Shown: in pieces, positions 1 through 64,000 of the stretch
How the letters are laid out: each line of letters starts with the position of its first letter
How positions within the stretch are numbered: the stretch's first letter is position 1
DNA from: Euglena gracilis
Lineage: Eukaryota
Length of the DNA stretch: 64,000 nucleotides
Reading direction: 5' to 3'
Assembly: GCA_039621445.1 (NCBI GenBank)
Contig: CP154954.1
Coordinates: forward strand, 25,494,954 to 25,558,953
Notes under the pieces: generated by a model
Database searches by the model: none
Told to the model about the DNA's origin: nothing
What the model saw: only the letters and a program-made list of their open reading frames with translations
Position numbers and translations under genes: made by a program

Positions 1-3000
1 CACCGAGGTGGCATTGTTATCCCCCACAGCCGGGACGGCAGACTGGGTGGGCGGGCAAGCTGCTAGTCCATGGAAACAATGGAAAATGGGGCGTCTTAAA
101 TGTGGCCATAAAACTCATTCTTTTGGAGGTAGAGAATATTTGATGTTTACACCTGGTTGGGTTGCGTGAAAGTATTGGGACTCAGCACCCCTGTTTTCTG
201 AGGGAAAAATGAGGCATTATTATTGTGGCAAAAACAGAAAAATTGTTCCTGGCCGAGGCGTCAGGAAGATTACATATGCGTAATTTTTGAAATTCTGGAA
301 GTCGTTATTTTTTTGAAGAAAGGTGTCCAGCAATCATGGGGGGTTACACATCATCGATTCCTCCCTGCAATTTCCAAACTGATGGCACGAAAACGATTGG
401 TCGTACGAGTTGGGGATCAGATATGCAAAATTTGCCCTTGGAGAGGACAATATTTCTCCTGTCATGTAGTGTGTTCCACTGCACGTTACGCAAAACATAA
501 AAAAACCAAGTTTTCTTCACCACACAATATCTTCAACACAATAGTTTGCGCACACAGTGGTCAGTGTGCGCAAATGCACACGTCAATTGTTAAGGATGAA
601 GAGCACTCTATAACACGGGGGCAAAACAAAGGTACATTTACAAGCCACCGTTCCATGTCACAAATTGCAAACGGTCCCCATTCAAAATCCTTGCCCAAGA
701 TTTATTTCCAGGTCCAAGAAAAGGCAGGAGTTGTGTTCCATGTGGTAATATAAAAATGTGGAGTATATTTCTCAAGTTTCACATGGTTAGTGTGCGCAAA
801 TTCGCACACCAACCATTCAAGCAATTGTGCTCACAAACCAGGTATGTATTTTGAGTTAGTGGTTGGTGTGCGCATTTGCGCACATCGCCCATCTACAAAA
901 TACACAAATGGTCGATGTGCGCAAATGCACACACCAACCCCTTACACAAAATGCAAATGTGGTCGATGTGCGCAAATGCGCACATCGACCCTCTTTTCAT
1001 AAACTTGTGTCAGGTGTGTTCCATCGCTACACACACATTTCGATCCTGTCGATAGCAGCAGAGTTCTGGAAAGTTTTTTATGCAACAATCGTCGCCTAAT
1101 TCACCTGCACATCACATCATCTCCGAATGGTGGAAAGTTGGTCCCTTTCATCATCACCCGGCAGTTACAGGCAGCACGGATGCACCAAACCCATAATCGT
1201 TACAGCCAGGGTGTACAACCCACCTATTTCACAGACGACAACACCAATCTGTCGCTCCAGATGTTTCACACTGCCGCTTCATCAGGCGCAGTCGGCGGTT
1301 CAAGGAAATTGTAAAAATGTTGATGTGCGTAATTGCGCACATTGACACAGAAAAAACAGCTTAGTGCGAGATGCGCCGCCTAAGCCCCCCCTCCCCTGCC
1401 TGTCCATAACACCCACCCCTGGGGTGGTTTGGGCATTTCCTTAAATAGAAGCTCTGAGGGAACCCTTGCCCGACCAAACCACCCTCCCCCCTCAGCGTTT
1501 GGGGGTCCACTGGATAATCCCCGTTTGTAATTGCTCCCTAACCCCACCCCCAAAAATAAGACCCGGGTCTTATTTTTTGGGTCCGTTTGCTGGAAATCTC
1601 CAGGGGGAGTCATATTTTTGGGGGTCTTACTTTTGGCTTTATTCCTGATCAATCTGGCCTGAAAAAGACATCACTTTCCAGGTTCCCAAAAAACACTGAA
1701 AATTTTAGTCGCATTCCAGAAAGGAAGATGACATTATTTCTTATTCATGGGTCTCAGATCAAACCTTTCCAAATGATGTTGCCGTACCGCGACCTCGAGT
1801 GTTCAAAACCCAACAAAATCCCAACAACAACACCAAAATGCCAAAGTGTCTGGAGGTGTTTGGCAACATGGGTGCCAAACACCACAAAATGATTTTTTTC
1901 TTCACTTCTTGTCCCTTGACCTCCTTGTATGCAAGCCTGGCCCTTTGTTAGCTCTGTTTCTTTGGCATTTCCCCCATATCTGCTTGCAGGCGCATTTCCC
2001 AGAGGTTGCCCCCCCCCCGTCTTAAGTCTTGGCTGGGAAGGACGTCGTGCAAGTTGGGGGGCAGTTGTTGGAGTTAGGTTTGGGCGGGGGGGGGGGGGGG
2101 AGGAACCGGCATGGTACAGCGATGTGTGCTTATCCTGAAATGGTAACTCAGATAAGCCTGAGACCCCCAACTACAGTTTGGATCAGCCCGACCCTCAAAT
2201 ACGGATTGATGAGGATAATGGAATGATGGATTGGTAAGGAAAATAAGCATGACGAACGAGGATTCGACAGGGACGGGAGTGGGTTTCAAGCAGCCCAGTG
2301 TCAGCGTACATCAGCGTGTATTGGATGTAGGCCATTCGTTTTTATTCTGGTGTTTTGGATGGTTGACCAGCGTTGCAACTAAGGAAACCACAGATAACGA
2401 CTTTTTACACGGAAAATTGCAAATTTCGGATGACCACGGATAACGGCGGTTTATACGGAAAACTGCCATTTTGTATGAACAAAAAAACCATAAAAAATTC
2501 CCAGCACGGTGTGTGGAGGGCGATGTGCTCCCACAGGGGTATGCCAACATGGCTCCACCCCTGGAGGCGTGTCCAGCACTTCGGCCCCTGTCCGCGACGC
2601 ATATCCGTCTCGGCGCCTTTGTCCCGTCGTCCGTCGCGTCCCATCGCCCATCCCGTCCCATTGGGGAGCCCCACTTCCCCCAGCGTCTGCTCCTCTCCGT
2701 GCGTTGACATCCCATGGGTTTGGTCTCTTCTTGCCTGCTGTGCCCCCCCCACTCACAAGCCCCCCCTCCCCGGAGGGATTTAGATGGTCCGATTTGGTCC
2801 GATTTAGATGGTCCGATCAAAACTGAACATTTTTCCCCACCTGTCAACCCCCGGTGAGAGATACTCAAAATTTTGTTTGAGGGTGTGCGGAAACAGAACG
2901 CAACTTTTTTTGCAAGTTTTTGTAGGACCGTTTGCAGGCGGATCTCCGCACATATGAATTGATGAAACGTTGGAAAGCTTCATGCACAGCTGCCGGCGTG

Positions 3001-5361
3001 TTGTATTTTTATTTTGTATGGTGGATGGTGCTGTGTCAGGGATGGGGATGGGGATGCAGCACACACGGCATTTGAATGATGTGAGTGAGCCGCATACCTT
3101 TCAGGCGGAAACCTGCGCAGAAGGGATTGATAATGAGAAGAGTTCGTGTTTGTGGATGACACGTGGCAGCGGGAAGTGGGAACGCGCTGAAACCTCCAGA
3201 GGTCGGTCATCGTGTGAGGTTGTTAATGAACAAATTTGGGGGAGAGGGAGGGTGACTTTGAGACGTTAGTGAATGGTAAGAGTGGGCGGTTATCCGCCCA
3301 CTCCGCTTTTATTTTGCACGGGTTTCCGCCCAGATGTGGTTTGGGCGGAAACCTGCGTGGAGCTTGTTGGTGTCCCGATGGGTTGTGTCTGTGATGTTTT
3401 GGTGTCCCGAAGTGTCCCGGTGTCGGTGGTGGTGCGCGGCGACATAATTTTTAAAAGTTGGGCTGGACAGGTTGAAAGGGAGCTGTGGTTGCTGCACCTT
3501 GGCAGCAAGCACCCAAGCAGGCGGAAACCCGCCTGGCTTTTGAGCAGGAGGTGGACACCCTCCTCTCCAGTGAGGAGGCGGCAATGTTCCCCCTGGCCGG
3601 TGGTGGGGTCGTCTGCAGGTACAGCAGTGGAACACATGTGTCAGTTGCCCGGCCGGCTGTGCTGCAGTAGAGGTGATGTTTTTCACTGTCCTGAAAAACA
3701 GCAAAAAAAAACCTGAGGTTGATTTCTCAAAAGGGAAGACGCACCTCCTAGGGCCCTCTATTTGGACCCAACGTTGTTGGTGGTCCAAAATCAGGGTTTG
3801 GGGATGGCTGACGAAGAAGTGATTCAAGATATGGACGGAGAAACGCCTGTTTCAGCGGCTGGTGGCGGCAATCGAAAAATTTTGGGGGGGTTTCGGAAGG
3901 GGTTCTCCATGTTCTGAAAAAATCAAGGCCTTTTTAATTGTTTTTTGAAAGAGTTTTCCAGCATTTTTCCTTTGAAAAGCTGCAGTTTTTGCTGAAATTC
4001 AGACAAAATGCCCAAACCACCTCTTTTTTTCTGGCTCTCCTTCCTTTAGGTCCGGCAACGTGCCTCCAGAGGAGGCAACAGTGGTCTCCACAGTCAGAAA
4101 CCGCGTGGAGGGGGGTAAACCAGAAGGTTGTCTGTTCTCAACCAACGCCGGGTCGATGTTTGACCCGATGCAGTTGGCATCCATGTAACCCCCCTGAGCA
4201 CAAGTGTTTCCGACCAGGGGTGGTCCTTTTCAAAACCACCCCTGCTCTGAGTGCCCGAGTTTAAAGGTCGCAGGTCTCCTCTCGTTTGGTCAACCCCCTC
4301 TTGTGCAATCTCCTCTCCCTGGTTTCCATAAACCTCGACCCCTCAAACCCTACACAACACGCCAGACACCATTCAGTTGCAAATTTTCCAAGCTTGGCAA
4401 CTAAATCTGTCGGGGGGAGGGATAAAAAGAAGGCCAGGGGGGGGGGGCGCCTTAAAAAGAAGCCCTCCCCACCATTCCTCTTTTGCCCAAAATGGTCACC
4501 ACCTCGAAGTCACTGCCCGCGTTGACAGGGGTTGCCATCTTGCATAATTCAAAGTTGGGGTCCAGTATACTCACTGCACTGTGAGCCGCCTGCCAATCTG
4601 ACCTGAGGCTGGGTTTGGCCTGGGCTGGGTCAGTGAAGGTGGGAAAACCTGCTCCCAGAGGAATGGCCTCGATTCTCCACCGCGCACGAAGCATAGCTGG
4701 CTGGGGCACTGCTGCGTGGGGCGGGGCCGTGCCAGTGTGCACACACCATTACCACAACCCATGGGCTGGCAGAGGCTTTGCTGCTGACGGTTGGGTACCC
4801 ACAAGATTCTCAGGTGTACCAACATTCAATTCCTACTATATACCCTGACCCCCCCCCCCGGGTATAGGTCAATTTCAGCCTGACCATAACAAGTTGCAGG
4901 GTTCATTTCCCACGGAACAGATATTGGCCCAGGTAAACAATTTTGTGCACCTCTGACATCACACCCCACCACATCTCATTGCCCCACCACACAACACATC
5001 ACGCCCCAAGTTTTGTCGCTTCCCATTGCAAATTTGCGAGCCTCTTTTTTCGCGTCCTCATGGCCATCATTTCATCATTTTTCTCATGTGGTAACGTTGT
5101 CTGAGAACTGAACCCATGTCCCCAAGCGGTTTTTTGGCGGTATTTTTTTAAAAATCTTTTTTTAAAAGTTTAAAAATTTAAACACCCAGGATTATACAGC
5201 AGTTTTGAAGGATTAAAGGTTTCTCAAGCCCCTGTTTCTGAGGTTGTGTGCCCCCCCCCTTTTGCTTCACACTCATCGGCCTGTCAATGGACCCATGCGG
5301 CGGAGGGAGGGGGACGCGCCCCCAACCAACCCCCCCCCCTTGCCCCAGAGGCCTCCGACCG

Positions 5362-5522
5362 ATGGGCTGCACTACCTCCGGGGCCACTGCCATCTCGCAC
5401 GCGGCGGGGCTCCTGGCGACGCCGGCCGCCCCGCCCCGGCGGCCCCACCCCTCCCCACCCGCCACGGCCCCCGCCCGCACCCCCGCCGTGTGGCCTGGTA
5501 TGTATGTATGTGTGTATGTATG

Positions 5523-5556
<34 letters not shown>

Positions 5557-7750
5557 TGTATGTATGTATGTATGTATGTATGTATGTATGTATGTATGTA
5601 TGTATGTATGTATGTATGTATGTATGTATGTATGTACGTGTGTGTGTACGTGTGTATGTATGTATGTATGTATGTATGTATGTATGTATGTATGTATGTA
5701 TGTATGTATGTATGTATGTATGTATGTATGTATGTATGTATGTATGTATGTATGTATGTATGTATGTATGTATGTATGTATGTATGTATGTATGTATGTA
5801 TGTATGTATGTATGTGTGTGTATGTATGGATGTATGTATGTATGTATGTATGTATGTATGTATGTATGTATGTATGTATGTATGTATGTATGGATGGATG
5901 GATGGATGGATGGATGATGGATGGATGGATGGATGGATGTATGGATGTATATATGGATGTATGGATGTTCATATCAGAACATACATTCTGGTTTTCTCAC
6001 TTTTTCCACCATTCAATTCAACTCAAGACTGTCGAAAATTTTTTGAATCTTTCGAAGCATTTCGCTTCACCGGTCCTCCACAGTGGGCCGATGTTTGGTC
6101 GCCACATCCAGACCACAGTACCTGGGGGGGGGGGGGGTGTCAGCCTCTGCTGCAGGGGTGGGCATGTATCGCACTGCCCCCACCGCTCCACTCCAACACC
6201 CCCTCTGAGTCGGCGTTCGATAGCCTGGGGGAGCAAACCGAGGACGAGGACTCCCCCAGCCAGACCCCTCCCGCCCTCCCCTCCGTGCCGTGGGCTCTTC
6301 TGGTTTTGCATGTGGGCGAGGTAATGAGAGATTTTCACCGCACTTCTATCGCGGGTGTCTCTTGCTTGGCTCTAGTGTGGCTGACGTTCAATACCTGCAC
6401 CTCCTCCAGGACGTGCGGAGTACGGTGGGCCGATATATGGCCGGACCACAGTCACACTGGTCAGGGGTGACCAACATGACACCGGAATGTGGCTTACCCC
6501 CCGCCCCCTGCAGCCCTGCGGCCACGACGATGGGGGGCTCTGCGGCCGACAGCCTCCGCACGCTGTCCGACGTGGAGGTGGGCAGCAGCGCCTCCACAGT
6601 CCAGCGCAGCCCCCGGCGGCGGCCGCGCCGCAACGTCCCGCTAAAGTTCCGCGTCCGGGCCAGCCCGGTCTCCCCCCGGCCGGTGCGGGACCCGCCGCCC
6701 ACCCCCCAGCCCGCCGCCATGGGCCACTGCGCTCCATCCCGCCCATCATCCGCCCAATATGGCATTTGGGTCAGCCATGCCACTGTTTCGGTGGGGGGGG
6801 TACCCCAGCCCCCTTTTGACCGGGGGGGGGGGGGTCCGACCCACTCCCCCCACCTGCCTTTTTGTTGAGCCCTGTTGGGGGGCTGTGCATGGGCCAGTTT
6901 TCCAAGAAAGAATAAATGGGAGAGTTGGTTTGGGAAAATTTCCCCCTGGGTCATCAGTGAATCTATGATTGAAGCCCAGATGCAAGAACTAACACACATC
7001 TATTTGTTTTGTCAGTCGTTTAAGTCATCCAAGTTGTCTTATATTCATTCAAATTTCTTTCGCCTCTTGGGAAGTTGGGTGGAAAAATTTAAATCCCAAA
7101 TTTTGCTGTCCAATCCAAGGTGGTTTGTCTGTTCACAAAGGAAAGCATTTTGAGGAATTTGATTTGTGCCGGGAAACAGCGCTCGTGGTTAGTTTATCAG
7201 TTGACAGCGGTCAAAAGAAAATTTTCATTCCCTGAGATGTGTCACTGGCTGCAGCCCAGGGGGGGGGGGTCTGTTTTGGGGGGGGGGGGGGAGGCATCTC
7301 AGGGCAGCTTCCTCCGCATTGGCGGGAACCTTCCTGCAGCCTTGTTTTTTTTTGGGTTTCGTTTCCCGCACAGCAGATTTTAGCTTTTAGCTTACCTTTC
7401 AGCACACCAGATTTTAGTCGGGTGCCGACCCCACCCTACCTAGGACTCCGACCCCCCCCCCCGGGTTGGTAAAAAAAACAGCCTGGGTCACGCGAGCGTG
7501 GCCCATCCCCCAACCCCAGCCGCCCCCCGGGGCCCGTCCCCCTGCCGCGGACCAGCCGCGTGCACCCGCTGTTCCCCCCGCGGCCGGCGTGCCCGTACCA
7601 GGTGGGCCCGGGGGGCCGCAAGTTGCCGCAGCTGCAGTGCGGCATCTGAGGGGTCGGCAGGGCCCGGCCACCCGTCCGCCCCCCCCATTGTCCCCCCTCG
7701 GGTGTCCGCCGGTGAAGCTGGAGCGAAGAGGAAGCACTCAGATCGCAGCG
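5362..7750 (+). CDS. Putative multi-exon gene, Pro/Ser-rich unknown protein with N-terminal MGCTTS acylation-type motif. Candidate exons 5362-5497, ~6182-6289, 6514-~6773, ~7491-7750; may continue (e.g. ~12146-12240, ~19100-19570)
   Basis: Pyrimidine tract + AG (5347-5348) before ATG 5362, donor G|GTATGT at 5498, and a phase-compatible GT-AG intron 6290-6513. The GC-rich blocks encode SESAFDSLGEQTEDEDSPSQ and SLRTLSDVEVGSS...RRNVPLKFRVRASPVSPR. The full exon chain is not resolved. Confidence 0.45.
5498..5968 (+). repeat. (TATG)n then (TGGA)n microsatellite
   Basis: Direct inspection. Confidence 0.98.
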
Positions 7751-8139
7751 TCAAGTTTCAGAATGACTTATTTGGGGGAGGGTCACACATTAATGAAAGT
7801 TGGGTGAGCCCAGCCAGGTGAAGAGGAGTTGTGTAGGCTCCACTGCCTGGGGGGGGGGGGGTATTCACCTCATTTGTCCAAGATACCACCTGTCATCGAC
7901 ATCCCACCCGTGTCAACAATACATCCATGTCATTATTAGACCAGGTTTTGAATAGTGCTGAGCTCTTAATGGGACATGCATGTAATGGAAGGCAGGAAAG
8001 ACTAGCGTAGCAAAGTTCGCGTAATTTATAATTACCAAACTACACTGTTTCAATTTACGGTGATTTTCAGTGATTTTACGGTAATTTCTGAAATGCTAAT
8101 GTTAACACCCCATACACCCCATACCCGTTTTATAGGATT

Positions 8140-9290
8140 TTGTCGACTTTTTTGGCCCGTTTTTGACCCAAAGTCAATGGGTTTCGGGCCCAAAACGGGG
8201 CGCTGGCGGGTCGAAAAACGCTCATTTTTGGCTCAAAAACAGGTTTTCCGGGTCCGGGAGGCCAACAAAACATCGTTTTGGGCAAAAAAAATCGATTTTT
8301 TTCGACTTTTTTTGCCCCAGTTTTAACCCAAAGTCAATGATGGGTGTCGGGTGCAAAACGGGGCGCTCTTTTTTGGGCTCAAAAACAGGTTTTCTGGGTC
8401 TGGGAGGCCAAAAAGCACCGTTTCAGGCAAAAAAAAAATCGACTTTTTTGACCTGTTTTCGACCCAAAGTCAATGGGTTGGCGGCCCAAAACAGTGCGCT
8501 GGCGGGTCGAAAAAAAAAATGGCTAAAGTCAAAACAGGCCAAAACTGCACAAAATGACCAAAATTGGCCAAAAAAGTGTCCGTACTCGGGCCAGGCGGGG
8601 AGTTGCGGGGAAATCAAAGTACCGTTACATTTTAGGATTTTAAGGGCTTCAAATTAGGTCTCTGGACATTTCCTTTTTGCTTCATTTTCGAGATATTTTG
8701 AAAAAATCAATCTTTGACCGAAAAAACGGCCCAAAAAAAAAAACACCCAAAAATGGCCGTTTTGGGCCGCAAAAGCACGCCGGAACACGGCGGCCAAAAC
8801 GGCGAACGGGGGGCGATGGAGGGCCTCCGGGGGTACATTTCGTCAGACCGACATTTCTGGATATAATGGACGTTTTCTCGAGATATTTTCGAAAAATCGA
8901 TTTTTTGACCGATTTTTTAACCCCAGCCAAATGGCAGAGTTGGAAGAGTGGGGGAGGGGGCGGGCCAATCCTACCCAGTTTGGACCCCTTCGCGCGTGAG
9001 TAACTCGGGTCTGGCGGGCAGTGATTCGGAAACCAGAAATCCAGTTGCTCGTGACTGGAAAAAAAATTCCGGAGCGGAGCCGGAATCATGGTGATAATCC
9101 GCCGGTTCCCGAGGTGGCCCCGACCGGGGGAGAGGGGGGGCGGGGGGAGGGGGGTTCCGACCCCCCTTTTCCCAGGAGTAAGCTTCGCTCTTACTCTAAA
9201 GAGATAAGAGCTCAGCGACCCCCCCCACTTATAAACCCCCCTTGCAAACAAACCAGATCCTATAAACTCTGGGGGTTTATAGGATAGGGG
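8140..9290 (+). repeat. Dispersed ~1.1 kb repeat, with a second copy at ~14120-14750 and 3' portions at ~38480-38750 and ~32510-32665
   Basis: Shared blocks AAAAAAATCGATTTTTTCGACTTTTT, GGGCGGGCCAATCCTACCCAGTTTGG and TAAGCTTCGCTCTTACTCTAAAGAGATAAGAGCTCAGCGAC. Confidence 0.75.
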
Positions 9291-9481
9291 CTCGGTGTTT
9301 TTCATGCATCTTAGGCGGCCAATCTCGCACTTAAAACGCATTTGTGTTCCTTTGGGCAATTCGCAAAAGAACAAAAAGGTTGTTTGGTTATTTTTTCAAG
9401 GGGTTAAGGTCCAGGTTTTTGAAATTCTGTCTGTGGATTTTCGCCACTTTCCGTGGTGAACCCCAGGGGAAAGGCCAAGAC

Positions 9482-9962
9482 CAGGGGTTTTCTGAAGCCG
9501 GAGGGGACCCTATCCCGGGGGGGGGGGTCCAGCCAGCCAGCAGCTCAAATCCAGCCAGCAGCCCAAATTCGGGCTGGGAGCCCCCCCCCCCGGGGGTCGA
9601 GTGAAATAAAGTTGGTTCCAGCCTGGCCTCCGGCCGGGCCAGCCGGCCGCAGGCTGGCCAGCTAAATGGGCTGCCCAGCTCACCTATCCCTGCATTTTTT
9701 CAGTAATTAGGCTGTTCCTCCAGTCCCGATCCAGCCTTGATCTAGCTCCATCCATCAAAATGTCGAAAATGGCAAAAAAAAATTCGTAAATTTTTGTTTT
9801 TCATCGACCCAGCCCAGCCCAGCCCCCTCCAGCCCCTCCCCCCCCCCTCCCCCCCCCTTATGCCCCCCGGGGGGGTCCAGCCAGCAGCTCATTTCCAGCC
9901 AGCAGTCTTTTTGCCAGCCGGAGGCTGGACCCCCCCCCCCGGGGTCTTTAAGAAAACCCCTG
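9482..9962. mobile_element. hAT-like MITE, family E (CAGGGGTTTTCT...AGAAAACCCCTG)
   Basis: 12-bp TIR, TSD gccaagac/tgcaagac (6/8), and many internal CCAGCC repeats. A related right end is at ~21240-21328. Confidence 0.8.
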
Positions 9963-12900
9963 TGCAAGACTTGGTGTTTTTGGCCCTCTGAAAACTGCGG
10001 ACTTGGAATCCGAATACCGAATACCCCCAGGATTGACCCTGGGAAATTCACGAACTCACACAAAACCCCTCTTATCCTTCGCATCTCCTGTGTAGGTGGT
10101 GTTGTGGAGGCCTGGTGTCAGGTCCATCCCTTTGGTTGCTTTTCTGATTTTCTATAAGTGTGTCTTCTTTTGAGCAAAGGAATAATTCAAATGGCTCATT
10201 TGTTTGTGCAGGTGTCCCAAAATTGATTTTATTTGCTGAAGCTTTAACAGTGGGTCTTTCTGAGACATGAGGAGTGGAACTGCAACGTCCACAGATCGAG
10301 GTTTTTGTTCAGCATATCTGAGTTTAATATGGAAAGTGTGTCAGGGTATTGCACTATATGCCCCCCTGAACGCAGAGATTCTCAGGCAGCAAGCACATCC
10401 ATTTGCAGGCAATGTACTGCGCCTCATTTTATTACAATAGACCAGGTGAAGGATAAATCCTTGAAATGTTTTTCATTTTGATGTTTCAGGGGTAATAAAA
10501 CAGTTTTTTCACAGGCTCAATTGCCGATGCCCAAATTCAGACCCAGGAGACGGGTCTTTTGCTATATTTGATTTTCAGCAATTCAACAATGAAGAGGTAA
10601 TCACAGATCTTTTATCTGAACGGACCGTTTTGCAATTGCACAAGTGTTGTTTTGGAAAATTGTGCACAGGAGCATTCCTTTGTCAGAACACGCAAAGAAG
10701 CCAACAATTTTTTTTTAAGGCAAAATGTATGGCGGCGTGTAGGGCTCCTCCTCTATGTGTTCCAGCAACACCCCAAGTTGATGGGGTAGCCGTTGGAAGG
10801 CTCCCAAACACAATGCTGGGCATATGTGCCCTGTATGCTGTGTATGCTGTGTGGGACACCCTAATTTTCAAAATCCTTGCATTTCGTCTTTCAGTCCTGA
10901 GGCACCAGACCACATCCCGACCACATTTTACGCGTGGGTGGCATTTATTGGAACTATCAAAAAAAGTTCTTTTGCGCAATGGTGCACAGGAAGCAGCCAA
11001 CTAAACCCGCCCCTAAAATAAGACCCCCCCATAAAATGGAGCCCCCCAAAAATAAGACCCCCGCTGGCCGGTCCGAACCAAAATCCATAAAATGGACCCA
11101 CCCCCATAAATAAGACCCCCCCCTGCCGGCGCGAAGCGCCTGATTTTTGAAAAATGGGACATTTTTGGGGGGATAAATCTGTCATTTTGGGACAGTTTTC
11201 ACACAATTCAGCATATTTTACCCTATTTGTCTGGCGCGAAGCGCCGAATTTTTCGAAAATTGGTATCATGAGGGGCATTTTTGGACTTTTTTGGGGGTCG
11301 AAAAGTTTTCCAGCAAAAATCCATATTCGGACCCCCCCCCCATGACCCCCCCTCGTGCTTTCACAAAAACCGACCCATGAAATGGACCCCCGGGGGGGTT
11401 ATTGCGAGATCGGCCGCTCAGTTGGAGCACCGTATTCGACACACCTTTGCATTCTGTCTTTAACACCCCCCGTGTCAACGAAAACATGCATGCCGGAACG
11501 TTGGCATGTCCGGGACAAAGTGCAACTGAAAGCAGGGGCTCCAGTTTGGCCCAGTCCACCACTGTCAGGTTCTCTCCGGGTTTTGCCGGATGCCCAAGCC
11601 CTGTCCTGGCGCTTCCTTTCGTCTGGGGGTGGCGGCCAACCGTCGATCCCCCCAAAAGCCCGCCATTTGGCGGACGGGTGCCCCCCCCCCATCTCGCTTT
11701 CTTCGCTGCCTTCTCCGCCCGTCCTCCGCCGCTCCGACTCACCTGCGTCGCCCCCCCCCCCCCCCGTCCCGCGCCGCACACCGCAGTGGGGACAGCGAAC
11801 CGTAGGCGACGGGCAGAGAGGAGGACGCCCTGGCCGGTTCGAGGCTCCTGTGCAGGCAGCCAGTGAATCCATTGGCCCGGGACAACAATCCCGCCGACGA
11901 CCCTCCTCACCGTAAGGGAGCAAATGGCCCTCTTTTTAGAGATTCACAAAATATCACTCCGAGTTGGGTTTTTTTTATCGTATTCGGAAAAACTGCCGTT
12001 TGTGTGGCGTTTGAAAGCAAATGAGTTCTGTGAAAGATTTTTTTTATCGAAAGCCAAAAAACTTCAGTTGTGTTGTCGATACTGATATGCTGTGCAAAGT
12101 GAAATCAAACGAAGTAAAACAAAACAAATTGTTTCTTTCACATTTGAAGGAGGAGGGCACCACTGCCCTCGTGTCGCTGGTGTCCCTCGTGGGCTCCGGA
12201 CCATCCCCCCCCTTCCAATTCAAGTCGGAGTATCAAGACCATCCTCCACCGGTAGTATCCGCATCGGTTATCCAATGTGGTGGTCTTCGCAAAAGAACAA
12301 TTTCCGATAATTTTTGGAAAATTGTCCCAAAGTTTCAAAGTCAAAAAGACGCATTTAGCCGATTTTTGGGGGCAATTATTTAGGGCCAGGTTTTTGCCAA
12401 CAGTTCTACTGTGCATGTGGGTGGGTCACATGAGGAATCTCATCAGGATGGAGCCCAACACTGGACTGTTCGTTGTGAAGTTCTCCTTTCCTCTTCCCTC
12501 AAGCCAGAGTCATATTTGGCTCCGTCGCATTGTGGCCACACGTGCAAATGATCAAACCATGAATCATGTCGGGAAGGCGTTCAAAATACCTCCAAGGAGA
12601 GCCTTATTTTGGATTTATCAACTTCTGGCCAAGAAACCATCATTTCTGGGGTGTTCCCAATAACACAAGAAAACCTTTCGGTGCTTTGCACTGTTCACAA
12701 ATTGGTCTGATACGCGATTCCGTGTGATTGCTGGTCCGAAAAATTCCGAAGTATCAACGATCTCATCATCGTTGTCCTTGACAATTGGGGTTTGGGGTAT
12801 TTTGAAGCTTTTTTTTATCGCCGTGAAGCGCCGTCGGGCGGTCTTCAATTTGTTGGGGAAGGCAAATACCTTGTTCCTAATGATGAAGAGCAACGACGGA

Positions 12901-13175
12901 GAGCTATGGCACCATTAAGGACCAGAAAGCAATGCAGTATTTTATTTCCAAAATAGGAATCACACAGTCAGAAAATCGATGGAAATTGCCACTCAGATAC
13001 AGCCGCACACTCTTTTTGCACACAGAGCATGGTATCCCTCCTGGAAATGAGACAGTTCATTTTTTTTTGTTACTGTCAGGGAAGGTCTTGTTGGTCCAAT
13101 GAGATACAGGGACATTTGCAATGGCAGGAGATCTGGTGGAAATTGGTTTCAGTAAAGTGCACGTTGTTAAAAGCA

Positions 13176-13570
13176 TTTTATAACTCCCCCCCAAATAATC
13201 CCCCCCCCAAAATACTACCCTCCCTCGGGGTCCGACTTCGGCGACCGGGTTAATACCCCCCCCCAGTTTAGGGCCAAAGGCCCGGATTCTGACCTGAAAA
13301 CGTTGTTAAGGATCACAAACTCTGACAACGAATTACGAAAAAAAATCTATTTTTCTTGATCATCTGACCTCCAAAGAATGCCAAATTTAATAAGAAAGTA
13401 CAAAAATGACCCCAAAGGGGAGTTTTGGTGCTATTTTGGCTCCTACGGGACTTCGAAAATTTCGAAAGTTTTGGGGTGCTCTGACCCCCCCCCAATAATA
13501 CCTCCCTCAGGCCGGGATTTCGGGCGAAAAAAATGATACCCTAGCGGTGTATTATTTGGGGGGTTTACTC
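13176..13570 (+). mobile_element. MITE-like repeat family H
   Basis: Inverted ends CCCCCCAAATAAT / ATTATTTGGGGGG. A reverse-oriented copy is at ~50215-50525 and a fragment at ~23415-23480. Confidence 0.65.
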
Positions 13571-14992
13571 TTTGGAAAATAATCTAACTCTCCAATAGGG
13601 ATTTCAGGGGCATTCCGGTTCATCTCTCACTCAAGTTAAAGAAACTCCAATGAGAGTTTATTAATAAAAAAAATTAATAAACTCTTTTATAGTTCCTATT
13701 TTTGTTCACTATGACATCCACCATTCTGACACCATGAAACGCACTGGTCCAGCAGGGTGTATGGGGTTCTTGTTTTGTGAATTAAAGCAAAGGCGTGACA
13801 GCAGTGCCAGATTTCGAAAATCATGGAACCATTTCCCAACGATGTTCCGTGCTCCGGCAAGTTGTTTCAAACATCTATTATCGGCCATCACCTCTCAAAA
13901 TATTAGTTCTGCCCTTAAAGTTATGAGCTGGCATTTTCCGGGGTTGGCAACCTTCCATCCAAGTGGTCTCACAGCCAGGGTATTAAGTGAAGGGAGAGGG
14001 GAGAATGGGGTCAGACCCCCCAGGGTGGGTCCAGACCCCTCCTCCCCACCTGGACCCCTCTGGGGACCAGATCCCCATGAAAAATCTAAGGCGCTTTACA
14101 CCGTAGTGACGGCGTAAACTGACTTTTTGACCCGTTTTTGACACAAAATACATGGGTTTCAGGCCCAAAACAGGGAGCTGGGGGGTCGAAAATTGCTCAT
14201 CTTCGGCTCAAAAATAATTTTTACGGGTTCAGGAGGCCCAGATACATTGTTTGGGGCAAAAAAAATCGATTTTTTCGACTTTTTTTGACCCAGAAATGGC
14301 CCAAAATCCTTGGGGCCCGGGGTCGAAAACCGCTTTTCGGCTCGAAAACAGTGTTTCCCAGTCAGGCTGTATTTTAGTTGGGTGCCGACCCCACCCCAGG
14401 GACGTTTTCTCGAGATATTTTCGAAAAAATCGATTTTTTGACCGAAAATCACCTCGGTGAAATGGTCGGAAGGGGGGCGGGCCAATCCTACCCAGTTTGG
14501 GCCCCTTTGCGGCTGAATGACTCGGGCCTCGCAGGGAGTTGGGGGTCAAATGGAGGTGATTTGGAAACTCGACATCCAGTCACTCGCGACTGGAAAAAAA
14601 ATAACAGGAATGGAGTCGGGGTCATGGTGATTATCCGCCGTTCCTGAAGTCGCCTCGGGACGGGGGGTTCGACCCCCCCCTTTGCCCAGGGGTAAGCTTC
14701 GCTCTTACCCATAAAGGTATAAGAGTTCTTAGACCCCACACTTAAGTGTGGGAGCTCCACTTTGTACCATGTGTGGGCCAACGACTACCCCAATCGCTGC
14801 CTCCCACCCGACTTTGGAACTGAGAAACTCGGGGTTTCCGATGCAGTGCCTCCCAGGGGCTCTGTGTCAGCGTTGCACGTGTGTTCTGGTTGGAGTGCCC
14901 TCCCTCCTCGGTACCCGGGCGATCGTGTCTGCACATGTGGCTCGCCGGACACAAGGTGCGACCCCCTCCGGGGCCCCAACCCAGCCCTAACC

Positions 14993-15385
14993 CAGGGTTC
15001 GATATAAGGAGGGCGTACATGGTTTAGGTGGGGGGGGTGTCCCCCCCCCCCTCCTGGCCCGCAGGGGGGGTCCGGACCACCCCCCCCCCCACCTGCAAGG
15101 GGGGTCCGGACCGACCCTGGGGGGGGTACTCGGGACCCCCCCCAAAAAGGGTCAATTTTTTCCTCCGGCGCTTCGCGCCGAAATTTTTTTGCATTTTTGG
15201 CCAATTTTTGCCCAAAAAGTGCCCAAAATGGCACTTTTGGTCGATTTGGGGGGTCAAAAATTTTCGGTCACCCTGACCGCACCACTGTTTAGGTGGGGGG
15301 GGGGGTCCCCCCCCCCCCCCCCCCTCCTGGCCCACAGGGGGGGGTCCGGACCACCCCCCCCCTCCTCTCCTTATATCGAACCCTG
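14993..15385. mobile_element. hAT-like MITE, family A (TIR CAGGGTTCGATATAAGGA)
   Basis: Perfect TIR of at least 18 bp and perfect 8-bp TSD CCCTAACC (14985-14992, 15386-15393). Contains a GGCGCTTCGCGCC hairpin. Confidence 0.9.
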
Positions 15386-18297
15386 CCCTAACCTCCCCAC
15401 CATCTGCGCTGGCCTGCCCTGCCAACCGCATGCCTCCCCCTGCAGTCCTCTTCAGTCTTCAGTGTGGTCTTCATCCTCAGAGATGAAGGAAGACCGGCTT
15501 GGAAAGCACACATTTCTTCAAGGTTTGCAGACCCCGATTTGGTACACCCCAGCCGCAACAGTACCCTCCTGGGGGAGGGGTTGCTGCTGGCCCATAAATC
15601 CAGCTCTTTGGGGGTCCAGCTGGTCTTGTTTTGCAAAAGTGTAGGTCAAAAATCGCCATAAAAATGGTGTTCTGGGAGTTTTTGATGATGTCACGTGCTT
15701 GATTATTTTTTTTGAAAAAATGTTTGGTGGCTGCTTTTTTGTACCATTCTGGCTTCTTGCCCAAGCCCAGCAACCCTCCCCCCCGGGGCCTTGCGGACAT
15801 GAATGGTGGGTACCCCCGCATCGCAGGACCGTGAGCCAACCATGTGCTCCGCCCTCCTCTCCCACCTCTCCTCGTCTGCTGGGCCTCGGCATTCCCCTCA
15901 ATATATCTAAACCGAGGCGGCAAGTGTATAACCCCCTTATACCCAGGGCTGAACGAAACCCCAGAAGCCCATAGGTGGAGGGGACAGACTATTGTTCAAC
16001 GTGTATTGTGAAAAAGTGTAATATGTGTTTCAGCACAAAAATATTTGTGTATCAATTGTGTATCACCAGAAAAGGTGTGTCACATGTCACCGAAAAGGCA
16101 TTGTTTATTTTATGGGTCCACAAAAAGAATGCAAAGAAGAATAGTCACTGAAGTTGAACACATCGAGACAATTTTCTTCGGTGTGATTCCCCAATTTGTG
16201 TTCCTAATTTTCCTCTAACGCAAACCTTCCATAGCCTTGATCATTTGATCAATTTGTGGCATGAGGGATTGTGTTCCTCCCCGGTCTGCCGCAACAGCAA
16301 GGCCAGATTCCCCGTTCCAACCCCTCCCAAAGAAAGGCCGCACAACCCCCCCCCCCCCGATCCAATTGAACAGAAAAAACAAAGTAAGGCCCTCACATTT
16401 GAAACCGTTTCTGGTATAAGCAGGTGTTTCCCTCCCCTCCCTGCCCCATCGTGGTGGACCGACCGGACCGGACCCCCCCCCCTCCTGAACCGGAGGTGGG
16501 GTGCGGACTGACCCTGGGGGGGGGGGGGGGCAAGGCACCCCCCAATATCAATTTTTTCTCTTCGACACTGACCACCAAAAATTTTGGGCATGTGGTACAT
16601 TTTTGCCCCAAAAAAGCTGACACGTTTGGCTGATCTTGGGGGGGGGGGATTTTTCGGCTTGGTGATTTGCGCCAGGCTGAAATTTGGCCACCTGGACTGC
16701 GCCACTGAGGGGGCATGTAAACCCAACCCTGAGCTGTCGAACATCCCTGCATTGATGTCTGGGGGGGGGGGGGCTCACCCCCCCTTTTTTTTATCTGGGA
16801 GCACGGAGCCTTGCGTTGCAGCTTCCTTTTGTCCATGCGGCATTGCCGTTCTTCCCCCTGTCGACCTCCCTCTGCCCCAGTACACGCCATTCAGCTCTGC
16901 CGATACTTCCGGTGGCAAAGCAAAGCGGCACGGTCGGGTTGGATTTTCCCGGCCCCCGTCATCTGCCGGTGACTGGGATTCCCCAAATCGTGTGGCATGG
17001 AGGGAGAAAACCGTGGTGCTGTTCTGGGAATGACGAGGAAGTGTGATGCGCAGTTTTGCCCTGCCAGCCGAAAATGTCAACGAATGCTACATATGACGGA
17101 TTTTGTGTGTGTGTTTTTGTTTTTTTTATAAAAAAAAATGCCGTGACCCCTCATTTTTTTGGTGTTTTGTTCTGCTTCACATCCAATTCAGAGGCCGCTA
17201 TTGCCCTCCACCCAAAGGTTGGTTGTTTCCCTGCTTTACCTTCAACCATTGCCCGGGACAAACCCCTGTGTGCCCTGGGGGAGGTATTTATCATTGAGTC
17301 ATTTTTTATGCAGTATTGTGTGAGATTGTGTGACATTGATGGAAGTGAGTGGTAAATACGAGGGAAATGGGACATACCGGCGAGGAAGAAGGGCCAAAGG
17401 ATAGTCCAGTAACCGGACCCTGCCAGGGTATTTGGCAGGGGTCATTTCAGTGAAGAGGTCGGTGCATTTGCGCTTTTCCATTTCTGGGAGTATATTTTGC
17501 TGTTTGTGTATTTCTTGAAACCGGTGTTTTCAAATCTGTGCAAAGGCCTTTGATGCCCCCCGGCCACATTGGCGACTCTTTCTTGGCTTTAATTTGTCCA
17601 AGAATCCCGGCCAACGCTTCCATATCAGAGCCCAGCCATAACCCTTTCGGTGCACTGCACCCCTTCGGTAACAGTGCTCCTGTATTTTACGGTTTACGGA
17701 CGGCGTTCTTCCTGCTGCGTGCCTCCTCGTGGCAGCGTATCCTCCTCATCTGGTTAGCCCACCCCTGTCCGCACATTTCCCATGTCAAGCACATTTCGGC
17801 AAGATCGTTATTTTTTGGGAAAGCTCTGCAGAAACTTTATAATTGCCTTTGGGAAGCAGATTACTGATCCTGTTTGTCATGCCCACCGCATTCAATGCCA
17901 TTTCTCTCAAATTTAATTTTTTGGCCAAATTTGATTTTTTGGCCAAATTTGATTTTTTTTGGCTCCACGCATGGCCCAAATTTCGCCAAGGTGTGAAGCA
18001 TAGTTGTAGGATCTTGACCCCCAAATTGTATTTCTCAGAAGTTAGATCAAAAATCTTCCGTCGGGCATCTCACATTTTCAATCGTTGTGCAGCTGTTCAG
18101 ATGTGATGTCTGAGCTGTTCCCAATCCCAATTACGATAAAACCTGGCGGATGTATTTACCTCCCTTACACAAGGCACACCAAGTCATTGACACGTCAACA
18201 GCAAAAAGCTTGGACATCACCCCCCCCCCCATATCTAACGAACCTCCCTTTGTCTAACGGCCAACCCCCCTACAGTCGGAGGACACAATTTCGGAGG

Positions 18298-18598
18298 CAG
18301 GCTGTTTTTTTTAAGGTGGTGCCGACCCCACCCCGGGGGGGGGGGGGGGTGCCTGCTTGGGCAGGTACTCCAAGGCACAAAAATCCGACCCATTTGGAGG
18401 GGGGGGGGTAGGGCACACGGCCAAAAGTGCCCTAGCACAACCCTGGCGCCGGGAAGCCCAAAATGGCCTATTTTCAAAGGAATGTGCCTGGGCACAGGCC
18501 GAAATCCAACCCCCGGGGGGGGGGGGGGGTAGTGCCTGCCTGGGCAGGCACTCATAGGCACTCCGGACCCCCCGGGGTTGTTAAAAAAAAAAGGCCTG
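18298..18598. mobile_element. hAT-like MITE, family B (CAGGCTGTTTTTT...AAAAAGGCCTG)
   Basis: Imperfect TIR with a perfect 8-bp TSD TTCGGAGG on both sides. Related pieces lie at ~7410-7485 and 14363-14400. Confidence 0.85.
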
Positions 18599-21500
18599 TT
18601 CGGAGGTTTGGCCATATTTTTGCCTTGGCAGTTCAAAGGGCTGAAAATTTTCGCTCCCCAAAATCAGCTCAAAAATGCCAATTTGAACATTTCCGGAGCA
18701 AAAATTTGTCAAATATGCCAACAATTTCTGGCACAAAGTGTCGAAAGAACCCCCCCAAGTTTGCGGATTTTTTAAACCCCTGATGACCGACCCCCCAGTC
18801 GGAGGACACCTTTTTGGTCAGAGCCCTGTGTCCAACGACCCCCCCAGGACAGAAGGCAGAGATAACCGGTCGTTGGAGGGGGTACCGTGTCTTGGACAAT
18901 GGGGGGGAGCAGTTGGCAGGCAGAAACGCAGGCGCGAGCCAGCAGAGTTTATGGAGCACATGGTTTTTAGAATGGCCGCAAGAAAGGGGGTTCTTCAGAA
19001 AGGGGGTTTACTGGACGGAGAAGGTGATCGCCGTGAGGCCGCAGGTGTTCGGCGGCGGGAAGCGGACTGGGCCTCCCCATGTCTCCCAGTGCTCTCACCT
19101 GTCTGGGTTTCCCGGCCGGACGAAGCCATCCCGCCTCCGTCCGTTCCTGCCGTGTCGGCCCAGGGGGTCGGGACCCCCGAACGGCCGACCCCGTCCACCG
19201 CTGTTCGGCAAACCTCGGCCCCAGTCCCCCCCCCGAACCCCCGTCCCCGTCGCGCACTGCGCCTCCCCCCCTCCTTGCAAGTCAAGGCTGGCCCCATCGC
19301 GGGTCCGATCGTCCCCAGAGCCGGGCGCGGCCGCCTGTAGAACCCCGGGGGCTGGCCGTCCCCTCCCCAGGCGGGGTGGGCTGCCCGGGGGAGGCATTGG
19401 CACCTCCCGGCCCACGGGACCCGCCAGCCCAGATAGCGGAGCCAACTCAACCCCGCCCAACTGTCGGCGGACCTCAAACCGACGCTGCTGCGGGGAACCC
19501 ACGCCCAAGGGGCTACTGAACGTCAAGGAAGGTATCAAGGGAAAGAATCAACCAAATGAAAGACCAGGCGCAGTGCCGTTTTTTTCCAGTTGAGGTGTGT
19601 TTGCTTTTTGATCATTGCTTCAAGGGACATGCATGTTTCCTTCAGGGTGTGCCTGCCCCTCCTTTTGGAACCAGGCAATCAATCCCTCAGTCATTGGCCG
19701 ACCCCACCTCACCACCCAACCCAAGTGGTGATTGGTTTCTTCAGATTGACTGACTGTTTTTTGTTCTAAACCCCCCTCCCTCCCTGCCCGAATGCACCGG
19801 AATTTTGAGGAGGGGGTATTTTCTTCATATTTTGCAGTCAGATTTCCGTGTATCGCAGAGTTTCCGACCCCAGGGACTTCAGATTGATGGGTTTTTCAGA
19901 AAGAGTGACTCGCTGCTTTTTGGAAGTGTGGAAGTACCACTGGAACAAAACGTTTTCGTTGGCCACTCAGTCTAACATTAAGCACCCAATCAGTAATTGC
20001 AATGAAATCCAAATGTAAGCTACCCTTTGCTGAAATCCAGCATACTGGGGACACCCTTTTTCTTTCCCTGTTGAATTCCAGGCCATCAAATTGGGACTGC
20101 AAGACACCCCTGCATGACAAACACTGCGTTTGGGGGATTTTTGAATGAGGAACGCACGGAGGAAGGGCATTTCATTTGGTTTTTCGACTTGTGGATGGTG
20201 CAGGTGGGCAAATCAGGTCCCATCTGCTGGGTTGGACAAGACCGTGTCCGATACCCCTTTCCAGGCGACCAGTGTCCCCCAAAAAGCGATCTTTGCTTAT
20301 TCCCGGAAGGGTCACCTGTTTTATCAAACCGGTAGAGAAGGAATGGAAGGGTTTTGCGCATTTTGTAGGAGCTCCAAAGGAACCGAACATTTTCAATTTT
20401 CGAGCGCGATGGTCGGAAGTCACACCAAACACCAAGCGGCAAGTGGTGGGTGGGTCCCATCGCCTCTCGGAAAAACGTTGGACACCCTTTGGAAGTGGCC
20501 CGCCATCATTTAGCCGCCCCAATTTGACTGACCCTCGCAAACTCCGGGGTGTCCTTCTTTGAGGAAGACTTCGACTGGCCAACTCCATCAGCCGACCGCC
20601 GACGATGGCAACTTGTTGTGCCTACTGTGGAAAGGGGTGGCTGAAATGGGTCCCCGGTTTTTGTTGGCCCCCCCCTCGAGGACACAAAGCGAGGGGTTGC
20701 AGGTTTCTCATTGTTCAGGGACAACAAGGCAGCTCAGCTGCCAGAACCCTCACTTATCCTTGGCAATGCACAGGCACCAATGGCTCCCCCGTTCATGTTC
20801 CGCCGGTTCTCCGGTGCTCTACCCCCGTTCGCTCTTCTCATCCTCCCAGCGCCACGCCATCCCATCCCCCACCGACTGATCCCTACCGTCCAGCTGCCCA
20901 GCTCCGTGAGTACAATGGATGGCCCAAGGGAGGTCTCTGGCCCAACCTTGGTTGGCGGTAGCCTCATGATTTGGATGGGGTGGGGGGCACGGGTTTTCTG
21001 AAGCTGGAGGAGACCATGCCACAGGGGGCAGGGGGGGGGGGCAGCCACACCAACCACACAAGGTGAGTGTATGTCCCTACAGCGCTGGAATTACACCAGA
21101 GTTGCTCACCCGGCCAGGCAGAGTAACAAAAGAGCACTGGTGTCAGGGGTACCTGGCCACTCACCACACAGCAAACTGGGCCAGAAGCGAAGTTAGCGCC
21201 ATAAACAGACAAGAAGACTTAGTGCAACGAAGGGGGGGGGGGGCAGCCAGCCAGAACATGCTTTCCAGCCAGCACCTTCCAGCCGGCCCATGGAACGAAC
21301 CCCTTTGACCCATTTAAGAAAACCCCTGGTGAGGGAGTTGCAGACACTGCAGAGCGCAGGGCGAGAAAGTGGGATGGTTCCGCTTTCCCATGGACTGGTC
21401 ATTCTTTTTTTGGTACACGTGGAGGTGTGACGCAGGTTTGCCCCCCCATACAAAACATGCAAAATGTGCCCCCCCAAGGTCGGGCCTTTCAAGCCTGTAC

Positions 21501-24500
21501 CTTTGTGGTCGACCGACCTCAGCTGGCAGAGGCCATTTGGCTCCTCCCAAAGACACTCACACCTGAGGGGGGCTTCTTCCCGGTTTACTTTCTAGTTTAC
21601 GAGCTTCTTTCATCAGCCTTGGTTCCTCAAAATTCAGGTATTGCCTTTAACTGGCGATCTCGGCCCCATCCGGGTTTTTTGAGGTTGGACCCCCGGGAGC
21701 AGGGTGTGTGGGTCAGCCAGCCCCCTCCTCTCCCCCCCAGTGTGTGTTTGTCCCGCCAGAGGCAGGGCCTTGGCCGGTTTTGGGGGGGGGGGGGCTTTCT
21801 ATCTTCGTGAAGCGACAAAATAAATCTGTCCTGAAATTGACCCGGTACCCCGGTCCCCCCAGGAGGATAGAGGTCATATATCAAGAATGACTGGTTTTTG
21901 GCTAGCACCCATAGGGCTCCAGACCCCTATGGGTGGTGGGTGGGGGGGTCGACCACCCCCCACCCCCACTCTGGTGGTAGGGGGGGGGGGGGGGTGACCG
22001 CCCCCCCCAGGCCTTCCCATATTTTCAGAGGTGCCAATTTTTGGTCAAAATTTGAGCGGGTGCCATGATGGGTAGGGGGGTTCGACCCACCCCTCTACCC
22101 CCCACGAGGCCTTTCTGTCCAGCCCTGGGAATGATTGAAAGTGGCCAACTGGCTCCGAAGGCATCGGAAATTTTTTGTGGTTTTTTCCAAAATCTATTGA
22201 TTTTTTCGGCCATTTTTGGGCGAGTGGCCAGAGTGACCGACCCCTCCCCCGGGTGCGGGGGAGGAGGTGGGTGACTGGTTTCCAAAAAAGTGACTGACTT
22301 GAAAGTGGAAAGTGACCAATGAAATGGTAGGGTCCCCCCCTTGGTAGGTGGGGACCCCCCCTCCCGGGGTCTGAAAAAATTCCCTGCCCCCATGCTTTTT
22401 TGCCTTTTTTTACGCTAATCCCACCGAAACCTTTGCTTATGTCAATTTGGATCACCCCAATATGGTTGCCCCCCCCCCAACTTTACATTTCATTGTGGCC
22501 CCGGCCAAGCACCCCGAGAGAGGTGACTCAACAACACAGGGTCCCGGATGTGGCAATCGCAGGATGGCGGGGGTTGGGGGAACTGGGTGGCTAAGGCAGC
22601 AACCCTTCTCATTGTGTTCCCAAACGCCTCCGATGGACCGCCAACCAAGTCGCCCAGAATTTGCACTGGTCCCTTCCTTGCACAACTTTTCACCTGCACC
22701 GCACTCGCTCGGCCGATTCACAGCCCACGCTGAGTTTTACGGTGTGGCCTTAAGAATTAAACCCTCCGGGGGGGGGGGTGCCTGACAGAACTCAGACCCC
22801 CCAGGGAGGTGGTTTCGGGCACCTGGCCAAGTGAGTGCACACAGGCACTCTTGGTAAGCCGAAGGCACCTGAAGGCCTGAAATGGTCCATTTTGGGGCAA
22901 ATTTCTGCCCACCATCAGACAGGCATTTCAGGGCACTCCGAGACCTTTGTCCCTTCAGAGCTGGTAAAGTTCAGCCTGGCACGGACATCCCACGCACACG
23001 CTACGCAACCGCACACTCGCATTCGCAAGAACACACCCCGCGCATATCGGTACTTTGCTGCTCGCCTTCCTTTTGTGATGCGGCTCACCAACAGAGCACC
23101 ACCAGCATCAGAACGAGGGGGCAATGGCCTTGTTGTTCGTAAATGGCAGGGCGGAAGTCTCCCCTTTTTGGGTGCATTTCTGTGTGTACCTTTTTTTTGT
23201 CAACCAAAGCCAGCGGCACGCGATGCCCCTCCTTTTTTGTTGAAAGTCATATGCCGGCCCCTTCCAAAAGATTCCTGCTAAATTGTGTTCGAGGTATTTA
23301 CCTCCCCCCCCCCCGGACGCTTGCCCCCCCCCCTCAAGATGGCTTTCGGCCTTAATTTGTGATACTGTGTGTGCCCCCTCAGCAAACCCGTTCCCAGAGC
23401 CACCCACCTTCTGCTTAACCCCCCAAATATAACCCCAGGGGGTCCGACTTTGGGATCCGACCTATAACCCCCCCCCAGACAACACCAGGGGCAAGCCTTT
23501 CTTAAGCATACGCAGTATCGCTTGGGGGGGGGTGGATTGTAGCCAGCCCGGATTTTGTGGGAATCTTAGTGGCCCCCCCGGGGGGGGAGGTTCGCTAGCA
23601 GGGCTAGCTAGTGGAAAATTCTTTTGCAATGACCAGCGGAAAAGGCAAAAAAAATTGGGACCCCATAAATGGCTTTTAAAAAAAGCCCATTTTTGGGCAT
23701 TTTGGGTTTTTTTGAAGAAAATCAGCCAAAAACCACATTAAAAACCTCATTTCCACTTCACTTTTTAAGGCGAGGGGGAACAGCATTTTTAATGCATTTC
23801 CCGGCGCGCAGTACCAGAAGAAATTTTCGCTGTTTTTTATTTTTGCCCCAAAATCCCAAAAATATTTCCGAGCTACAACCCCCCCCAAAAAATATGATCC
23901 CTCGGAGCCCTGGACTTCAGGTGTGAAAATAGCACCCCGGATGGTCGTAATTAGGGGGGGGGGGCTTACTTCCATCTTTTTTTCACCAAAATCCAAAAGA
24001 TGTTGTGGAGCTTTTGAAAGAAAACAATATAAATAAATATATGTTATTATTATTGTTTATAATATATTGAGAGATTTTTTTTTGAAGAAGGCAAAAATCC
24101 AGCCAGCCAGCATCAGCCAGCCAACCATCCATCCCTGACCTTCCCCCCTTGCCCAAGAGATGGAAATGTTCTAATGTCCTAATGTGCCATTGACACAGCG
24201 GCTGTGCCGCGTACCGGCTGGCCAACGTCGCCGTATTTCAGTGCAAAAAAACAACATCGGGAAATGTTCCGTTGACATGGGGCGTGCTGTGGGCCAAGTG
24301 GATGCAGCCCCCCCCCTTGGGGTCAAAAATGGGTGACTGGTTCTCTTTTGAAAATCAAAATTGACCCCCCGAGGTGAGAGGTTCTGGGGACATTGAAAGC
24401 CTCCCTCCTTGTCCAGGCAAAATGGCTCAAAATGAACGAATTTTGTGTATTTTCAAAAAATCGGCCTTTTTGGAACAGATGGGCCATTTTAACTGACTCC

Positions 24501-24647
24501 TGGACGACCCCCCCCCCAGGGGGTTGGGCCAAAAGCCAGTCAACGACCCCCCCCCCAAAGCCAGTCAACGACCCCCCCCAAAAAAAACAAAAGGCGAGCC
24601 ACCATTAAACGATATGGTATGACCCAGAAACACCTGCAATAGCTCAC

Positions 24648-24779
<132 letters not shown>

Positions 24780-26429
24780 GCTATTTTGAAGAATGGTTTC
24801 GGTCCAGCATGAGCTTAGCCCCACTTGCTCCACCGCCATCCCCCCCAGCCTGCCACTGCTGACATTCTTTTCGTCTTTACGCGCCCTGTGGCCCGCCACT
24901 ACCCCCAGGGTTCCACATATAGGGTGTCGAGAGCTTGGGTGGGTGGGGGTGTCCAGCACAATGCCCGACAATACCCTCCCATTTCCTGGACCACTGGATT
25001 TTTTTTTACGTCTTCTGAATGTGGGGTTCCGACAATCTCCGACAACTTCCAACAGTTTCTGAAAGGATCAGTGAGGAAATAGAGAACGACATTGTAACGA
25101 CAAGCAAAACAATCCCACTGAGGTAACTTTGCTCGAAAATGGGAATTATCTGCGTAGCAGGCTGCGGTGTTGGAGCAGAAAGAAGTTGGCCGGTGCTATC
25201 ATTTTGGTGGGTAGCCACCGAGCAGCCTTGCTCGGTTGCATTCTGCACCACGCGTTGTTCGCCTCGGAGCAAACCCCTCCGGATAATGTTTCCAGCATCC
25301 ACCTCTTGTGTTCGAGCCCACCCCCTCCTTTACCGGGAGGAGGTCCCACACTAGAAACCCTGGGCAAACCCCCAAGTTCATTCGCATTCAGGAGGGCGGT
25401 GCCCAAAATTGGCCCGGCCAACCATCCCACCCCACCCCACCCCTTCCTTGACCTCCCACCCCAATGTGGCCAATGTCAGACCCTGACTGCGCCCCGTCGC
25501 CCGGCCCAGGCCCCCCGCGCCTCGCTTTGCCTGCGCTGCGGTGTGGCGCCCGGGGGGGGGACTGAGGTGGTTGATCTCCCACGTGATAAGAGGTGCGCTG
25601 ATCTGCTTACGCGTGTGTGCAAATTACCCACGTTTCCCAGGTTTCCTTGGTTCCGGGTCCAAGTTTCTGAATTGCTGAACACCACCACCTTCTGTGATGA
25701 CCAAGAAATGGCCGAAAATGGCCGAAAATGGGCCAAAAGCAACAAAAGCGACCAAAAGCAGCCAACGTAGCCAAAAAGGGCCAAGATTGGCCAAAATGGC
25801 AGAAAACATCCAATAGTGGCCAAAGAATACCCACGTCGCCCTGCATCGCCCTGCATCGGCAGACATCGAAACCTGCCTTTGACCAGCAAAAACACTGCAC
25901 CCCTGGCCATTTTTGCCATTTTGGTCACATTTTTCATTTTGTTTATTTTTGCCTCTAACTCTTCGAAACAGAGCAGGAGAAAAAAAAAGTGGTCAAAAGC
26001 AGAATTTGACTTTTTTTGGTTGCGTACGGCCAGTTTTGGGCTGCTTTGGTGACTGTCGAAACAATAGCTGTGCGGAGCGCAAATGCCCCACGCCAATTGC
26101 TTGTTAATTTTGCGAGATCGGCCACCTGAGTGGGACGTATGTGTGGCTCGGCGGTGTTCCACAGCCCCCCGAATCTCCGCTGTCGGGCCTCCCCGTCCCC
26201 AGGGATTTCTTCCCAAAGGTGGACCATTCAAATTCCAGGGCTACACATCGGGCAATGACTTTGGGGGGACGCAAAAAACATCAGGTAAAGATTCAGTTCC
26301 CACGGCCGCCAACTCCAACTGAACCTCCACTTGCAAAGCTGGAACCCACCCCAGCCAGCTGGGATTCCCATAATTCCTTTTTTGTTTCAAATTGGGGCCG
26401 ACTACCCTTTTAATGACATTATTGGATGA

Positions 26430-27130
26430 GTTTATACATTCATAAGAGAAACATTTTGCAGCAAATTTGGCATGGCTTGGAAAGGTGGGACATGTGGACC
26501 TACAAAGAAATAATGCTCGGACCCTGGTTTTCGACCACTTTTCCGAATAGTGAGCCCCCCCCCTCAGTTTTCAACCAACGTTCCGAATAGTAGTCCCCGG
26601 GGGCTATAATTCAGGGGGGGGGGGCTTATTTCGTGTTGTTTTTTTTGAGCATTTTAACCCATTAACCATTTGAATCTGATTGATCCACGTACATACATGG
26701 TGCGCTTCTGAGGAATTAGCCAGACGACGACATAATTTTCAAAAGGAGGATGTTGAACGTCAGCATATCCTCCTGGATGGTTGATATGAGGATTTTTAGT
26801 GCATTAGTTGGTGGTTTTTTAGACGTGTGCCTCCCTGGAAGGCATTCAGCTCCTCCGTGTTGGGAATGGCAGGGTGACAGGACATGGCTTTCCCACATAT
26901 CTGGCACTGTTTTGTGCCGCAAAATTCGCATCCAGGCGAGTACGGCATCCGGGGCCAGGCATTCCAATGGGGGGGAGGCTCACTCAGCCTTCCCCCGATG
27001 ACGGAGTTTGTTACCATGGCCCACAAGTGAAATTTCAATCTGCTTTGCACCTGGGTCCAAGGGACAGAAGTCCCTGCCCCCTTCTCTATCCATATCCCTT
27101 CTCCGGTATAGGGCGTGGCACCTTCAGCAG
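26430..27130 (-). pseudogene. Decayed LINE RT N-terminal fragment
   Basis: RILRHKTVPDMW...NALKILISTI resembles the conserved P..W / KIL.S.I blocks of LINE RTs. Confidence 0.3.
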
Positions 27131-27499
27131 CTGATGGAGGGAGGGAGGGAGGGAGGTTTCAGTTTGGTTCAGTGTAGTTGCTGCTCATTGGCCCATTGTT
27201 ACCATCCCCTCCATCCGGAGGTCCCCAAAATAGCCAAAATTCTATGTTTTTTAAAAGAAAAATGTTTTGTTTGTTTTGTTTGTTTTTTCGTTTTGTTTCA
27301 AAAAAATGGTTTTCAGTTTTTGTGTTTTCGCGAGGCACAGCGGTACCTGACCCAGCCCCCCACCCAGACAGGGCTTGCCAGCCAGCCTAAAAAAAAGGCT
27401 GGAAATCTAAAGTATTTCCAGCCTTCCATTCATTTAAACCCTGCATGACCCAACCCTTGGGTATTAAGTGATTAAGTGAGCATTGGTTTGCGGGGGGGG

Positions 27500-28201
27500 C
27501 AGGGTTCGATATAAGGAGGGTGTACAGGGTTAAGGTGGGGGGTGTCCCCACCCCCCTCCCTCCTTCAAGGCTGGAGGGGGGCCCATACCCCCCCCCACCT
27601 GCCAAGGGGGGTCCAGACTGACTCGGGGGGGGGGGTACCCGGGATCCCCCCCAAAAAGGTCAAAATTTTCCTTCCGGCACGCCGGAAAATTTGTTGCATT
27701 TTTTGACAAATTTTTGCCCAAGAAGTGCCCAAAATGACGTTTTTGGATGTTTTGGGGGGTCAAAAAAAGTTCGGCCTGGAACTTTGTGCCGGGTCGAAAA
27801 TCAGTCACCCAGACCACGCCACTGATTAGGTGAGGAGGGATGCCCCCCACCCCCCCCCTCCTGGACCGCAGGGGGGGGGTGGTCCGACCCCCCACTTGCC
27901 CTGAGGGGGGGGGGGTCCGACCACCCCCACCCCCCCCCCGCAGGTCCAGACTTCCACCTGACCGAAGGGGTCGTCCAGACCCCCTGGGACCAGAAAATTT
28001 AATCTGGCGCTTCACTCCAGAAAAGATGACAGTTTTGGTGTAAGTTTCGGCCATTTTTTTCAAAATTGCTCACAAACGAAATTTTCGGGCCTTTTTCAAG
28101 TTTAAAAAGTTTTCTGGCACAAAGCGCCAGCAATTTTTGCACAGACGAGGGGGAGTCCAGACCCCACCCCCCGCTCCCCGCTCATTTAATTCCTATCCCT
28201 G
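27500..28201. mobile_element. Family A MITE copy (right end degenerate)
   Basis: Starts CAGGGTTCGATATAAGGAGGG, and the interior resembles 14993-15385. Confidence 0.7.
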
Positions 28202-29611
28202 GGGGTCAGGTCAGCCCACCCCAGCCAGAAGCAGGGTTAACTAGGAAAACTAAATGATTTTTTCCCCATTTTGGATGGTTTTGGGAAGGATGAGTGAATA
28301 AGTGGAAATATGCACCGTGCAGTTTTTGCAGTTTTTTTGCAGTTTTCACGTTTTGGGTTTTTTGCCGTTTTTTGCAGTTTTTTTTTGCAGCTTTTTTTTC
28401 TATAAAAAAATGCATACGTGCAGTTTTTTGCAGTTTTTTTTTGATTCCGGTTTTGAGGAAACCTGAGGTGCTGGATTATTGGGTTGAAGTTGGAGTTGAG
28501 GATTTCGAAATTCGTGGTGCCGCAAAGGAGCACAAGCTCTTGAAGAAGATTGGGTCTTGCCCCAAGCATTGTGGCCAAATGTCACACACGCCAAATGCTT
28601 CAAAGAGCAAGAAGTTCTTTCTTATTTGCAAGAACTTCCCAGGTTGTAGACCATTTGGCAATCCCCTAAGGACAGTGTTCAAAGTTTGCGGTGGTTGTTG
28701 TATATTTTTTTTCATCGTGATATGGAGAAACTTCACCAGGTGATGGATCGAAAGTTCCACATCCCCTGCAAGAAATGAAAGCATTGAAAATTTCTGTGTA
28801 TTTCTGTGTATGCATTTTTCCCATATTTAAAAAGGAAACCGTTTGGCATCTTTGTGGGCATGGTCGGTACAAGTTTTGGTGCAGGAAAACCAGTGTCCCG
28901 GCATCGAAACACATGATTTGCATTTCACTGCATGAAGAACCATGCAGAGTGCACCTTGATTGGTTGCTTCCATTTTTGTCGTCATCAGTTCCAAAGCTGC
29001 GCAAAGAAAAGTTAGGTGAATTGGGGTGTGCTTATGTGGTCGCAATTTACGTTGTTTTGCATATGCAGACCATTTCAGCTTGTTTATTGTTATTATTTGT
29101 TGAAGTGCAGTTTTTTTGCAGTTTTTTGCAGTTTTTTTTGCAGTTTTTTGCGATGCAGTTTTTGACCGGCCCGTGTGCAGTTTCTCCCCCCCCCCTGCCA
29201 TCATTCTGGAAAAGAAAGAGCACCAGCGCTGACCCCCGCCCAAGGTCGTCAAACAGCTGGTTTTTAGCAGGGTGGTCCCCAGTCTCCAGCCACCACCGGG
29301 ACCTCAGAATCCCTCACCCCACACTCTCTCTCCACTCTCGACGTGCCTGGTGCCAGTTCAACGAATCAGAAGCCTCCTTCCCCGCCCTGGAGGGTCGAGT
29401 GGCGCGGTGGACTCGTTGACCCCTCCTGCTCAGCAGTGCCTCTGCCTGTGTCCCTGTCAGATGGGCGATTGCTGTAACGCCGGTGGTGGGTTTCCTTCCC
29501 CGCGCCACCCGGCAACGCCACTGACAACAAGTGTCTTGCACCCGCATTGCGTACGCCACTGATCAGGAAAGAGGTCGGAGAACACAGTCCCGGTGCAAAA
29601 TGGGACAGGGG

Positions 29612-29911
29612 CAGGGGTTTTTTTCAGTCTTGGACCCCCTCCCCCGGGGGGGAGGGGGGGGTAGGGGGGGTGGGTCCCTTGGACCCCCCTCCCCCGGGGG
29701 GGGGGGGGTAGGGGCTGGTGGGTATATCTTTTTCGGCGCCGAAGGCGCCGAAAATTTTGAAAAAGGTGCTATTTTTAGCATTTTCGGGCAAAAGTGGTGG
29801 GTCCCCCGGGACCCCCCCCCTCCCCCGGGGGGGGCCCCACCCCAGGGGGGGGGTGGGTGGGTGCCGCCCCCCTCCCCCCCGCCCCCCCCCCCAGTTTTAA
29901 AAAAGCCCCTG
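29612..29911. mobile_element. hAT-like MITE, family C (CAGGGGTTTTTT...AAAAGCCCCTG)
   Basis: 8-bp TSD GACAGGGG on both sides and an internal palindrome TTTTCGGCGCCGAAGGCGCCGAAAA. Confidence 0.9.
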
Positions 29912-30749
29912 GACAGGGGTTCGATGGAAGGAGGGTGTCACAGCTTCAGGTGGGAGATTCTTGGTGTCGACCGCTGGGAAGCGCCAGCCGAAAATCGGTC
30001 ATTTTGGCCACTCCAATGTGTAGGTGGCTGGGGGGTGGGTGGGTGGGTGGGGGGGGTGTTTCCTCACCCCCCTTGACTGAAAAAAAAAATTGACTGAAGG
30101 AGGGGTCTGCCCCCCACCTGCCTTTATATTGCACCCTGGGATGGGACCATCCCACGCTGGGACCATACCATATTGTTTGTTGGTAGTGTGTCACACTGCT
30201 GGGAGATTGCCCTGTTTTTCAAGAAAGTTATTGGGTTTTGGACCTCATTGGGGCCAATGACGAAGCGTGGCCAACCGGGCACCGAAGGCGTCAAAAAAAT
30301 TTTGAATTTTGAAGAAATGGTGAACTGGTGAAAGCCGGTGCATTTTGACCCATATTGGGCGAACCGATTGCACAAGTTTCCAAAAAGAAACTGGCCTTGG
30401 CTTAGGGTTCAAGATATCGATTTTTCCAAAATACCTCGAAACCTATTGGTTTGGTTTGGTTTATTAGCTCTTGGAAGGCACACGTCTGCTTGCTCTGGTG
30501 AGCAGCAATGTTTGTGGCACAAATGATGAAACATTGGAGATTTGGGAGCATGGGGGAAAAGTGACTGGAGTGGCAAGGGTTGCGGACCCCATTTGGGGGG
30601 GGGGGTCGGAAGTGGGTCACCGGTTTGATGACTCGATGTTTTTTGAAACAGAAACTGGGCCTCGGTAAGCAGTCATATACACTCACTGGATTTTTTCAAA
30701 AAGTTTTGGGTTTGCATATTTTTTCCCCCACTCAGTCACGCAGAGCATG

Positions 30750-31620
30750 CAGTGCTACACACGGTACAACACAGTGTTGAAGCATTTCCTCCGTAGGAGG
30801 TTGGTTGGTTGGTAAGTCTCATTCCAGCAAACCATTGCGGGGGCTCCACTGCTGCAGATGCCGTTGCAGCCATGCCAGGGAAGCAAGCGGTATATAAAAA
30901 GGATGGGGGTTGCAAGGAATAAAGACAGGGAATTCATGCTTTGTTTTGCTTTACAAGTCCGATTTTTTTCTCCCCCCATGAGCCTCTGCCGCTGCAACTT
31001 TAGCGATAGCCATGTCCTTGTACAGCCATCATTCGAAGGGTTTCAAGTCTCAGTTTCAGTCCTGGGGTGCCCCCCCTTCTTTTTGGGTAGTGGGAAATGC
31101 GGTCGCTGATTTATGTGTAAACGCCTGGAGTCACAGCACGGGGAAAACAGTGCCCAAGACATGGATTGCAGGGCGGTCCATAAGAGTCCATAAGGTTCTT
31201 TCCCCCTGAAGGACCGCCCTTCTGCCAGAGGGATGGCCAACCGCCGATCCGGGGATCGAATGGGGTCAGAAATTAACAGTTAAAACCCCGCATTTTTTGA
31301 CTTTTTGGGTGGATGGACGATGGCGTAAGAATGCCAGAAATCATTTTTCCCCCGAAATCCATTTCTGTCAAAATATGGCCATTTTTGGTAGCTCTTTACA
31401 TGTGTGATGGTGCCATGCTGCAGCAGATGTTTGAGGTGTGTGGCAGCCAGGGCGGCCTGGCCCGGACAGGAGGCCCGGCGGCCCAGGGAAACAAAATTGA
31501 ACCCAATTTTGGCCAGGGTGGTCCTGAACGCAAAACTTCCCATCCCAGCCCGTTCAATGAAAGATCCACCGGAGAAATGGCAGCACTGCATAAAACCTGG
31601 TATATTATATAAGGGGTTAG
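30750..31620 (-). pseudogene. Possible LINE 3' relic (RNase H-like segment and CCHC-like knuckle)
   Basis: FSGGSFIERAGMG...QAALAA and C...C..ET...LL..C-like segments; highly degenerate. Confidence 0.25.
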
Positions 31621-31999
31621 TTAGTGCCAAGCACTTGGTATTTTGGTGGTGTTTCCGCGATGTTGGTGGTATTGTCCGGAATTGTCACCGGTGGTCATTT
31701 GGTTTGGGGGGGGGGGGCATCTATTCGGGGGGAGGGGGGGGGTAAATGCCCAAATAATACACACCCAGGATATGTTATTTGGGGTCTGACAGAATCAAAC
31801 AAAAAATTGTTATTTGATGCTTCTGGGGCGGGAAGTAAGGATAATATAATAATTATGTCGATTGGGGGGGGGACCCAGAAGCTACACAAACGATGGGACA
31901 GGGACAACAATGGGTGGTATTTTTTTATAAGTTAGCGAAAACCCTCTGTATGACAAGGTTGGGTGACTTTTATTTCTGTGTGTGTATTTGCGTATGAGT

Positions 32000-32000
<1 letters not shown>

Positions 32001-32047
<47 letters not shown>
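32001..32047 (+). repeat. (GT)n microsatellite
   Basis: Direct inspection. Confidence 0.97.
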
Positions 32048-32048
<1 letters not shown>

Positions 32049-33499
32049 CTTTTGTGTGTGCTTTTTTGTGGTCATTTGGTGGTATCTCCCCGACCTGCCT
32101 GGACAAGAGGGGATGGAGGAGGGTTAGTGTTTCATTTTTTCTGCTTGGGAGCTGAGTGGGAATCCCAGAAACCCTGCAGGTGGGAGGAACCACCCGTCAC
32201 GACCCTTTCCCATTTTTCCAGAGGCATTGGCCCAGCCTTTGAATCTTCCTTCGGCGCCTTGGGTGCCGAAGGCTCAGTGCTGTGGTGCGTGGGGGGGGGG
32301 GGCATCTGGCACCTGGCCCTCAGCCAACCACACCCGCATCTTACCACATACCTGTTGCACGTGTGCGCACGCACCTCGGCAGCACCGTGGCCCAACCACT
32401 TTCTCTACAGAGACCGCCAATGGGCTGTTCCAATGAGGGCTTCACTCTGGCTGAAAAGCCCCCCCCCCGGCACCCCAATTCCACCCCCCCCCCCCTAAAT
32501 GACGCCCTCATATGCGGTTACCCACCTCCTCCCAGATTAGAATTTTTTTGGAGCTGGCAACCTGACCGAGGGATTTTGCTTTTCCCCTTCAACGACAATC
32601 TTTGGTGGGTTTTGGGGTGTCGGGGGGTTTTGGGGTGCCTTTTAAGGGGGGAGGGCAAGCATCTATGAAATGACTGGGTGACTGGGCGTGACTGGGTCTG
32701 GGACTCTGGATGACCATTGGTACCTCCCCCCTCCATGCCCAATGAACGCCCCGCCGTTCAGACCGTGTAGATTGTCACCTTTGAGTCCATTGGGCTTGGG
32801 GGGGGGGGGGGGTAGTTTGCGGCAGGGGGTACAGGCAGCAGCCCGCTGGCCCCACCCACCCCTCTCCCGGAACGAGCGACGCGTCTCCCGCCACCTCCTG
32901 CTACGCCGCGGCCCACCCCGGGGCCGTCCCGGCCGACGGCGGCATGGACGCCCAGGCGGTGTACGGCCGTGGCCCCGCTGACCTCCGGCCTGTGGGGCAC
33001 GGGGGCTCCATCCCCAGGGCCGGCATTCAAACCATGCGGTGGAGCTCCATTCAGGTGGTCTAAGCCAGTCTGGATGGAATTCAGGCTTTCTTTCAGGGAA
33101 GATCGCACCAAAGGGGGGGGGGGTGCTGTGGGGGCGGGGGGCGTTATCGACCCCCCAGGATTGGGGGGCTTGTGTAACACAGCATGATCCCCAGCGCCGA
33201 AGGTGCTGGCAAAGCTCACCATTCTTAATGGAAAATGGGCTTGGTCGACAGGCACCGAGACCCAAAACCGACCCCCTGGCGGGGGAGGGGGGTGCTTGTT
33301 ATGGGCAGCACCCCATTGCACCCCCACCTTCATTTCCTCCCGCTTTTTTTTGTCCAGGTCAAAATTTGCCCTCAGCGCCAAAAGACGTTCCCGGCACAGC
33401 TCCATCGTGAGTGAGGTTAGGGTTAGACCCGACCCCCCACCACCACACCCAGCATCCCGCCGCCAACGCCCAACTGCTGCGTCGCAGCCAACTTCCGGG

Positions 33500-35500
33500 A
33501 GGGGGGGGGGTCCCCGGGGCCACGCGGGCAGCGCGGTGCAGCAAGCGGTCCACCACCACATCACCGCCCGGTCCGCATTGGCCCTCACGGAGGAGGAGGA
33601 GGGGGAGGACGAGGGGCGCCCACCGCCGGGGGGAGAGCAGGCGGGCGAGCCGCCCCCCAGGCAGGCGGCGTCCCTCCCTCCCTCCCCTCCCAACGCCCAT
33701 CGTTGCCGTCAGGTCCGCTGGCGGCCCACGGCTGTAGCTGTCAACACCACAACGCTGCTGCGGGGGGCGGGGCCGAGTACATGAAGGCAAAGAAGGTTTG
33801 CCAGTGGCTTTTTTGGTAAGACCTTATTTTTCATCAGTTTGCGGGGTCAGTCACAGGGGTTTCGCAACTCGGCCACGTTTTTTTTTCAGAGGATCAAAGA
33901 CATGAAATTTGCACGGTGCCACCACTGGAAAAATGTGAAAATCTGAAGTGTCGCCCAAGTTGCTTGGGGAAAAACACAAACGAAAAATCACATCTTCAAA
34001 AACAAAATCAAAATCAAAATCAAAGACAAACAAAACAAAAACAAGAACAAAAACAAAATCAGACACCCGGGAGGGGGGGCATTGGGGGACCCGACTGGCG
34101 GTACCGCCGCCGCTGCGGCCGACGGGGACGACGACGCCAGCTTCCCCCAGGCCCCGGTGGCGGGGTTGGGGCCGGCCGGTTTAGGCCAACCCTGGGCACC
34201 GCTGCGGCTGCCCTCTCCCCTTCGCATGAGGTGACGGTGAAGGTGAAGGGTGGGTGTGATCTACACAAAAAAAAGAGTCTCTGGCCAAGAATTCGAAATC
34301 AACCTGCAGCGCGTGACGTTGAAGAGCTGGTACCATGACCCCTGGTTCTGGGCGGTCCTTTGGTGGTTAGAGGTTTGTGTGCCCCCACCTCAACCGCACG
34401 TCCGCGTTCCCTGTAAAACGCTGCTCCCGATGTAACTCCCCCCGGGTGTGTGGCCCCCTCCTCCTTCCATTCAAACTTGGCGCCCCTAAAGTTGGCCTTC
34501 GGCCTTTTGCACATTGCCGCCAAAATCATTAACATGCAAACTTGACCCCCCCCTAAGGTTGGCCCCTGGCTTTACCTTCAATCATGGCCCAAGCCAAGCG
34601 CCCGGGGGGAGGGGTGGCAATCAGTTTTCCATTCTTTCCTCCAACTCTTCAGAAATGAAAGCAATTTCCAGCTCATGGTTTCTTGATTCTGCGCCTGTTT
34701 GTGAGTAAATTCAGTGTTGCCGTCCATGCCCCCAAACCGGAGATCAGCATGCCCCCAAACCGGAGATCAGGTCGAAAATCGAAGTCGTAAACGAGTTAAT
34801 TGTTTTTTCTCCGAAAGTGCCTCCACATAGACACCTGTGGGCTCCTGGTATTCATTCACTAAAGAAAGGGTGGGCAGAGCTGCACAATCTTGCTTTTTTT
34901 CAGAGTGACTGTTACTTTTTGGCTCAAACCCCTCCCCCTCCCCCAGGAAGGGAGGTTGTCAAAAGCCACCAAAGCAAAAGGCGCTGAAAGCGCCAGAAAG
35001 AATTCATTCCGGACATTTTCTTCCCATTTGTGCTAATTTCCCTTGGATTCCAGAGGGACCGATCGGGGGGGGGGGGTCCCGACTGGTTTTTAGAAAAGAG
35101 CGACCGGTTTTCGGAAGGGTGGAAGTGCCCCCCCTTCCTCCTCCAAACGTCGGTGCGGGAAGCGCCTCCCCGCAGGACCACGACTGGGTATACAATCACT
35201 CAGTCACTGGCCGACCCCTGGGGGGGGGGGGGGGTGACTGGTTTGAAGAGTGGAGTGACCCCCCCGGGGGTAAAAAAAAAATTGTATGGACCCGGGGCCT
35301 GCCCCCATCAGCCACCACATCCTGTCGGAGGACGACGAGACGTGTTCGTCCCTGTCCCAGGCGAGCCACGCCCGGCCACGGATGCGGCGCAGCACGCTGC
35401 TGACGTTCCGCGTCCGGGCGACGCCGCTGACCCCCAAGCGGCAGAGCGGCCCCGCCGCCCAGCCATTCAGCTACCGGATCGCCACCGTGGGCTCTCCCAG
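33500..35500 (+). CDS. Putative exons of an unknown low-complexity protein (~33500-33660, ~34095-34170, ~35320-35490)
   Basis: GC3-rich blocks encode AVQQAVHHHITARSALALTEEEEGEDEG and LSEDDETCSSLSQASHARPRMRRSTLLTFRVRATPLTPKR, the latter similar to the 6.6 kb exon. Boundaries are unresolved. Confidence 0.35.
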
Positions 35501-35545
35501 CAATTTCCCGACCAACCCTTTCTCTCACTATTTGAACCTCCCAAG

Positions 35546-35623
35546 CAGGGGTTTTTTTTAGTCTTGGACCCCCTCCCCCGGGGGGGGGGGGGGGGGTGGG
35601 TGGGTTCCTTCGACCCCTTCCGC

Positions 35624-35656
<33 letters not shown>

Positions 35657-35844
35657 CTTTTTCGGCGCCTTTGGCGCCGAAAATTTTGAAAACGGTGCTA
35701 TTTTTGGCATTTTTGGCCGTTTTCAGGCAAAAGTGGGTGGGTCCCCCGGGACCCCCCCCCTCCCCCAGAGGGGCCCCACCCCAGGGGGTGGGTGGGTGGG
35801 TGGGTGCCAACCCCCTCCCCCCCCAGTCTTAAAAAAAACCCCTG
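35546..35844. mobile_element. hAT-like MITE, family C
   Basis: Collinear with 29612-29911; perfect 8-bp TSD CTCCCAAG. Confidence 0.9.
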
Positions 35845-36959
35845 CTCCCAAGTACCAATGCCAACATATGAAACAGCCCATTTGATGCCGATTTATCGAC
35901 CAAATAACCCCATGTGGTTAGGCGTGGATCTTGCACCTAACTTTTTCTTTGGTCGGTGTGTGAATTTGCATCTTGAAAACTCTTGATTTTGGTGGATTGG
36001 GGTCCAGTTTTTGAATTACGTGTGGCACACGGACCCTCCGTTTGTTGAATTTAACGATTGTATGGTGATGAACACCTGGATGGATGGTGCATTGTTCTGG
36101 GGTTTTTGGCATGTCGCCGAGTTGTGAAACCCCCGGGATTACCCTCCCCGAAGTGAAAAAATTGACAAAAATATACAAAACCCCGGAACCCTCTTTCCTG
36201 CGTAACAACTACCAGCACCAGGTGGTTTTCTGGAGGTGGGGTGGCAGGTCCACCCCTTCGCTTGCTTTCTGAATCCCTGCACCACTTAGGCGTCGCAGCT
36301 CGCGCTTATGTGTGTGATCTGTGGGGATCAGGTCCAGGTGGGCCCATCCGCCAGCGTAGCATACGTTCCCGAGCCCAAAGCGTCTTCCATGCTGCACAGC
36401 ACCCACCTCAAGAGGGGTAGCCTCGGTTTCCCTGCCATGGATCATGCCAATCCCCCCGACCAGCCTGATTTGTCCTGCACGCTGTTGCCTCCCCCCCCCC
36501 TTTCTCCCATTCAGGCTGCCCTCAGCCCTGTGGCACAAGAAGACCTGCCAGAGCCGGAGTATTATATCTGAGCCACCGACCGGTCTTCACCCCTGCCAGT
36601 TTTTAATTCTGTGCCATTGAGTGGCGTTTTGGCCACTTCTATCAGTGTTTGCTGCAGGGCCCAATTGAATCTCCATTCCATTTCTCCGACCCTTCTTCCC
36701 CCTGGGATCGAAGTCCTGCCGAACCCCACACTGGACCACCGGGGCTGGACTCCGGGGTTGTTGGGGGGCTGGATTCCCATGCCCAGCCTGAGTTTCTGGT
36801 GGTCCTTGAAGATAGTTATGGTGGTGCGGTAACAGCCACCATGGCAACAGTGGGATGGATAGGGACAGTGCCGTGGGGTTGCTTCTTCCAAACGCTGCTT
36901 CTTCCAAACGCTGAGGCACAGGTGAGATGCTGCCAATAGACTCTCCCCAAGATTCAATT

Positions 36960-37590
36960 GTCTGCCGCACTGTACTGCCTCCCCCTCTCCAATGCTTCAA
37001 TGTACACCACACGCCACCTGTTGGGTGATTGCCTGGCTATGATTCTGTTGAGGGGGGGGGGGGTGGATGATTGGCTGCGGGTTTGGGGTTTGGTGACGCC
37101 AGGGCACCTCGCACTGGCCGGAGTATGCCACCCCAGAGTCAAAAGGGTTCTTGTCTTCAACACCTCTGTCGGCATTGCAACATGGTGTCAGGATTATGAT
37201 CACACCACCCAGGGCTTCCATGGTCCTTCTTGGTTTTTATAAGATGTCTGTAGGACAAATTCTTTTCTGACGCTCTTGTGTGTTTTTGGGGTGGACGTAT
37301 GTGCATACGTGTTCTCTATCTGTACATTTATGCATTATGGCAAAAGTTGTCTGCGGTATTCCAGCCACCAGAGAAAATTTGGTGCATTGGACTGATAGGT
37401 ATGCCGTTGGGAAGTTGGGAAGCATTAATCAGCTGCATCCATTTGTTCGCCATCCATTTGGCAGTTTCTCTGAGGCGAAATCCATGAAAGTTTTTTCTCC
37501 AAAAAAAATTGGGCCCAGGACCTCCCCCAAGAGAAAAGTAATTCCCTGGTATGATGATTTTGATGTGTTTCAATGATATAAACATTTTAT
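36960..37590 (-). pseudogene. Decayed LINE RT fragment
   Basis: NFHGFR, AYLSV...AGIP, NAD and RCPGV resemble QxGFR, AFDSV...GIP, YADD and YLGV in the right order, with many stops and frameshifts. Confidence 0.4.
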
Positions 37591-37607
37591 CACTGAGTGG
37601 TATATCA

Positions 37608-38040
37608 TAAACCCCCCCAAAAAATAAGACCCGGGTCTTATTTTGATTCGTTGCTGGAAGCCTCCAGGGGGGTCTTATCTTTGGGGGGGGTCTTATTTTT
37701 GGATTTTTGCTTGACCGACCTGGGAGCGAGAAAAAAAAACACCGTTTTTCAGGTTCCCAAGAGCACTAAAATTTTTCCTTCGGCGCTTCGCGCCATGTGC
37801 AAATTGGTGTGAGCTGACATTTAGCATGTTTTTGCATTTCAAAAATCGAAAGATTTTGAAATTTTCATCGTTTTTGTGTATGAAATTGGGGTTTTTGGTA
37901 ATTTTAAAAAAAATTGCCGTCCCCGGCGCTTCGCACCGTCAGGGGGGGTCTTATTTATGGGGGGGGTCTTATTTTTGGTTTTTTGCTCAATCGGCCCAGG
38001 GGGGGTCTTATTTTGGGGGGGGGTCTTATTTGGGGGTGTT
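37608..38040 (+). mobile_element. MITE-like repeat family G (AATAAGACCCC/GGGGTCTTATT subterminal repeats)
   Basis: About 430 bp, with an inverted copy at ~47397-47845 and partial copies at ~1540-1750 and ~11003-11300. Confidence 0.8.
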
Positions 38041-39369
38041 ACATAAGTGTGTGTGTGTGTGTGTGTGTTTATCGTATTTGCGTACAGGATTTTTGGGAAA
38101 GTGGCTCACGTCAATGTGATGTGTATGGCTCCTCTTTTTTTTGGTCCAGAGCCAAAAGATCTCCAGCTGTGGGGTCTTCTTAGAATTGGGCAGGCTTCTG
38201 TTTGACTGGGAAGGCCTCCAGTAGGGTCGGGGGGGTCCAGTGCCAGACTCCGTGGGGGTCCCGGGCTGGAGGGTTTCGGCGAAGCGCCGCAATTGTTTTG
38301 CGCGCCGGGCCGTGTGGATGGGCGGCACCCCCATCCCCCAGTACCCCCACCCAACACCCCCCACCACCCCACCACCCCACCACCACCACCACCACCACCC
38401 CAGCACCCCAGTCTTAGCAATACACCTCACTCAACAGTCTTAGCAACTCACCTGGACCATGGTTGTGCTGCCCCCCACTCCGAACCCGACCCAGTGGTTC
38501 GGATTTGAGGTTAGGGGGTCGTCCCCTCCCCTCCTTGGGGGGGGTCCCCGGCCCCGGTGGTAAGCTTCGCTCTTACTCTAAAGAGATAAGAGCTCAGCGA
38601 CGCCCCCATTTGCGGTTACCCCCCTCCTCCCAGATTGAATTTTTTTGGAGCTTGTAACCCGACCGAGGGATTTTGCTTTTCCCCTTCAATGACAATCTTT
38701 GGTGGGTTTTGGGGTGTCGGGGGGTTTAAGGGGGAGGGCAAGCCTCTATGATTCCATCCCCCACCTCCCAAGCAGATGTCGGCCACCAACCCCATCCCAG
38801 CAGTTGCGTAGCTGGCACTGCCTCCGGAACGAGACTCTCCCTTCGAAACCGTGCCCTATCCCCCTCTCCTCCCTTGTTCTGCAGCGGGATGGCTGACGCC
38901 CGACATGAGTGTACCCTGGCGCAAACCTGTGAGGCCTGGGTTTTTTGCCATTGGTTTGATGCCGCGTTGGGGTTCTTTGAATTTTCCTAAAAAAAAACAT
39001 ATGTCAATTGTAAAAAAAAAACCACATATTTATACAAATGTATTTAAGAGAACATTGTAGAAGGAGGAGGAGAAAATTTGATGACTCAATGAATGATTTG
39101 AAATGGTGTATTTCTTGGGACAATACTTTTTAGGATGGCATCAGACCCAGTCCCACCCAAAGACGCACTCCCATCATTTTTGTCATTGAACCGTGCCCAC
39201 CACCCGGCGATTGATTGCCCCAAAGGGAGGAAATCCAAGTTTAAAGTTCTGATTTAAACGAATTTAAACGAACGTGCATTTGGGAAACAATGCATTTGCG
39301 CGGCTCATTTTGGACAAAAATGTGACTGCCGTGAATATTTTGTGTGCGTGTGTATTTGGATGAAATGCA

Positions 39370-40268
39370 ATTATTTATATAATATATTTATTAGTATTTA
39401 TATTAATATTAATATCAATATTAATATTAATATTAATATCAATATTAATATTAATATTAATATTAGCATTAACATTTATGTCAATATTCACATTCATATT
39501 CACATTCATATACTTAATAATATGATATCCATATTCATATGAATATGAATATGAATATGAATATGTATATTAATATCAATATTCATATTCATTTCAACAT
39601 GAATATGAATATGAATATGAATATGTATTTCTGTATTAATATAAATCTTAACATGAATATGAATATAAATCATAATATTAATACGAATATTAATATTGAT
39701 ATTCATATTAATATTGATATTAATATTAATGAAGAGGAAGAGGAAGATGAAGAGGAAGAGGAAGAGGCACGGAAGAGGAGGAGGAAGCTGCGAGAGAAGA
39801 GGAAGATGAAGAGCAAGAGGTATAGAGGAAGAGGAGAGGAGAGAGAGAGGAAGACTACGAGTAATGGGAGAGGAAGGTTAAGATTAAGAGTAAGAGGAAG
39901 ATGTGAAGAGGAAGAGGAAGAGAAAGAGGAACGAGAAGAGGAAGAGGCAAAGTGAATAGGCAGAAGGGAAGCGAGAGGGGAAGAAGAGTAGGAGGAAGAG
40001 AATAGGCAAGAAGGGGAGAATCGAGACGAAGAGGAAGAGGGAAGAGCAAGAAGAAGAGGAAGAGGAAGAGGAAGAGAAAAAAAAAGAAGAGGAATATTAT
40101 TAGTATTATTATATTGATATTAATATTAATATTAGTATCAATATTATATTAATATTAATATTAATTTAATATTAATATTAATATTAATATTAATATTAAT
40201 ATTAATATAATTATTGATATCAATAATAATATTAATATTAATATCAATATTAATATTAATATCAATAT
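39370..40268 (+). repeat. Compound low-complexity block: (ATTAAT/ATGAAT)n, (GAAGAG)n, (ATTAAT)n
   Basis: Direct inspection. Confidence 0.95.
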
Positions 40269-41919
40269 TGTGTGAAGGTCAGGAGGCTTTGAAAACAAGG
40301 TGACAAAACATGGAGGGAGAGGATCTCCTGAAGGTGGGTGAGCAGCTTCCCGATAACGGTACACGTCCACTGGCACCAATTTTAGGATCCCAACGGCCTT
40401 GCCACTGGCCTGCGGCCTGGGCTCCGCTGTTGCAGCCACATCAGCTGTTGATGCTTCAGCACCCACCAGACCGGCATTCACCTCCCCGGTGCAACAACAC
40501 CCAGTTTTAGCGGCCACGTTATACCCCGCAACCGGGGCGTGAGACTGGGGGGACGACGTGGTGCCAGTGCATCGCAACCGGCAGCCGGAGAAAGGTAGCC
40601 CTGAAGCCCTGAAGCACCCGTTATTTTGGGTGCAAGGAATTGTTGAACCTTTACCCCTCGTTTGGTTGTATGAAAGCGGTGGGACTCACTCCCCTCAAAT
40701 TATGCACAAAGCTTGGTGTGTTTTACGCTTTTCAAAGGAAAAATGGTGGAGAATAACCAGAAAACGGACTCCGGTCCGACACATGCCGGGTATTTCAAGT
40801 GCCAATTTTTGTCTTCTTGTAACGCATTACTGTTGCAGAAAGGGTGTTCCAACAGTCACAGGTCCTTGCACGTCATCAATTCATTACGCGTATCTGCCAA
40901 ACAGGTGAGGCCAAAACAGCCGGCCTTATGGGCCGGGGAACAGCAGTGCAAATGTATACACGTAAGCCAGGCAATTTTTAGCCAGTCAGAGCGTTCCAGT
41001 GAACAGTAAACAGAATCTCTCACCACAAATTTTATCACCACGTATTCGTTGTGCGAATCAATGGTTGGCGTGAGGAATTGTGTTTGCCAGCCGTCATGGA
41101 CGAGGAGATAGTATCGCACAGCTGACATGTGTTGGTGCGCGCATTTGCGCGCACCAACACAATGTGTTTGTGTGCGCTATGGCTCCTACAAACACATTAT
41201 TTTGAAGTGAATTATTAAATGTTGGTGCGCGCATTTGCGCAAATGCGCAAACAAGTGTTATTGTGTTTATTTGCGCAAATGCGCGCACCAACACGTCTAT
41301 CGCATTCAAAAACCTCGTAGAATCATCGTCCTCATCAGTGTGCTTTAACACAGACATGTTGTTCGTTGCCTCCCATTGTACAAAACCATCCACATGTCAG
41401 TTTCCCCAAGATGTTGGTTTGCGCATTTGCGCGCACCAACAAATTGTGTTTGTGCGTGCATTTGCGCCCACAAACGTGTATTTTTTCTTTCTATAATGTT
41501 TTCTATAATGTTGTGCATTTATTTGCGCCTACCAACACACATCAGTTCCGTGATGGCTGGCTGACGTAGTCTGCAGTATGTGATGTAAGAAGGCTCTGTG
41601 TGTTCTTACAGGCGGCTGCAGAACCAAAGCCAGTTCCTTCACCACGTCAGCACCAGTTCCAAGTGTCGTAACAGCCGGTGTGTGTTTCCCATCTGTTTGA
41701 TGTACAAGAGCACCAATCACACCCTCCATCCTCTTTGCATCAGTCGCTGAGCAACATGCGTACCAAACCACCTGGAGTCACATCCCCTCAACAATGGGGT
41801 GCAATAGTTCATAAGCTGTCTTGCGTGTGTCAGGGTGCAGGGTCCCAGAAATTGCGTAAAATTTGCGCATTTGCGCAAATGCGCACATTTCAAAGAAAAA
41901 CCCGCGAATCCGGCCGCCT

Positions 41920-42459
41920 AATTATTAATATGAATGTTAATATTAATATTAATATGAATAATAATATTAATATTAATATGAATATTAATATTAATATGAA
42001 TATGAATAATAATATTTATAATAATATCAATATCAATATCAATATTAATTTTAATATTCATATTATTAATAATAATATTATTAATATTAATATTAATATT
42101 AATATTAATATTAATATTAATATTAATATTTATATTAATATCAATATTAATATTAATTAAATATGAACATGAATATTTATATCAATATTCAATTTAATAT
42201 TAGCATTAATATTAATATTAATATTAATATTGATATATATATTATATATATATATATATTATATATATACTAAATATTGTTGTTTTTCTCGGTTTTTTTT
42301 TTTTTTAACCCGAGACTCAGGGTTAAAGTTTGTTTGAAAACGGCCATGTCATTCTTATAAATCAGACGCAATGGCTCAATCCCCAGAGAGAATGGGAGGG
42401 GCAGTGGTTTTCACTTTCTGGAACACGCACTCACACACACGCACAGACACACTCACACT

Positions 42460-42494
<35 letters not shown>

Positions 42495-42538
42495 AGAGAG
42501 ACGCACAGACACAGACAGACACACACACATGTGCACAG

Positions 42539-42569
<31 letters not shown>

Positions 42570-42790
42570 CGGACGGACAGACAGATGGACAGACAGACGG
42601 AGAGACAGACACAGACAAGCACACACAGACACGCACATAAACACAGATAGGCACACACACAGCCAGACACACACGCTTACACACTCAATACACACACACA
42701 ACACAACACACACACACACACAACACAACACAATACACACAACACAACACAAAATACACGCACAACACCCACACACACGCGCGCGCGCGC
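41920..42790 (+). repeat. (ATTAAT)n tract (41920-42275) and degenerate (CA)n tract (42425-42790)
   Basis: Direct inspection. Confidence 0.95.
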
Positions 42791-44399
42791 ATTTCAAAGA
42801 CCCCAGCCCCTAAGGCCCTCTTGCAGGTCTGCCTGCCCCACCTTCCTCCCCGTCTCCGGCAGGGTGCTGGGGCTCCGCATTGCGGGGCAACCGTCCATTG
42901 CCTCAGGTGTGGGGGGAAGGGGCCCCTTGAGTGATTGAGTTGCCGGGCTCGGCAGTGGAGGACAGGCGGGGAAGGCCGCAAACTGCATTGAGGGCCAATC
43001 AAGGCGTGGTCTTTTTCCTTTGTGGCATATGAATATGAAATGAATTTGGGGTTCGTTAGCGGGCTGGGGGTAGCGTGCACAGGGTTTAAAATGGACTGCA
43101 ATGTATTGGATTGGTGGTGAGAGAAAATCTGGACGTTTTGGCTTAGGGTGGTGTGCTAAGGGGGGCCCCAAACACGTTTTTGCACGTTTTTTAAGATTTT
43201 TTTAAAAAAAATTGTCATTTTTTTGCTTTCCTTTGGTTTTTCCCCATCGCTGCTCAAAAAAATGTTTTTGATTTTGAGAAATGCTTTTTTTTTTTGGACC
43301 CAATTTTCCCTCAGACCGGACTTTTTGTCAATGATTGTCATTTGACCTTTTTGGGGGGGCCCAACAAATTGTATTTTTTTAGAATCAGTTCTCAGAATTG
43401 CAACGTTCATTTGCACTTCTTTTCCACAACCCCCAAAAAAGGCAATAAATCAAATTACTTGTTTTTTTTCTTAGTTTTTTTTTTCTGTGGTTTTTGTGGG
43501 TTTTTTTGCCATCTCTTTGTGGTTTTTGGGGGTTTTGCTTCCCATTTTTTGATAGTCCATGTTGGGAAGGAAGGAGGAAAACATGCAAACGAGTTTTTTT
43601 TTCCATGTTTGTGGTTTTTTTTAGTTTTTGGCAAATTCTCAGTTTTCGAGTTTTCAGGACAGGACTCCAGATGGACATAACCTTAGAATTGCGCACAATT
43701 TTCAAGAAAATTATTTGTTTGATTTTCATGTTTTTTTGACATCCAAATGGAAAGATATTTCCAATCCCTTATGTCCCTTATGTCAAGGAATCGACCATGC
43801 GAAGTTCCAGAAAAAAACTGCTGACGCCAACGAAACGTGCCTTTTTACCTTTCCCCCCGTTGTCCTTGACACGGCTGGTCTATGACACCCCCCCCTCCCT
43901 GCCAACCGCATTTTTCTGGCACCCAAAATGCCATTTTCTTTATGGCACAGTGCACATGACACGGCGTGTCCATGACACCCCCCCCCGTGTGAGCCGCACT
44001 TTCCCCGTATTTCGGCGGGTCAAGGACGGGGGTGGAAGGCACACATTTTTCTGGAATAGAAGGCCCGAAAATGGTGTCGATCCCGCCTTGGCTTTGGTGA
44101 GACCGTCACAACTTTTTTTTTCACCCCTCTTCCCCCATCGAACCGTGTGGCGCGCCACCTCGTTTTCCAGGTTGACCCATCAGGAATCGCATTGGTTCCC
44201 ATCCTGCGGCCAAGGTGCATCCAGTCCAAGGTTGGCATGTCGTTGGAAGGGCTGGGGCTTTGTTGTCCCCAAAATTGATCCCAAAAAGTTGGTCCCCCCC
44301 TTCCACCCCCCTACTTGGTTAAATGAAATCCCAGAATATTTTTTAGATTTTTCAGGCAATTAACACCCCGGCCGAAAAACTAAGTGTTTTAACGTCAAG

Positions 44400-46620
44400 C
44401 CATTTTAAAGAAGAAAGTTTGGTGTGCAGGTGGGCAACTCGAAACGGTTCTGGCTGCATCGTGGCGGTGGGAGTGGATTGCCAGAGTTGCGCCGGAACGG
44501 AAATGGACCACCTGGCAAATGTCCCCAACTTCTGCTGGGGGGTTGTCCCCCTTGCAGCCGCAGCAGCAAATCTCAGGGATCGGTGGGAAACTTTCAGCAA
44601 AGTTGGATTCGGAACTCCGCCTGTCATCTGGTTTGGCCAGACAGTTCAAGACTGATCAGTCACCCCACAAACCCCCCGTTAGAAGGGAGGGGGGAGCCCC
44701 CCCCCCTCCCTGTCCTGTGGGTCACCCCGAACCTCCGCCCCACCGCCCTCCGCATTTTCCAGAGCTTGCATTTTCCGGCCATATTCCTCCGTCAGTTCCG
44801 AAAGAATGTTTCTTTCCAAAACGCCATGGGGAGTGAGTGGGGAGGGGGGGGGAGTTGCTCTGTCCCTCTGTCCACAACCACCAGCCAGGTGCTGGTGGTT
44901 GTGGAAGAAGTTGATGTCTTTGTTTTGGCGAATGGCGCTTTGAAATCTCTCTCTTCTGAATCAGCGTTGCTGGGGAAACTCTTGGGGGGGGGGGGGCTCC
45001 TTGCCGACCCGAGAGTGTGTGCTTTTGGGGGAAGTGTGTTGTCAGTGGGTGTGGTGCGCGTGTGTTGTCAGTCTGTATTGCGGTTCCGCCCCAGGCTGGC
45101 AGGCAGGACATCGTCAGGGGTGACGACTTAGATATCGACTGAGAAATACCGCACCAGCTTAGAAATCTCCCCCCCCCCAGCGGTCCAATCCCAGGGCTGC
45201 CAGAGAAACTGGGGGTGCCTGGGACGTGAACTTGGGGTGCGTGGGGAGGGTGTTGTTGCTGGATCAGCAAATTCTTGGCAAGCATTCAAACATTCGGGGT
45301 GCCAGCATTTCATCCGTCCAATGCCGAAGACCGGTTGGGATGCTAGAAAGAGAGGTTGGTGGACATTGGCCCAGGAATCCAGTCTGCCTAGACATTCTGC
45401 GCCCCATCCCACCTGGGTCTCATAGTGTGTCCTCCCTTGCCCACTTGAAGCAAACCAAACATTTGCAATGGGAATGTATGTGCATCAATTGTCTGGTTGT
45501 TGTTTCTGAGATAAATTATGTTTCCAAGGTCGAGTCTCTCTTATACAACTCGTTTTGTGGCCACAGCTCTGTCACCCATTTGGTCATTGATAGTATTTCC
45601 TGGAAAATTCGACATTTTTAGTTTCTGGGCTTTGTCACATTTTTCAAACAAGTTTCAAGGATTACCGCCTTGTCTAAGACACACCGTGCCGTTGACACAC
45701 ACTCCGTGTGAACGGCACTTTTCTGGGCAACAGTGGCGTTGGCGCGCCGTGTCATTGACGCACTGCCTGTGTCAACGACAAATTCCCTGAACTTTTGCAT
45801 GTCTTGGACAGGGGGGAACTCAAATTGAAGGTGAAAGCTTTTAAATAAACGCTGTCCAAGTGGTGTAATTGAATGCTTTTGGGTGCTTATGGGTGCCCTT
45901 CATTCACGGCCTTGTCCGAAAACTTGCAAAATCCACATGTTTATGGATCTCAACTCGAGTAGAGTCAATATCTTAGTTTGATGCACTGTTGAATGAAAAA
46001 TGTTGTGAGCAGAGTGGGATAAAACGGAGGAGGAAAGAAATGTGAAAATGAATTAAATTGAAAAGGTCCATATTTTCCGCATTGAGATTATGTGAATAAA
46101 GAATAATAAAAAAATGGCAATGTCACACCTGTCCTGCCAAAACGGACACCTCACAAAACGTAAAACCTGCAGAAAATTCATCAGGAAATCAAAATGTTTT
46201 TCGAATGTGAACAGGACTGAGCGAGAAGTTTTTTTTAACCATTGAATCACTGTGTTTGTCTTTTTATTGCCAAGCCTTGATCTTGTGGGGCAATAAAGAC
46301 AGGAAATGAACATCTTTGACAACAAAGGACGCGTTTTGGAGGATGCAGATTCCATGATTTACAAAAGGAATGTAATGAAACAGGCACTGTGCTGTTTTTG
46401 TCTTGCAATGCGAACCCAGAAAAGGGTCATAGTCGGTTTAGTTGTGGATGCTGATGGCAATGGCAGTACAATATGAGTGACTACAATTTCTTGGGCTCTG
46501 GGTTTGGGTTTGTATCTGGGGTCCTTCAAATTTCGGTGCTGCTTCCTTGTGTATTCCATTGCACGTTCTGGGACGGTGGTGGATAAAGGACAGCGGAGAC
46601 ATTCATTTCTGCGCTTCATT
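44400..46620 (-). pseudogene. Decayed non-LTR retrotransposon (LINE-type RT) relic
   Basis: Broken minus-strand frames show degenerate RT-like motifs in the expected order: NLKDPRYKP (cf. DPxNYRPI), a GVR..Q-like segment, and LFLASQPVFGIG (cf. LYxPxxxGGLG). Recognised by eye only. Confidence 0.4.
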
Positions 46621-46907
46621 GTGCTCCCTGGGTGGGGATGGAGGGACAAAGACACAACTCACTCCCACCCGCTCATTTGCGACCCACTCCCGCCGCACCG
46701 TTTGCCCGACGCCATTCGCTGACTGCAGCCAATGGCCGTCCGCCACCCCCCTCCCCAGTGAGGTCTGCCGGCGTCCGTTGCAACACAACCGCCAGGGCGG
46801 GTTTTGATTGTCGGGCTTTCCATCCAGTACAGGCCACGCGCCACCCGAACTGTTCCTTGGGCCGCACTACTGGCCGCGGGATGTGTCTCGAAGAAAATCC
46901 CCCCGGC

Positions 46908-47315
46908 CAGGCTTTTGCTTAAGGGATTGCAGTACCCCCCAGGGGGGGGGGGGGGCTGGATCGCAGCTAGTCCAAATTTGGCTAGTGGGATTTCTAGCAG
47001 ACCCCCGGGGGAGTCTGGGGGGGGGTCTGCTAGCAGGGCTAGCTAGTGGGAAATTTTTTTTCCAGTGACCGGCGCGAAGCGCCGAAATTTTTTTTTTGGG
47101 ACCCCCCAAAATGGCCAAAAATGCCCGTTTTTGGCTATTTTGGGGAATTTTTGGAACAAAAACAGCCAAAAACCTATTAAAACCCTCATTTTTAAGACCT
47201 AGCTAGAGCCCCCTCCCCCCCCGGGGGGAGGGGGGTCTAGCTAGTCCACTTTTTCCAGTGTCTAGCCGATTGGCTAGCCAGTACCCCCCCCCGGGGGTCC
47301 TTAAGCAAAAGCCTG
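46908..47315. mobile_element. hAT-like MITE, family D (TIR CAGGCTTTTGCTTAAGG)
   Basis: 17-bp perfect TIR and perfect 8-bp TSD CCCCCGGC. Internal GCTAG repeats and a GGCGCGAAGCGCC hairpin. A diverged copy starts at ~23492. Confidence 0.92.
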
Positions 47316-47396
47316 CCCCCGGCGAACAATGAACAGTGAATAGTTGCGGGGTCGTGTTTGGTGAGTGTTGCTGTAGCACAGCCTGTCATGAGCAGG

Positions 47397-47845
47397 TAAA
47401 CCCCCCGCAAAAAACCCCCCCCCAAAAATAAGACCCCCCCAAAATAAGACTCCCCCTGGGCCGATCGAGCAAAAATCCAAAAATAAGACCCCCCCAAAAA
47501 TAAGACCCCCCCCCTGACGGCGCGAAGCGCCGGGGACGGTGAAAATTTTCCTAAAATTTACCAAAAACCCCAATTTCATACACAAAAACGATGAAATTTC
47601 AAAATTTTCAGATTTTTGAAGTGCAAAAAGCATGCTAAATGTCAATTTACACCAATTTACACATGCCTCGAAGCGCCGAACAAAAAATTATAGTGCTCTT
47701 GGGAACCTGAAAAATGGTGCTTTTTTCGGGCCCGGGTCAGTCAAGAAAAAATCCAAAAATAAGCCCCCCCAAAAATATGACCCCCCCTGGAAGCCAACGG
47801 ACCCAAAAATAAGACCCGGCCGGGTCTTATTTTGGGGGGGAATTA
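47397..47845 (-). mobile_element. Family G copy, inverted relative to 37608-38040
   Basis: Reverse-complement similarity along its length (e.g. TAGTGCTCTTGGGAACCTGAAAAA, GCATGCTAAATGTCA). Confidence 0.8.
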
Positions 47846-48296
47846 CCCCTGGCACCCCCGGAGCAGATTTTAAAAAAGGCCCGCTCGGCACTCGAGGTTG
47901 TCCTTGCCAGTGTCAAACCCCATCCCCGACCCCGGCGGCGTTTTCTTTTTGTCCCTTGCCGCGCCTGTGCCACACAGACGATTGTCCGTGGACCGGGGCA
48001 TCACGGCACACGAGCAGGCACTCGTCGCACTTCTTCGCGGTAATTCCTCCGTCCCCTCTCGGGACGCCTTCGGCAATCACGCAGTCTCCTCGTTCAGGCC
48101 TCAGATCTATAAAAAATCTCTCCCGACATAAAATCTTTGAAAGTGAGCAGCTGATCGGGTTGGTGAGACCCTGAAAAGCACCCTAAGAAAGAATGAAGAA
48201 GAAGAAGAAATTTTGGATGGGCGATGGGCACTGTCCAAAAGCATTCTGCCGGACCCGATTACACGTGGTGGCATTGCAACCCTTGGCGTGGCGAGG

Positions 48297-48664
48297 CAGG
48301 GTTCGAAATAAGGAAAGTAGACAGGGTTCAGTTTGGGCCCAACCCTCCCCCCAAACCGGAGGGGGGGTCCACACCAACCTGGGGAGAAGGACCCCCCAAA
48401 AGGTCAAATTTTTCCTTCTTTTACCCCAATTTTATTTACTTTTTGGCATTTTTGAAAAATGTTTTTTGGCAAAAATGCAATTTAATGCATTTTTTCCAAA
48501 GAAATGCCCCAAAATGGCATTTTCTGGCCGAATTGGGAGGCAAAAAAATTAGCCTGGCGCTTCGTGCCAGTCCAAAATCGGTCAGCCAAGCCGCCAATGC
48601 CCCCCCCCCCCCCCTGGACAGGGGGTCAACCCACCCCTCTGTCCTGCGCTTATATTGAACCCTG
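48297..48664. mobile_element. Family A MITE, diverged copy
   Basis: CAGGGTTCGAAATAAG ... CTTATATTGAACCCTG; the TSD is eroded. Confidence 0.7.
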
Positions 48665-48865
48665 GATGCAGGCCAATGTACCTGACCCCCACCCACCCCC
48701 ACGCCTGTCTTGACACCGCCATTCCGGTGGATGGCTCTGGTGCTCGTCGCGTGGTCCCAATCGGTCTTGTGCTGCCACCATCTGGGGTCACATTTTATGG
48801 GCAGGCTTGATTGATCCGAAATGGTCTCGGTAACCAAATCAGATTTCATTCACATTGCAGAACCG

Positions 48866-49196
<331 letters not shown>

Positions 49197-50816
49197 AATG
49201 GATAGCTACAGCTAATTGCGGATCAGCCCAAAAATCCAAGGGTGATAATTATAGATAATTATAGATTCTTATGGATAAGCCAAAAGTTTTGATCCCTGAG
49301 GATGGGCAATGACTGCATGAAGCTCATTTATTTTAAAAAGGCCATTTTCGCCCACTTTAGGTCATTTCTGGCTGCCTTGACTGATCCTGGCTGCTTTTCA
49401 GGCCTCCACTTTTGGTCACTTTAGACTACTTCTGGCTGCTTTTGGCCACTTTTATTTTTTACTGCTGTTTGGCCACTTTTAGCTATTTCGTGGTGCGTCT
49501 GGTTGCTTCTGGCGTCCTTTGTTGTTTTTTATGGCATTTGCCTAGTTTTAGGCATTTTTAGGCGATATTGTGATTCGGTTTCATGCGTTTTCTGGATGGA
49601 TATTCCCAGTAAGGAAGGGATTTTTTGGAATTGTGGATTTTTACAGATAACTGCGGAGCACACCAATCCTTGTATAATTCTTTGGGTTGGGGTTTCCCAG
49701 TTGTATGTTCAAATCGGTCAATTTTGGGGTTTTGTCAGGAAAGTTTGTATTTTGGTGGGGGGTTTTTTGCGACGTTTGATTTCCACTCATCAAAATACTC
49801 ATTGATCAAACCGGTGGAGTGTCTGTGTCTGTGTCTGTGGCTGGGTGGAATTGGGACATATCCATGAGGACAGTTTCCGCCTGGGAAAACTTTTTGGCCA
49901 GCTCGAAAAGCAAGTCTGTTTAAACAATGTGCACAGTCAAAGCGCTGCACGTTATAACAGGAGGTTTCGATTGTGTCCCATATTTGTTTCTCTTTTTTCC
50001 TGTTCGCAGGATTGTTCGTGATTTTTCGTGTCATCTGATTGCATGTGATTTGCATGATTTTTTTGCGGATCTCAGAACAATATTCCCAGGGTTAATATCA
50101 GTTGTATGTTACATTTCTGGAATGATTGTCAAGATTGCAGTCAAAATTTGCAGACGACCTGCAACGTTTGCGATCATGATTGCTGTCTCGAGATCAAAAC
50201 AAAATGATTCAAAAATAGCAACCCCCCCAAAAATAACACCCCTTGGGGTATTATTTTTTCGCCCGAAGTCCCGGCCCAAGGGGGGGGTATTACTTGGGGG
50301 GAAGGTAATAGCTCCCCAAGGTTTTCAAAAATTTTCGAAGCCCCATAGAACCCAGAATAGCACCCAAAACCCCCCATTTATTGCATTTTCTCATGAAATT
50401 TAGCATTTTTGGAGGCCTCGTGATCAATATCAAGGTCAATATCTGGGTCGTCGGCCTGAAATTTGGGGGGGGGGGTATTAACTCGGTCGCCTCCCGGCCC
50501 AGGGGGGGGGGGTATAACTTGGGAGAGGGTTTACGTCAAAATTTTCCATACCCCTATGTTTTGTGTGTGAAAATCTGAGACCAGCCGTTGAGAGCAAAAA
50601 ATTTTGCGATTTGATGCCCCATTCCCACACTGTACGTGTTTGTGTTGCTTGCTCCACACTTATGATGATGATCATCACACGCTCCATATGCTCCAGCTAC
50701 AAGTTTTGGTATCTCCCAATCCACAGAAGTTGCCATATGCTGTGAAAATGACTTTTTTTGAATCAAGCGGTGCAAACCGCCTCCGTTTTCTAGCACCCCC
50801 TCCCCCCCCCCCCCGG

Positions 50817-50920
50817 CAGGGCTGTACGGGAAGGCCTGGTGGGGGGGGGGTCGGACCCCCACCAAAGGTGAGGGGGTCGTGGGAGGTGGGGGGTGGGGTC
50901 GACCCCCACCACCCACCAGG
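50817..50920 (-). mobile_element. Family F MITE end (CAGGGCTGTACGGGAAGGCCTGG), the same family as introns 53576 and 57659
   Basis: The reverse complement ends CCAGGCCTTCCCGTACAGCCCTG and carries GGGGTCGACCCC. Further pieces are at 21910-22126 and 56910-56987. Confidence 0.7.
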
Positions 50921-53454
50921 GCACCCGCTCAAAAAAAAATTTCTTTTGGCTGCCCTGTGTGGTCCAAAGTGTGCCGGCCATGTTCTGGCAGCAACAGCCC
51001 CCTCCCTGCACTGACAGCACAGGCCCCCCGCCCCATCACGCCGACTCAGTAGCTCGGGGCCCTCCATCACACCGGTGGCCCCGGCCAACACCCCACGCCT
51101 CAGGCGGTCGCCTGAGAAGAACCGGCATTCCGACAAGCCCTTTCCTTTTGTTGTGACGGGGCGCTTCTCCGGTTTTCGAGACCAGAAACACCCCTCTTCC
51201 CCTGGGGTCGGTTATTTTTACCTATTCTCTGGTTTGACCCTAAACGCATCTTTACCCTTAAATTGCTGATGCCCAACATGCTCTGCATACATTTTGGGAC
51301 AGTCTCTAGGGAGGAGACCCTGCATCGACGCAGGCAAGCACCTCCAGCGACAAATCCCGACAAATCTGACAAATTCAACAATTATGGAAATTTAGCATGT
51401 GCCTCTAGTAATATACCCAGTTCATTTTTGCTTTATTTTTTGGGGACGAGATTTGGGGGTTTGCTTTGCTCGTAGGTTGTCATAACCCAAATTCACGCTC
51501 CACGTCATCAATGACGCTTTTGGTTTGTATGTGTACCGCGAAAGGAGTTCCTATGCCATAGAAAGTCTGATAAGGGAAGATCACCATCCCATAGAGAAAC
51601 CATATGGTGGACCACACCTTATTTGGCTTGGAAAAGAAGTCCCTGACTGGTTTTTGGAAGAGTGTAAATTAAACCGAATTCCCAGAACAACAATTGACAA
51701 AGAAACAAAAGGCAAAGAATATCTACGGCTTCTGCTTCTGGAGGGTTCATGAGAGTACCCCCCCCCCTCCGGGGTACACAGGGAAAACGAAGGCAGAGCA
51801 TTCTTCGATTGGGCTGCTTCAACGGGAGGGGATACATCTTTCCACAGGGTTCTGAAGGCACACATTTGGAATGCAATTTTTGAGTTTCATTGAGCTTCCG
51901 CATTCTGCAGAGGCTTTTGAGGGGAACGAAACGGGATCGCAGTTGTCACCTTCCGCCCCCTTGGCTCCACAAATATGCTCAGGGTTTGGCATCCCCCGTT
52001 GTACGTATGATTCCACACAATTGGCCCCTTGGGGGGGGGTCATTTCCGTTTGGGCAATTTGGCCCGTTTTCCTGTGCTGTCCACCGGGGTGACAACCGGC
52101 GTCGATCACCTGTTCTGACGTCCAGTTGGGGGGAGGGGACGATGCAAGCAGAATAGAAACCATGTTTCTGATCCCTGTGAGGAGGCGTTGAGCCGGTGGC
52201 CAAGTGACAGTGTTGCTGGATGTGCAACGGCTTGGGCCCATCACCAAATGCTGGGGCTTCCCTCTTTGATGGCACCATATATATACCCGGCTCCCGCCCC
52301 CTGCCCGCCCACCCGCCCGCCTGCCCCCCCCCCCTGCCTGTCGACCTGACTTGCACGTGTGTCGATTCACTCCCGCACAGACAATTGCCCACTCCCGCAC
52401 AGGCCCTCGCCGACTGCTGGCCCCCTCATCACCCTGCCATTTCCAAAGCCAGTCTCTGTCCGGGCTTTTTTTAAGGAAGGTCGCACCCCCCAGGGAAATG
52501 CAATGGGCAGGGGGTTTGGCATTTCAGTCCCCCCCCCTGAGTGGTTTGAAGTGGGTACTGCTATGGTAGTTTTTTTTTGGGTTTTTTTTTGCTCTTTCGA
52601 CGCCTCACCGGAATTTGAGGCACCACAAGGGTGGAGACAGCGAAGCCTGCTCTGACTGACTGTCTGACCCAACCCACTCCCGCGAAAAGCTCCCCAGCCT
52701 CGACTTCTGACCATCCTGCACAGCTCCTCGCCCCGTCCTAGACACCACAGCTTTCCGTCTGGTTCTGCAGTCTTCAGCACCCCAGCCGATGCCTGATACC
52801 GGCACAGAACGTTGACTCTTAGTGCTTTCAGATCCTGTTTCACGGTATGTGTTCGAAGAGTGCCGAGAACGCAACTGGGGATGCAGGCGGGCATCAACAA
52901 AGTCTTGCTCGTTCTTGCTGTCTTTTTTCTCTCCATTGTGCAGGTGCACCAGTGCACCCCCTAAAGAAATCCTTTCTGGAGTAGGCAGATGGGGAGTGGT
53001 GAATCAAAGGTGAAGGGTCTAATCGAACATTTCTGGTTTTCACCCATATTTTGTTTTGGGGGTGCCTGGGGAACCGCCCCTTCCTCCTCCTCCTCCTCCT
53101 CCTCCTCCTCCTTCTTCTTCAAGGAACTTTTTCCCTCCAAGCAGGGTGAAATCCCTGGGTCCGAGGGGGTATTACCGGGTCTGGCCGACCTTTTTCCCCA
53201 TAGAGAAATGCCCACACAGCATAGCTTTAACGAGTTTGACATGGAAGAGTTAGCCCGAGGAACATGTGATGGGCCATTTATCAAAAATACACAATGTGGT
53301 GTCCCTTAAACCACAAGAAGGAGAAGAAGAAGAAGAAGAAGAAGAAGAGGCGGAGGAGGGGGAAGAGGAGGAGGTGGTGGTGGTGGAGGAGGAGGAGGAT
53401 GAGGGGGAAGAGGAAGGAACACTGCACTTTGCCCACCTATTTGTCCAACCGTTG

Positions 53455-53483
53455 CCATCACCCTCTCCTCCTTCTCCCCGCAG
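53455..53483 (+). promoter_or_regulatory. Candidate spliced-leader trans-splice acceptor
   Basis: Polypyrimidine tract ccatcaccctctcctccttctccccg followed by CAG (AG 53482-53483), 20 nt before the ATG at 53504. Confidence 0.55.
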
Positions 53484-53503
53484 CCCCTCCACTCGGCCGG
53501 GCG

Positions 53504-54013
53504 ATGGACAACCTTCTCCAGGCCAACACCCCCGTCCAGCGCGAGGGCGCCCAGCCCACGCCCAGCTTTCCCCCCGGCCAGGGCTGGCCGGGAAGCCCCG
53601 AGACCTTGACAGGGGTCAACCCCCCCCCCACCAAGCCTTCCCGTACCGCCCTGCCTCCGGCAGCCTGCCCTCCTCCCCGCAGGTCAGCTTCCTCACCGCC
53701 CTGGGGCAGGCAAGCAAAGGGGTGGGTGGCCAACCCCCCCCCCCCCCGCGGGCGCGTGGAAACTGTTTCGCCGGCACGCTTGGAGGAGTGATTCCGCAAA
53801 GTGGAGCCTCCCACAGTACCCCACATTTAAGGGTGGGGGCTCCATTTTATGCCATGTATGTATATATACATGTATATGTATATATGTACATATATACATA
53901 TACATGTATATATACACGTACATATATGTATGTGTATCTGTATGTGTGTATATATACGTATATGACACACATATGTGTATACACACGTATGTATATGTAT
54001 ATGCACGTGTGTG

Positions 54014-54045
<32 letters not shown>

Positions 54046-57000
54046 TGTATGTATGTATGTATGTATGTATGTATGTATGTATGTATGTATGTATGTATGT
54101 ATGTATGTATGTATGTATGTATGTATGTATGTATGTATGTATGTATGTATGTATATGTATATATGTATACATATGATAATATATGTATGCATATATGTAT
54201 GTGGGCTGGCCCTTGGGCTTGGGCCAGGTCGGGGCGGGACGCGCGCATCAGGTCCCCTCCTCCTCCCCACGGCGGCCCCCCTGCCAACCAGCCCCCGCCC
54301 CGTGCCAGCCGCCCCGCCCCCTCGCCATGGTGCTGACCAACTCCCCGCCCCCCCGCCCCGCCAGGCCACCTCCCCCCGCCCTGGGCCGGACTGGGGGGGT
54401 GGAGGGGGGCGGACGGCATTCTGTTTCAGGCAAGTGCTTTTTTCAATTTTGGGGGTATTTTAAGGCTTTTTGAGGCATTTATTTTCCAAGGCACAGTCCG
54501 GACATCAAACCAACGTCGGTCCGATTCAAAAGCCAAAAAAAAAGTCGAAAAACTCATTTAGGTGGATGGCAGTTTTCCAGCGATGCCAAAAAAAATCATT
54601 TTTTTCCCGGGTTAGCTTGTTTTGCCAATATTTTTCTTCATTATTTATTGCTAGGTCAGAGAAAATTCTGCCAAAATGACTGATGTTGACTGACTGGTGT
54701 TTTGAGGCATTTTAAGGCGCATCGTGTTGTTTCAGGTTTTTTAAGTTGCGGTATTGCCTAGGTGGGTGAGGGGTGTGGTTTGGTGGCCAATGGGGGGGGG
54801 ACCGCAAACAGGGGATCGGGGCACCCCACACACCCATAAATTAATGGAATTTAATTGATTTATTTTTTTTAATTAATCAACTAAAAGCGTGTCCCAAACG
54901 CCATTCTTGTTCTGACGCATCATCACATTTGAAAGGATCGGCATTGCAAATCGGTGCGCGTCGGACAAGCGGCCAGCAGCCCCGCCCGGCGCCCAAGCTG
55001 GGGGCGCGGTCCCCCTGGAAGGGCCGGCTAGGCAGCAGCCGCATGTCCAAGACCGAGTCCCTCGCCAACAAGCAAGGCTCCATGGCCGCAGCCGGCTCGA
55101 GCGTTGGTTGAGAGACACGTTCAAGAGGCAAATACCCCCTCCGTTGTAAGGCAGGGTGCGCTGTGGCCAACGAGGGTTGCTGGGGGTGGTGGCGTCGGGC
55201 TACGCGTCCAAACAGTGTACAGTTGTAGTGATCTTTTCGAAGGGGTTGCATATTTTTTCCCTCATAAACCAGGGTTTTGCCAAAAAAAAACACAACAGAC
55301 AGTTCAGAGTGTGTCTCTGAGGTGGGAGATATCCAAGAAAGTTGTGTTTTTGAGGCATTTGCATTTGCATAGTAAATTGTTGAATGGCTGGCCATTCCTT
55401 TGTTTGGTTAGCCTGGGGGGGGAGAGGTGCTCAAGAACAGACTTGTTCACTCCGTCGGCTAGGGCTCCTCTGCTTGCACCCTGTACTTGGAAGGGTAAAT
55501 CTGATCCCCCCTGCCTGCCAGAAAGGTTCGCTGATCAATGTACTCCACACAGTGGCAGTTAAACCAGCTTTTGTGTGCAGGTCCTCCTCCAAAAATAAAG
55601 ATGAGTGTTGAACCAACATGAAAGGGAGGGTCCTCCAAAGGACTCCTCAAAGAGAGGTCCTCCAAAAGTTCGTCGGAAATTTTCCATTACTTTGTCTCCG
55701 ATTATGTTCCAAAATAGGTGTTTCCAAATCAGAAGCAGAGATTCTGCTGTGCCCTTTTTGACGCATACTGAGTACAAAAATGAGAACCACAAACGCTTAC
55801 ATTTTCAGCGTTTTCTTTCAGTCTCGATTCCGTCAACTTTTTTCAGTCTCCATTAAAAAGCAATCTTTCAATTATGATTGGTTTCCCAAAATGCTTGAGG
55901 TTTTTCCACATTTTTTTAAAGGTTTGGAAATCAAGATATATATATATAAGGTAGCAAGAGTTTACTCGGCCCACGGGCCGAGTAAAGTCTCCAGGGGGGG
56001 GGTCCGTGTAGCATCCCCCACGCCCAAGCTTCGGGAAAATTCGGGGCTATTTCTCGGGATAGGGTTAGGGTTCCGACCGGATTCCGGGACGGCGCCCCCA
56101 TTTGGAATTTAGGGAGAGGTTCGGCCGCATTGCCGACAGTTTCCGACCGAATTAGGGTCGAATTGCGGTAAAATTACGACGAAAGGGCGACCCAAAAATC
56201 TTCAAAACGGCGACCTAACTTCCGGCCTAACTTTATCCCTAAAACGCGCCAATTTTCTGTGCGCCGATTCTTACCCTAACCATATTCCTCTGATAATAAG
56301 TGCGGAATCTCCCCGGATCCGACAGATTTGGCCCGGATCCGGCGCTGTTCCGGGGCCCCGCGGGGCCGAAACGGGGGGAACGGGGGACGCGGGGGATGCT
56401 ACACGGACCCCCCCCTGGAGACTTTACTCTAAAGTCTTGCTAAAGTCTTGCTGCCATATATAAATATAATATATGTTATATACTAATAGACGTGTATATG
56501 TGCATATATATATATATATATATATCTGTATGTATAATAGATATAATTATAATATACAAAATAAACGAAACCGCTGAATTCTCCGTCACCGTGGAGCCAG
56601 CCCTCAAGAGGTGCCCAACGCTGGCGCCTCCGGCTTCGAGGGGGCCCCGGGGTCGATCCATGAGCCGCCGGAGCTGGACCTCGACGCGGACCTGGAGAAG
56701 GAGCTGTCCCTGGAGCCGGAGGTGGTGGAGGAGGTGCCCCACGTGTTCCGGATCGTCCTGACGGGAGGGCCCTGTGGGGGTGTGCCATCCTTCCGGAAAT
56801 TCCTGCTCTTGCGGTGGACCATGCTCAATGATGATTTCGACTCCCCCGTTGGCACTCTTTCTCCGTTGGGTTGTATAATAACGTTCTGTGTTCTTTGTCA
56901 TCCCCATCCCAGGCCTGAAACCCCATATGGGTGGTGGGTGGGGGGTCGACCCTCTCCCATTTTTTGTGGGTGCCCCCCCCCACCAGGACGGATTTGAGGT

Positions 57001-60000
57001 GGGAGTTTTTTTAAATTTTCTCTTCGGCTCCAAAGGAATTTACGCTTGTGCGGTGCTGTGGTGGGGGTGGGGATCGGCCCCCAGACCTTCCGGTGCAACC
57101 CCGCGCCCCCTCGTTGGTGCAGCACGGAGTCTGCCGCCACCGCCGTCAGTCTGGAGCCACCCCCCCACCCATGACGTCCCTCCCCGCCTGCCGGTTTCCC
57201 TCGCAGGTAAGACGACTGCGCTCTCCACCATCGCGGACTACCTCCGGTCCCTGGGCACCCAGGTCCGTGTGCTCCCCAGCCCTGTGCCGCGCCTGCCAGC
57301 GGGCGGTGCGTGGCAGCATTATCTCTGCAACACGGCTGATGGCGCATCACGTGCTGTGCAGCTTTTCGTTCGGCGGTAGAGCATAGGATGGCCCCCAAAG
57401 TTCGATGGGAATCGGGCAATTTCACGGGAACTGCAAGAAAACGGTGAAAACACAGCCCGGCTATCCACCCAAATTTTCCCCCTGAGACCCCCCCCCCATA
57501 GCTTACATTTGCGTACGTTTCGAAAGTGAGCTTTTCGTCCGCTGGCAGCGCTGCCCCGCCCCCCACAGGTGTTCATGGTGCCGGAGAACGCCACCATCTT
57601 CGCCAACGGCGGGGCGGGCTTCCCGGTGCACTCCTCCAAGGCGCAGCAGATGTGCTGGGAGCAGGGCTGTGCAGGAATCCCCACAACCTTATGGGGGGGG
57701 GGTCGACCCCCCACCCCCATCCTGGTGGTCGGGGGGGGGGGGTCCCGACAACCCCTCCCCGCCAGGCTTTCCCGTGCAGCCCTGGCCGGGAGAGCTCCCG
57801 CATCATGTGCCAGATGAAGATGGAGGGCCAGCGGCCCCTTGGCGCCACCCCCCCCCGGTCGGGACGCTCTTGTTTGAAAAGAATGGAAGTGTTTTTTTGC
57901 CGCTGCGGCCCATCCCCCTGGGCACTCTGGGCATTGGTGAGACGCCGCCAAAGTTTCGGTATTTCGGCATCGACCTCGCCAAAATTTTGATGTCGACCTC
58001 TGCTACCCTTCACATTCCCCGAAAAGAGGTGCCTCATCATCGTCGCCATTACTGAGTCGGGATTTGAATTCTTTTTTGATGTTTCCCAGGGCGTTTTGTG
58101 TCTCGCCGCCAAGTAACATAGGGGCCTTTGTTTTGCACAGGAGGATGGCAGGAGGTCGATGGCCCCGCTTCCCGTCTCGTTTCTGAGATGGATGCAGCCA
58201 TGCCCCGACGTACCCGGCTCGGCCTCCTCCACCTGAGATTGCCATCCTGGAGGCATCAACAGAGTGCAAATTGCATTATTTCCTGGAACAGCAGAAAGTT
58301 GCCCACGTGTTGAAAACGTGGTGGTTTTTGGAAGGCCTGGAAGTGACAGGGAGACAACAAGAAGGCCAGCCAGTGCAAGATCATTCGAGGGCAAGTATTA
58401 CCCCAACCCCGGGGGGGGGGGGGCAGGAGAGTGGGCAATGCACCGCTGCGGGGGACTGCTTCATCCAGATCGCGAAGTCGAGCGGCAAGCCCACCGTGGT
58501 GCTGTGCGACCGCGGGACGATGGACGCTGCAGCCTACATGGACTCGCAGGTCTGACCCCACCCCACCTTTGAAGAGTACTGGCTGGGGCTCAAATGATCC
58601 GTCGAATGAAGCCCGATGTGTAGAGACCAGGTCAAGCGCATTGGCTGGAAATTTCGAGTTTGCTGAAAAAGGCTCCAGGCTAACTCCCATCCCCTGGGTT
58701 GGGGTCCCAATGCTGGGAGCAGACCAGCGCTCGCACCCAACGTAGGAAACATGGAGGTGGAGATGTGAAAGCAAAAAGAGCAAGGCATTTTTTGATTTTG
58801 AAGTTCCATACAAAACGTTGCATACAAAATTGATCAGGAAAAAAATTGGTTGGGCAAAAATCGCCCAAATATTTCCTCAGCATTTTAAGGATTCCGCCCA
58901 ATTTTTTCACCGACTGTGCACTTGAAGCATCTCCAGAAAAAGATATACCAAATGGTTGTTTTCTGGATGAATTCTGGTTTTTGTTCCTTTTTTCTGAACT
59001 CAATCTAATGAATTCTGGATAAAAGGAAGGGACATATGCCAAGGGGCTAAGGGCTGATAACTCGGTGGCCGAGAGTTCAGCGCCGGACCGAGGGGTCGTG
59101 CATTGATTGTCATTCAGCATCATGTTTTCTAGAAGGAGAACCACCACTCACTTATTTCCAGACCAATTACCATAGTTTGGGTGCCCAAATATGTGCCCAA
59201 TTTTTCCGCAATCAATTTTTCCTGAACTAATTTATACAGGACCAATTTTTGACCCCTCCCCCAGTATTTTTCAACCCGATTTTGGCCTAATTTAGGAATC
59301 CATTTCAAAATGCAACGGCGTTATTGTCCACGACGATTAAATCAGGAGTAAGGCCGAGGCTGGAAATAGGCTAGCTGGCTGACCTCCCCAGCAGCTTCAC
59401 CAATAAAGGGATTCAGGAGGTTTTCGCATCATATCAGCAGTGCAGCATGGCAATTCTGCTTTTCTTTGAGTCTTCTTTTGCTTACAGGTTTATTCATGTT
59501 TTTCTAATACGTTTCACCTGCATTATTCCGATCGATTGTAGTGTGGTGGCATCTAGGCAGAGCAACATCTCATGGAGCGAAAAGGACCGTGCCAGGATGG
59601 GGGTTTGTGGCACCTCCGTGCAATGATTCCGCAGCGCTGGAACGAGCTAATGGAGCAGATGGGATGGCCAGGGATAGTCCGGCGCTGTGGCAGCAAAGCG
59701 CCCCCTCCCCCTGATGGGGTCTGTCCACGGACCCGGAGGATGGCGGCTGGCTTGGTCCTGGGTGGCCCCCGCACGCCTGGTTTCAGGCATGGCGACGCAG
59801 GAGTGGCCAACGTTGGCACTCCCACTGCCCCCCCCCCGGCCGGTCCCTGAGGGCCGGCAGACGGACATGCTGCGGGAGGAACGGTACGACGCGGTGATCC
59901 ACCTGCACTCCACGGCCATCGGGGCGGAGGACTACTACACGCTGAGCAACAACCAGGCCCGGCGGGAGGGGCTGCAGCAGGCCGCGGAGCTGGATCAGAA

Positions 60001-62944
60001 GATCGCCGCGGTGTGGGCTGGCGGGGGCCTGGGAGCGTCGGGGGCAGTTTGGCCTGGGGTCCATCCAACCGAGAGAGGATTTTTTTTTCTTGGCATGAAA
60101 TTCAAAGTAAGCACATATTGAAAGTCCTCGTCCTCTCATCCAGTCGTTCTCCGCCTGTCATTTGACCTTAGAAAAAAAAACACACCTTGGGGGGAAAGTA
60201 TGGCGCTTCGAACCAAAATTCATTTGATAATTCATGGACTCCTTCAGCCTCCTCGTATTTGTTTCCCCCTGTGGCACGCCGGCCCCACGCTGCCTCTTCC
60301 CCCCCTTCCAGCCCTCCTGTCTGTCGCCAGGTGTGGAAGGGCCACCCCCACGTGGAGTACATCGACAACTCCACGGACTTCCCGCAGAAGATCATCCGCG
60401 TCGTGGAGGCCATCTGCCGCATCCTCGGCATGCACGCCCCGACGTCCAACGGCTTCTTCAAGTGTGCTGCCCCCCCCCTGCTTTGTATCACCCACGCCGG
60501 GCGCTGGCAGTGCAGCGGTGTGTTTCGGGGGGGCTCCGGCGTTGGTGCGGACAAGGCCACAGACAAGCGGTGTGTGTGTCACACGGCGAGGCAGTTGACC
60601 CCGAGCAGATGGTCTCTTTTTCGAAATATCTGCCTGTGGGGAGGGGGTCCAGGGCTGGAAACAGGCTGCCGGCTGGCTGGACCCCCTCTCCTGTGGGGGT
60701 GGGTGACCCTCCGGCTTCAGGGGTGCCCTGATTCGAGGACGAAAAGGGGGCGAATCGACATCGCCCTGTGGTTCCAGGTAGCTATCTTTTCTGTTGTTGT
60801 TTTTTGTTTTTGAGACCTGGTCGTAGCCGAAAAATACTGGTCTCGGCGATCCCCAGGCCAGCCAGGTCTGTTCAACACTCTGTTCGCATAGGATTATCGA
60901 AGTTCCAAAATAGTCCAGCAACAACCATGTGCAGGAATAGGAAAAAAAGATTGACAAGGAAGAGGAAGATGATATGGAAAAGGAACAAAGGATAAGGTCA
61001 AACACGGTTTGCTGGCTTCTGCACCCACCTCCCCTACCCCAGGGTATGAAGTGAGTGAAAATCTGGGCTGCTGCTGGCTGACTGCCACACCCCACTGGGT
61101 CCCATGGCTAGAACTAGGCCCGAAGCTGGGGTCGAACCAGGTTCAAAAAAAAAGATCGAAATGTCAAAATGACCAAATAACAGTGCGGTAACAGCAATTC
61201 CAATAACAAGTAATTCCAATAACAGTGCGGACAAAATCACAGGAGACCCCTCCACCGGGGGGGGGGGGCGCTGGGGGACCCAAAAGTGCCAAAAAGTGTC
61301 CAAAATGCTTTGTAAACAGATCTGTGCAGTTTTGGGGGGGTCTTCGGCCAGAAATTGGGGGTTTTTGTGCAGGAATTTGTTTTGGCCAATTTTGTGGAAA
61401 TCTAAGCCCGTCTGCTGAAAGCCCTTGAGAAGAGCTTTCGATCAAGGGGCAACATGGCTGGTGCAACATTGCGAGCAGGGTCGGAACATGCGATCGGCGA
61501 TTTTCAGAGCGCTGGGCATTGTGGCTGAGTTCTGTGGGCAGCAAGCGAAAGGCCTTGGGGAGAGCTTTCGATTGATGTGCTACATGGTACACCCCCCTCC
61601 CCCTCCCTCATTTATTGCCTTGGGTGGGGGGGGTGCACGGGCTGCCTGTATGTATGTATGTATGTATGTATGTATGTATGTATGTATGTATGTATGTATG
61701 TATGTATGTATGTATGTATGTATGTATGTATGCATGCATGCATGCATGCATGCATGCATGCATGCATGCATGCATGCATGTATGTATGTATGTATGTATG
61801 TATGCATGCATGCATGCATGCATGCATGCATGTATGTATGTATGTTTGTATGTATGTATGTATGTATGTATGTATGTATGTATGTATGTATGTATGTATG
61901 TATGTATGTATGTATGTATGTATGTATGTATGTATGTATGTATCTCGCCGCGGGGCCGCAGGGTGTTCGGCATCTCCCGGGATTTCAAGGACGTGCTGCC
62001 CCGGCTGTGCATCCGCTTCGAGGAGTTCTTCGTCCAGACCGATTTCCTCAAGAACTCCGGCCCGCGCGCCGTCCTTCCCCCTCCCCTCCCCTCCGACACA
62101 CCTCTTCCCACACCGGCTCGGCGGAGGCTTCCGCAGTCTCTCAGTACGGACCGGCGGGGTTCTCTGGCCCACCGCTGTGTCTGTCCGCCGGGCAAAGGGT
62201 GTGGCGTTGTGCCGTGCGACGCGGTTTGGCGGTTTGGCGGTGGCGGTGCCTCAACACCCGCTGTGTGAGGCACCGCCATCCCCGACCCGCCCCCGACCTA
62301 CCCCAGCCGGCAGCCCCGGCCCCGCCCCTTACCGACTCCAGCCGACATCCCCGACCCGCCCCCTACCTACCCCAGCCGGCAACCCCGGTCCCGCCCCCTA
62401 CCGACTCCAGCCGACATCCCCAACCCGCCCCTTACCGACTCCAACTGGCAGCCCCTGGCCCGCCCCCTACCTACCCCAGCCGGCAGCCCCGGCCCCGGGG
62501 ACGGCGGGCGGCCCGCAGCGCGGAGAACAACCAGAGCGTGCGGGTGCGCCGGCAGCGCGACCACGCCTCGGAGCTGTCCCTCTACACCTGCCGGGGGCAG
62601 CGGTGGGCAGTGTCGCTGGTTCGGGGGATGGGCGGTCGACATCGAATTCCTTCTGCAGCTTTCCTGGACATATTTCTGGACAAATCCCGGAAAGATTTTT
62701 CCGAAATTTTTCCCAAAAACCTCCAACGCCAACCCTCAACTGCGTGTCTGCGGCATGTTCAGGGCAGGCAACTTCGGGGTGACTTGCGTAGGACCCAGCC
62801 ATTCTTCTGCAATTCCTGCACCCGTCCTCCCCTCCTCCCCTCCCCGCCACCACCAGCCCCGCCACCGGCGTGCTCGCCAACAACAAGGTGGCAATCGAGG
62901 AGCGGGCCATCGACGCCAAGGAGTATTTCTCACTGTTGAAGCAG
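53504..62944 (+). CDS. Ttd14: Ttd14-like protein (P-loop NadR/Ttd14 AAA domain + CYTH-like C-terminal region), multi-exon, 3' end beyond window. Well-supported exons: 56609-56779, 57207-57262, 57569-57658, 57790-57825, 58454-58549, 59635-59665, 59856-60010, 60331-60461, 61962-62058, 62517-62602, 62857-62944. Probable 5' exons: 53504-53575, 53659-~53709, ~54960-55076
   Basis: The spliced translation keeps phase at every junction: HVFRIVLTGGPCG|GKTTALSTIADYLRSLGTQ|VFMVPENATIFANGG...CW|ESSRIMCQMKME|DCFIQIAKSSGKPTVVLCDRGTMDAAAYMDSQ|RWNELMEQMG|WQTDMLREERYDAVIHLHSTAIGAEDYYTLSNNQARREG...KIAA|VWKGHPHVEYIDNSTDF...GFFK|VFG...QTDFLKNS|SAENNQSVRVRRQR...YT...|PATGVLANNKVAIEERAIDAKEYFSLLKQ. Walker A TGGPCGGKTT, CDRGxMD, RYDAVxHL, AxGAExYYT.xNN and WxGHP...IDNS are motifs I recognise from the Ttd14 family. 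Linkage of the 5' exons is less certain. Confidence 0.85.
53576..53658 (+). other. Nonconventional (non-GT-AG) stem-forming intron, MITE-derived
   Basis: C|GGCCAGGGCTGGCCGGGAAG...CTTCCCGTACCGCCCTGCCTCC|G. CAG at +4..+6 and CTG at -8..-6, complementary ends. Removal gives PSFPP|GSLPSSPQ. Flanks cccccggc/cctccggc (7/8 match). Confidence 0.75.
53853..54201 (+). repeat. (TATG)n / (TA)-rich microsatellite
   Basis: Direct inspection. Confidence 0.97.
55942..56462. mobile_element. Long-TIR foldback element inserted in a TA-repeat, probably inside an intron
   Basis: GAGTAAAGTCTCCAGGGGGGGGGTCCGTGTAGCATCCCCC (55980-56019) is inverted at 56391-56429. The outer ends TATATAAGGTAGCAAGA / TCTTGCTGCCATATATA lie in (TA)n. 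Confidence 0.8.
57659..57789 (+). other. Nonconventional intron, a complete short MITE copy
   Basis: GAGCAGGGCTGTGCAGGAA...TTCCCGTGCAGCCCTGGCCGG. CAG at +4, CTG at -8. Removal restores the conserved frame (CW|ESSRIM). Flanks gctgggag/gccgggag (7/8 match). Confidence 0.85.
57826..58453 (+). other. Nonconventional intron
   Basis: GGCCAGCGG...CCGCTGCGGGG. CAG +4 and CTG -8, with CAGCGG/CCGCTG pairing. Joins KME|DCF in frame, and no GT-AG alternative was found. Confidence 0.8.
58828..59233. mobile_element. Diverged MITE within intron 58550-59634
   Basis: Imperfect inverted ends AATTGATCAGGAAAAAAATTGGTT / AATCAATTTTTCCTGAACTAATT. Confidence 0.5.
59666..59855 (+). other. Nonconventional intron
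   Basis: GGCCAGGGATAGTCCGG...CCGGCCGGTCCCTGAGGGCC. The ends pair, with CTG at -9 (one nt off consensus). Joins T|GG = Trp in frame. The boundary is ambiguous by up to 3 nt (GGC repeat). Confidence 0.7.
61647..61943 (+). repeat. (TATG)n/(CATG)n microsatellite inside intron 60462-61961
   Basis: Direct inspection. Confidence 0.98.
62059..62516 (+). other. Nonconventional intron with CCG/CGG in place of CAG/CTG
   Basis: C|GGCCCGCGCGCCGTCC...GGACGGCGGGCGGCCCGC|A. 12/13 complementary positions starting at +4/-6, with Y|R at both junctions. Joins KNS|SAEN in frame. Confidence 0.7.
62277..62496 (+). repeat. C-rich minisatellite (~35/70-nt units, CCGCCCCYTACC core)
   Basis: Repeated CCCGCCCCCTACCTACCCCAGCCGGCAGCCCC and CCGCCCCTTACCGACTCCAGCCGACATCCCC. 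Confidence 0.85.
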
Positions 62945-63614
62945 GTGCGTCTGTGCGCTTCACGATGTGTGGGCACGTTGTGACACCGCCCAAGTATCAT
63001 CCAAAATCCAAAATTGATCACACCCATTTCTTTCGAATTTGGGTGGATGGGCACGATGCCAGAAATCATTTTTTCCGGAACCGGGTTGTTTTTGCCGAGA
63101 TTTTTGACTTCATTAATTTTTGCGAGTGGCAGTCTTAATGGGCCCGAGGGGTCCACAACAGGGCTGGACTAGCTGGTGGAGATTTTTTCCAGTGACCCGT
63201 GCGATTTGCCAAAAAACTTTGACCCCAAAACTTGCCAAAAAAAATGCCATTTTTGGGGATTTTTTGGAACAAAATCAGCCCAAAAAAAAACATCAAAACC
63301 TCATTTTCACCTCGACGCGCAACGCCAGAGGAATTCTTTTTCCAGTCGCCCAACCCCCCCCAGACCCCCCCGGACGGCTCGCTGACCCCCCCTGTCGAGT
63401 TCCGAATTCAACCAGACAAGGGGAGGGGAGAGGGGTTTTGGGACCCAAACTCGACTGCCTACCCCCCAATGACCACCCCATGGTCATAGGCCGCAGGCTG
63501 GAAAAGGCAACCACAGAATGATCTGATGCCCGTGCGTGCTTTATTTTACTTTATTACTATTATTATTTATTTTACTTTATTATTTGTTGTTACTCCCCGG
63601 GGAGGGGCGGGGGG

Positions 63615-63850
63615 TAAGGGGTCTTTTTAGTAGTTGACGCATGGGGGGGGGCGGGGGTAGGGTGGGTGGGTCCGGTCGAGCCCCCCCCCCCGGGGGGGGG
63701 GGGTCCCCCCCGGAGGGGGGTGGGATATACTTTTCGGCGCCGAAGGCGCCGAAAAAAGTGCTATTTTTAGCACTTTTCGCAATTTTTCGGCCATTTTTTG
63801 TGGGTCCCCCGGGACCCCCCCTCCCCCCCCCGGTCTTAAAAAAACCCCTG
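63615..63850. mobile_element. Family C MITE copy nested in a family D-like element (~63159-63944)
   Basis: Same palindrome and right end CTTAAAAAAACCCCTG. The surrounding sequence resembles 46908-47315. Confidence 0.7.
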
Positions 63851-64000
63851 AGGGGGGTCTTGGGGGGTCTAGCTGGTCAATTTTTTCCAATGTCCAGCAA
63901 AATGGCCGGCCAGTGGATCCCCGGGGTCCTTAGGCAGTAGCCTGATCCCAGCCAGCCGCCGCTGCTCTATCATGGCTGTGCCGCGGCAGCCGGGGGCGGC

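Follow-up and report, generated by a model that had tools for sequence, protein, structure and literature searches.

Nonconventional introns of euglenids follow a splice code that reads 5'-N3CDG...CHGN5-6|R (PMC12501133). An origin of these introns from MITEs has been proposed since 2014 and is still called a hypothesis in later papers. In 2014, no transposable elements had yet been identified in euglenid genomes (PMC3935182), and the 2025 paper that set out the splice code states that the origins 'remain unclear' (PMC12501133). The published intron consensus has a purine at intron +1 in 51/55 cases and at exon +1 in 55/55. If the introns derive from MITEs, both junctions would share a consensus because each holds a copy of the same positions of the target-site duplication (TSD). 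One recently gained intron, intron 4 of gapC in E. agilis ACOI 323, has the junctions GTCCC|aac...gtccc|AAC, in which an 8-nt repeat, GTCCCAAC, is split exactly 5|3 (supplement, PMC4770533). MITE-derived introns of the spliceosomal kind, the introners, are described from Micromonas, Aureococcus and dinoflagellates (reviewed in PMC11282704). Here we describe elements in a 64-kb window of the Euglena gracilis genome that fit the published rule for nonconventional introns, with an insertion-site preference that is borne out only partly.

The first-pass annotation of the window had listed six elements and assigned them to at least five MITE families with CAG...CTG ends and 8-bp TSDs. Their coordinates and sequences agree with the window; no strand is assigned to these elements or, with one exception, to the further ones below. 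The family 1 element (9482..9962, 481 bp, terminal inverted repeat (TIR) CAGGGGTTTTCT) is flanked by GCCAAGAC (9474-9481), the only copy given in that annotation, and by TGCAAGAC (9963-9970), and these agree at 6/8 positions. The claimed 8-bp TSDs are perfect in the other five elements: family 2 at 14993..15385 (393 bp, a TIR of 21 with at most two mismatches, CAGGGTTCGATATAAGG; TSD CCCTAACC), family 3 at 18298..18598 (301 bp, a TIR of 15, CAGGCTGTTTTTTTT; TSD TTCGGAGG), family 4 at 29612..29911 (300 bp; TSD GACAGGGG) and at 35546..35844 (299 bp; TSD CTCCCAAG), and family 5 at 46908..47315 (408 bp, a TIR of 17, CAGGCTTTTGCTTAAGG; TSD CCCCCGGC). The elements at 29612 and 35546 are 80.4% identical over 312 columns and belong to a single family, while the remaining four are mutually distinct, so that sequence comparison divides the six elements into five families, as had been proposed.

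Six or seven additional copies or fragments accompany these elements, giving a total of six sequence families. The sixth family is represented by a 123-bp element at 57662..57784 (TIR of 11; TSD GCTGGGAG / GCCGGGAG, 7/8) and by a 2,837-bp element at 50817..53653 with a 23/25 TIR that resembles it. Four further elements, with both ends present and a TSD alike at 6/8 positions or better, were added to the TSD counts: the one at 57662, a second copy of family 1 at 20988..21328 (341 bp, left end mutated to CAC; TSD GTGGGGGG / GTGAGGGA, 6/8), a family 4 copy at 63616..63850 (235 bp, left end mutated to AAG; TSD CGGGGGGT / AGGGGGGT, 7/8), and an outer element at 29914..30138 that is family 2-like at its termini only. 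The family 4 element at 29612..29911 sits nested in the terminus of this outer element, whose initial hexamer, CAGGGG, belongs to the nested element's TSD and whose flanks are AAATGGGA (29598-29605) and GGATGGGA (30139-30146), alike at 6/8. A family 2-like element at 48297..48664 (368 bp) was kept out of the TSD counts because its flanks, TGGCGAGG and GATGCAGG, match at 3/8 positions only. Also outside the counts are the 2,837-bp element, with an ambiguous register (flanks CCCCCCGG and CCTCCGGC, 5/8, or 7/8 if shifted by one base), and a family 2 copy with a single end at 27500..27880 (74% identity to the element at 14993 over 390 columns), which has lost its right end and retains an intact left end with the flank GGGGGGGG. 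The same applies to an orphan family 3-like terminus on the minus strand at 7470..7485 (16/16 match), for which a search for a partner end or TSD gave none that was convincing. Internal fragments of family 5 lie at 23524..23752 (72% identity, 249 columns) and 63163..63307, the latter with a right end of family 5 type near 63944.

These elements are real MITEs, that is, non-autonomous cut-and-paste DNA transposons, in at least a dozen copies and fragments. They measure 123-481 bp and lack coding capacity (no Pfam match in the scanned ORFs), and each family has 2-4 copies or fragments in the 64 kb, with different flanks each time and, within one family, differing TSDs. Termini of CAGG(G/C) are common to all families, two of which have CAGGC, not CAGGG, and so are subterminal palindromes of C-runs and G-runs. 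The TIRs are 11-25 bp long overall, with 11-21 bp and at most two mismatches in seven elements and 23/25 in the 2.8-kb element; among the ten counted elements, five have perfect TSDs, two 7/8 and three 6/8. A scan for elements that combine CAG...CTG ends with a perfect 8-bp TSD and a TIR of 10 or more (up to two mismatches) found five, compared with a mean of 0.0 and a maximum of 0 in 30 dinucleotide shuffles. A looser scan that tolerated two TSD mismatches gave 12 matches against 3.5 expected, which is too noisy on its own. When any terminal triplet was accepted, no non-CAG family was added among the matches listed. The any-triplet scan was swamped by a TATTAA satellite.

The 8-bp repeats might instead have been left behind by double-strand-break repair or by microhomology-mediated capture, which is how the 8-nt repeat of the new gapC intron is read in PMC4770533. 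This is very improbable for the window elements, since the repeat length is 8 throughout the six families, the repeats are flush with conserved inverted-repeat termini, the families have several diverged copies at unrelated sites, and such structures occur in 0/30 shuffles. Flush exact repeats of length 8 are found in five elements, and those of 5, 6, 7, 9 or 10 in none. As all families have the 8-bp TSD, a single type of transposase with 8-bp staggered cuts probably moves all of them.

The elements share with euglenid nonconventional introns (PMC3935182, PMC4770533, PMC12501133) the CAG...CTG at +4..+6 and -8..-6, inverted repeats at the termini through which one end pairs with the other, and a purine where the window elements would give the downstream exon +1; for the window elements the comparison is made on DNA. 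In addition, the 8-nt direct repeat of the recently gained intron has the length of the window TSDs. The first-pass annotation had placed the junctions by a 5|3 split of the TSD, and this geometry, in which the element and one TSD copy are removed, reproduces the published code exactly (PMC12501133): the N3 and N5 spacers of the introns add up to 8, the TSD length here. The code with a 5|3 split (N3-CDG...CHG-N5-6 followed by a purine) is found in 10/10 elements on the plus strand and in 7/10 also on the minus strand. Two elements were folded as RNA together with their N3 and N5, and in both the ends pair, with CAG at +4..+6 against CTG at -8..-6 (z = -5.25 for 35546..35844 and z = -3.79 for 57662..57784). 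Two 17-nt end motifs of the published E. agilis introns had no match in the window with up to three mismatches; the window has no more than a short CAGGGGTTTTTT-type start in common with them.

The annotation had further proposed an nnCnnRnn target bias, with C at position 3 and a purine at position 6 of the TSD. This pattern holds in the six TSDs from which it was formed (6/6), but the C at position 3 fails in the four further elements, with G, A, T/C and G at 20988, 29914, 57662 and 63616 (a clean C in 0/4), and is found in just 3/10 published intron positions; as a strict rule, the position-3 C does not hold generally. The position-6 purine extends to 10/10 window elements on the plus strand, although the four further elements, with G-rich sites and G at position 6 in 4/4, also have G at position 5 in 4/4. 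Its probability is 7.5e-4 at the purine content of the window and about 0.012 after correction for 16 tests. When both orientations are counted, the position-6 half-site is a purine in 17/20 cases; in the four elements outside the hypothesis-forming set it is so in 5/8, which is not significant. At position 3, a pyrimidine, which would be its mirror image, is present in 7/10.

A sturdier bias than nnCnnRnn is one toward GC-rich sites with runs of G or C. The GC content of the TSDs is 71% against 52% in the window, and a run of three or more G or C is present in 8/10 TSDs, compared with 25.7% of window 8-mers (p=5e-4); these patterns come from ten TSDs, five of which are imperfect. The nnCnnRnn pattern could therefore be a small-sample accident over a compositional bias, the elements entering GC-rich, G- or C-run sites, many of which lie in other copies of these repeats, with no position-specific recognition. 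We give this explanation somewhat less than an even chance. It agrees with the absence of a clean C at position 3 from the new elements, with their G at both positions 5 and 6, with the frequency of the runs, and with the sites at 29612 and 63616, which are nested or repeat-embedded. Against it stand the purine at position 6 in all ten TSDs, even after the 16-test correction, and the scan-corrected chance of 0.17-0.83% for the original six: in 200,000 draws of six random window 8-mers, 0.83% had a position with an invariant base, and 0.17% had one together with another position that was all-purine or all-pyrimidine. Taken as a whole, the insertion sites lean toward pyrimidine in the 5' half and are purine-rich in the 3' half, and the position-6 purine is part of that wider pattern.

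Selection is another conceivable source of the position-6 purine: if the copies lay in a long plus-strand transcription unit, only spliceable ones would have been kept. Such a bias would be asymmetric between strands, as is observed (the position-6 purine in 10/10 on the plus strand against the mirror position-3 pyrimidine in 7/10). The copies are also co-oriented in three families (three families of three copies, chance about 0.016), T exceeds A in 15/16 4-kb bins, and the acceptor purine is functionally required in knock-ins (PMC12501133). We nevertheless consider this explanation improbable, with no coding signal found anywhere in the window. A Pfam search gave 0 matches in 509 ORFs, comprising 209 of at least 110 aa and 300 of 65-109 aa (395 in all, of which 91 with low entropy were dropped and four left out). 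The pyrimidine at position 5, strong in real introns, occurs in just 2/10 of the TSDs. When the ten elements were cut out in silico at the 5|3 positions and the frames spanning the junctions inspected, none was protein-like. The best of them, a minus-strand frame of 315 aa across the junction at 57662, is the longest of all removals and was rejected as evidence of an exon because its halves look like GC-rich noise without a Pfam match. Searches of the window with Rfam at the gathering threshold and for tRNA genes gave no match.

It had also been suggested that the purine consensus at nonconventional junctions could simply be the target preference of the transposase. Published experiments run counter to this: in knock-ins that all used a single fixed site, a change confined to the first base of the acceptor exon impaired splicing (PMC12501133), where A-to-C was unstable, G-to-T and G-to-C gave no transcript and A-to-T was tolerated. 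The acceptor purine thus matters for splicing itself. Moreover, the rest of the junction consensus, at positions 5 and 7, is missing from the TSDs. The introns' pyrimidine at upstream exon -1 and intron -1 is not a feature of the window TSDs, which have a pyrimidine at position 5 in 2/10 elements, compared with 9/10 independent published intron positions (Fisher p=0.0055). The consensus A at +2 is likewise lacking as a general feature, with A at TSD position 7 in 3/10 elements and 8/10 published intron positions (p=0.07). We conclude that splicing itself requires the junction purine of real introns, at least in part, and that a target preference would add to this requirement but would not replace it. 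Genome-wide junction lists are absent from the supplements of PMC12501133.

The six families of MITEs are probably the free-standing form of nonconventional introns, with a site bias toward G or C runs and a junction purine that is at least in part a splicing requirement. Judging from their geometry, copies that landed in exons would become euglenid nonconventional introns. An activity at the RNA level would measure its distances from the paired stem, 3 nt ahead of the CAG and 5 nt beyond the CTG, and excision at these points would take out the element and exactly one TSD copy and restore the pre-insertion message. The purine at intron +1 would then be the duplicate of the one at downstream exon +1, as both are TSD position 6. 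Mobilization of the window elements would take place in trans, since no transposase was found encoded in the window. The 2.8-kb element at 50817-53653 was considered as an autonomous copy and rejected, with a transposase-like ORF in 0/33 ORFs of at least 70 aa.

A bolder version of this proposal, which we regard as rather unlikely in its full form, treats the splice code as the RNA-level mirror of one type of transposon. The combination of CAG...CTG ends with an 8-bp TSD would make an element spliceable from birth, because the excision activity would set its cuts by counting 3 and 5 nt off the paired ends and would so take out the element with one TSD copy. The site preference of the transposase (a 5' half that leans toward pyrimidine, and the position-6 purine) would provide the purine that excision needs in either orientation, and the transposon and the splicing system would have co-adapted. 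The excised RNA circle would then carry one intact TSD between CTG and CAG. Free-standing families that share the ends of the introns, with a TSD as long as the two spacers together, would make the hypothesis of a MITE origin countable, in the form of TSD logos, empty sites, and exonic versus intergenic copies. No paper that draws the 3+5=8 link or describes such families was found in the literature searched, although subscription journals or supplements may contain one.

Transposons of the hAT superfamily have short TIRs that begin with CAG and a target consensus of nTnnnnAn. MITEs of this superfamily resemble the window elements in the 8-bp TSD and the CAG-starting short TIRs. They differ in that the T and the A of this consensus, at positions 2 and 7, are each present in only 3/10 of the window TSDs, two window families end in CAGGC and not CAGGG, and neither a hAT transposase nor a dimerization domain was found in the window. 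Merlin transposons, of which E. gracilis has two families with 8-bp TSDs (PMC8101967), are the sole published Euglena DNA transposons with an 8-bp TSD in the literature searched. The TSD of this superfamily is 8-9 bp long, a range that includes the 8 bp seen here, whereas Merlin TIRs end in 5'-GG-3' in the superfamily description of that paper, the CAGG termini of the window elements have GG at bases 3-4, and the search of the window gave no DDE_Tnp_IS1595 domain. Introners are likewise short DNA transposons of the non-autonomous type that have TIRs and TSDs, and their geometry, too, permits removal of the element with one TSD copy from RNA. In contrast to the window elements, introners have TSDs of 3-5 bp and are excised by the spliceosome through a splice site that the element or the TSD supplies (PMC11282704), while the code matched by the 8-bp TSD elements described here is that of a non-GT-AG pathway.

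Five MITEs in the window have CAG...CTG ends and are flanked by perfect 8-bp target-site duplications (TSDs): 14993-15385 (393 bp, CCCTAACC), 18298-18598 (301 bp, TTCGGAGG), 29612-29911 (300 bp, GACAGGGG), 35546-35844 (299 bp, CTCCCAAG) and 46908-47315 (408 bp, CCCCCGGC). By sequence reading and by scan, the 8-bp direct repeats adjoin the inverted-repeat ends without a gap, and the terminal inverted repeats (TIRs) are 15-21 bases long with at most two mismatches. The first-pass annotation had listed six TSDs, yet the one at 9482-9962 (481 bp) is imperfect: the right copy (TGCAAGAC) matches the left (GCCAAGAC) at 6/8 positions, and only the left had been quoted. With the outermost TSDs included, left of the first element and right of the last, the finding covers 9474-47323. 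With five perfect-TSD elements observed under the scan criteria and none in any of 30 dinucleotide-preserving shuffles, the existence of such elements is real. Permitting one TSD mismatch gave six against a mean of 0.2 in the shuffles, while permitting two gave 12 against 3.5, so matches in this last tier need other support. Where similarity within a family sets the ends, flanks would match at 6/8 by chance with a probability of about 0.005 (hand binomial estimate, p = 0.26). Exact flush repeats next to CAG-starting TIRs numbered five at length 8, and the window scan found none at lengths 5, 6, 7, 9 or 10.

Pairwise BLAST of the six elements joined only 29612 and 35546 (80.4% over 312 columns), in agreement with the five families originally counted. 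Further BLAST searches with whole elements and with 45-nt termini, followed by sequence reading, added more copies and a sixth family. Family 1 has a second copy at 20988-21328 (TSD GTGGGGGG/GTGAGGGA), and family 2 has a truncated copy at 27500. Family 2-like termini were found at 29914-30138 (flanks AAATGGGA/GGATGGGA), and a family 2-like element with degenerate flanks lies at 48297-48664. The 29612-29911 element is nested exactly in the terminus of 29914-30138 (region 29604-29919), and its TSD, GACAGGGG, consists of GA plus CAGGGG, the first six bases of the outer element. Family 4 is represented again at 63616-63850 (TSD CGGGGGGT/AGGGGGGT) and family 5 by fragments at 23524-23752 and 63163-63307. 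Family 6 includes a 123-bp element at 57662-57784 (TSD GCTGGGAG/GCCGGGAG) and one of 2,837 bp at 50817-53653, whose inverted ends match at 23/25 positions and resemble those of 57662; none of the ORFs in the longer element is transposase-like, and none has a Pfam match. Its left flank, shifted by one base, is CCCCCGGC, the identical 8-mer to the TSD of 46908. All termini follow a common plan, in which CAGG(G/C) is followed by a T-rich stretch, in many cases by AAG(G), and then by C and G runs. Subterminal palindromic C-then-G runs (CCCCC GGGGGGG) occur just inside the TIRs in every family (for example at 9505-9530, 15030-15050 and 29636-29660), and many insertion sites consist of these same runs. 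In each of three families, 3/3 copies share the same + strand orientation (14993, 27500 and 48297; 29612, 35546 and 63616; 46908, 23524-23752 and 63163-63307), with a chance of about 0.016, and T exceeds A in 15/16 4-kb bins of the window. Co-orientation and T excess may reflect one transcription direction or strand-specific retention.

Pfam gave no match for any window ORF of 110 aa or more (209 ORFs). Among the 395 ORFs of 65-109 aa, 91 of low entropy were dropped and four omitted, and the 300 scanned had no match either. Rfam and tRNA scans of the window also found nothing. As all of these scans are empty, the window holds no transposase and no recognisable gene; as far as can be told, its elements are non-exonic copies.

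Nomura et al. give the code of nonconventional introns as 5'-N3CDG...CHGN5-6|R, and their knock-ins show that the lengths of both spacers, 3 nt and 5 nt, are important (PMC12501133). These spacers add up to the TSD length (3 + 5 = 8). If RNA lost the element plus one TSD copy, split 5|3 (after position 5), a CAG...CTG element with an 8-bp TSD would fit the code, and TSD position 6 would appear both as intron +1 and as downstream exon +1, a geometry that had been described correctly at first pass. It is from this match to the published code that a euglenid setting is inferred for the elements. Two window elements were folded as RNA with N3 and N5 included, and in both CAG pairs with CTG. In-silico excision at the proposed 5|3 positions gave no convincing reading frame for any of ten elements. 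GapC intron 4, which E. agilis ACOI 323 alone carries, reads GTCCC|aac...gtccc|AAC (Milanowski et al. 2016, PMC4770533 supplement) and is a direct case of an eight-nucleotide repeat split 5|3. Milanowski et al. noted the eight-nucleotide repeats at this intron and suggested break repair (PMC4770533). In older introns of the same supplement tables only parts of such repeats remain, as in hsp90 intron 5 of strain PR (ACCGC|aac...tccgc|AAG). A MITE origin of nonconventional introns is put forward as a hypothesis in the available portions of PMC3935182, PMC4770533, PMC6221363, PMC11282704, PMC11170887, PMC12621601 and the Discussion of PMC12501133. Our literature search found no paper in which free-standing MITE families of Euglena with ends of this kind are described, nor one stating the 3 + 5 = 8 link of spacers and TSD. 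The elements themselves are ordinary MITEs; their worth is that the question of intron origin becomes countable.

In each of the six TSDs listed at first pass, position 3 is C and position 6 is a purine (nnCnnRnn). Among draws of six random window 8-mers, 0.83% had an invariant-base position somewhere, 0.17% had an invariant base plus another all-purine or all-pyrimidine position, and 0.16% had a mirror-symmetric pyrimidine...purine pair, so the pattern is unlikely by chance for six TSDs. The same six had suggested it, and four further elements with usable TSDs (20988, 29914, 57662 and 63616) form a small independent test set. Position 3 in these is G, A, T/C and G, while positions 5 and 6 are both G in 4/4. 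Across all ten elements, C is found at position 3 in 6/10 and a purine at position 6 in 10/10 (a probability of 7.5e-4 given 48.7% purine in the window, or about 0.012 when corrected for 16 tests). The purine thus holds in a small sample, but the C is not general. When each TSD is read in both orientations, 17/20 position-6 half-sites are purines with the discovery set included (p = 0.0013), and 5/8 are in the independent set (p = 0.36). The specific nnCnnRnn claim is weak, and a wider bias is clearer: TSD GC is 71% against 52% for the window, G or C runs of at least three occur in 8/10 TSDs, where 25.7% of all 8-mers in the window have one (p = 5e-4), purines occupy positions 5, 6 and 7 in 8/10, 10/10 and 9/10, and pyrimidines occupy positions 2 and 3 in 7/10 each.

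The first-pass annotation had further proposed that the purine at nonconventional junctions is simply transposase target preference. For knock-ins at one fixed site, PMC12501133 reports that the acceptor exon first base, altered by itself, affected the outcome: A-to-G and A-to-T were spliced, A-to-C left the transcript unstable, and for a second intron only G and A were functional, while altering the donor exon last base had no effect. We also compared the ten window elements with ten independent E. agilis intron positions (PMC4770533 supplement, read by eye), taking upstream exon -5 to -1 plus downstream exon +1 to +3 as the putative TSD. In these tiny samples, position 6 is a purine in 10/10 of both sets (Fisher p = 1.0), position 5 is a pyrimidine in 9/10 introns against 2/10 window elements (p = 0.0055), position 7 is A in 8/10 against 3/10 (p = 0.07) and position 3 is C in 3/10 against 6/10 (p = 0.37); these differences indicate that the exonic logo is not merely the free-copy logo. 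Published introns have a purine at intron +1 in 51/55. The TSD model already accounts for it, since this base duplicates exon +1. On these three lines of evidence, target preference alone is not supported as the explanation of the junction purine.

An 8-bp TSD and CAG ends are reminiscent of hAT; the hAT target consensus is not seen in the window TSDs. Merlin elements published for E. gracilis likewise have 8-bp TSDs (PMC8101967); Merlin TIRs in general are described there as ending in GG, whereas in the window elements CA precedes GG.

Elsewhere in the window, TATTAA/AATATT satellite blocks at 39389-40269 and 41923-42249 are inverted about an AT-rich core (GC 0.42 at 40-44 kb), and a GAAGAG array lies at 39731-40076. 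An 18-nt inverted repeat pair, TTTGCGCAAATGCGCAAA, is found at 41234-41879 with near-identical adjoining 8-mers (TGCGCGCA/TGCGCACA), and a related motif, GCGCAAATGC, occurs in a tandem repeat at 895-991. The longest spurious ORFs of the window arise from long microsatellites, (GTAT)118, (TG)165 and (TGTA)74, and a GC-rich tandem repeat of 35/69/104 bp, located at 5498-5968, 48867-49195, 61647-61943 and 62273-62497.

Follow-up and report, generated by a model that had tools for sequence, protein, structure and literature searches.

Several nonconventional introns in a nuclear gene of Euglena gracilis probably began as small transposons, and their removal from RNA would erase the element together with one copy of its target-site duplication. 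In the 64-kb stretch of DNA analysed here (the window), we consider it likely that four introns (a, d, e and f), probably joined by the candidate i1, are old, hAT-like insertions of CAG...CTG MITEs carrying an 8-bp duplication. The published euglenid splicing code, 5'-N3CDG-/-CH'GN5-6|R, places one cut 3 nt before CAG and the other 5 nt (6 tolerated) after CTG, includes pairing behind these motifs and requires the downstream exon to begin with a purine (PMC12501133). Its accessible text calls the spacers 'random', leaves their origin open ('MITE-like') and excludes slidable introns from the analysis (PMC12501133). Because 3 + 5 = 8, excision by this code around such an insertion would take out the element plus one copy of the duplication.

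Introns of the host gene

The introns interrupt a nuclear gene of Euglena type that encodes an AAA_28-like P-loop NTPase, located on the + strand from ~53.5 kb to 62.3 kb of the window; this one gene constitutes the whole intron sample. RNA joints were determined across 54160-61600 using two contig runs presumed to be RNA (X15, X16) and two raw RNA runs (X21, X24), and they define five GT-AG and six non-GT-AG introns, the latter being the nonconventional introns a to f. These are listed below with the candidate i1 and a third copy of the repeat family to which i1 and d belong.

50818..50957, - strand: third copy of the i1/d repeat family, end CAGGGCTGTACGGGAAGGCCTGG (blastn and alignment)
53576..53658, + strand: candidate nonconventional intron i1, 83 nt (sequence only)
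53698..54296, + strand: intron a, 599 nt, leftmost register 53696-54294, slide 6 (loose RNA end)
54374..54991, + strand: intron b, 618 nt, ends CC..CG (RNA joint)
55084..56654, + strand: intron c, 1571 nt, ends GG..TC (RNA joint)
57659..57789, + strand: nonconventional intron d, 131 nt (RNA joint and inverted-repeat element)
57826..58453, + strand: intron e, 628 nt (RNA joint 57824->58453, slide 2)
59666..59855, + strand: intron f, 190 nt (RNA joint 59665->59856, slide 3)
~56780-57206, 57263-57568, 58550-59634, 60011-60330 and 60462-61961, + strand: GT-AG introns of the host gene (RNA joints)

None of the nonconventional joints shows GT/GC-AG ends (b CC..CG, c GG..TC, d GG..CC, e GG..GG, f GG..CC). 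Among the RNA joints, obtained at low depth, there was no back-joint of the kind expected from a circular RNA. For intron a, a loose RNA end before 54295 maps to 53666-53695, and for the last GT-AG intron (60462-61961) a loose end behind 60462 maps to 61963. A microsatellite occupies 54016-54154, and no Rfam families were found in the window.

Intron d, which the first-pass annotation had proposed from its sequence, is borne out by RNA mapping across the junction, with 131 nt skipped (joint 57656->57788, ends GG..CC, slide 5 nt). The joint is present in both transcript contigs (depth 330.5 in X15 and 209.1 in X16) and in 13 raw X21 RNA reads with 13 distinct starts (0 reads in X24), and the register 57659-57789 falls within the slide range that the RNA allows. 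Its core is a MITE-like element of 123 nt (57662-57784, CAGGGCTGTGC...GTGCAGCCCTG) with an 8-bp terminal helix (CAGGGCTG/CAGCCCTG) and D = 8, where D denotes intron length minus inverted-repeat element length. The predicted hairpin has -90.2 kcal/mol (z -2.56). The flanking 8-mers, GCTGGGAG on the left (57654-57661) and GCCGGGAG on the right (57785-57792), match at 7/8 positions.

The other proposed intron, i1, encloses a 75-nt core element (53579-53653, CAGGGCTGG...CCGCCCTG) with CAGGGC/GCCCTG ends, a 6-bp terminal helix and D = 8, and its left and right 8-mers, CCCCCGGC (53571-53578) and CCTCCGGC (53654-53661), likewise match at 7/8; the CAG...CTG cores and flank 8-mers of both introns were recovered where the annotation had placed them. 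The fold of i1 is no better than shuffles (z -0.90). An ATG at 53505 shares the frame of the main ORF only with the 83 nt of i1 taken out, given the 2-nt-shorter C-run of the transcript at 54348; this shorter run is polymorphic in the reads (0/2 in X21, 1/2 in X24), so that the frame argument is allele-dependent and carries little weight. The candidate i1 is probably a nonconventional intron of MITE origin.

The two cores had been assigned to one repeat family, and this assignment holds: i1, d and the copy at 50818 align at both ends as CAGGGC...GCCCTG elements of a single dispersed family, and the final 35 nt of i1 show 94% identity to 50817-50851 (blastn). In the copy at 50818 neither the other end nor a flank repeat was recognisable. 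Further copies of the family occur in RNA, where they appear as loose ends (e.g. at 56926). Among the introns compared, only i1 and d have relatives in the window; for a, b, c, e and f, blastn with the intron ends returned only 13-nt chance matches. A search of metagenome loci for the i1/d end motif yielded 0 with a first pattern and 119 with a looser one; blastn of all 119 gave a single 23-nt match, and because this match is the search pattern itself, the loci are regarded as chance matches.

Intron a ends in CTGG...CCAG, a CDG/CH'G variant, and its flank 8-mers (TCACCGCC, CCCCCGCC) match at 6/8; its outer helix (4 bp) was identified by visual inspection, its inner GGCAGG/CCTGCC helix was computed, and its element start was picked with D = 8 already in mind. 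Intron e contains an element at 57829-58448 with CAGCGG/CCGCTG ends, a 6-bp helix and D = 8, and its flank 8-mers (TGGAGGGC, CGGGGGAC) match at 5/8. Intron f has CAGGGA/TCCCTG ends, a 6-bp helix and one extra A, which results in a 3+6 geometry and D = 9 (flank 8-mers GGGATGGC and GGGCCGGC, 6/8). The intron therefore exceeds its element by 8 nt in a, d and e and by 9 nt in f. Intron-end pairing was scored by exact-helix counting; RNA duplex folding of the ends was dropped, as it produced G+C-driven pairings extending into the exons.

For intron b, CAG/CTG ends, a terminal helix and D = 8 were all sought and none was found; intron c has neither CAG/CTG ends nor D = 8 and lies outside the published code. 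Intron c also holds a nested 506-bp inverted-repeat element. The published code fits, in an RNA-allowed register, d, e, a (as the CTG/CAG variant) and f (as N6), fits i1 by sequence, and does not fit b and c. A perfect helix extends from the motif for 8 bp in d and 6 bp in e, f and i1, and the right-hand 8-mer carries a G as its sixth base in introns a, d, e and f, and likewise in i1 (CCTCCGGC), providing the purine of the acceptor exon. The general claim that nonconventional introns are such MITEs is supported for a, d, e and f, but not for b and c (2/6), which lack code ends; these two, the 3+6 geometry of f (D = 9) and the one-gene sample are among the points against the MITE reading.

Eight-nucleotide repeats at the introns and in the window

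Flank identity is concentrated in the nucleotides abutting the elements. In the intron-length register, a, d, e, f and i1 together show 31/40 identities at positions -8 to -1 before the element and 34/145 elsewhere, with 0/5 matches at position -9. Restricting the comparison to the RNA-verified introns a, d, e and f gives 24/32 in the abutting 8 nt versus 26/116 outside (Fisher p = 7e-8). The identity extends over all eight positions and breaks off abruptly at -9 and at CAG. The cuts allowed by RNA fall after duplication positions 3-9 in a, 3-8 in d, 4-6 in e and 5-8 in f, intersecting at 5 and 6, in agreement with the published N3...N5-6 code, whose N3 rule predicts 5. The location of the single mismatch in the intronic part of the repeat, which the first-pass annotation had pointed out, carries no information, because a 3+5 cut leaves every duplication position with one intronic and one exonic copy.

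The same architecture was found outside the introns. A scan of the window for CAG...CTG pairs with an inverted-repeat match of at least 9/12 returned 769 candidates, among which perfect flank repeats numbered five at k = 8, zero at k = 5-7 and zero at k = 9-13; with up to one mismatch, there were eight at k = 8, three at k = 7 and none at k = 9. Permutation of partners (2000 runs) gave a mean of 0.126 perfect k = 8 repeats and a maximum of 2, and 100 block shuffles a mean of 0.01 perfect repeats. Chance is ruled out for the CAG...CTG/8-bp class as a whole, not intron by intron. Because perfect repeats occur only at k = 8, the window does contain CAG-ended MITEs whose target-site duplications are 8 bp long. 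They are listed here without strand, together with a mutated family member.

14993..15385: MITE, 393 bp, 19-bp inverted repeat CAGGGTTCGATATAAGGAG, perfect 8-bp duplication CCCTAACC (scan)
18298..18598: MITE, 301 bp, CAGGC... ends, perfect 8-bp duplication TTCGGAGG (scan)
29612..29911: MITE, 300 bp, CAGGGGTTTTTTT ends, perfect 8-bp duplication GACAGGGG (scan)
35546..35844: MITE, 299 bp, family of the 29612 element (83% identity), perfect 8-bp duplication CTCCCAAG (scan)
46908..47315: MITE, 408 bp, 17-bp inverted repeat CAGGCTTTTGCTTAAGG, perfect 8-bp duplication CCCCCGGC (scan)
63616..63850: copy of the 29612 family, 235 bp, one end AAG for CAG (blastn and scan)

A truncated relative of the MITE at 14993 starts at 27500. 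The flanks of the copy at 63616 (CGGGGGGT, AGGGGGGT) match at 7/8 and constitute a weak repeat, because they are G-rich. A relaxed scan for elements with any terminus, rerun with microsatellites masked after these had swamped the first scan, detected eight elements outside tandem repeats, of which seven start with CAG and one is the family copy mutated to AAG. The elements have the properties of MITEs, being 75-408 bp long and non-coding, with inverted-repeat ends, a target duplication and two to four copies per family in 64 kb. All five with perfect duplications (5/5) conform to N3-CAG...CTG-N5|purine. Their flanks are not coding-like, and translation after removal of the element plus 8 nt gave no convincing coding frame across any of the five. 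Taken with the identity of 24/32 against 26/116 and the cut at position 5-6, the repeats restricted to k = 8 uphold, for the window, the proposal that the 3+5 nt removed equal one 8-bp duplication.

Affinity of the elements

Elements of the hAT type are characterized by 8-bp target-site duplications, short inverted repeats beginning C/T-A-R-N-G and the target nTnnnnAn. In the window, the termini CAGGG (14993, 29612, 35546, i1, d and f) and CAGCG (e) fit this pattern, and CAGGC (18298, 46908) and CTGGG (a) do not. The 8-bp duplication is likewise present (five perfect copies at k = 8 only among the 769 candidates), and with these two hallmarks the elements appear structurally most like hAT. Their exactly 8-bp duplications, CAGGG/CAGCG termini, 12-19-bp inverted repeats, small size, lack of coding capacity and occurrence in several copies resemble hAT MITEs, whereas the target pattern in the window (C at position 3 and a purine at position 6) and the CAGGC ends of two families differ from them. 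Among nine duplications read by eye, T occupies position 2 in 2/9 and A position 7 in 4/9, which departs from the hAT target, and C occupies position 3 in 8/9; C3 with a purine at 6 is found in 5/5 perfect copies. Pfam assigned no family to seven long ORFs of the window (which has 21 ORFs of at least 230 aa), and because no transposase was found among the ORFs searched, the name hAT is a structural one. Of the hAT identity first suggested, the 8-bp duplication stands, the CAG-type ends fit in part, and the target consensus and a transposase in the ORFs searched are absent.

These same observations bear on an alternative that we regard as unlikely but deserving of attention, namely that the elements are cut-and-paste transposons of another, or euglenozoan-specific, superfamily that also duplicates 8 bp. 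It would accommodate the negative Pfam result for a hAT transposase in the seven ORFs, the nine duplications with their departure from the hAT target pattern and their preference for C3 (8/9; with purine 6 in 5/5), the two families ending in CAGGC and the fact that we found no paper on a hAT transposase in Euglena. However, CAGGG/CAGNG termini combined with short inverted repeats and exactly 8-bp duplications are most typical of hAT. The maize Ds element has been described as a de novo intron (cited in PMC3935182); Ds leaves RNA via spliceosomal sites inside the element, whereas removal of the window introns does not use such sites.

Origin and removal of the introns

Introns d, e, a (as the CTG/CAG variant) and f (as N6), and i1 by sequence, share with euglenid nonconventional introns, reportedly treated by Milanowski et al. 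in 2014 and 2016, their non-GT-AG borders, CAG at +4 to +6, CTG at -8 to -6, pairing behind the motifs, a downstream-exon purine and junction repeats that make the cut 'slidable'. The literature already contains a MITE origin, 'TSD-like' repeats at the junctions and the 8-nt repeat of a newly gained intron, the E. agilis gapC intron, whose junction repeats are eight nucleotides long (PMC4770533). In contrast to the published account, as far as its accessible text goes, the present reading makes each spacer one part of an 8-bp duplication, and the host gene is shown to have beside it MITEs that share these ends and carry perfect 8-bp duplications; neither the 3+5=8 link nor a hAT assignment for euglenid nonconventional introns was found in the literature.

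Under the MITE reading, a short cut-and-paste transposon with CAG...CTG-type ends would insert into an exon and duplicate 8 bp of target. Excision would be measured from the inverted-repeat helix, 3 nt before CAG and 5 (6) nt after CTG, so that removal from RNA takes the element and, with it, one chimeric duplication copy. What the published code treats as 'random spacers' would then correspond to the two parts of that duplication. The pre-insertion message would be restored exactly, and exonic insertions would therefore be tolerated and accumulate as introns. The claim that every insertion of this kind makes a perfect intron went too far, since the code, in its accessible text, also needs a downstream purine and pairing (PMC12501133). 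More tentatively, and with the balance of probability against it, excision system and transposon type may be matched: the 3+5 cut offsets would correspond to the 8-bp stagger of the transposase, the target preference for C3 and purine 6 would supply the acceptor purine, nearly all exonic insertions would be RNA-silent from the start, and the excision factor might itself be transposon-derived.

Other origins are less likely. Repair of double-strand breaks with filler DNA, in which 8-nt junction repeats are repair footprints, has been proposed for the E. agilis gapC intron (PMC4770533), and the conventional introns of the host gene also show junction repeats of 3-7 nt (e.g. GGTGTGG); yet repair leaves unexplained the inverted-repeat ends, the family shared by i1, d and the copy at 50818 and a repeat length held strictly at 8 bp around many CAG-ended elements that are unrelated to one another, and we judge it improbable. 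Still less probable is that the similar flanks and the inverted repeats evolved in place as splicing signals, their resemblance to a transposon duplication being a coincidence of the 3+5 geometry. The need of the code for fixed spacers and an acceptor-exon purine (PMC12501133) and the weak junction preferences described for both ends (PMC6221363) would suit such signals, but artificial introns with arbitrary spacers splice normally, so that spacer identity is no splicing signal and is unneeded (PMC12501133). Moreover, identity fills all eight positions with a sharp stop at -9 and CAG, and the same architecture with perfect repeats recurs at five sites whose flanks are not coding-like. Spread as RNA, by reverse splicing or by reverse transcription and integration of an excised circle instead of a DNA transposon, is the least probable of all: full-length circles have been reported as the excised form of nonconventional introns (cited in PMC11282704, PMC11146597), but reverse splicing creates no target duplication, and the window has duplications of exactly 8 bp, perfect in five copies.

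The MITE reading, which we favour, brings these introns close to introners, known from Micromonas, Aureococcus and others, with non-canonical forms in Amoebophrya (PMC7789003) and Fritillaria (reviewed in PMC11282704). In both cases transposon insertions become introns, inverted repeats join the ends and the duplication overlaps the exon/intron boundary, so that removal restores the message. Introners, however, have 3-5-nt duplications, obtain a splice site from the duplication and have their removal attributed to a (modified) spliceosome, whereas the window introns have 8 bp and, unlike introners, would be removed by an apparently non-spliceosomal activity that measures 3 and 5 nt from the helix. 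They lack the GT/GC-AG sites of spliceosomal introners (ends GG..CC and similar) and work like introners without being members of that class.

How euglenid nonconventional introns arose and how they are removed has been an open question since the 1990s, and the accessible text of the 2025 splicing code gives no rationale for spacers of 3 nt and 5-6 nt (PMC12501133). If the spacers are halves of a duplication, the code is what erasing such a transposon insertion from the message needs, and the 'slidable' majority, excluded from the analysis as published in the accessible text (PMC12501133), becomes the most informative class. The idea would be testable on existing genome and RNA data of E. agilis and E. 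gracilis. A matched pair of excision system and transposon, if real, would explain why nonconventional introns make up ~70% of E. agilis introns (PMC12501133). If true, the reading of these introns as transposon insertions erased from RNA would make them the clearest example of an introner system that operates without the spliceosome.

CAG-ended elements and the length of their duplications

The whole window was scanned for CAG...CTG pairs 40–3000 nt apart with at least 9/12 inverted-repeat matches, and perfect direct repeats were counted among the resulting 769 candidates for each flank length k.

Flanking direct repeats among the 769 candidates
k = 5: 0 perfect, 21 with at most one mismatch
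k = 6: 0 perfect, 4 with at most one mismatch
k = 7: 0 perfect, 3 with at most one mismatch
k = 8: 5 perfect, 8 with at most one mismatch
k = 9: 0 perfect, 0 with at most one mismatch
k = 10: 0 perfect, 1 with at most one mismatch
k = 11–13: 0 perfect, 0 with at most one mismatch

At k = 8, partner permutation (2000 rounds) gave on average 0.126 perfect repeats (maximum 2) and, when one mismatch was allowed, 0.83 (maximum 5); the corresponding averages over 100 block shuffles were 0.01 and 0.2. The five elements with perfect duplications are MITE-sized, with inverted repeats of 12–19 bp; related copies of several lie elsewhere in the window (27500, 63616–63850, 9482–9962).

MITEs with perfect 8-bp target-site duplications (left copy in brackets; each has a right-hand copy)
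14993–15385, 393 bp, duplication CCCTAACC (14985–14992)
18298–18598, 301 bp, duplication TTCGGAGG (18290–18297)
29612–29911, 300 bp, duplication GACAGGGG (29604–29611)
35546–35844, 299 bp, duplication CTCCCAAG (35538–35545)
46908–47315, 408 bp, duplication CCCCCGGC (46900–46907)

A relaxed scan, with tandem repeats left out, returned eight elements, namely these five, the two introns proposed by the first-pass annotation (intron 1 and intron d, below) and one further copy of the 29612 MITE family. Taken with the controls, the scans therefore establish CAG-ended elements with 8-bp target-site duplications as a real component of the window DNA.

In all five perfect duplications, position 3 is C and position 6 a purine, position 6 being where the published code (PMC12501133) demands a purine to open the downstream exon. 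A target preference making insertions immediately spliceable could account for this pattern, seen in a very small sample (n = 5). The 8-mer CCCCCGGC is the left flank of both the MITE at 46908 and intron 1 (53571–53578), with unrelated outer flanks, probably through chance or target preference.

Nonconventional introns of the AAA_28-like gene

The window DNA is eukaryotic and G+C-rich, with microsatellites. Exons of the gene gave weak AAA_28 matches in correct profile order, with E-values of 0.006, below Pfam's cut-off. RNA was mapped in four of the 24 listed runs (two of contigs, presumed to be RNA, and two of raw RNA-seq reads) on 54160–61600, a part that excludes intron 1 and the microsatellite at 54016–54154; joints come from one transcript contig per contig run (depths 330.5 and 209.1) and raw reads.

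Introns of the gene, forward strand (exact helices counted at intron ends; D, intron length minus inverted-repeat element length)
Intron 1, 53576–53658, candidate; helix CAGGGC / GCCCTG, D = 8
Intron a, 53698–54296, sixth non-GT-AG intron, 599 nt, transcript letters before 54295 matching 53666–53695; outer CTGG / CCAG (by eye), inner GGCAGG / CCTGCC, D = 8
Intron b, 54374–54991, non-GT-AG, RNA skip 54373 to 54992, 618 nt
Intron c, 55084–56654, non-GT-AG, RNA skip 55083 to 56655, 1571 nt
Intron d, 57659–57789, non-GT-AG, RNA skip 57656 to 57788, 131 nt; helix CAGGGCTG / CAGCCCTG, D = 8
Intron e, 57826–58453, non-GT-AG, RNA skip 57824 to 58453, 628 nt; helix CAGCGG / CCGCTG, D = 8
Intron f, 59666–59855, non-GT-AG, RNA skip 59665 to 59856, 190 nt; helix CAGGGA / TCCCTG, D = 9
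GT-AG introns, RNA skips 56778 to 57206, 57259 to 57566, 58544 to 59630 and 60009 to 60330
Fifth GT-AG intron, 60462–61961, transcript letters after 60462 matching 61963

The sequence features described earlier for introns 1 and d are present, with flanks and element ends reading CCCCCGGC, CAGGGCTGG...CCGCCCTG, CCTCCGGC at 53571–53661 and GCTGGGAG, CAGGGCTGTGC...GTGCAGCCCTG, GCCGGGAG at 57654–57792, and each flank pair matching at 7/8 positions. Both had been proposed as real introns; this is borne out for intron d by the 131-nt skip in 13 reads of the raw RNA set X21, with 13 start places, the cut being slidable over 5 nt and the proposed register lying within that range. Intron 1, outside the RNA-mapped part, stays a candidate nonconventional intron. 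The ATG at 53505 is in frame only with its 83 nt removed, given the transcript's 2-nt-shorter C-run at 54348, an argument of little weight because that variant is itself mixed in raw reads.

The two C-run letters are absent in both transcript contigs, and the difference appears in 0/2 X21 and 1/2 X24 raw reads; it decides between a main-frame start at ATG 53505/54327 and a later ATG (about 55043), and its source is either variation between alleles or strains or a mistake in the assembly. Allelic or strain variation most likely also accounts for the exonic single-base differences between window and RNA (57595 C>T, 58528 T>C, 59905 G>C, 60670 C>T), some of which have intermediate frequencies in X21. 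Introns a and g contain long (TATG)n and (TGTA)n microsatellites (53854–54202, 61647–61943), and a 35/69/104-nt tandem repeat falls in the 3', proline-rich portion of the reading frame (62273–62497).

Alignment places introns 1 and d in one repeat family. The last 35 nt of the intron 1 core match 50817–50851 on the opposite strand at 94%; both introns and this copy align at the ...CCACCAGGCCTTCCCGTACAGCCCTG end, and the introns also at the CAGGGCTG..GGAA.CCCC end. A family fragment lies in a GT-AG intron (about 56900–57000), and loose read ends, e.g. at 56926, 57696 and 57726, mark more copies, expressed elsewhere. The family was in no metagenome contig searched, and the 64 kb contain nothing related to the ends of introns a, b, c, e and f.

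Spliced spacers and the duplication

In the intron-length register, left and right flanks of introns a, d, e, f and 1 agree at 31/40 of the eight positions before the element versus 34/145 elsewhere, with no match at position -9 (0/5). The RNA-verified introns a, d, e and f alone give 24/32 versus 26/116 (Fisher p = 7e-8), the element start of intron a having been placed with knowledge of the geometry sought. Because the duplication copies have diverged, the mRNA reveals the source copy of each base; the cut falls after duplication position 3–9 in a, 3–8 in d, 4–6 in e and 5–8 in f, ranges that intersect at 5 or 6. In intron f, the extra base (CTGA) is taken up by a 6-nt spacer.

The proposal that the 3+5 nt removed with the element equal one 8-bp duplication is well supported locally, for one gene in one 64-kb window, by this flank identity and cut position and by perfect flank repeats confined to k = 8 in the scan. 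Junction repeats alone are not diagnostic, because GT-AG introns carry them too, at 3–7 nt (CAGGT, CGCAG and GGTGTGG; 60003–60016/60323–60336 and the other GT-AG introns). The 7-nt GGTGTGG exceeds the usual proto-splice-site match.

The CAG/CTG code and the 8-nt geometry both fail for introns b (ends CC..CG) and c (ends GG..TC), for which the exact-helix count gave no comparable terminal helix and no D; these 2/6 nonconventional introns are without explanation under the MITE reading. Intron c holds a nested 506-bp element (55950–56455) with long inverted repeats (GGYAGCAAGA...GAGTAAAGTCTCCAGGGGGGGG TCCGTGTAGCATCCCCC), ends other than CAG and an internal telomere-like TAGGGTTAGGGTT; its perfect 8-bp flank repeat ATATATAA may be chance, the flanks being AT-microsatellite-like.

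Proposed transposon origin and published models

The most economical account of the introns is that a transposon of cut-and-paste type with CAG-type ends would make an 8-bp duplication on insertion, and a helix-measuring excision activity of the host would take out the element with 3+5 nt. One chimeric duplication copy would be left in the message, so that the pre-insertion sequence would be restored; as a result, insertions would be retained in the form of introns, with gradual decay of the duplications (intron matches in the window range from 7/8 down to 5/8).

The hAT label also proposed for these elements rests on hallmarks of that group, an 8-bp duplication and C/T-A-R-N-G ends; it is weakened because the target pattern is unusual, two MITE families end in CAGGC and no transposase was found by Pfam among seven long ORFs of the 64-kb window.

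A MITE-like origin of such introns has been proposed (PMC3935182). PMC4770533 describes a newly gained gapC intron of E. agilis whose junction repeats span eight nucleotides, 'longer than in other introns', and ascribes them to break repair. PMC11282704 describes CAG/CTG as an inverted repeat and junction repeats as 'TSD-like'; its accessible sections give neither length nor superfamily, and its main text is without 'hAT' or '8 bp'. The knock-in-based code N3-CDG...CH'G-N5-6|R has a strict 3-nt and a preferred 5-nt spacer, and the accessible text terms spacers random, leaves the origin of the introns open and omits the 84.4% 'slidable' introns from motif finding (PMC12501133). Neither the equation of 3+5 spacers with an 8-bp duplication nor a hAT assignment was found in the non-subscription literature searched. 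The finding refines an existing hypothesis and is not a new kind of element; the link between the 3+5 spacers and the 8-bp duplication is open to direct genome-wide testing.

Follow-up and report, generated by a model that had tools for sequence, protein, structure and literature searches.

The host gene and its nonconventional intron

The window analysed here, a stretch of 64,000 nucleotides (64 kb) of Euglena gracilis DNA, contains on its forward strand a gene for an AAA_28 P-loop protein, which was traced by RNA joints, tblastn and the Pfam family PF13521 from position 53504 to 62947 and continues beyond. The gene is 100% identical to the protein EG_transcript_6081 over the queried 50-aa exon and likewise over six further exon matches. 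PF13521 (AAA_28) is the precomputed assignment for the proteins P0001-P0005, and Pfam searches with five single small exons returned no family for four of them and a weak AAA_28 match (E 0.0057) for the fifth. RNA and DNA reads were mapped over positions 54200-62250, an interval outside which lie the repeat copies A4, A5 and that at 21.9 kb described below; within it, five GT-AG introns and five non-GT-AG introns of the gene have RNA support. Two of the six non-GT-AG introns of the gene (54374-54991 and 55084-56654) fit neither the splicing code nor the transposon model considered in this work. The window and an RNA contig differ by 2 nt at position 54348, and a repeat occupies 54016-54154 within the same gene.

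A sequence-only reading of this DNA had placed an intron at 57659-57789, and the RNA bears it out. The joint 57656->57788, at which 131 nt are absent and which can slide by 5 nt, is crossed by 13 reads of RNA run X21 with 13 different starts and is contained in one 1965-nt RNA contig of run X15; run X24, whose depth is low at this place, has no read with the joint. The joined exons form a single open reading frame, and the protein P0001 spans the site as ...QQMCW|ESSRIM..., with 100% identity over the junction. The sequences quoted by that reading were likewise found where it had located them. Six registers of the junction are compatible with the mRNA (GG..CC, GG..CG, GA..GG, AG..GG, GC..GA and CA..AG), none of which has GT-AG or GC-AG borders. 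The stretch, hereafter copy A1, is a genuine intron of the Euglena nonconventional (NC), non-GT-AG type, and this alters the meaning of the original observation.

The splicing code of Euglena NC introns has been given as 5'-N3CDG-/-CH'GN5-6|R (Nomura et al. 2025, PMC12501133), and the E. gracilis consensus as CCAGG / CCTG (Gao et al. 2024, PMC11170887). The borders of A1 are an exact fit to the former: set in the register of that code, the intron reads GAG-CAG...CTG-GCCGG | G, with CAG at +4..+6, CTG at -8..-6 and a purine opening the next exon. As far as the available text of these two papers goes, A1 resembles their NC introns in its non-GT-AG borders, the positions of CAG and CTG, the 3-nt and 5-nt spacers, the purine-start exon, the terminal stem and the 5-nt direct repeat on account of which the junction is "slidable". 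Knock-in tests are described in which the CAG/CTG and spacer signature is what the non-GT-AG splicing pathway needs, and in E. agilis 71.8% of the introns are stated to be nonconventional, 61.2% of these fitting the code (PMC12501133). Excised NC introns are reported to be circular (PMC12501133, PMC11282704); no back-joint indicative of a circular intron is present among the RNA joints listed for the host-gene region.

Copies of the repeat family in the window

The interior of the intron had been proposed to belong to a dispersed repeat family, with copies at 21.9 kb, at 50.8 kb in reverse complement and at 56925-56987. The family search was restricted to the 64 kb of the window, and BLASTN with positions 57640-57800 as the query upheld the membership and the first two of these copies: A1 matches 21941-22018 (76.8% over 82 nt, E 1.2e-12) and, on the minus strand, 50863-50812 (83.9% over 56 nt, E 2.4e-8), both matches being the same with DUST low-complexity masking on. 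The element core within the intron (57662-57784) is tied by BLAST and nhmmer to the copies at 21.9, 50.8 and 53.6 kb. Its 23-nt 3' end occurs, with at most two mismatches, at three sites of the window (50817-50839 on the minus strand, 53631-53653 and 57762-57784), against an expectation of none from 100 dinucleotide shuffles. A1 itself matches 56925-56987 weakly (nhmmer, E 0.047-0.15), and that locus joins the family by way of the 21.9-kb copy, which aligns colinearly with 56911-57079 (nhmmer, E 3.3e-6; 80% over 50 nt, E 3.9e-6 with DUST). The family thus has five loci in 64 kb, at 21.9, 50.8, 53.6, 56.9-57.1 and 57.66 kb, and the copies are diverged, with 71-84% identity over 33-82 nt.

The five loci differ in their setting. 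Two of them, A1 and A5, are exact introns of the host gene. A5 (53576-53658, plus strand) is the second NC intron in question, 83 nt long, and reads GGC-CAG...CTG-CCTCC | G around a core at 53579-53653. Residues 1-25 of P0001 are placed by tblastn at 53504-53578 and residues 26-38 at 53662-53700, from which it follows that the 83 nt are missing from the transcript. None of its six registers has GT-AG or GC-AG borders; its 3' end agrees with the conserved 23-mer at 21 of 23 positions, and it matches 50876-50815 with 82% identity over 62 nt (E 1.8e-10 with DUST). The family as a whole intron, as originally claimed, is therefore represented twice in one gene.

The claim that the family also travels as a passenger holds for one of the five loci, a degraded composite of A6 (56911-56990) and A7 (57040-57100) on the plus strand. 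This composite, spanning 56911-57100 and colinear with 21905-22126, sits inside a conventional GT-AG intron (56779-57205) that is supported by 19 reads of X21, seven reads of X24 and the X15 contig. The remaining two loci are apparently non-coding, by inspection of open reading frames only. A composite copy of about 215 nt (A2 and A3; 21912-22126, plus strand) was delimited by BLAST and nhmmer, and A4 (50812-50956, minus strand), in which the 23-nt 3' end is matched perfectly, is situated some 2.5 kb upstream of the first coding exon of the host gene. No coding-looking open reading frame was seen by inspection around either of them, and such inspection near 21.9 and 50.8 kb is weak in a GC-rich genome with short exons.

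The interior of the element consists largely of runs of G and C, which raises the alternative that the likeness of the copies reflects low complexity combined with convergent selection for a CAG...CTG hairpin, with neither descent nor mobility. Loss of the similarity after treatment of homopolymers had been named beforehand as the outcome that would speak against a family, and the result is divided. With runs capped at 3 nt the best non-self loci are unchanged, including those at 50.8 kb (E 2.5e-4) and 21.9 kb (E 0.002), with 22.07 kb at E 0.005 and 53.6 kb at E 0.013-0.036. The 21.9-kb match disappears once the runs are capped at 2 nt or collapsed to one, and part of this match accordingly leans on G/C runs; full collapse is too harsh a treatment, as it shrinks the query to 69 nt. 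Convergence could further draw on the weak direct similarity between A1 and the 56.9-kb copy and on the predicted stem of A5, which is not significant (z -0.90, with 38 of 200 shuffles folding equally well). It is nevertheless a very unlikely explanation. The matches persist under DUST, and the shared 23-nt end has a complex sequence, which occurs three times where none is expected and is far longer than the CAG/CTG and spacers defined by knock-in in the available text of PMC12501133. The same end and blocks also occur away from intron ends, in A4 upstream of the gene and in A6/A7 within a GT-AG intron, and convergence leaves the 8-nt flanking repeats described below unexplained. Common descent of the copies is the reading followed here.

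Further copies may be reflected in the DNA run X10. Over 57697-57965 the contig depths of this run add up to 2334, compared with about 40-60 in low-depth bins, a sum that is not a copy number. Two sets of contigs (13 and 12) have loose ends that extend the 56.9-kb copy leftwards, with a consensus like the 5' part of A1 and an agreement of only 0.54-0.56, and several contigs connect 56944-56948 with 57691-57710, as expected if further copies exist. The 28-nt 5' end drawn from RNA loose ends has no match in the window at up to three mismatches, and Rfam gave no match over the whole window. A metagenome scan with a degenerate 20-nt end returned four loci, which were rejected as chance matches on account of their bacterial-coding look and their lack of other family features.

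Inverted ends, flanking repeats and 8-bp duplications

The core of A1 measures 123 nt from inverted end to inverted end (57662-57784, plus strand), starting with CAGGGCTG and finishing with CAGCCCTG. These ends match at 8 of 8 positions, and at 8 of 10 over the first 10 nt. In the RNA fold the 5' arm (57662-57677) pairs with the 3' arm (57769-57784), which lies inside the conserved 23-nt end 57762-57784, in a terminal stem of 11 + 4 base pairs, reaching 15 bp, that is present in both the minimum-free-energy and the centroid structures. The minimum free energy is -90.2 kcal/mol, and one of 200 shuffles folds equally well (z -2.47, a modest value).

The element is bordered by an 8-nt repeat. The left unit, GCTGGGAG at 57654-57661, contributes its positions 1-5 to the exon and 6-8 to the N3 spacer of the intron; the right unit, GCCGGGAG at 57785-57792, contributes positions 1-5 to the N5 spacer and 6-8 to the following exon. 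The two are identical at seven of eight positions, and under a null drawn from the window the chance of a flank match of at least 7/8 is 0.0027. On its 5' side the intron extends exactly 3 nt beyond the inverted end, and on its 3' side exactly 5 nt; the sequence that is removed consists of the element and one duplicate, nothing more. The flanks of A5, CCCCCGGC and CCTCCGGC, likewise match at 7 of 8 positions. No flanking repeat was found at A2 and A3 (2 of 8 positions) or at A4 (0 of 8).

This geometry bears on whether an older intron already stood at the site and was later filled by the element as a passenger, which would then not be its origin. Passenger copies do exist in the same gene, as at 56911-57100 inside a GT-AG intron. 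An element landing within an older intron is, however, hardly credible as an account of A1, whose borders keep to 3 nt and 5 nt outside the inverted ends, whose flanks are duplicated at seven of eight positions and from which only the element and one duplicate are removed, the same geometry being repeated in A5. An origin of both introns by insertion is the better account, and the inverted ends together with the 8-nt flanking repeats support transposition as its mode.

The flanking repeats of A1 and A5 have counterparts elsewhere in the window. Five further elements with inverted CAG...CTG ends carry perfect 8-bp target duplications: 14993-15385 (CCCTAACC), 18298-18598 (TTCGGAGG), 29612-29911 (GACAGGGG), 35546-35844 (CTCCCAAG) and 46908-47315 (CCCCCGGC). 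Each duplication is of a different sequence, and the elements at 29612-29911 and 35546-35844 form one family (81% full-length identity, E 1.9e-71). A class test covered the 554 CAG...CTG pairs of the window whose ends match at 8 or more of 10 positions: the numbers of perfect flanking repeats at lengths k = 4 to 12 were 4, 1, 1, 0, 5, 0, 0, 0 and 0, and control flanks displaced by 15 nt gave none at k = 8. The flanks of the five elements do not look coding, by inspection only, the continuity of reading frames being uninformative in a GC-rich genome with short exons. All eight elements compared start with CAGG and end with CCTG, the duplication directly adjoining the outer C and G. A pyrimidine at position 3 and a purine at position 6 of the duplication are likewise common to 8 of 8, a regularity noticed post hoc. 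The 8-bp duplications of these elements suggest that the 3-nt and 5-nt spacers of the code together represent one 8-bp target duplication.

Flanking repeats of a new NC intron have been interpreted in another way. In the E. agilis strain ACOI 323, intron 4 of gapC is nonconventional, bears 8-nt direct junction repeats and is not found in other strains, from which it was concluded to be newly gained; the available text of Milanowski et al. 2016 (PMC4770533) explains it by double-strand-break repair and links it to no repeat family. The repeats of this gained intron, of the length seen at A1, also count in favour of the insertion model. A1 differs in that its 8-nt repeat comes with a family, with inverted ends and with five further elements whose duplications are perfect. 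Filler DNA from break repair, or the reverse splicing of a circular intron RNA, could in principle produce such an intron with no transposase. The latter would suit the reported release of NC introns as circles (PMC12501133, PMC11282704), and both would suit the scan of 10 of the 21 window ORFs of at least 230 aa, in which Pfam detected no transposase domain and no family of any kind. These routes are unlikely, if less so than convergence. Break repair leaves unexplained the inverted ends, the multi-copy family and the perfect, exactly 8-bp and differing duplications of the five CAG...CTG elements. Reverse splicing would import the old 3 + 5 spacer letters and would not repeat the new flank, whereas the repeats of A1 and A5 differ and each matches its own flanks.

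Transposition as the probable source of the intron

We regard it as probable, with good confidence, that 57659-57789 is a Euglena NC intron made up from end to end of one copy of a short, non-autonomous (MITE-like) DNA transposon. The element 57662-57784 would have inserted into the codons of ...CW|ESS..., duplicating 8 bp of the target. What the pre-mRNA loses is the element together with 3 nt of the presumed duplicate on its left and 5 nt of that on its right, and this exact loss of element plus 8 nt restores an uninterrupted reading frame. By analogy with the published NC introns, the inverted ends may fold into the terminal stem and so set CAG at +4..+6 and CTG at -8..-6. The shorter family member at 53576-53658 forms another exact intron of the host gene, and the other members appear to be passengers or to lie in non-exonic DNA. 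The original claim had been one of recent intron gain by transposition. Transposition is borne out by the inverted ends and the 7/8 flanking repeats of both introns; "recent" is not, as the copies share only 71-84% identity, neither the A1 nor the A5 duplication is perfect, and no contig of X10, the sole DNA run examined, has the intron-less joint 57656->57788 of an empty site.

A wider proposal is more tentative, and we stop somewhat short of favouring it: the NC code could be the RNA-level image of an 8-bp-duplicating transposon, and NC introns largely the fossil record of one such class. On this proposal each copy of the duplication would be cut between its positions 5 and 6, and a new exonic CAG...CTG insertion with a purine at position 6 would consequently be, from the start, an intron that can be removed precisely. 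The rule of a purine at the exon start would then mirror the target preference of the transposon, and the splicing machinery might have arisen as a system that recognises the ends of this transposon, or from such a system.

Since the 1990s the origin of euglenid NC introns has been described as mysterious, and a MITE-like source, proposed in 2014, is still only "suggested" or "plausible" in papers of 2025, as far as their available portions go (PMC3935182, PMC12501133, PMC12621601). PMC12501133 and PMC11170887, in the text available, define the signal, call the origin unclear, merely suggest MITE-like elements and name no intron-forming repeat family. What sets A1 apart from the published NC introns is a family with non-intron copies, and spacers that can be read as one 8-bp duplication. 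A literature search confined to main texts outside subscription journals found no repeat family that constitutes NC introns and no link of these to hAT or to 8-bp duplications. The present case, two exact NC introns of one gene in one family, gives the old idea of a transposon origin a concrete example and makes it countable on the assemblies published for E. gracilis and E. agilis. The curious rule of 3-nt and 5-nt spacers finds a plain explanation in it as well, namely that 3 + 5 = 8.

Introners, transposon families that form whole spliceosomal introns, are described in Micromonas, dinoflagellates (Polarella), fungi and others (PMC11282704). According to the available text they are, like the A1 family, short and non-autonomous, with inverted ends, target duplications and both exact-intron and non-exonic copies, and their removal falls to the spliceosome, which uses GT/AG sites derived partly from the duplication. 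A1, in contrast, has no usable GT-AG, and its own inverted ends would direct its removal by the NC pathway of Euglena. If the transposon origin is true, introners would extend to a splicing system other than the spliceosome, and proteins that bind these transposon ends would become candidates for its machinery.

The superfamily of the element may be considered from its duplication and its ends. Elements of the hAT superfamily make 8-bp target duplications and have short inverted ends that open with pyrimidine-A-purine-N-G. Among them, maize Ds reportedly acted as a new intron in a case ascribed to Giroux et al. in 1994 (cited in PMC3935182); the likeness to A1 lies in the 8-bp target duplication, in the short inverted ends and in the loss of the element from the transcript. 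With Ds it is the spliceosome that takes out the element, imprecisely and at cryptic sites, unlike A1. hAT is a candidate superfamily for the A1 family; no hAT partner was detected by Pfam in the 10 window ORFs scanned.

Merlin is an alternative to hAT and could supply the transposase. Two Merlin families with 8-bp duplications are described in E. gracilis, and Merlin generally has 8-9 bp duplications and a conserved terminal 5'-GG-3' (PMC8101967, available text). An 8-bp duplication therefore agrees with hAT and with Merlin alike. Compared by description only, Merlin shares with the window elements the 8-bp duplication and the type of organism; its ends are described as carrying a terminal 5'-GG-3', in contrast to the CA...TG of the window elements, all eight of which begin CAGG and end CCTG. 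As a separate observation, the 8-9 bp range of Merlin duplications parallels the N5-6 of the splicing code.

The spliced intron and its host gene

This eukaryotic window has a G+C content of about 52% and is rich in runs of G and C. From 53504 to past 62947 its plus strand carries a host gene whose product is an AAA_28 P-loop protein. The 50-aa exon at 59858-60007 matches the 575-aa database protein EG_transcript_6081 at 100% identity, followed by relatives at 94, 86, 79 and 62%, and PF13521 is precomputed on all five of these proteins. A tblastn search of the window with EG_transcript_6081 places six more exons at 100%; the remaining matches differ near 54348 or take in adjoining intron. Mapping over 54200-62250 of two runs of raw RNA reads (X21 and X24), one set of probable RNA contigs (X15) and one set of DNA contigs (X10) yields ten RNA-backed joints on the plus strand, half of them GT..AG (56778->57206, 57259->57566, 58544->59630, 60009->60330 and 60461->61962) and half not (54373->54992, 55083->56655, 57656->57788, 57824->58453 and 59665->59856).

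The joint 57656->57788 omits 131 nt, with 5 nt that fit either side, and is supported by 13 X21 reads with 13 different starts and by one 1965-nt X15 contig. No read of the low-depth X24 run crosses it, and it is absent from the X10 DNA contigs, in which no empty site was seen. When the RNA-backed exons are joined, a single open frame results (...KAQQMCW|ESSRIMCQMKME...), identical to EG_transcript_6081, which bears out the sequence-only reading of 57659-57789 as an intron. The 5-nt repeat permits six registers, none of them GT-AG or GC-AG. The register 57659-57789 reads GAG-CAG...CTG-GCCGG, then G, an exact fit to 5'-N3CDG-/-CH'GN5-6|R, the signature of Euglena nonconventional introns obtained by Nomura et al. 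with knock-in mutagenesis (PMC12501133), and its ends agree with the E. gracilis consensus CCAGG/CCTG (PMC11170887). In the computed RNA fold (MFE -90.2 kcal/mol, z -2.47, one of 200 shuffles equally stable), 57662-57677 pairs with 57769-57784 through 11 + 4 bp, a predicted terminal stem that would place both junctions together. The 57.7 kb intron is real and nonconventional.

Several smaller features of the gene may be recorded. At 54348, in a C-rich run, the X15 RNA contig and one of two X24 reads are 2 nt shorter than the window, and the reading frame that opens with the ATG at 53504 reaches the AAA_28 domain as in EG_transcript_6081 only with this 2-nt difference, which is either an allele or an assembly run-length error. 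The X21 reads are split at 57595 (C>T in 9/16) and 59905 (G>C in 15/29), where the X10 DNA and the X15 contig carry the window base only; the split bases could be alleles, a paralogue or strain differences. The C-rich pyrimidine tract at 53468-53483, with AG at its end 20 nt upstream of the ATG, resembles an acceptor of the conventional type, perhaps one used in spliced-leader addition.

A dispersed family with two exact introns

A BLASTN search of the window with the intron region as query retrieves 21941-22018 (82 nt at 76.8%, E 1.2e-12) and, on the opposite strand, 50863-50812 (56 nt at 83.9%, E 2.4e-8), and both matches are unchanged by DUST masking. The 23-nt 3' end of the intron, which is not of low complexity, occurs three times at up to 2 mismatches (50817-50839 on the minus strand, 53631-53653 and 57762-57784), and not once in 100 dinucleotide shuffles. 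With homopolymers capped at 3 nt, the best non-self matches are still those at 50.8, 21.9, 22.07 and 53.6 kb (E 2.5e-4 to 0.036); the similarity is thus kept, by a narrow margin for the 21.9 kb copy, which is lost when runs are cut to 1 or 2 nt. Of the three further copies of the intron interior proposed from sequence, those at 21.9 and 50.8 kb are recovered by BLASTN, but the one at 56.9 kb resembles the intron only weakly; it is colinear over about 170 nt with the 21.9 kb composite copy (nhmmer E 3.3e-6).

The 53.6 kb copy has ends of the same kind as the 57.7 kb intron (CAGGGCTGG...CCGCCCTG), and matches the 23-mer at 21/23 and the 50.8 kb copy over 62 nt at 82% (E 1.8e-10 with DUST). By tblastn, residues 1-25 of EG_transcript_6081 (...SFPPG|SLPSSPQVSFLTA...) lie at 53504-53578 and residues 26-38 at 53662-53700, and 83 nt are therefore absent from the transcript. 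In the register of the published code this intron is 53576-53658 (GGC-CAG...CTG-CCTCC|G), and it too lacks GT/GC-AG ends in all six registers. The window thus has five family loci, two of which are exact introns; another (56911-57100) is a degraded passenger within the RNA-verified GT-AG intron 56779-57205, and those at 21.9 and 50.8 kb look non-coding on inspection.

The family is clearly multi-copy in the X10 DNA. Summed contig depth, which does not equal copy number, reaches 2334 across 57697-57965 and 405 across 56890-57158, compared to about 40-60 in low-depth bins. An insertion variant at 57706 appears in 12 contigs, and loose ends of 13 + 12 contigs extend the 56.9 kb copy leftwards, with a consensus similar to the intron's 5' part, although agreement among the contigs is just 0.54-0.56. 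Several contigs connect 56944-56948 with 57691-57710, as other copies would.

Additional repeats occur in the window. The segment 61194-61462, within the GT-AG intron 60462-61961, is a very high-copy repeat, judging by a summed DNA depth of 54,727 (about 40-60 in low-depth bins); other bins of raised depth, all intronic, are 55814-56620 (1000-2100), 60656-60924 (992) and 58773-59041 (581). AT-rich 6/12-nt tandem arrays at 39329-40300 and 41880-42290 are inverted, about 2.2 kb apart, with arms of 308 nt that are 73% complementary. Long (ATGT)n and (TG)n microsatellites, together with a 34/35-nt tandem repeat in the intron 62059-62516, occupy 5373-5960, 48834-49200 and 62273-62514.

Eight-base-pair duplications

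The octamers immediately upstream of CAG and downstream of CTG agree at 7/8 positions both in the 57.7 kb intron (GCTGGGAG and GCCGGGAG) and in the 53.6 kb intron (CCCCCGGC and CCTCCGGC); for random 8-mer pairs of similar spacing in this window, the frequency of identity of at least 7/8 is 0.0027. A scan of the window for CAG...CTG pairs, 40-1700 nt apart and with the first ten letters inverted at no fewer than 8/10, returns 554 pairs. Perfect abutting direct repeats among these number 4, 1, 1, 0, 5, 0, 0, 0 and 0 for k=4 to 12, and shifting the flanks by 15 nt leaves none at k=8. The five perfect 8-bp repeats border CAGG...CCTG elements of 299-408 nt (14993-15385, 18298-18598, 29612-29911, 35546-35844 and 46908-47315), whose flanks are not exon-like on inspection, and a sixth element, at 9482-9962, has flanks of 6/8. 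One pair among the five shows 81% identity across the full 300 nt, and both members are thus ordinary MITE copies. The perfect repeats at five elements therefore indicate that the genome holds a class of short CAG...CTG-ended elements which duplicate 8 bp upon insertion, and in geometry the 57.7 and 53.6 kb introns match these elements.

The host gene has two other nonconventional introns that fit the code, 57826-58453 and 59666-59855 (the latter with a 6-nt spacer); their flank identities are 5/8 and 6/9, the look that would be expected of older insertions. Neither the code nor the insertion picture accommodates the non-GT-AG introns 54374-54991 and 55084-56654. The proposal of a mobile family present both as whole intron and as passenger holds in kind, with two exact introns and one passenger, but 'recent' gain does not follow: identity among window copies is 71-84%, each of the two intron duplications has a mismatch at one position, and an empty site was not seen. 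The case is one of an introner-like family removed via the nonconventional Euglena pathway and not by the spliceosome.

Several CAGG...CCTG elements share a central palindrome type (...CGGCGCC..GGCGCCG...) with A/T runs on either side. In 8/8 elements, the two introns included, the duplication has a pyrimidine at position 3 and a purine at position 6, a pattern noticed post hoc. Perfect 8-bp flanking repeats also border two candidate elements whose 10-nt ends are inverted at 9/10 or better but lack an initial CAG, namely 55950-56455 (ATATATAA), within the nonconventional intron 55084-56654, and 11525-13153 (AAAGTGCA).

Probable mechanism and relation to known transposons

At the 57.7 kb intron, the RNA loses the element and exactly 8 nt. 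The cut points are 3 nt beyond the 5' end of the element and 5 nt beyond its 3' end, both falling between positions 5 and 6 of each 8-mer copy. Most likely the element landed in an exon that was until then uninterrupted, and its inverted ends would form a hairpin recognised by the nonconventional pathway; since 3 + 5 = 8, removal would restore the pre-insertion message letter for letter. Excised nonconventional introns are reported to be circular (PMC12501133, PMC11282704).

A transposon (MITE-like) origin of these introns is still a suggestion in a 2024 review (PMC11282704), in the 2025 paper on the code, where 'origins ... remain unclear' (PMC12501133), and in a 2025 diplonemid paper (PMC12621601). 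The literature searched, comprising main texts outside subscription journals, contains no report of a repeat family with nonconventional introns as its members, nor one in which an 8-bp duplication is linked to the 3 + 5 spacers.

Elements of the hAT superfamily make 8-bp duplications, as do those described here, and their ends classically begin pyrimidine-A-purine-N-G, which the CAGGG ends fit. Merlin transposons, with 8-bp duplications, are reported in E. gracilis; their ends are said to bear a terminal GG (PMC8101967), whereas the CAG...CTG elements are without it. Assignment to either superfamily needs an autonomous partner, and no Pfam family was detected in the ten ORFs scanned out of the 21 in the window of at least 230 aa. 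Eight-nucleotide direct repeats at a newly gained, strain-specific gapC intron of E. agilis were read by Milanowski et al. in 2016 as a mark of double-strand-break repair (PMC4770533). The data from the window favour a transposon reading of this repeat length, and the old hypothesis of transposon origin becomes directly countable on existing assemblies.
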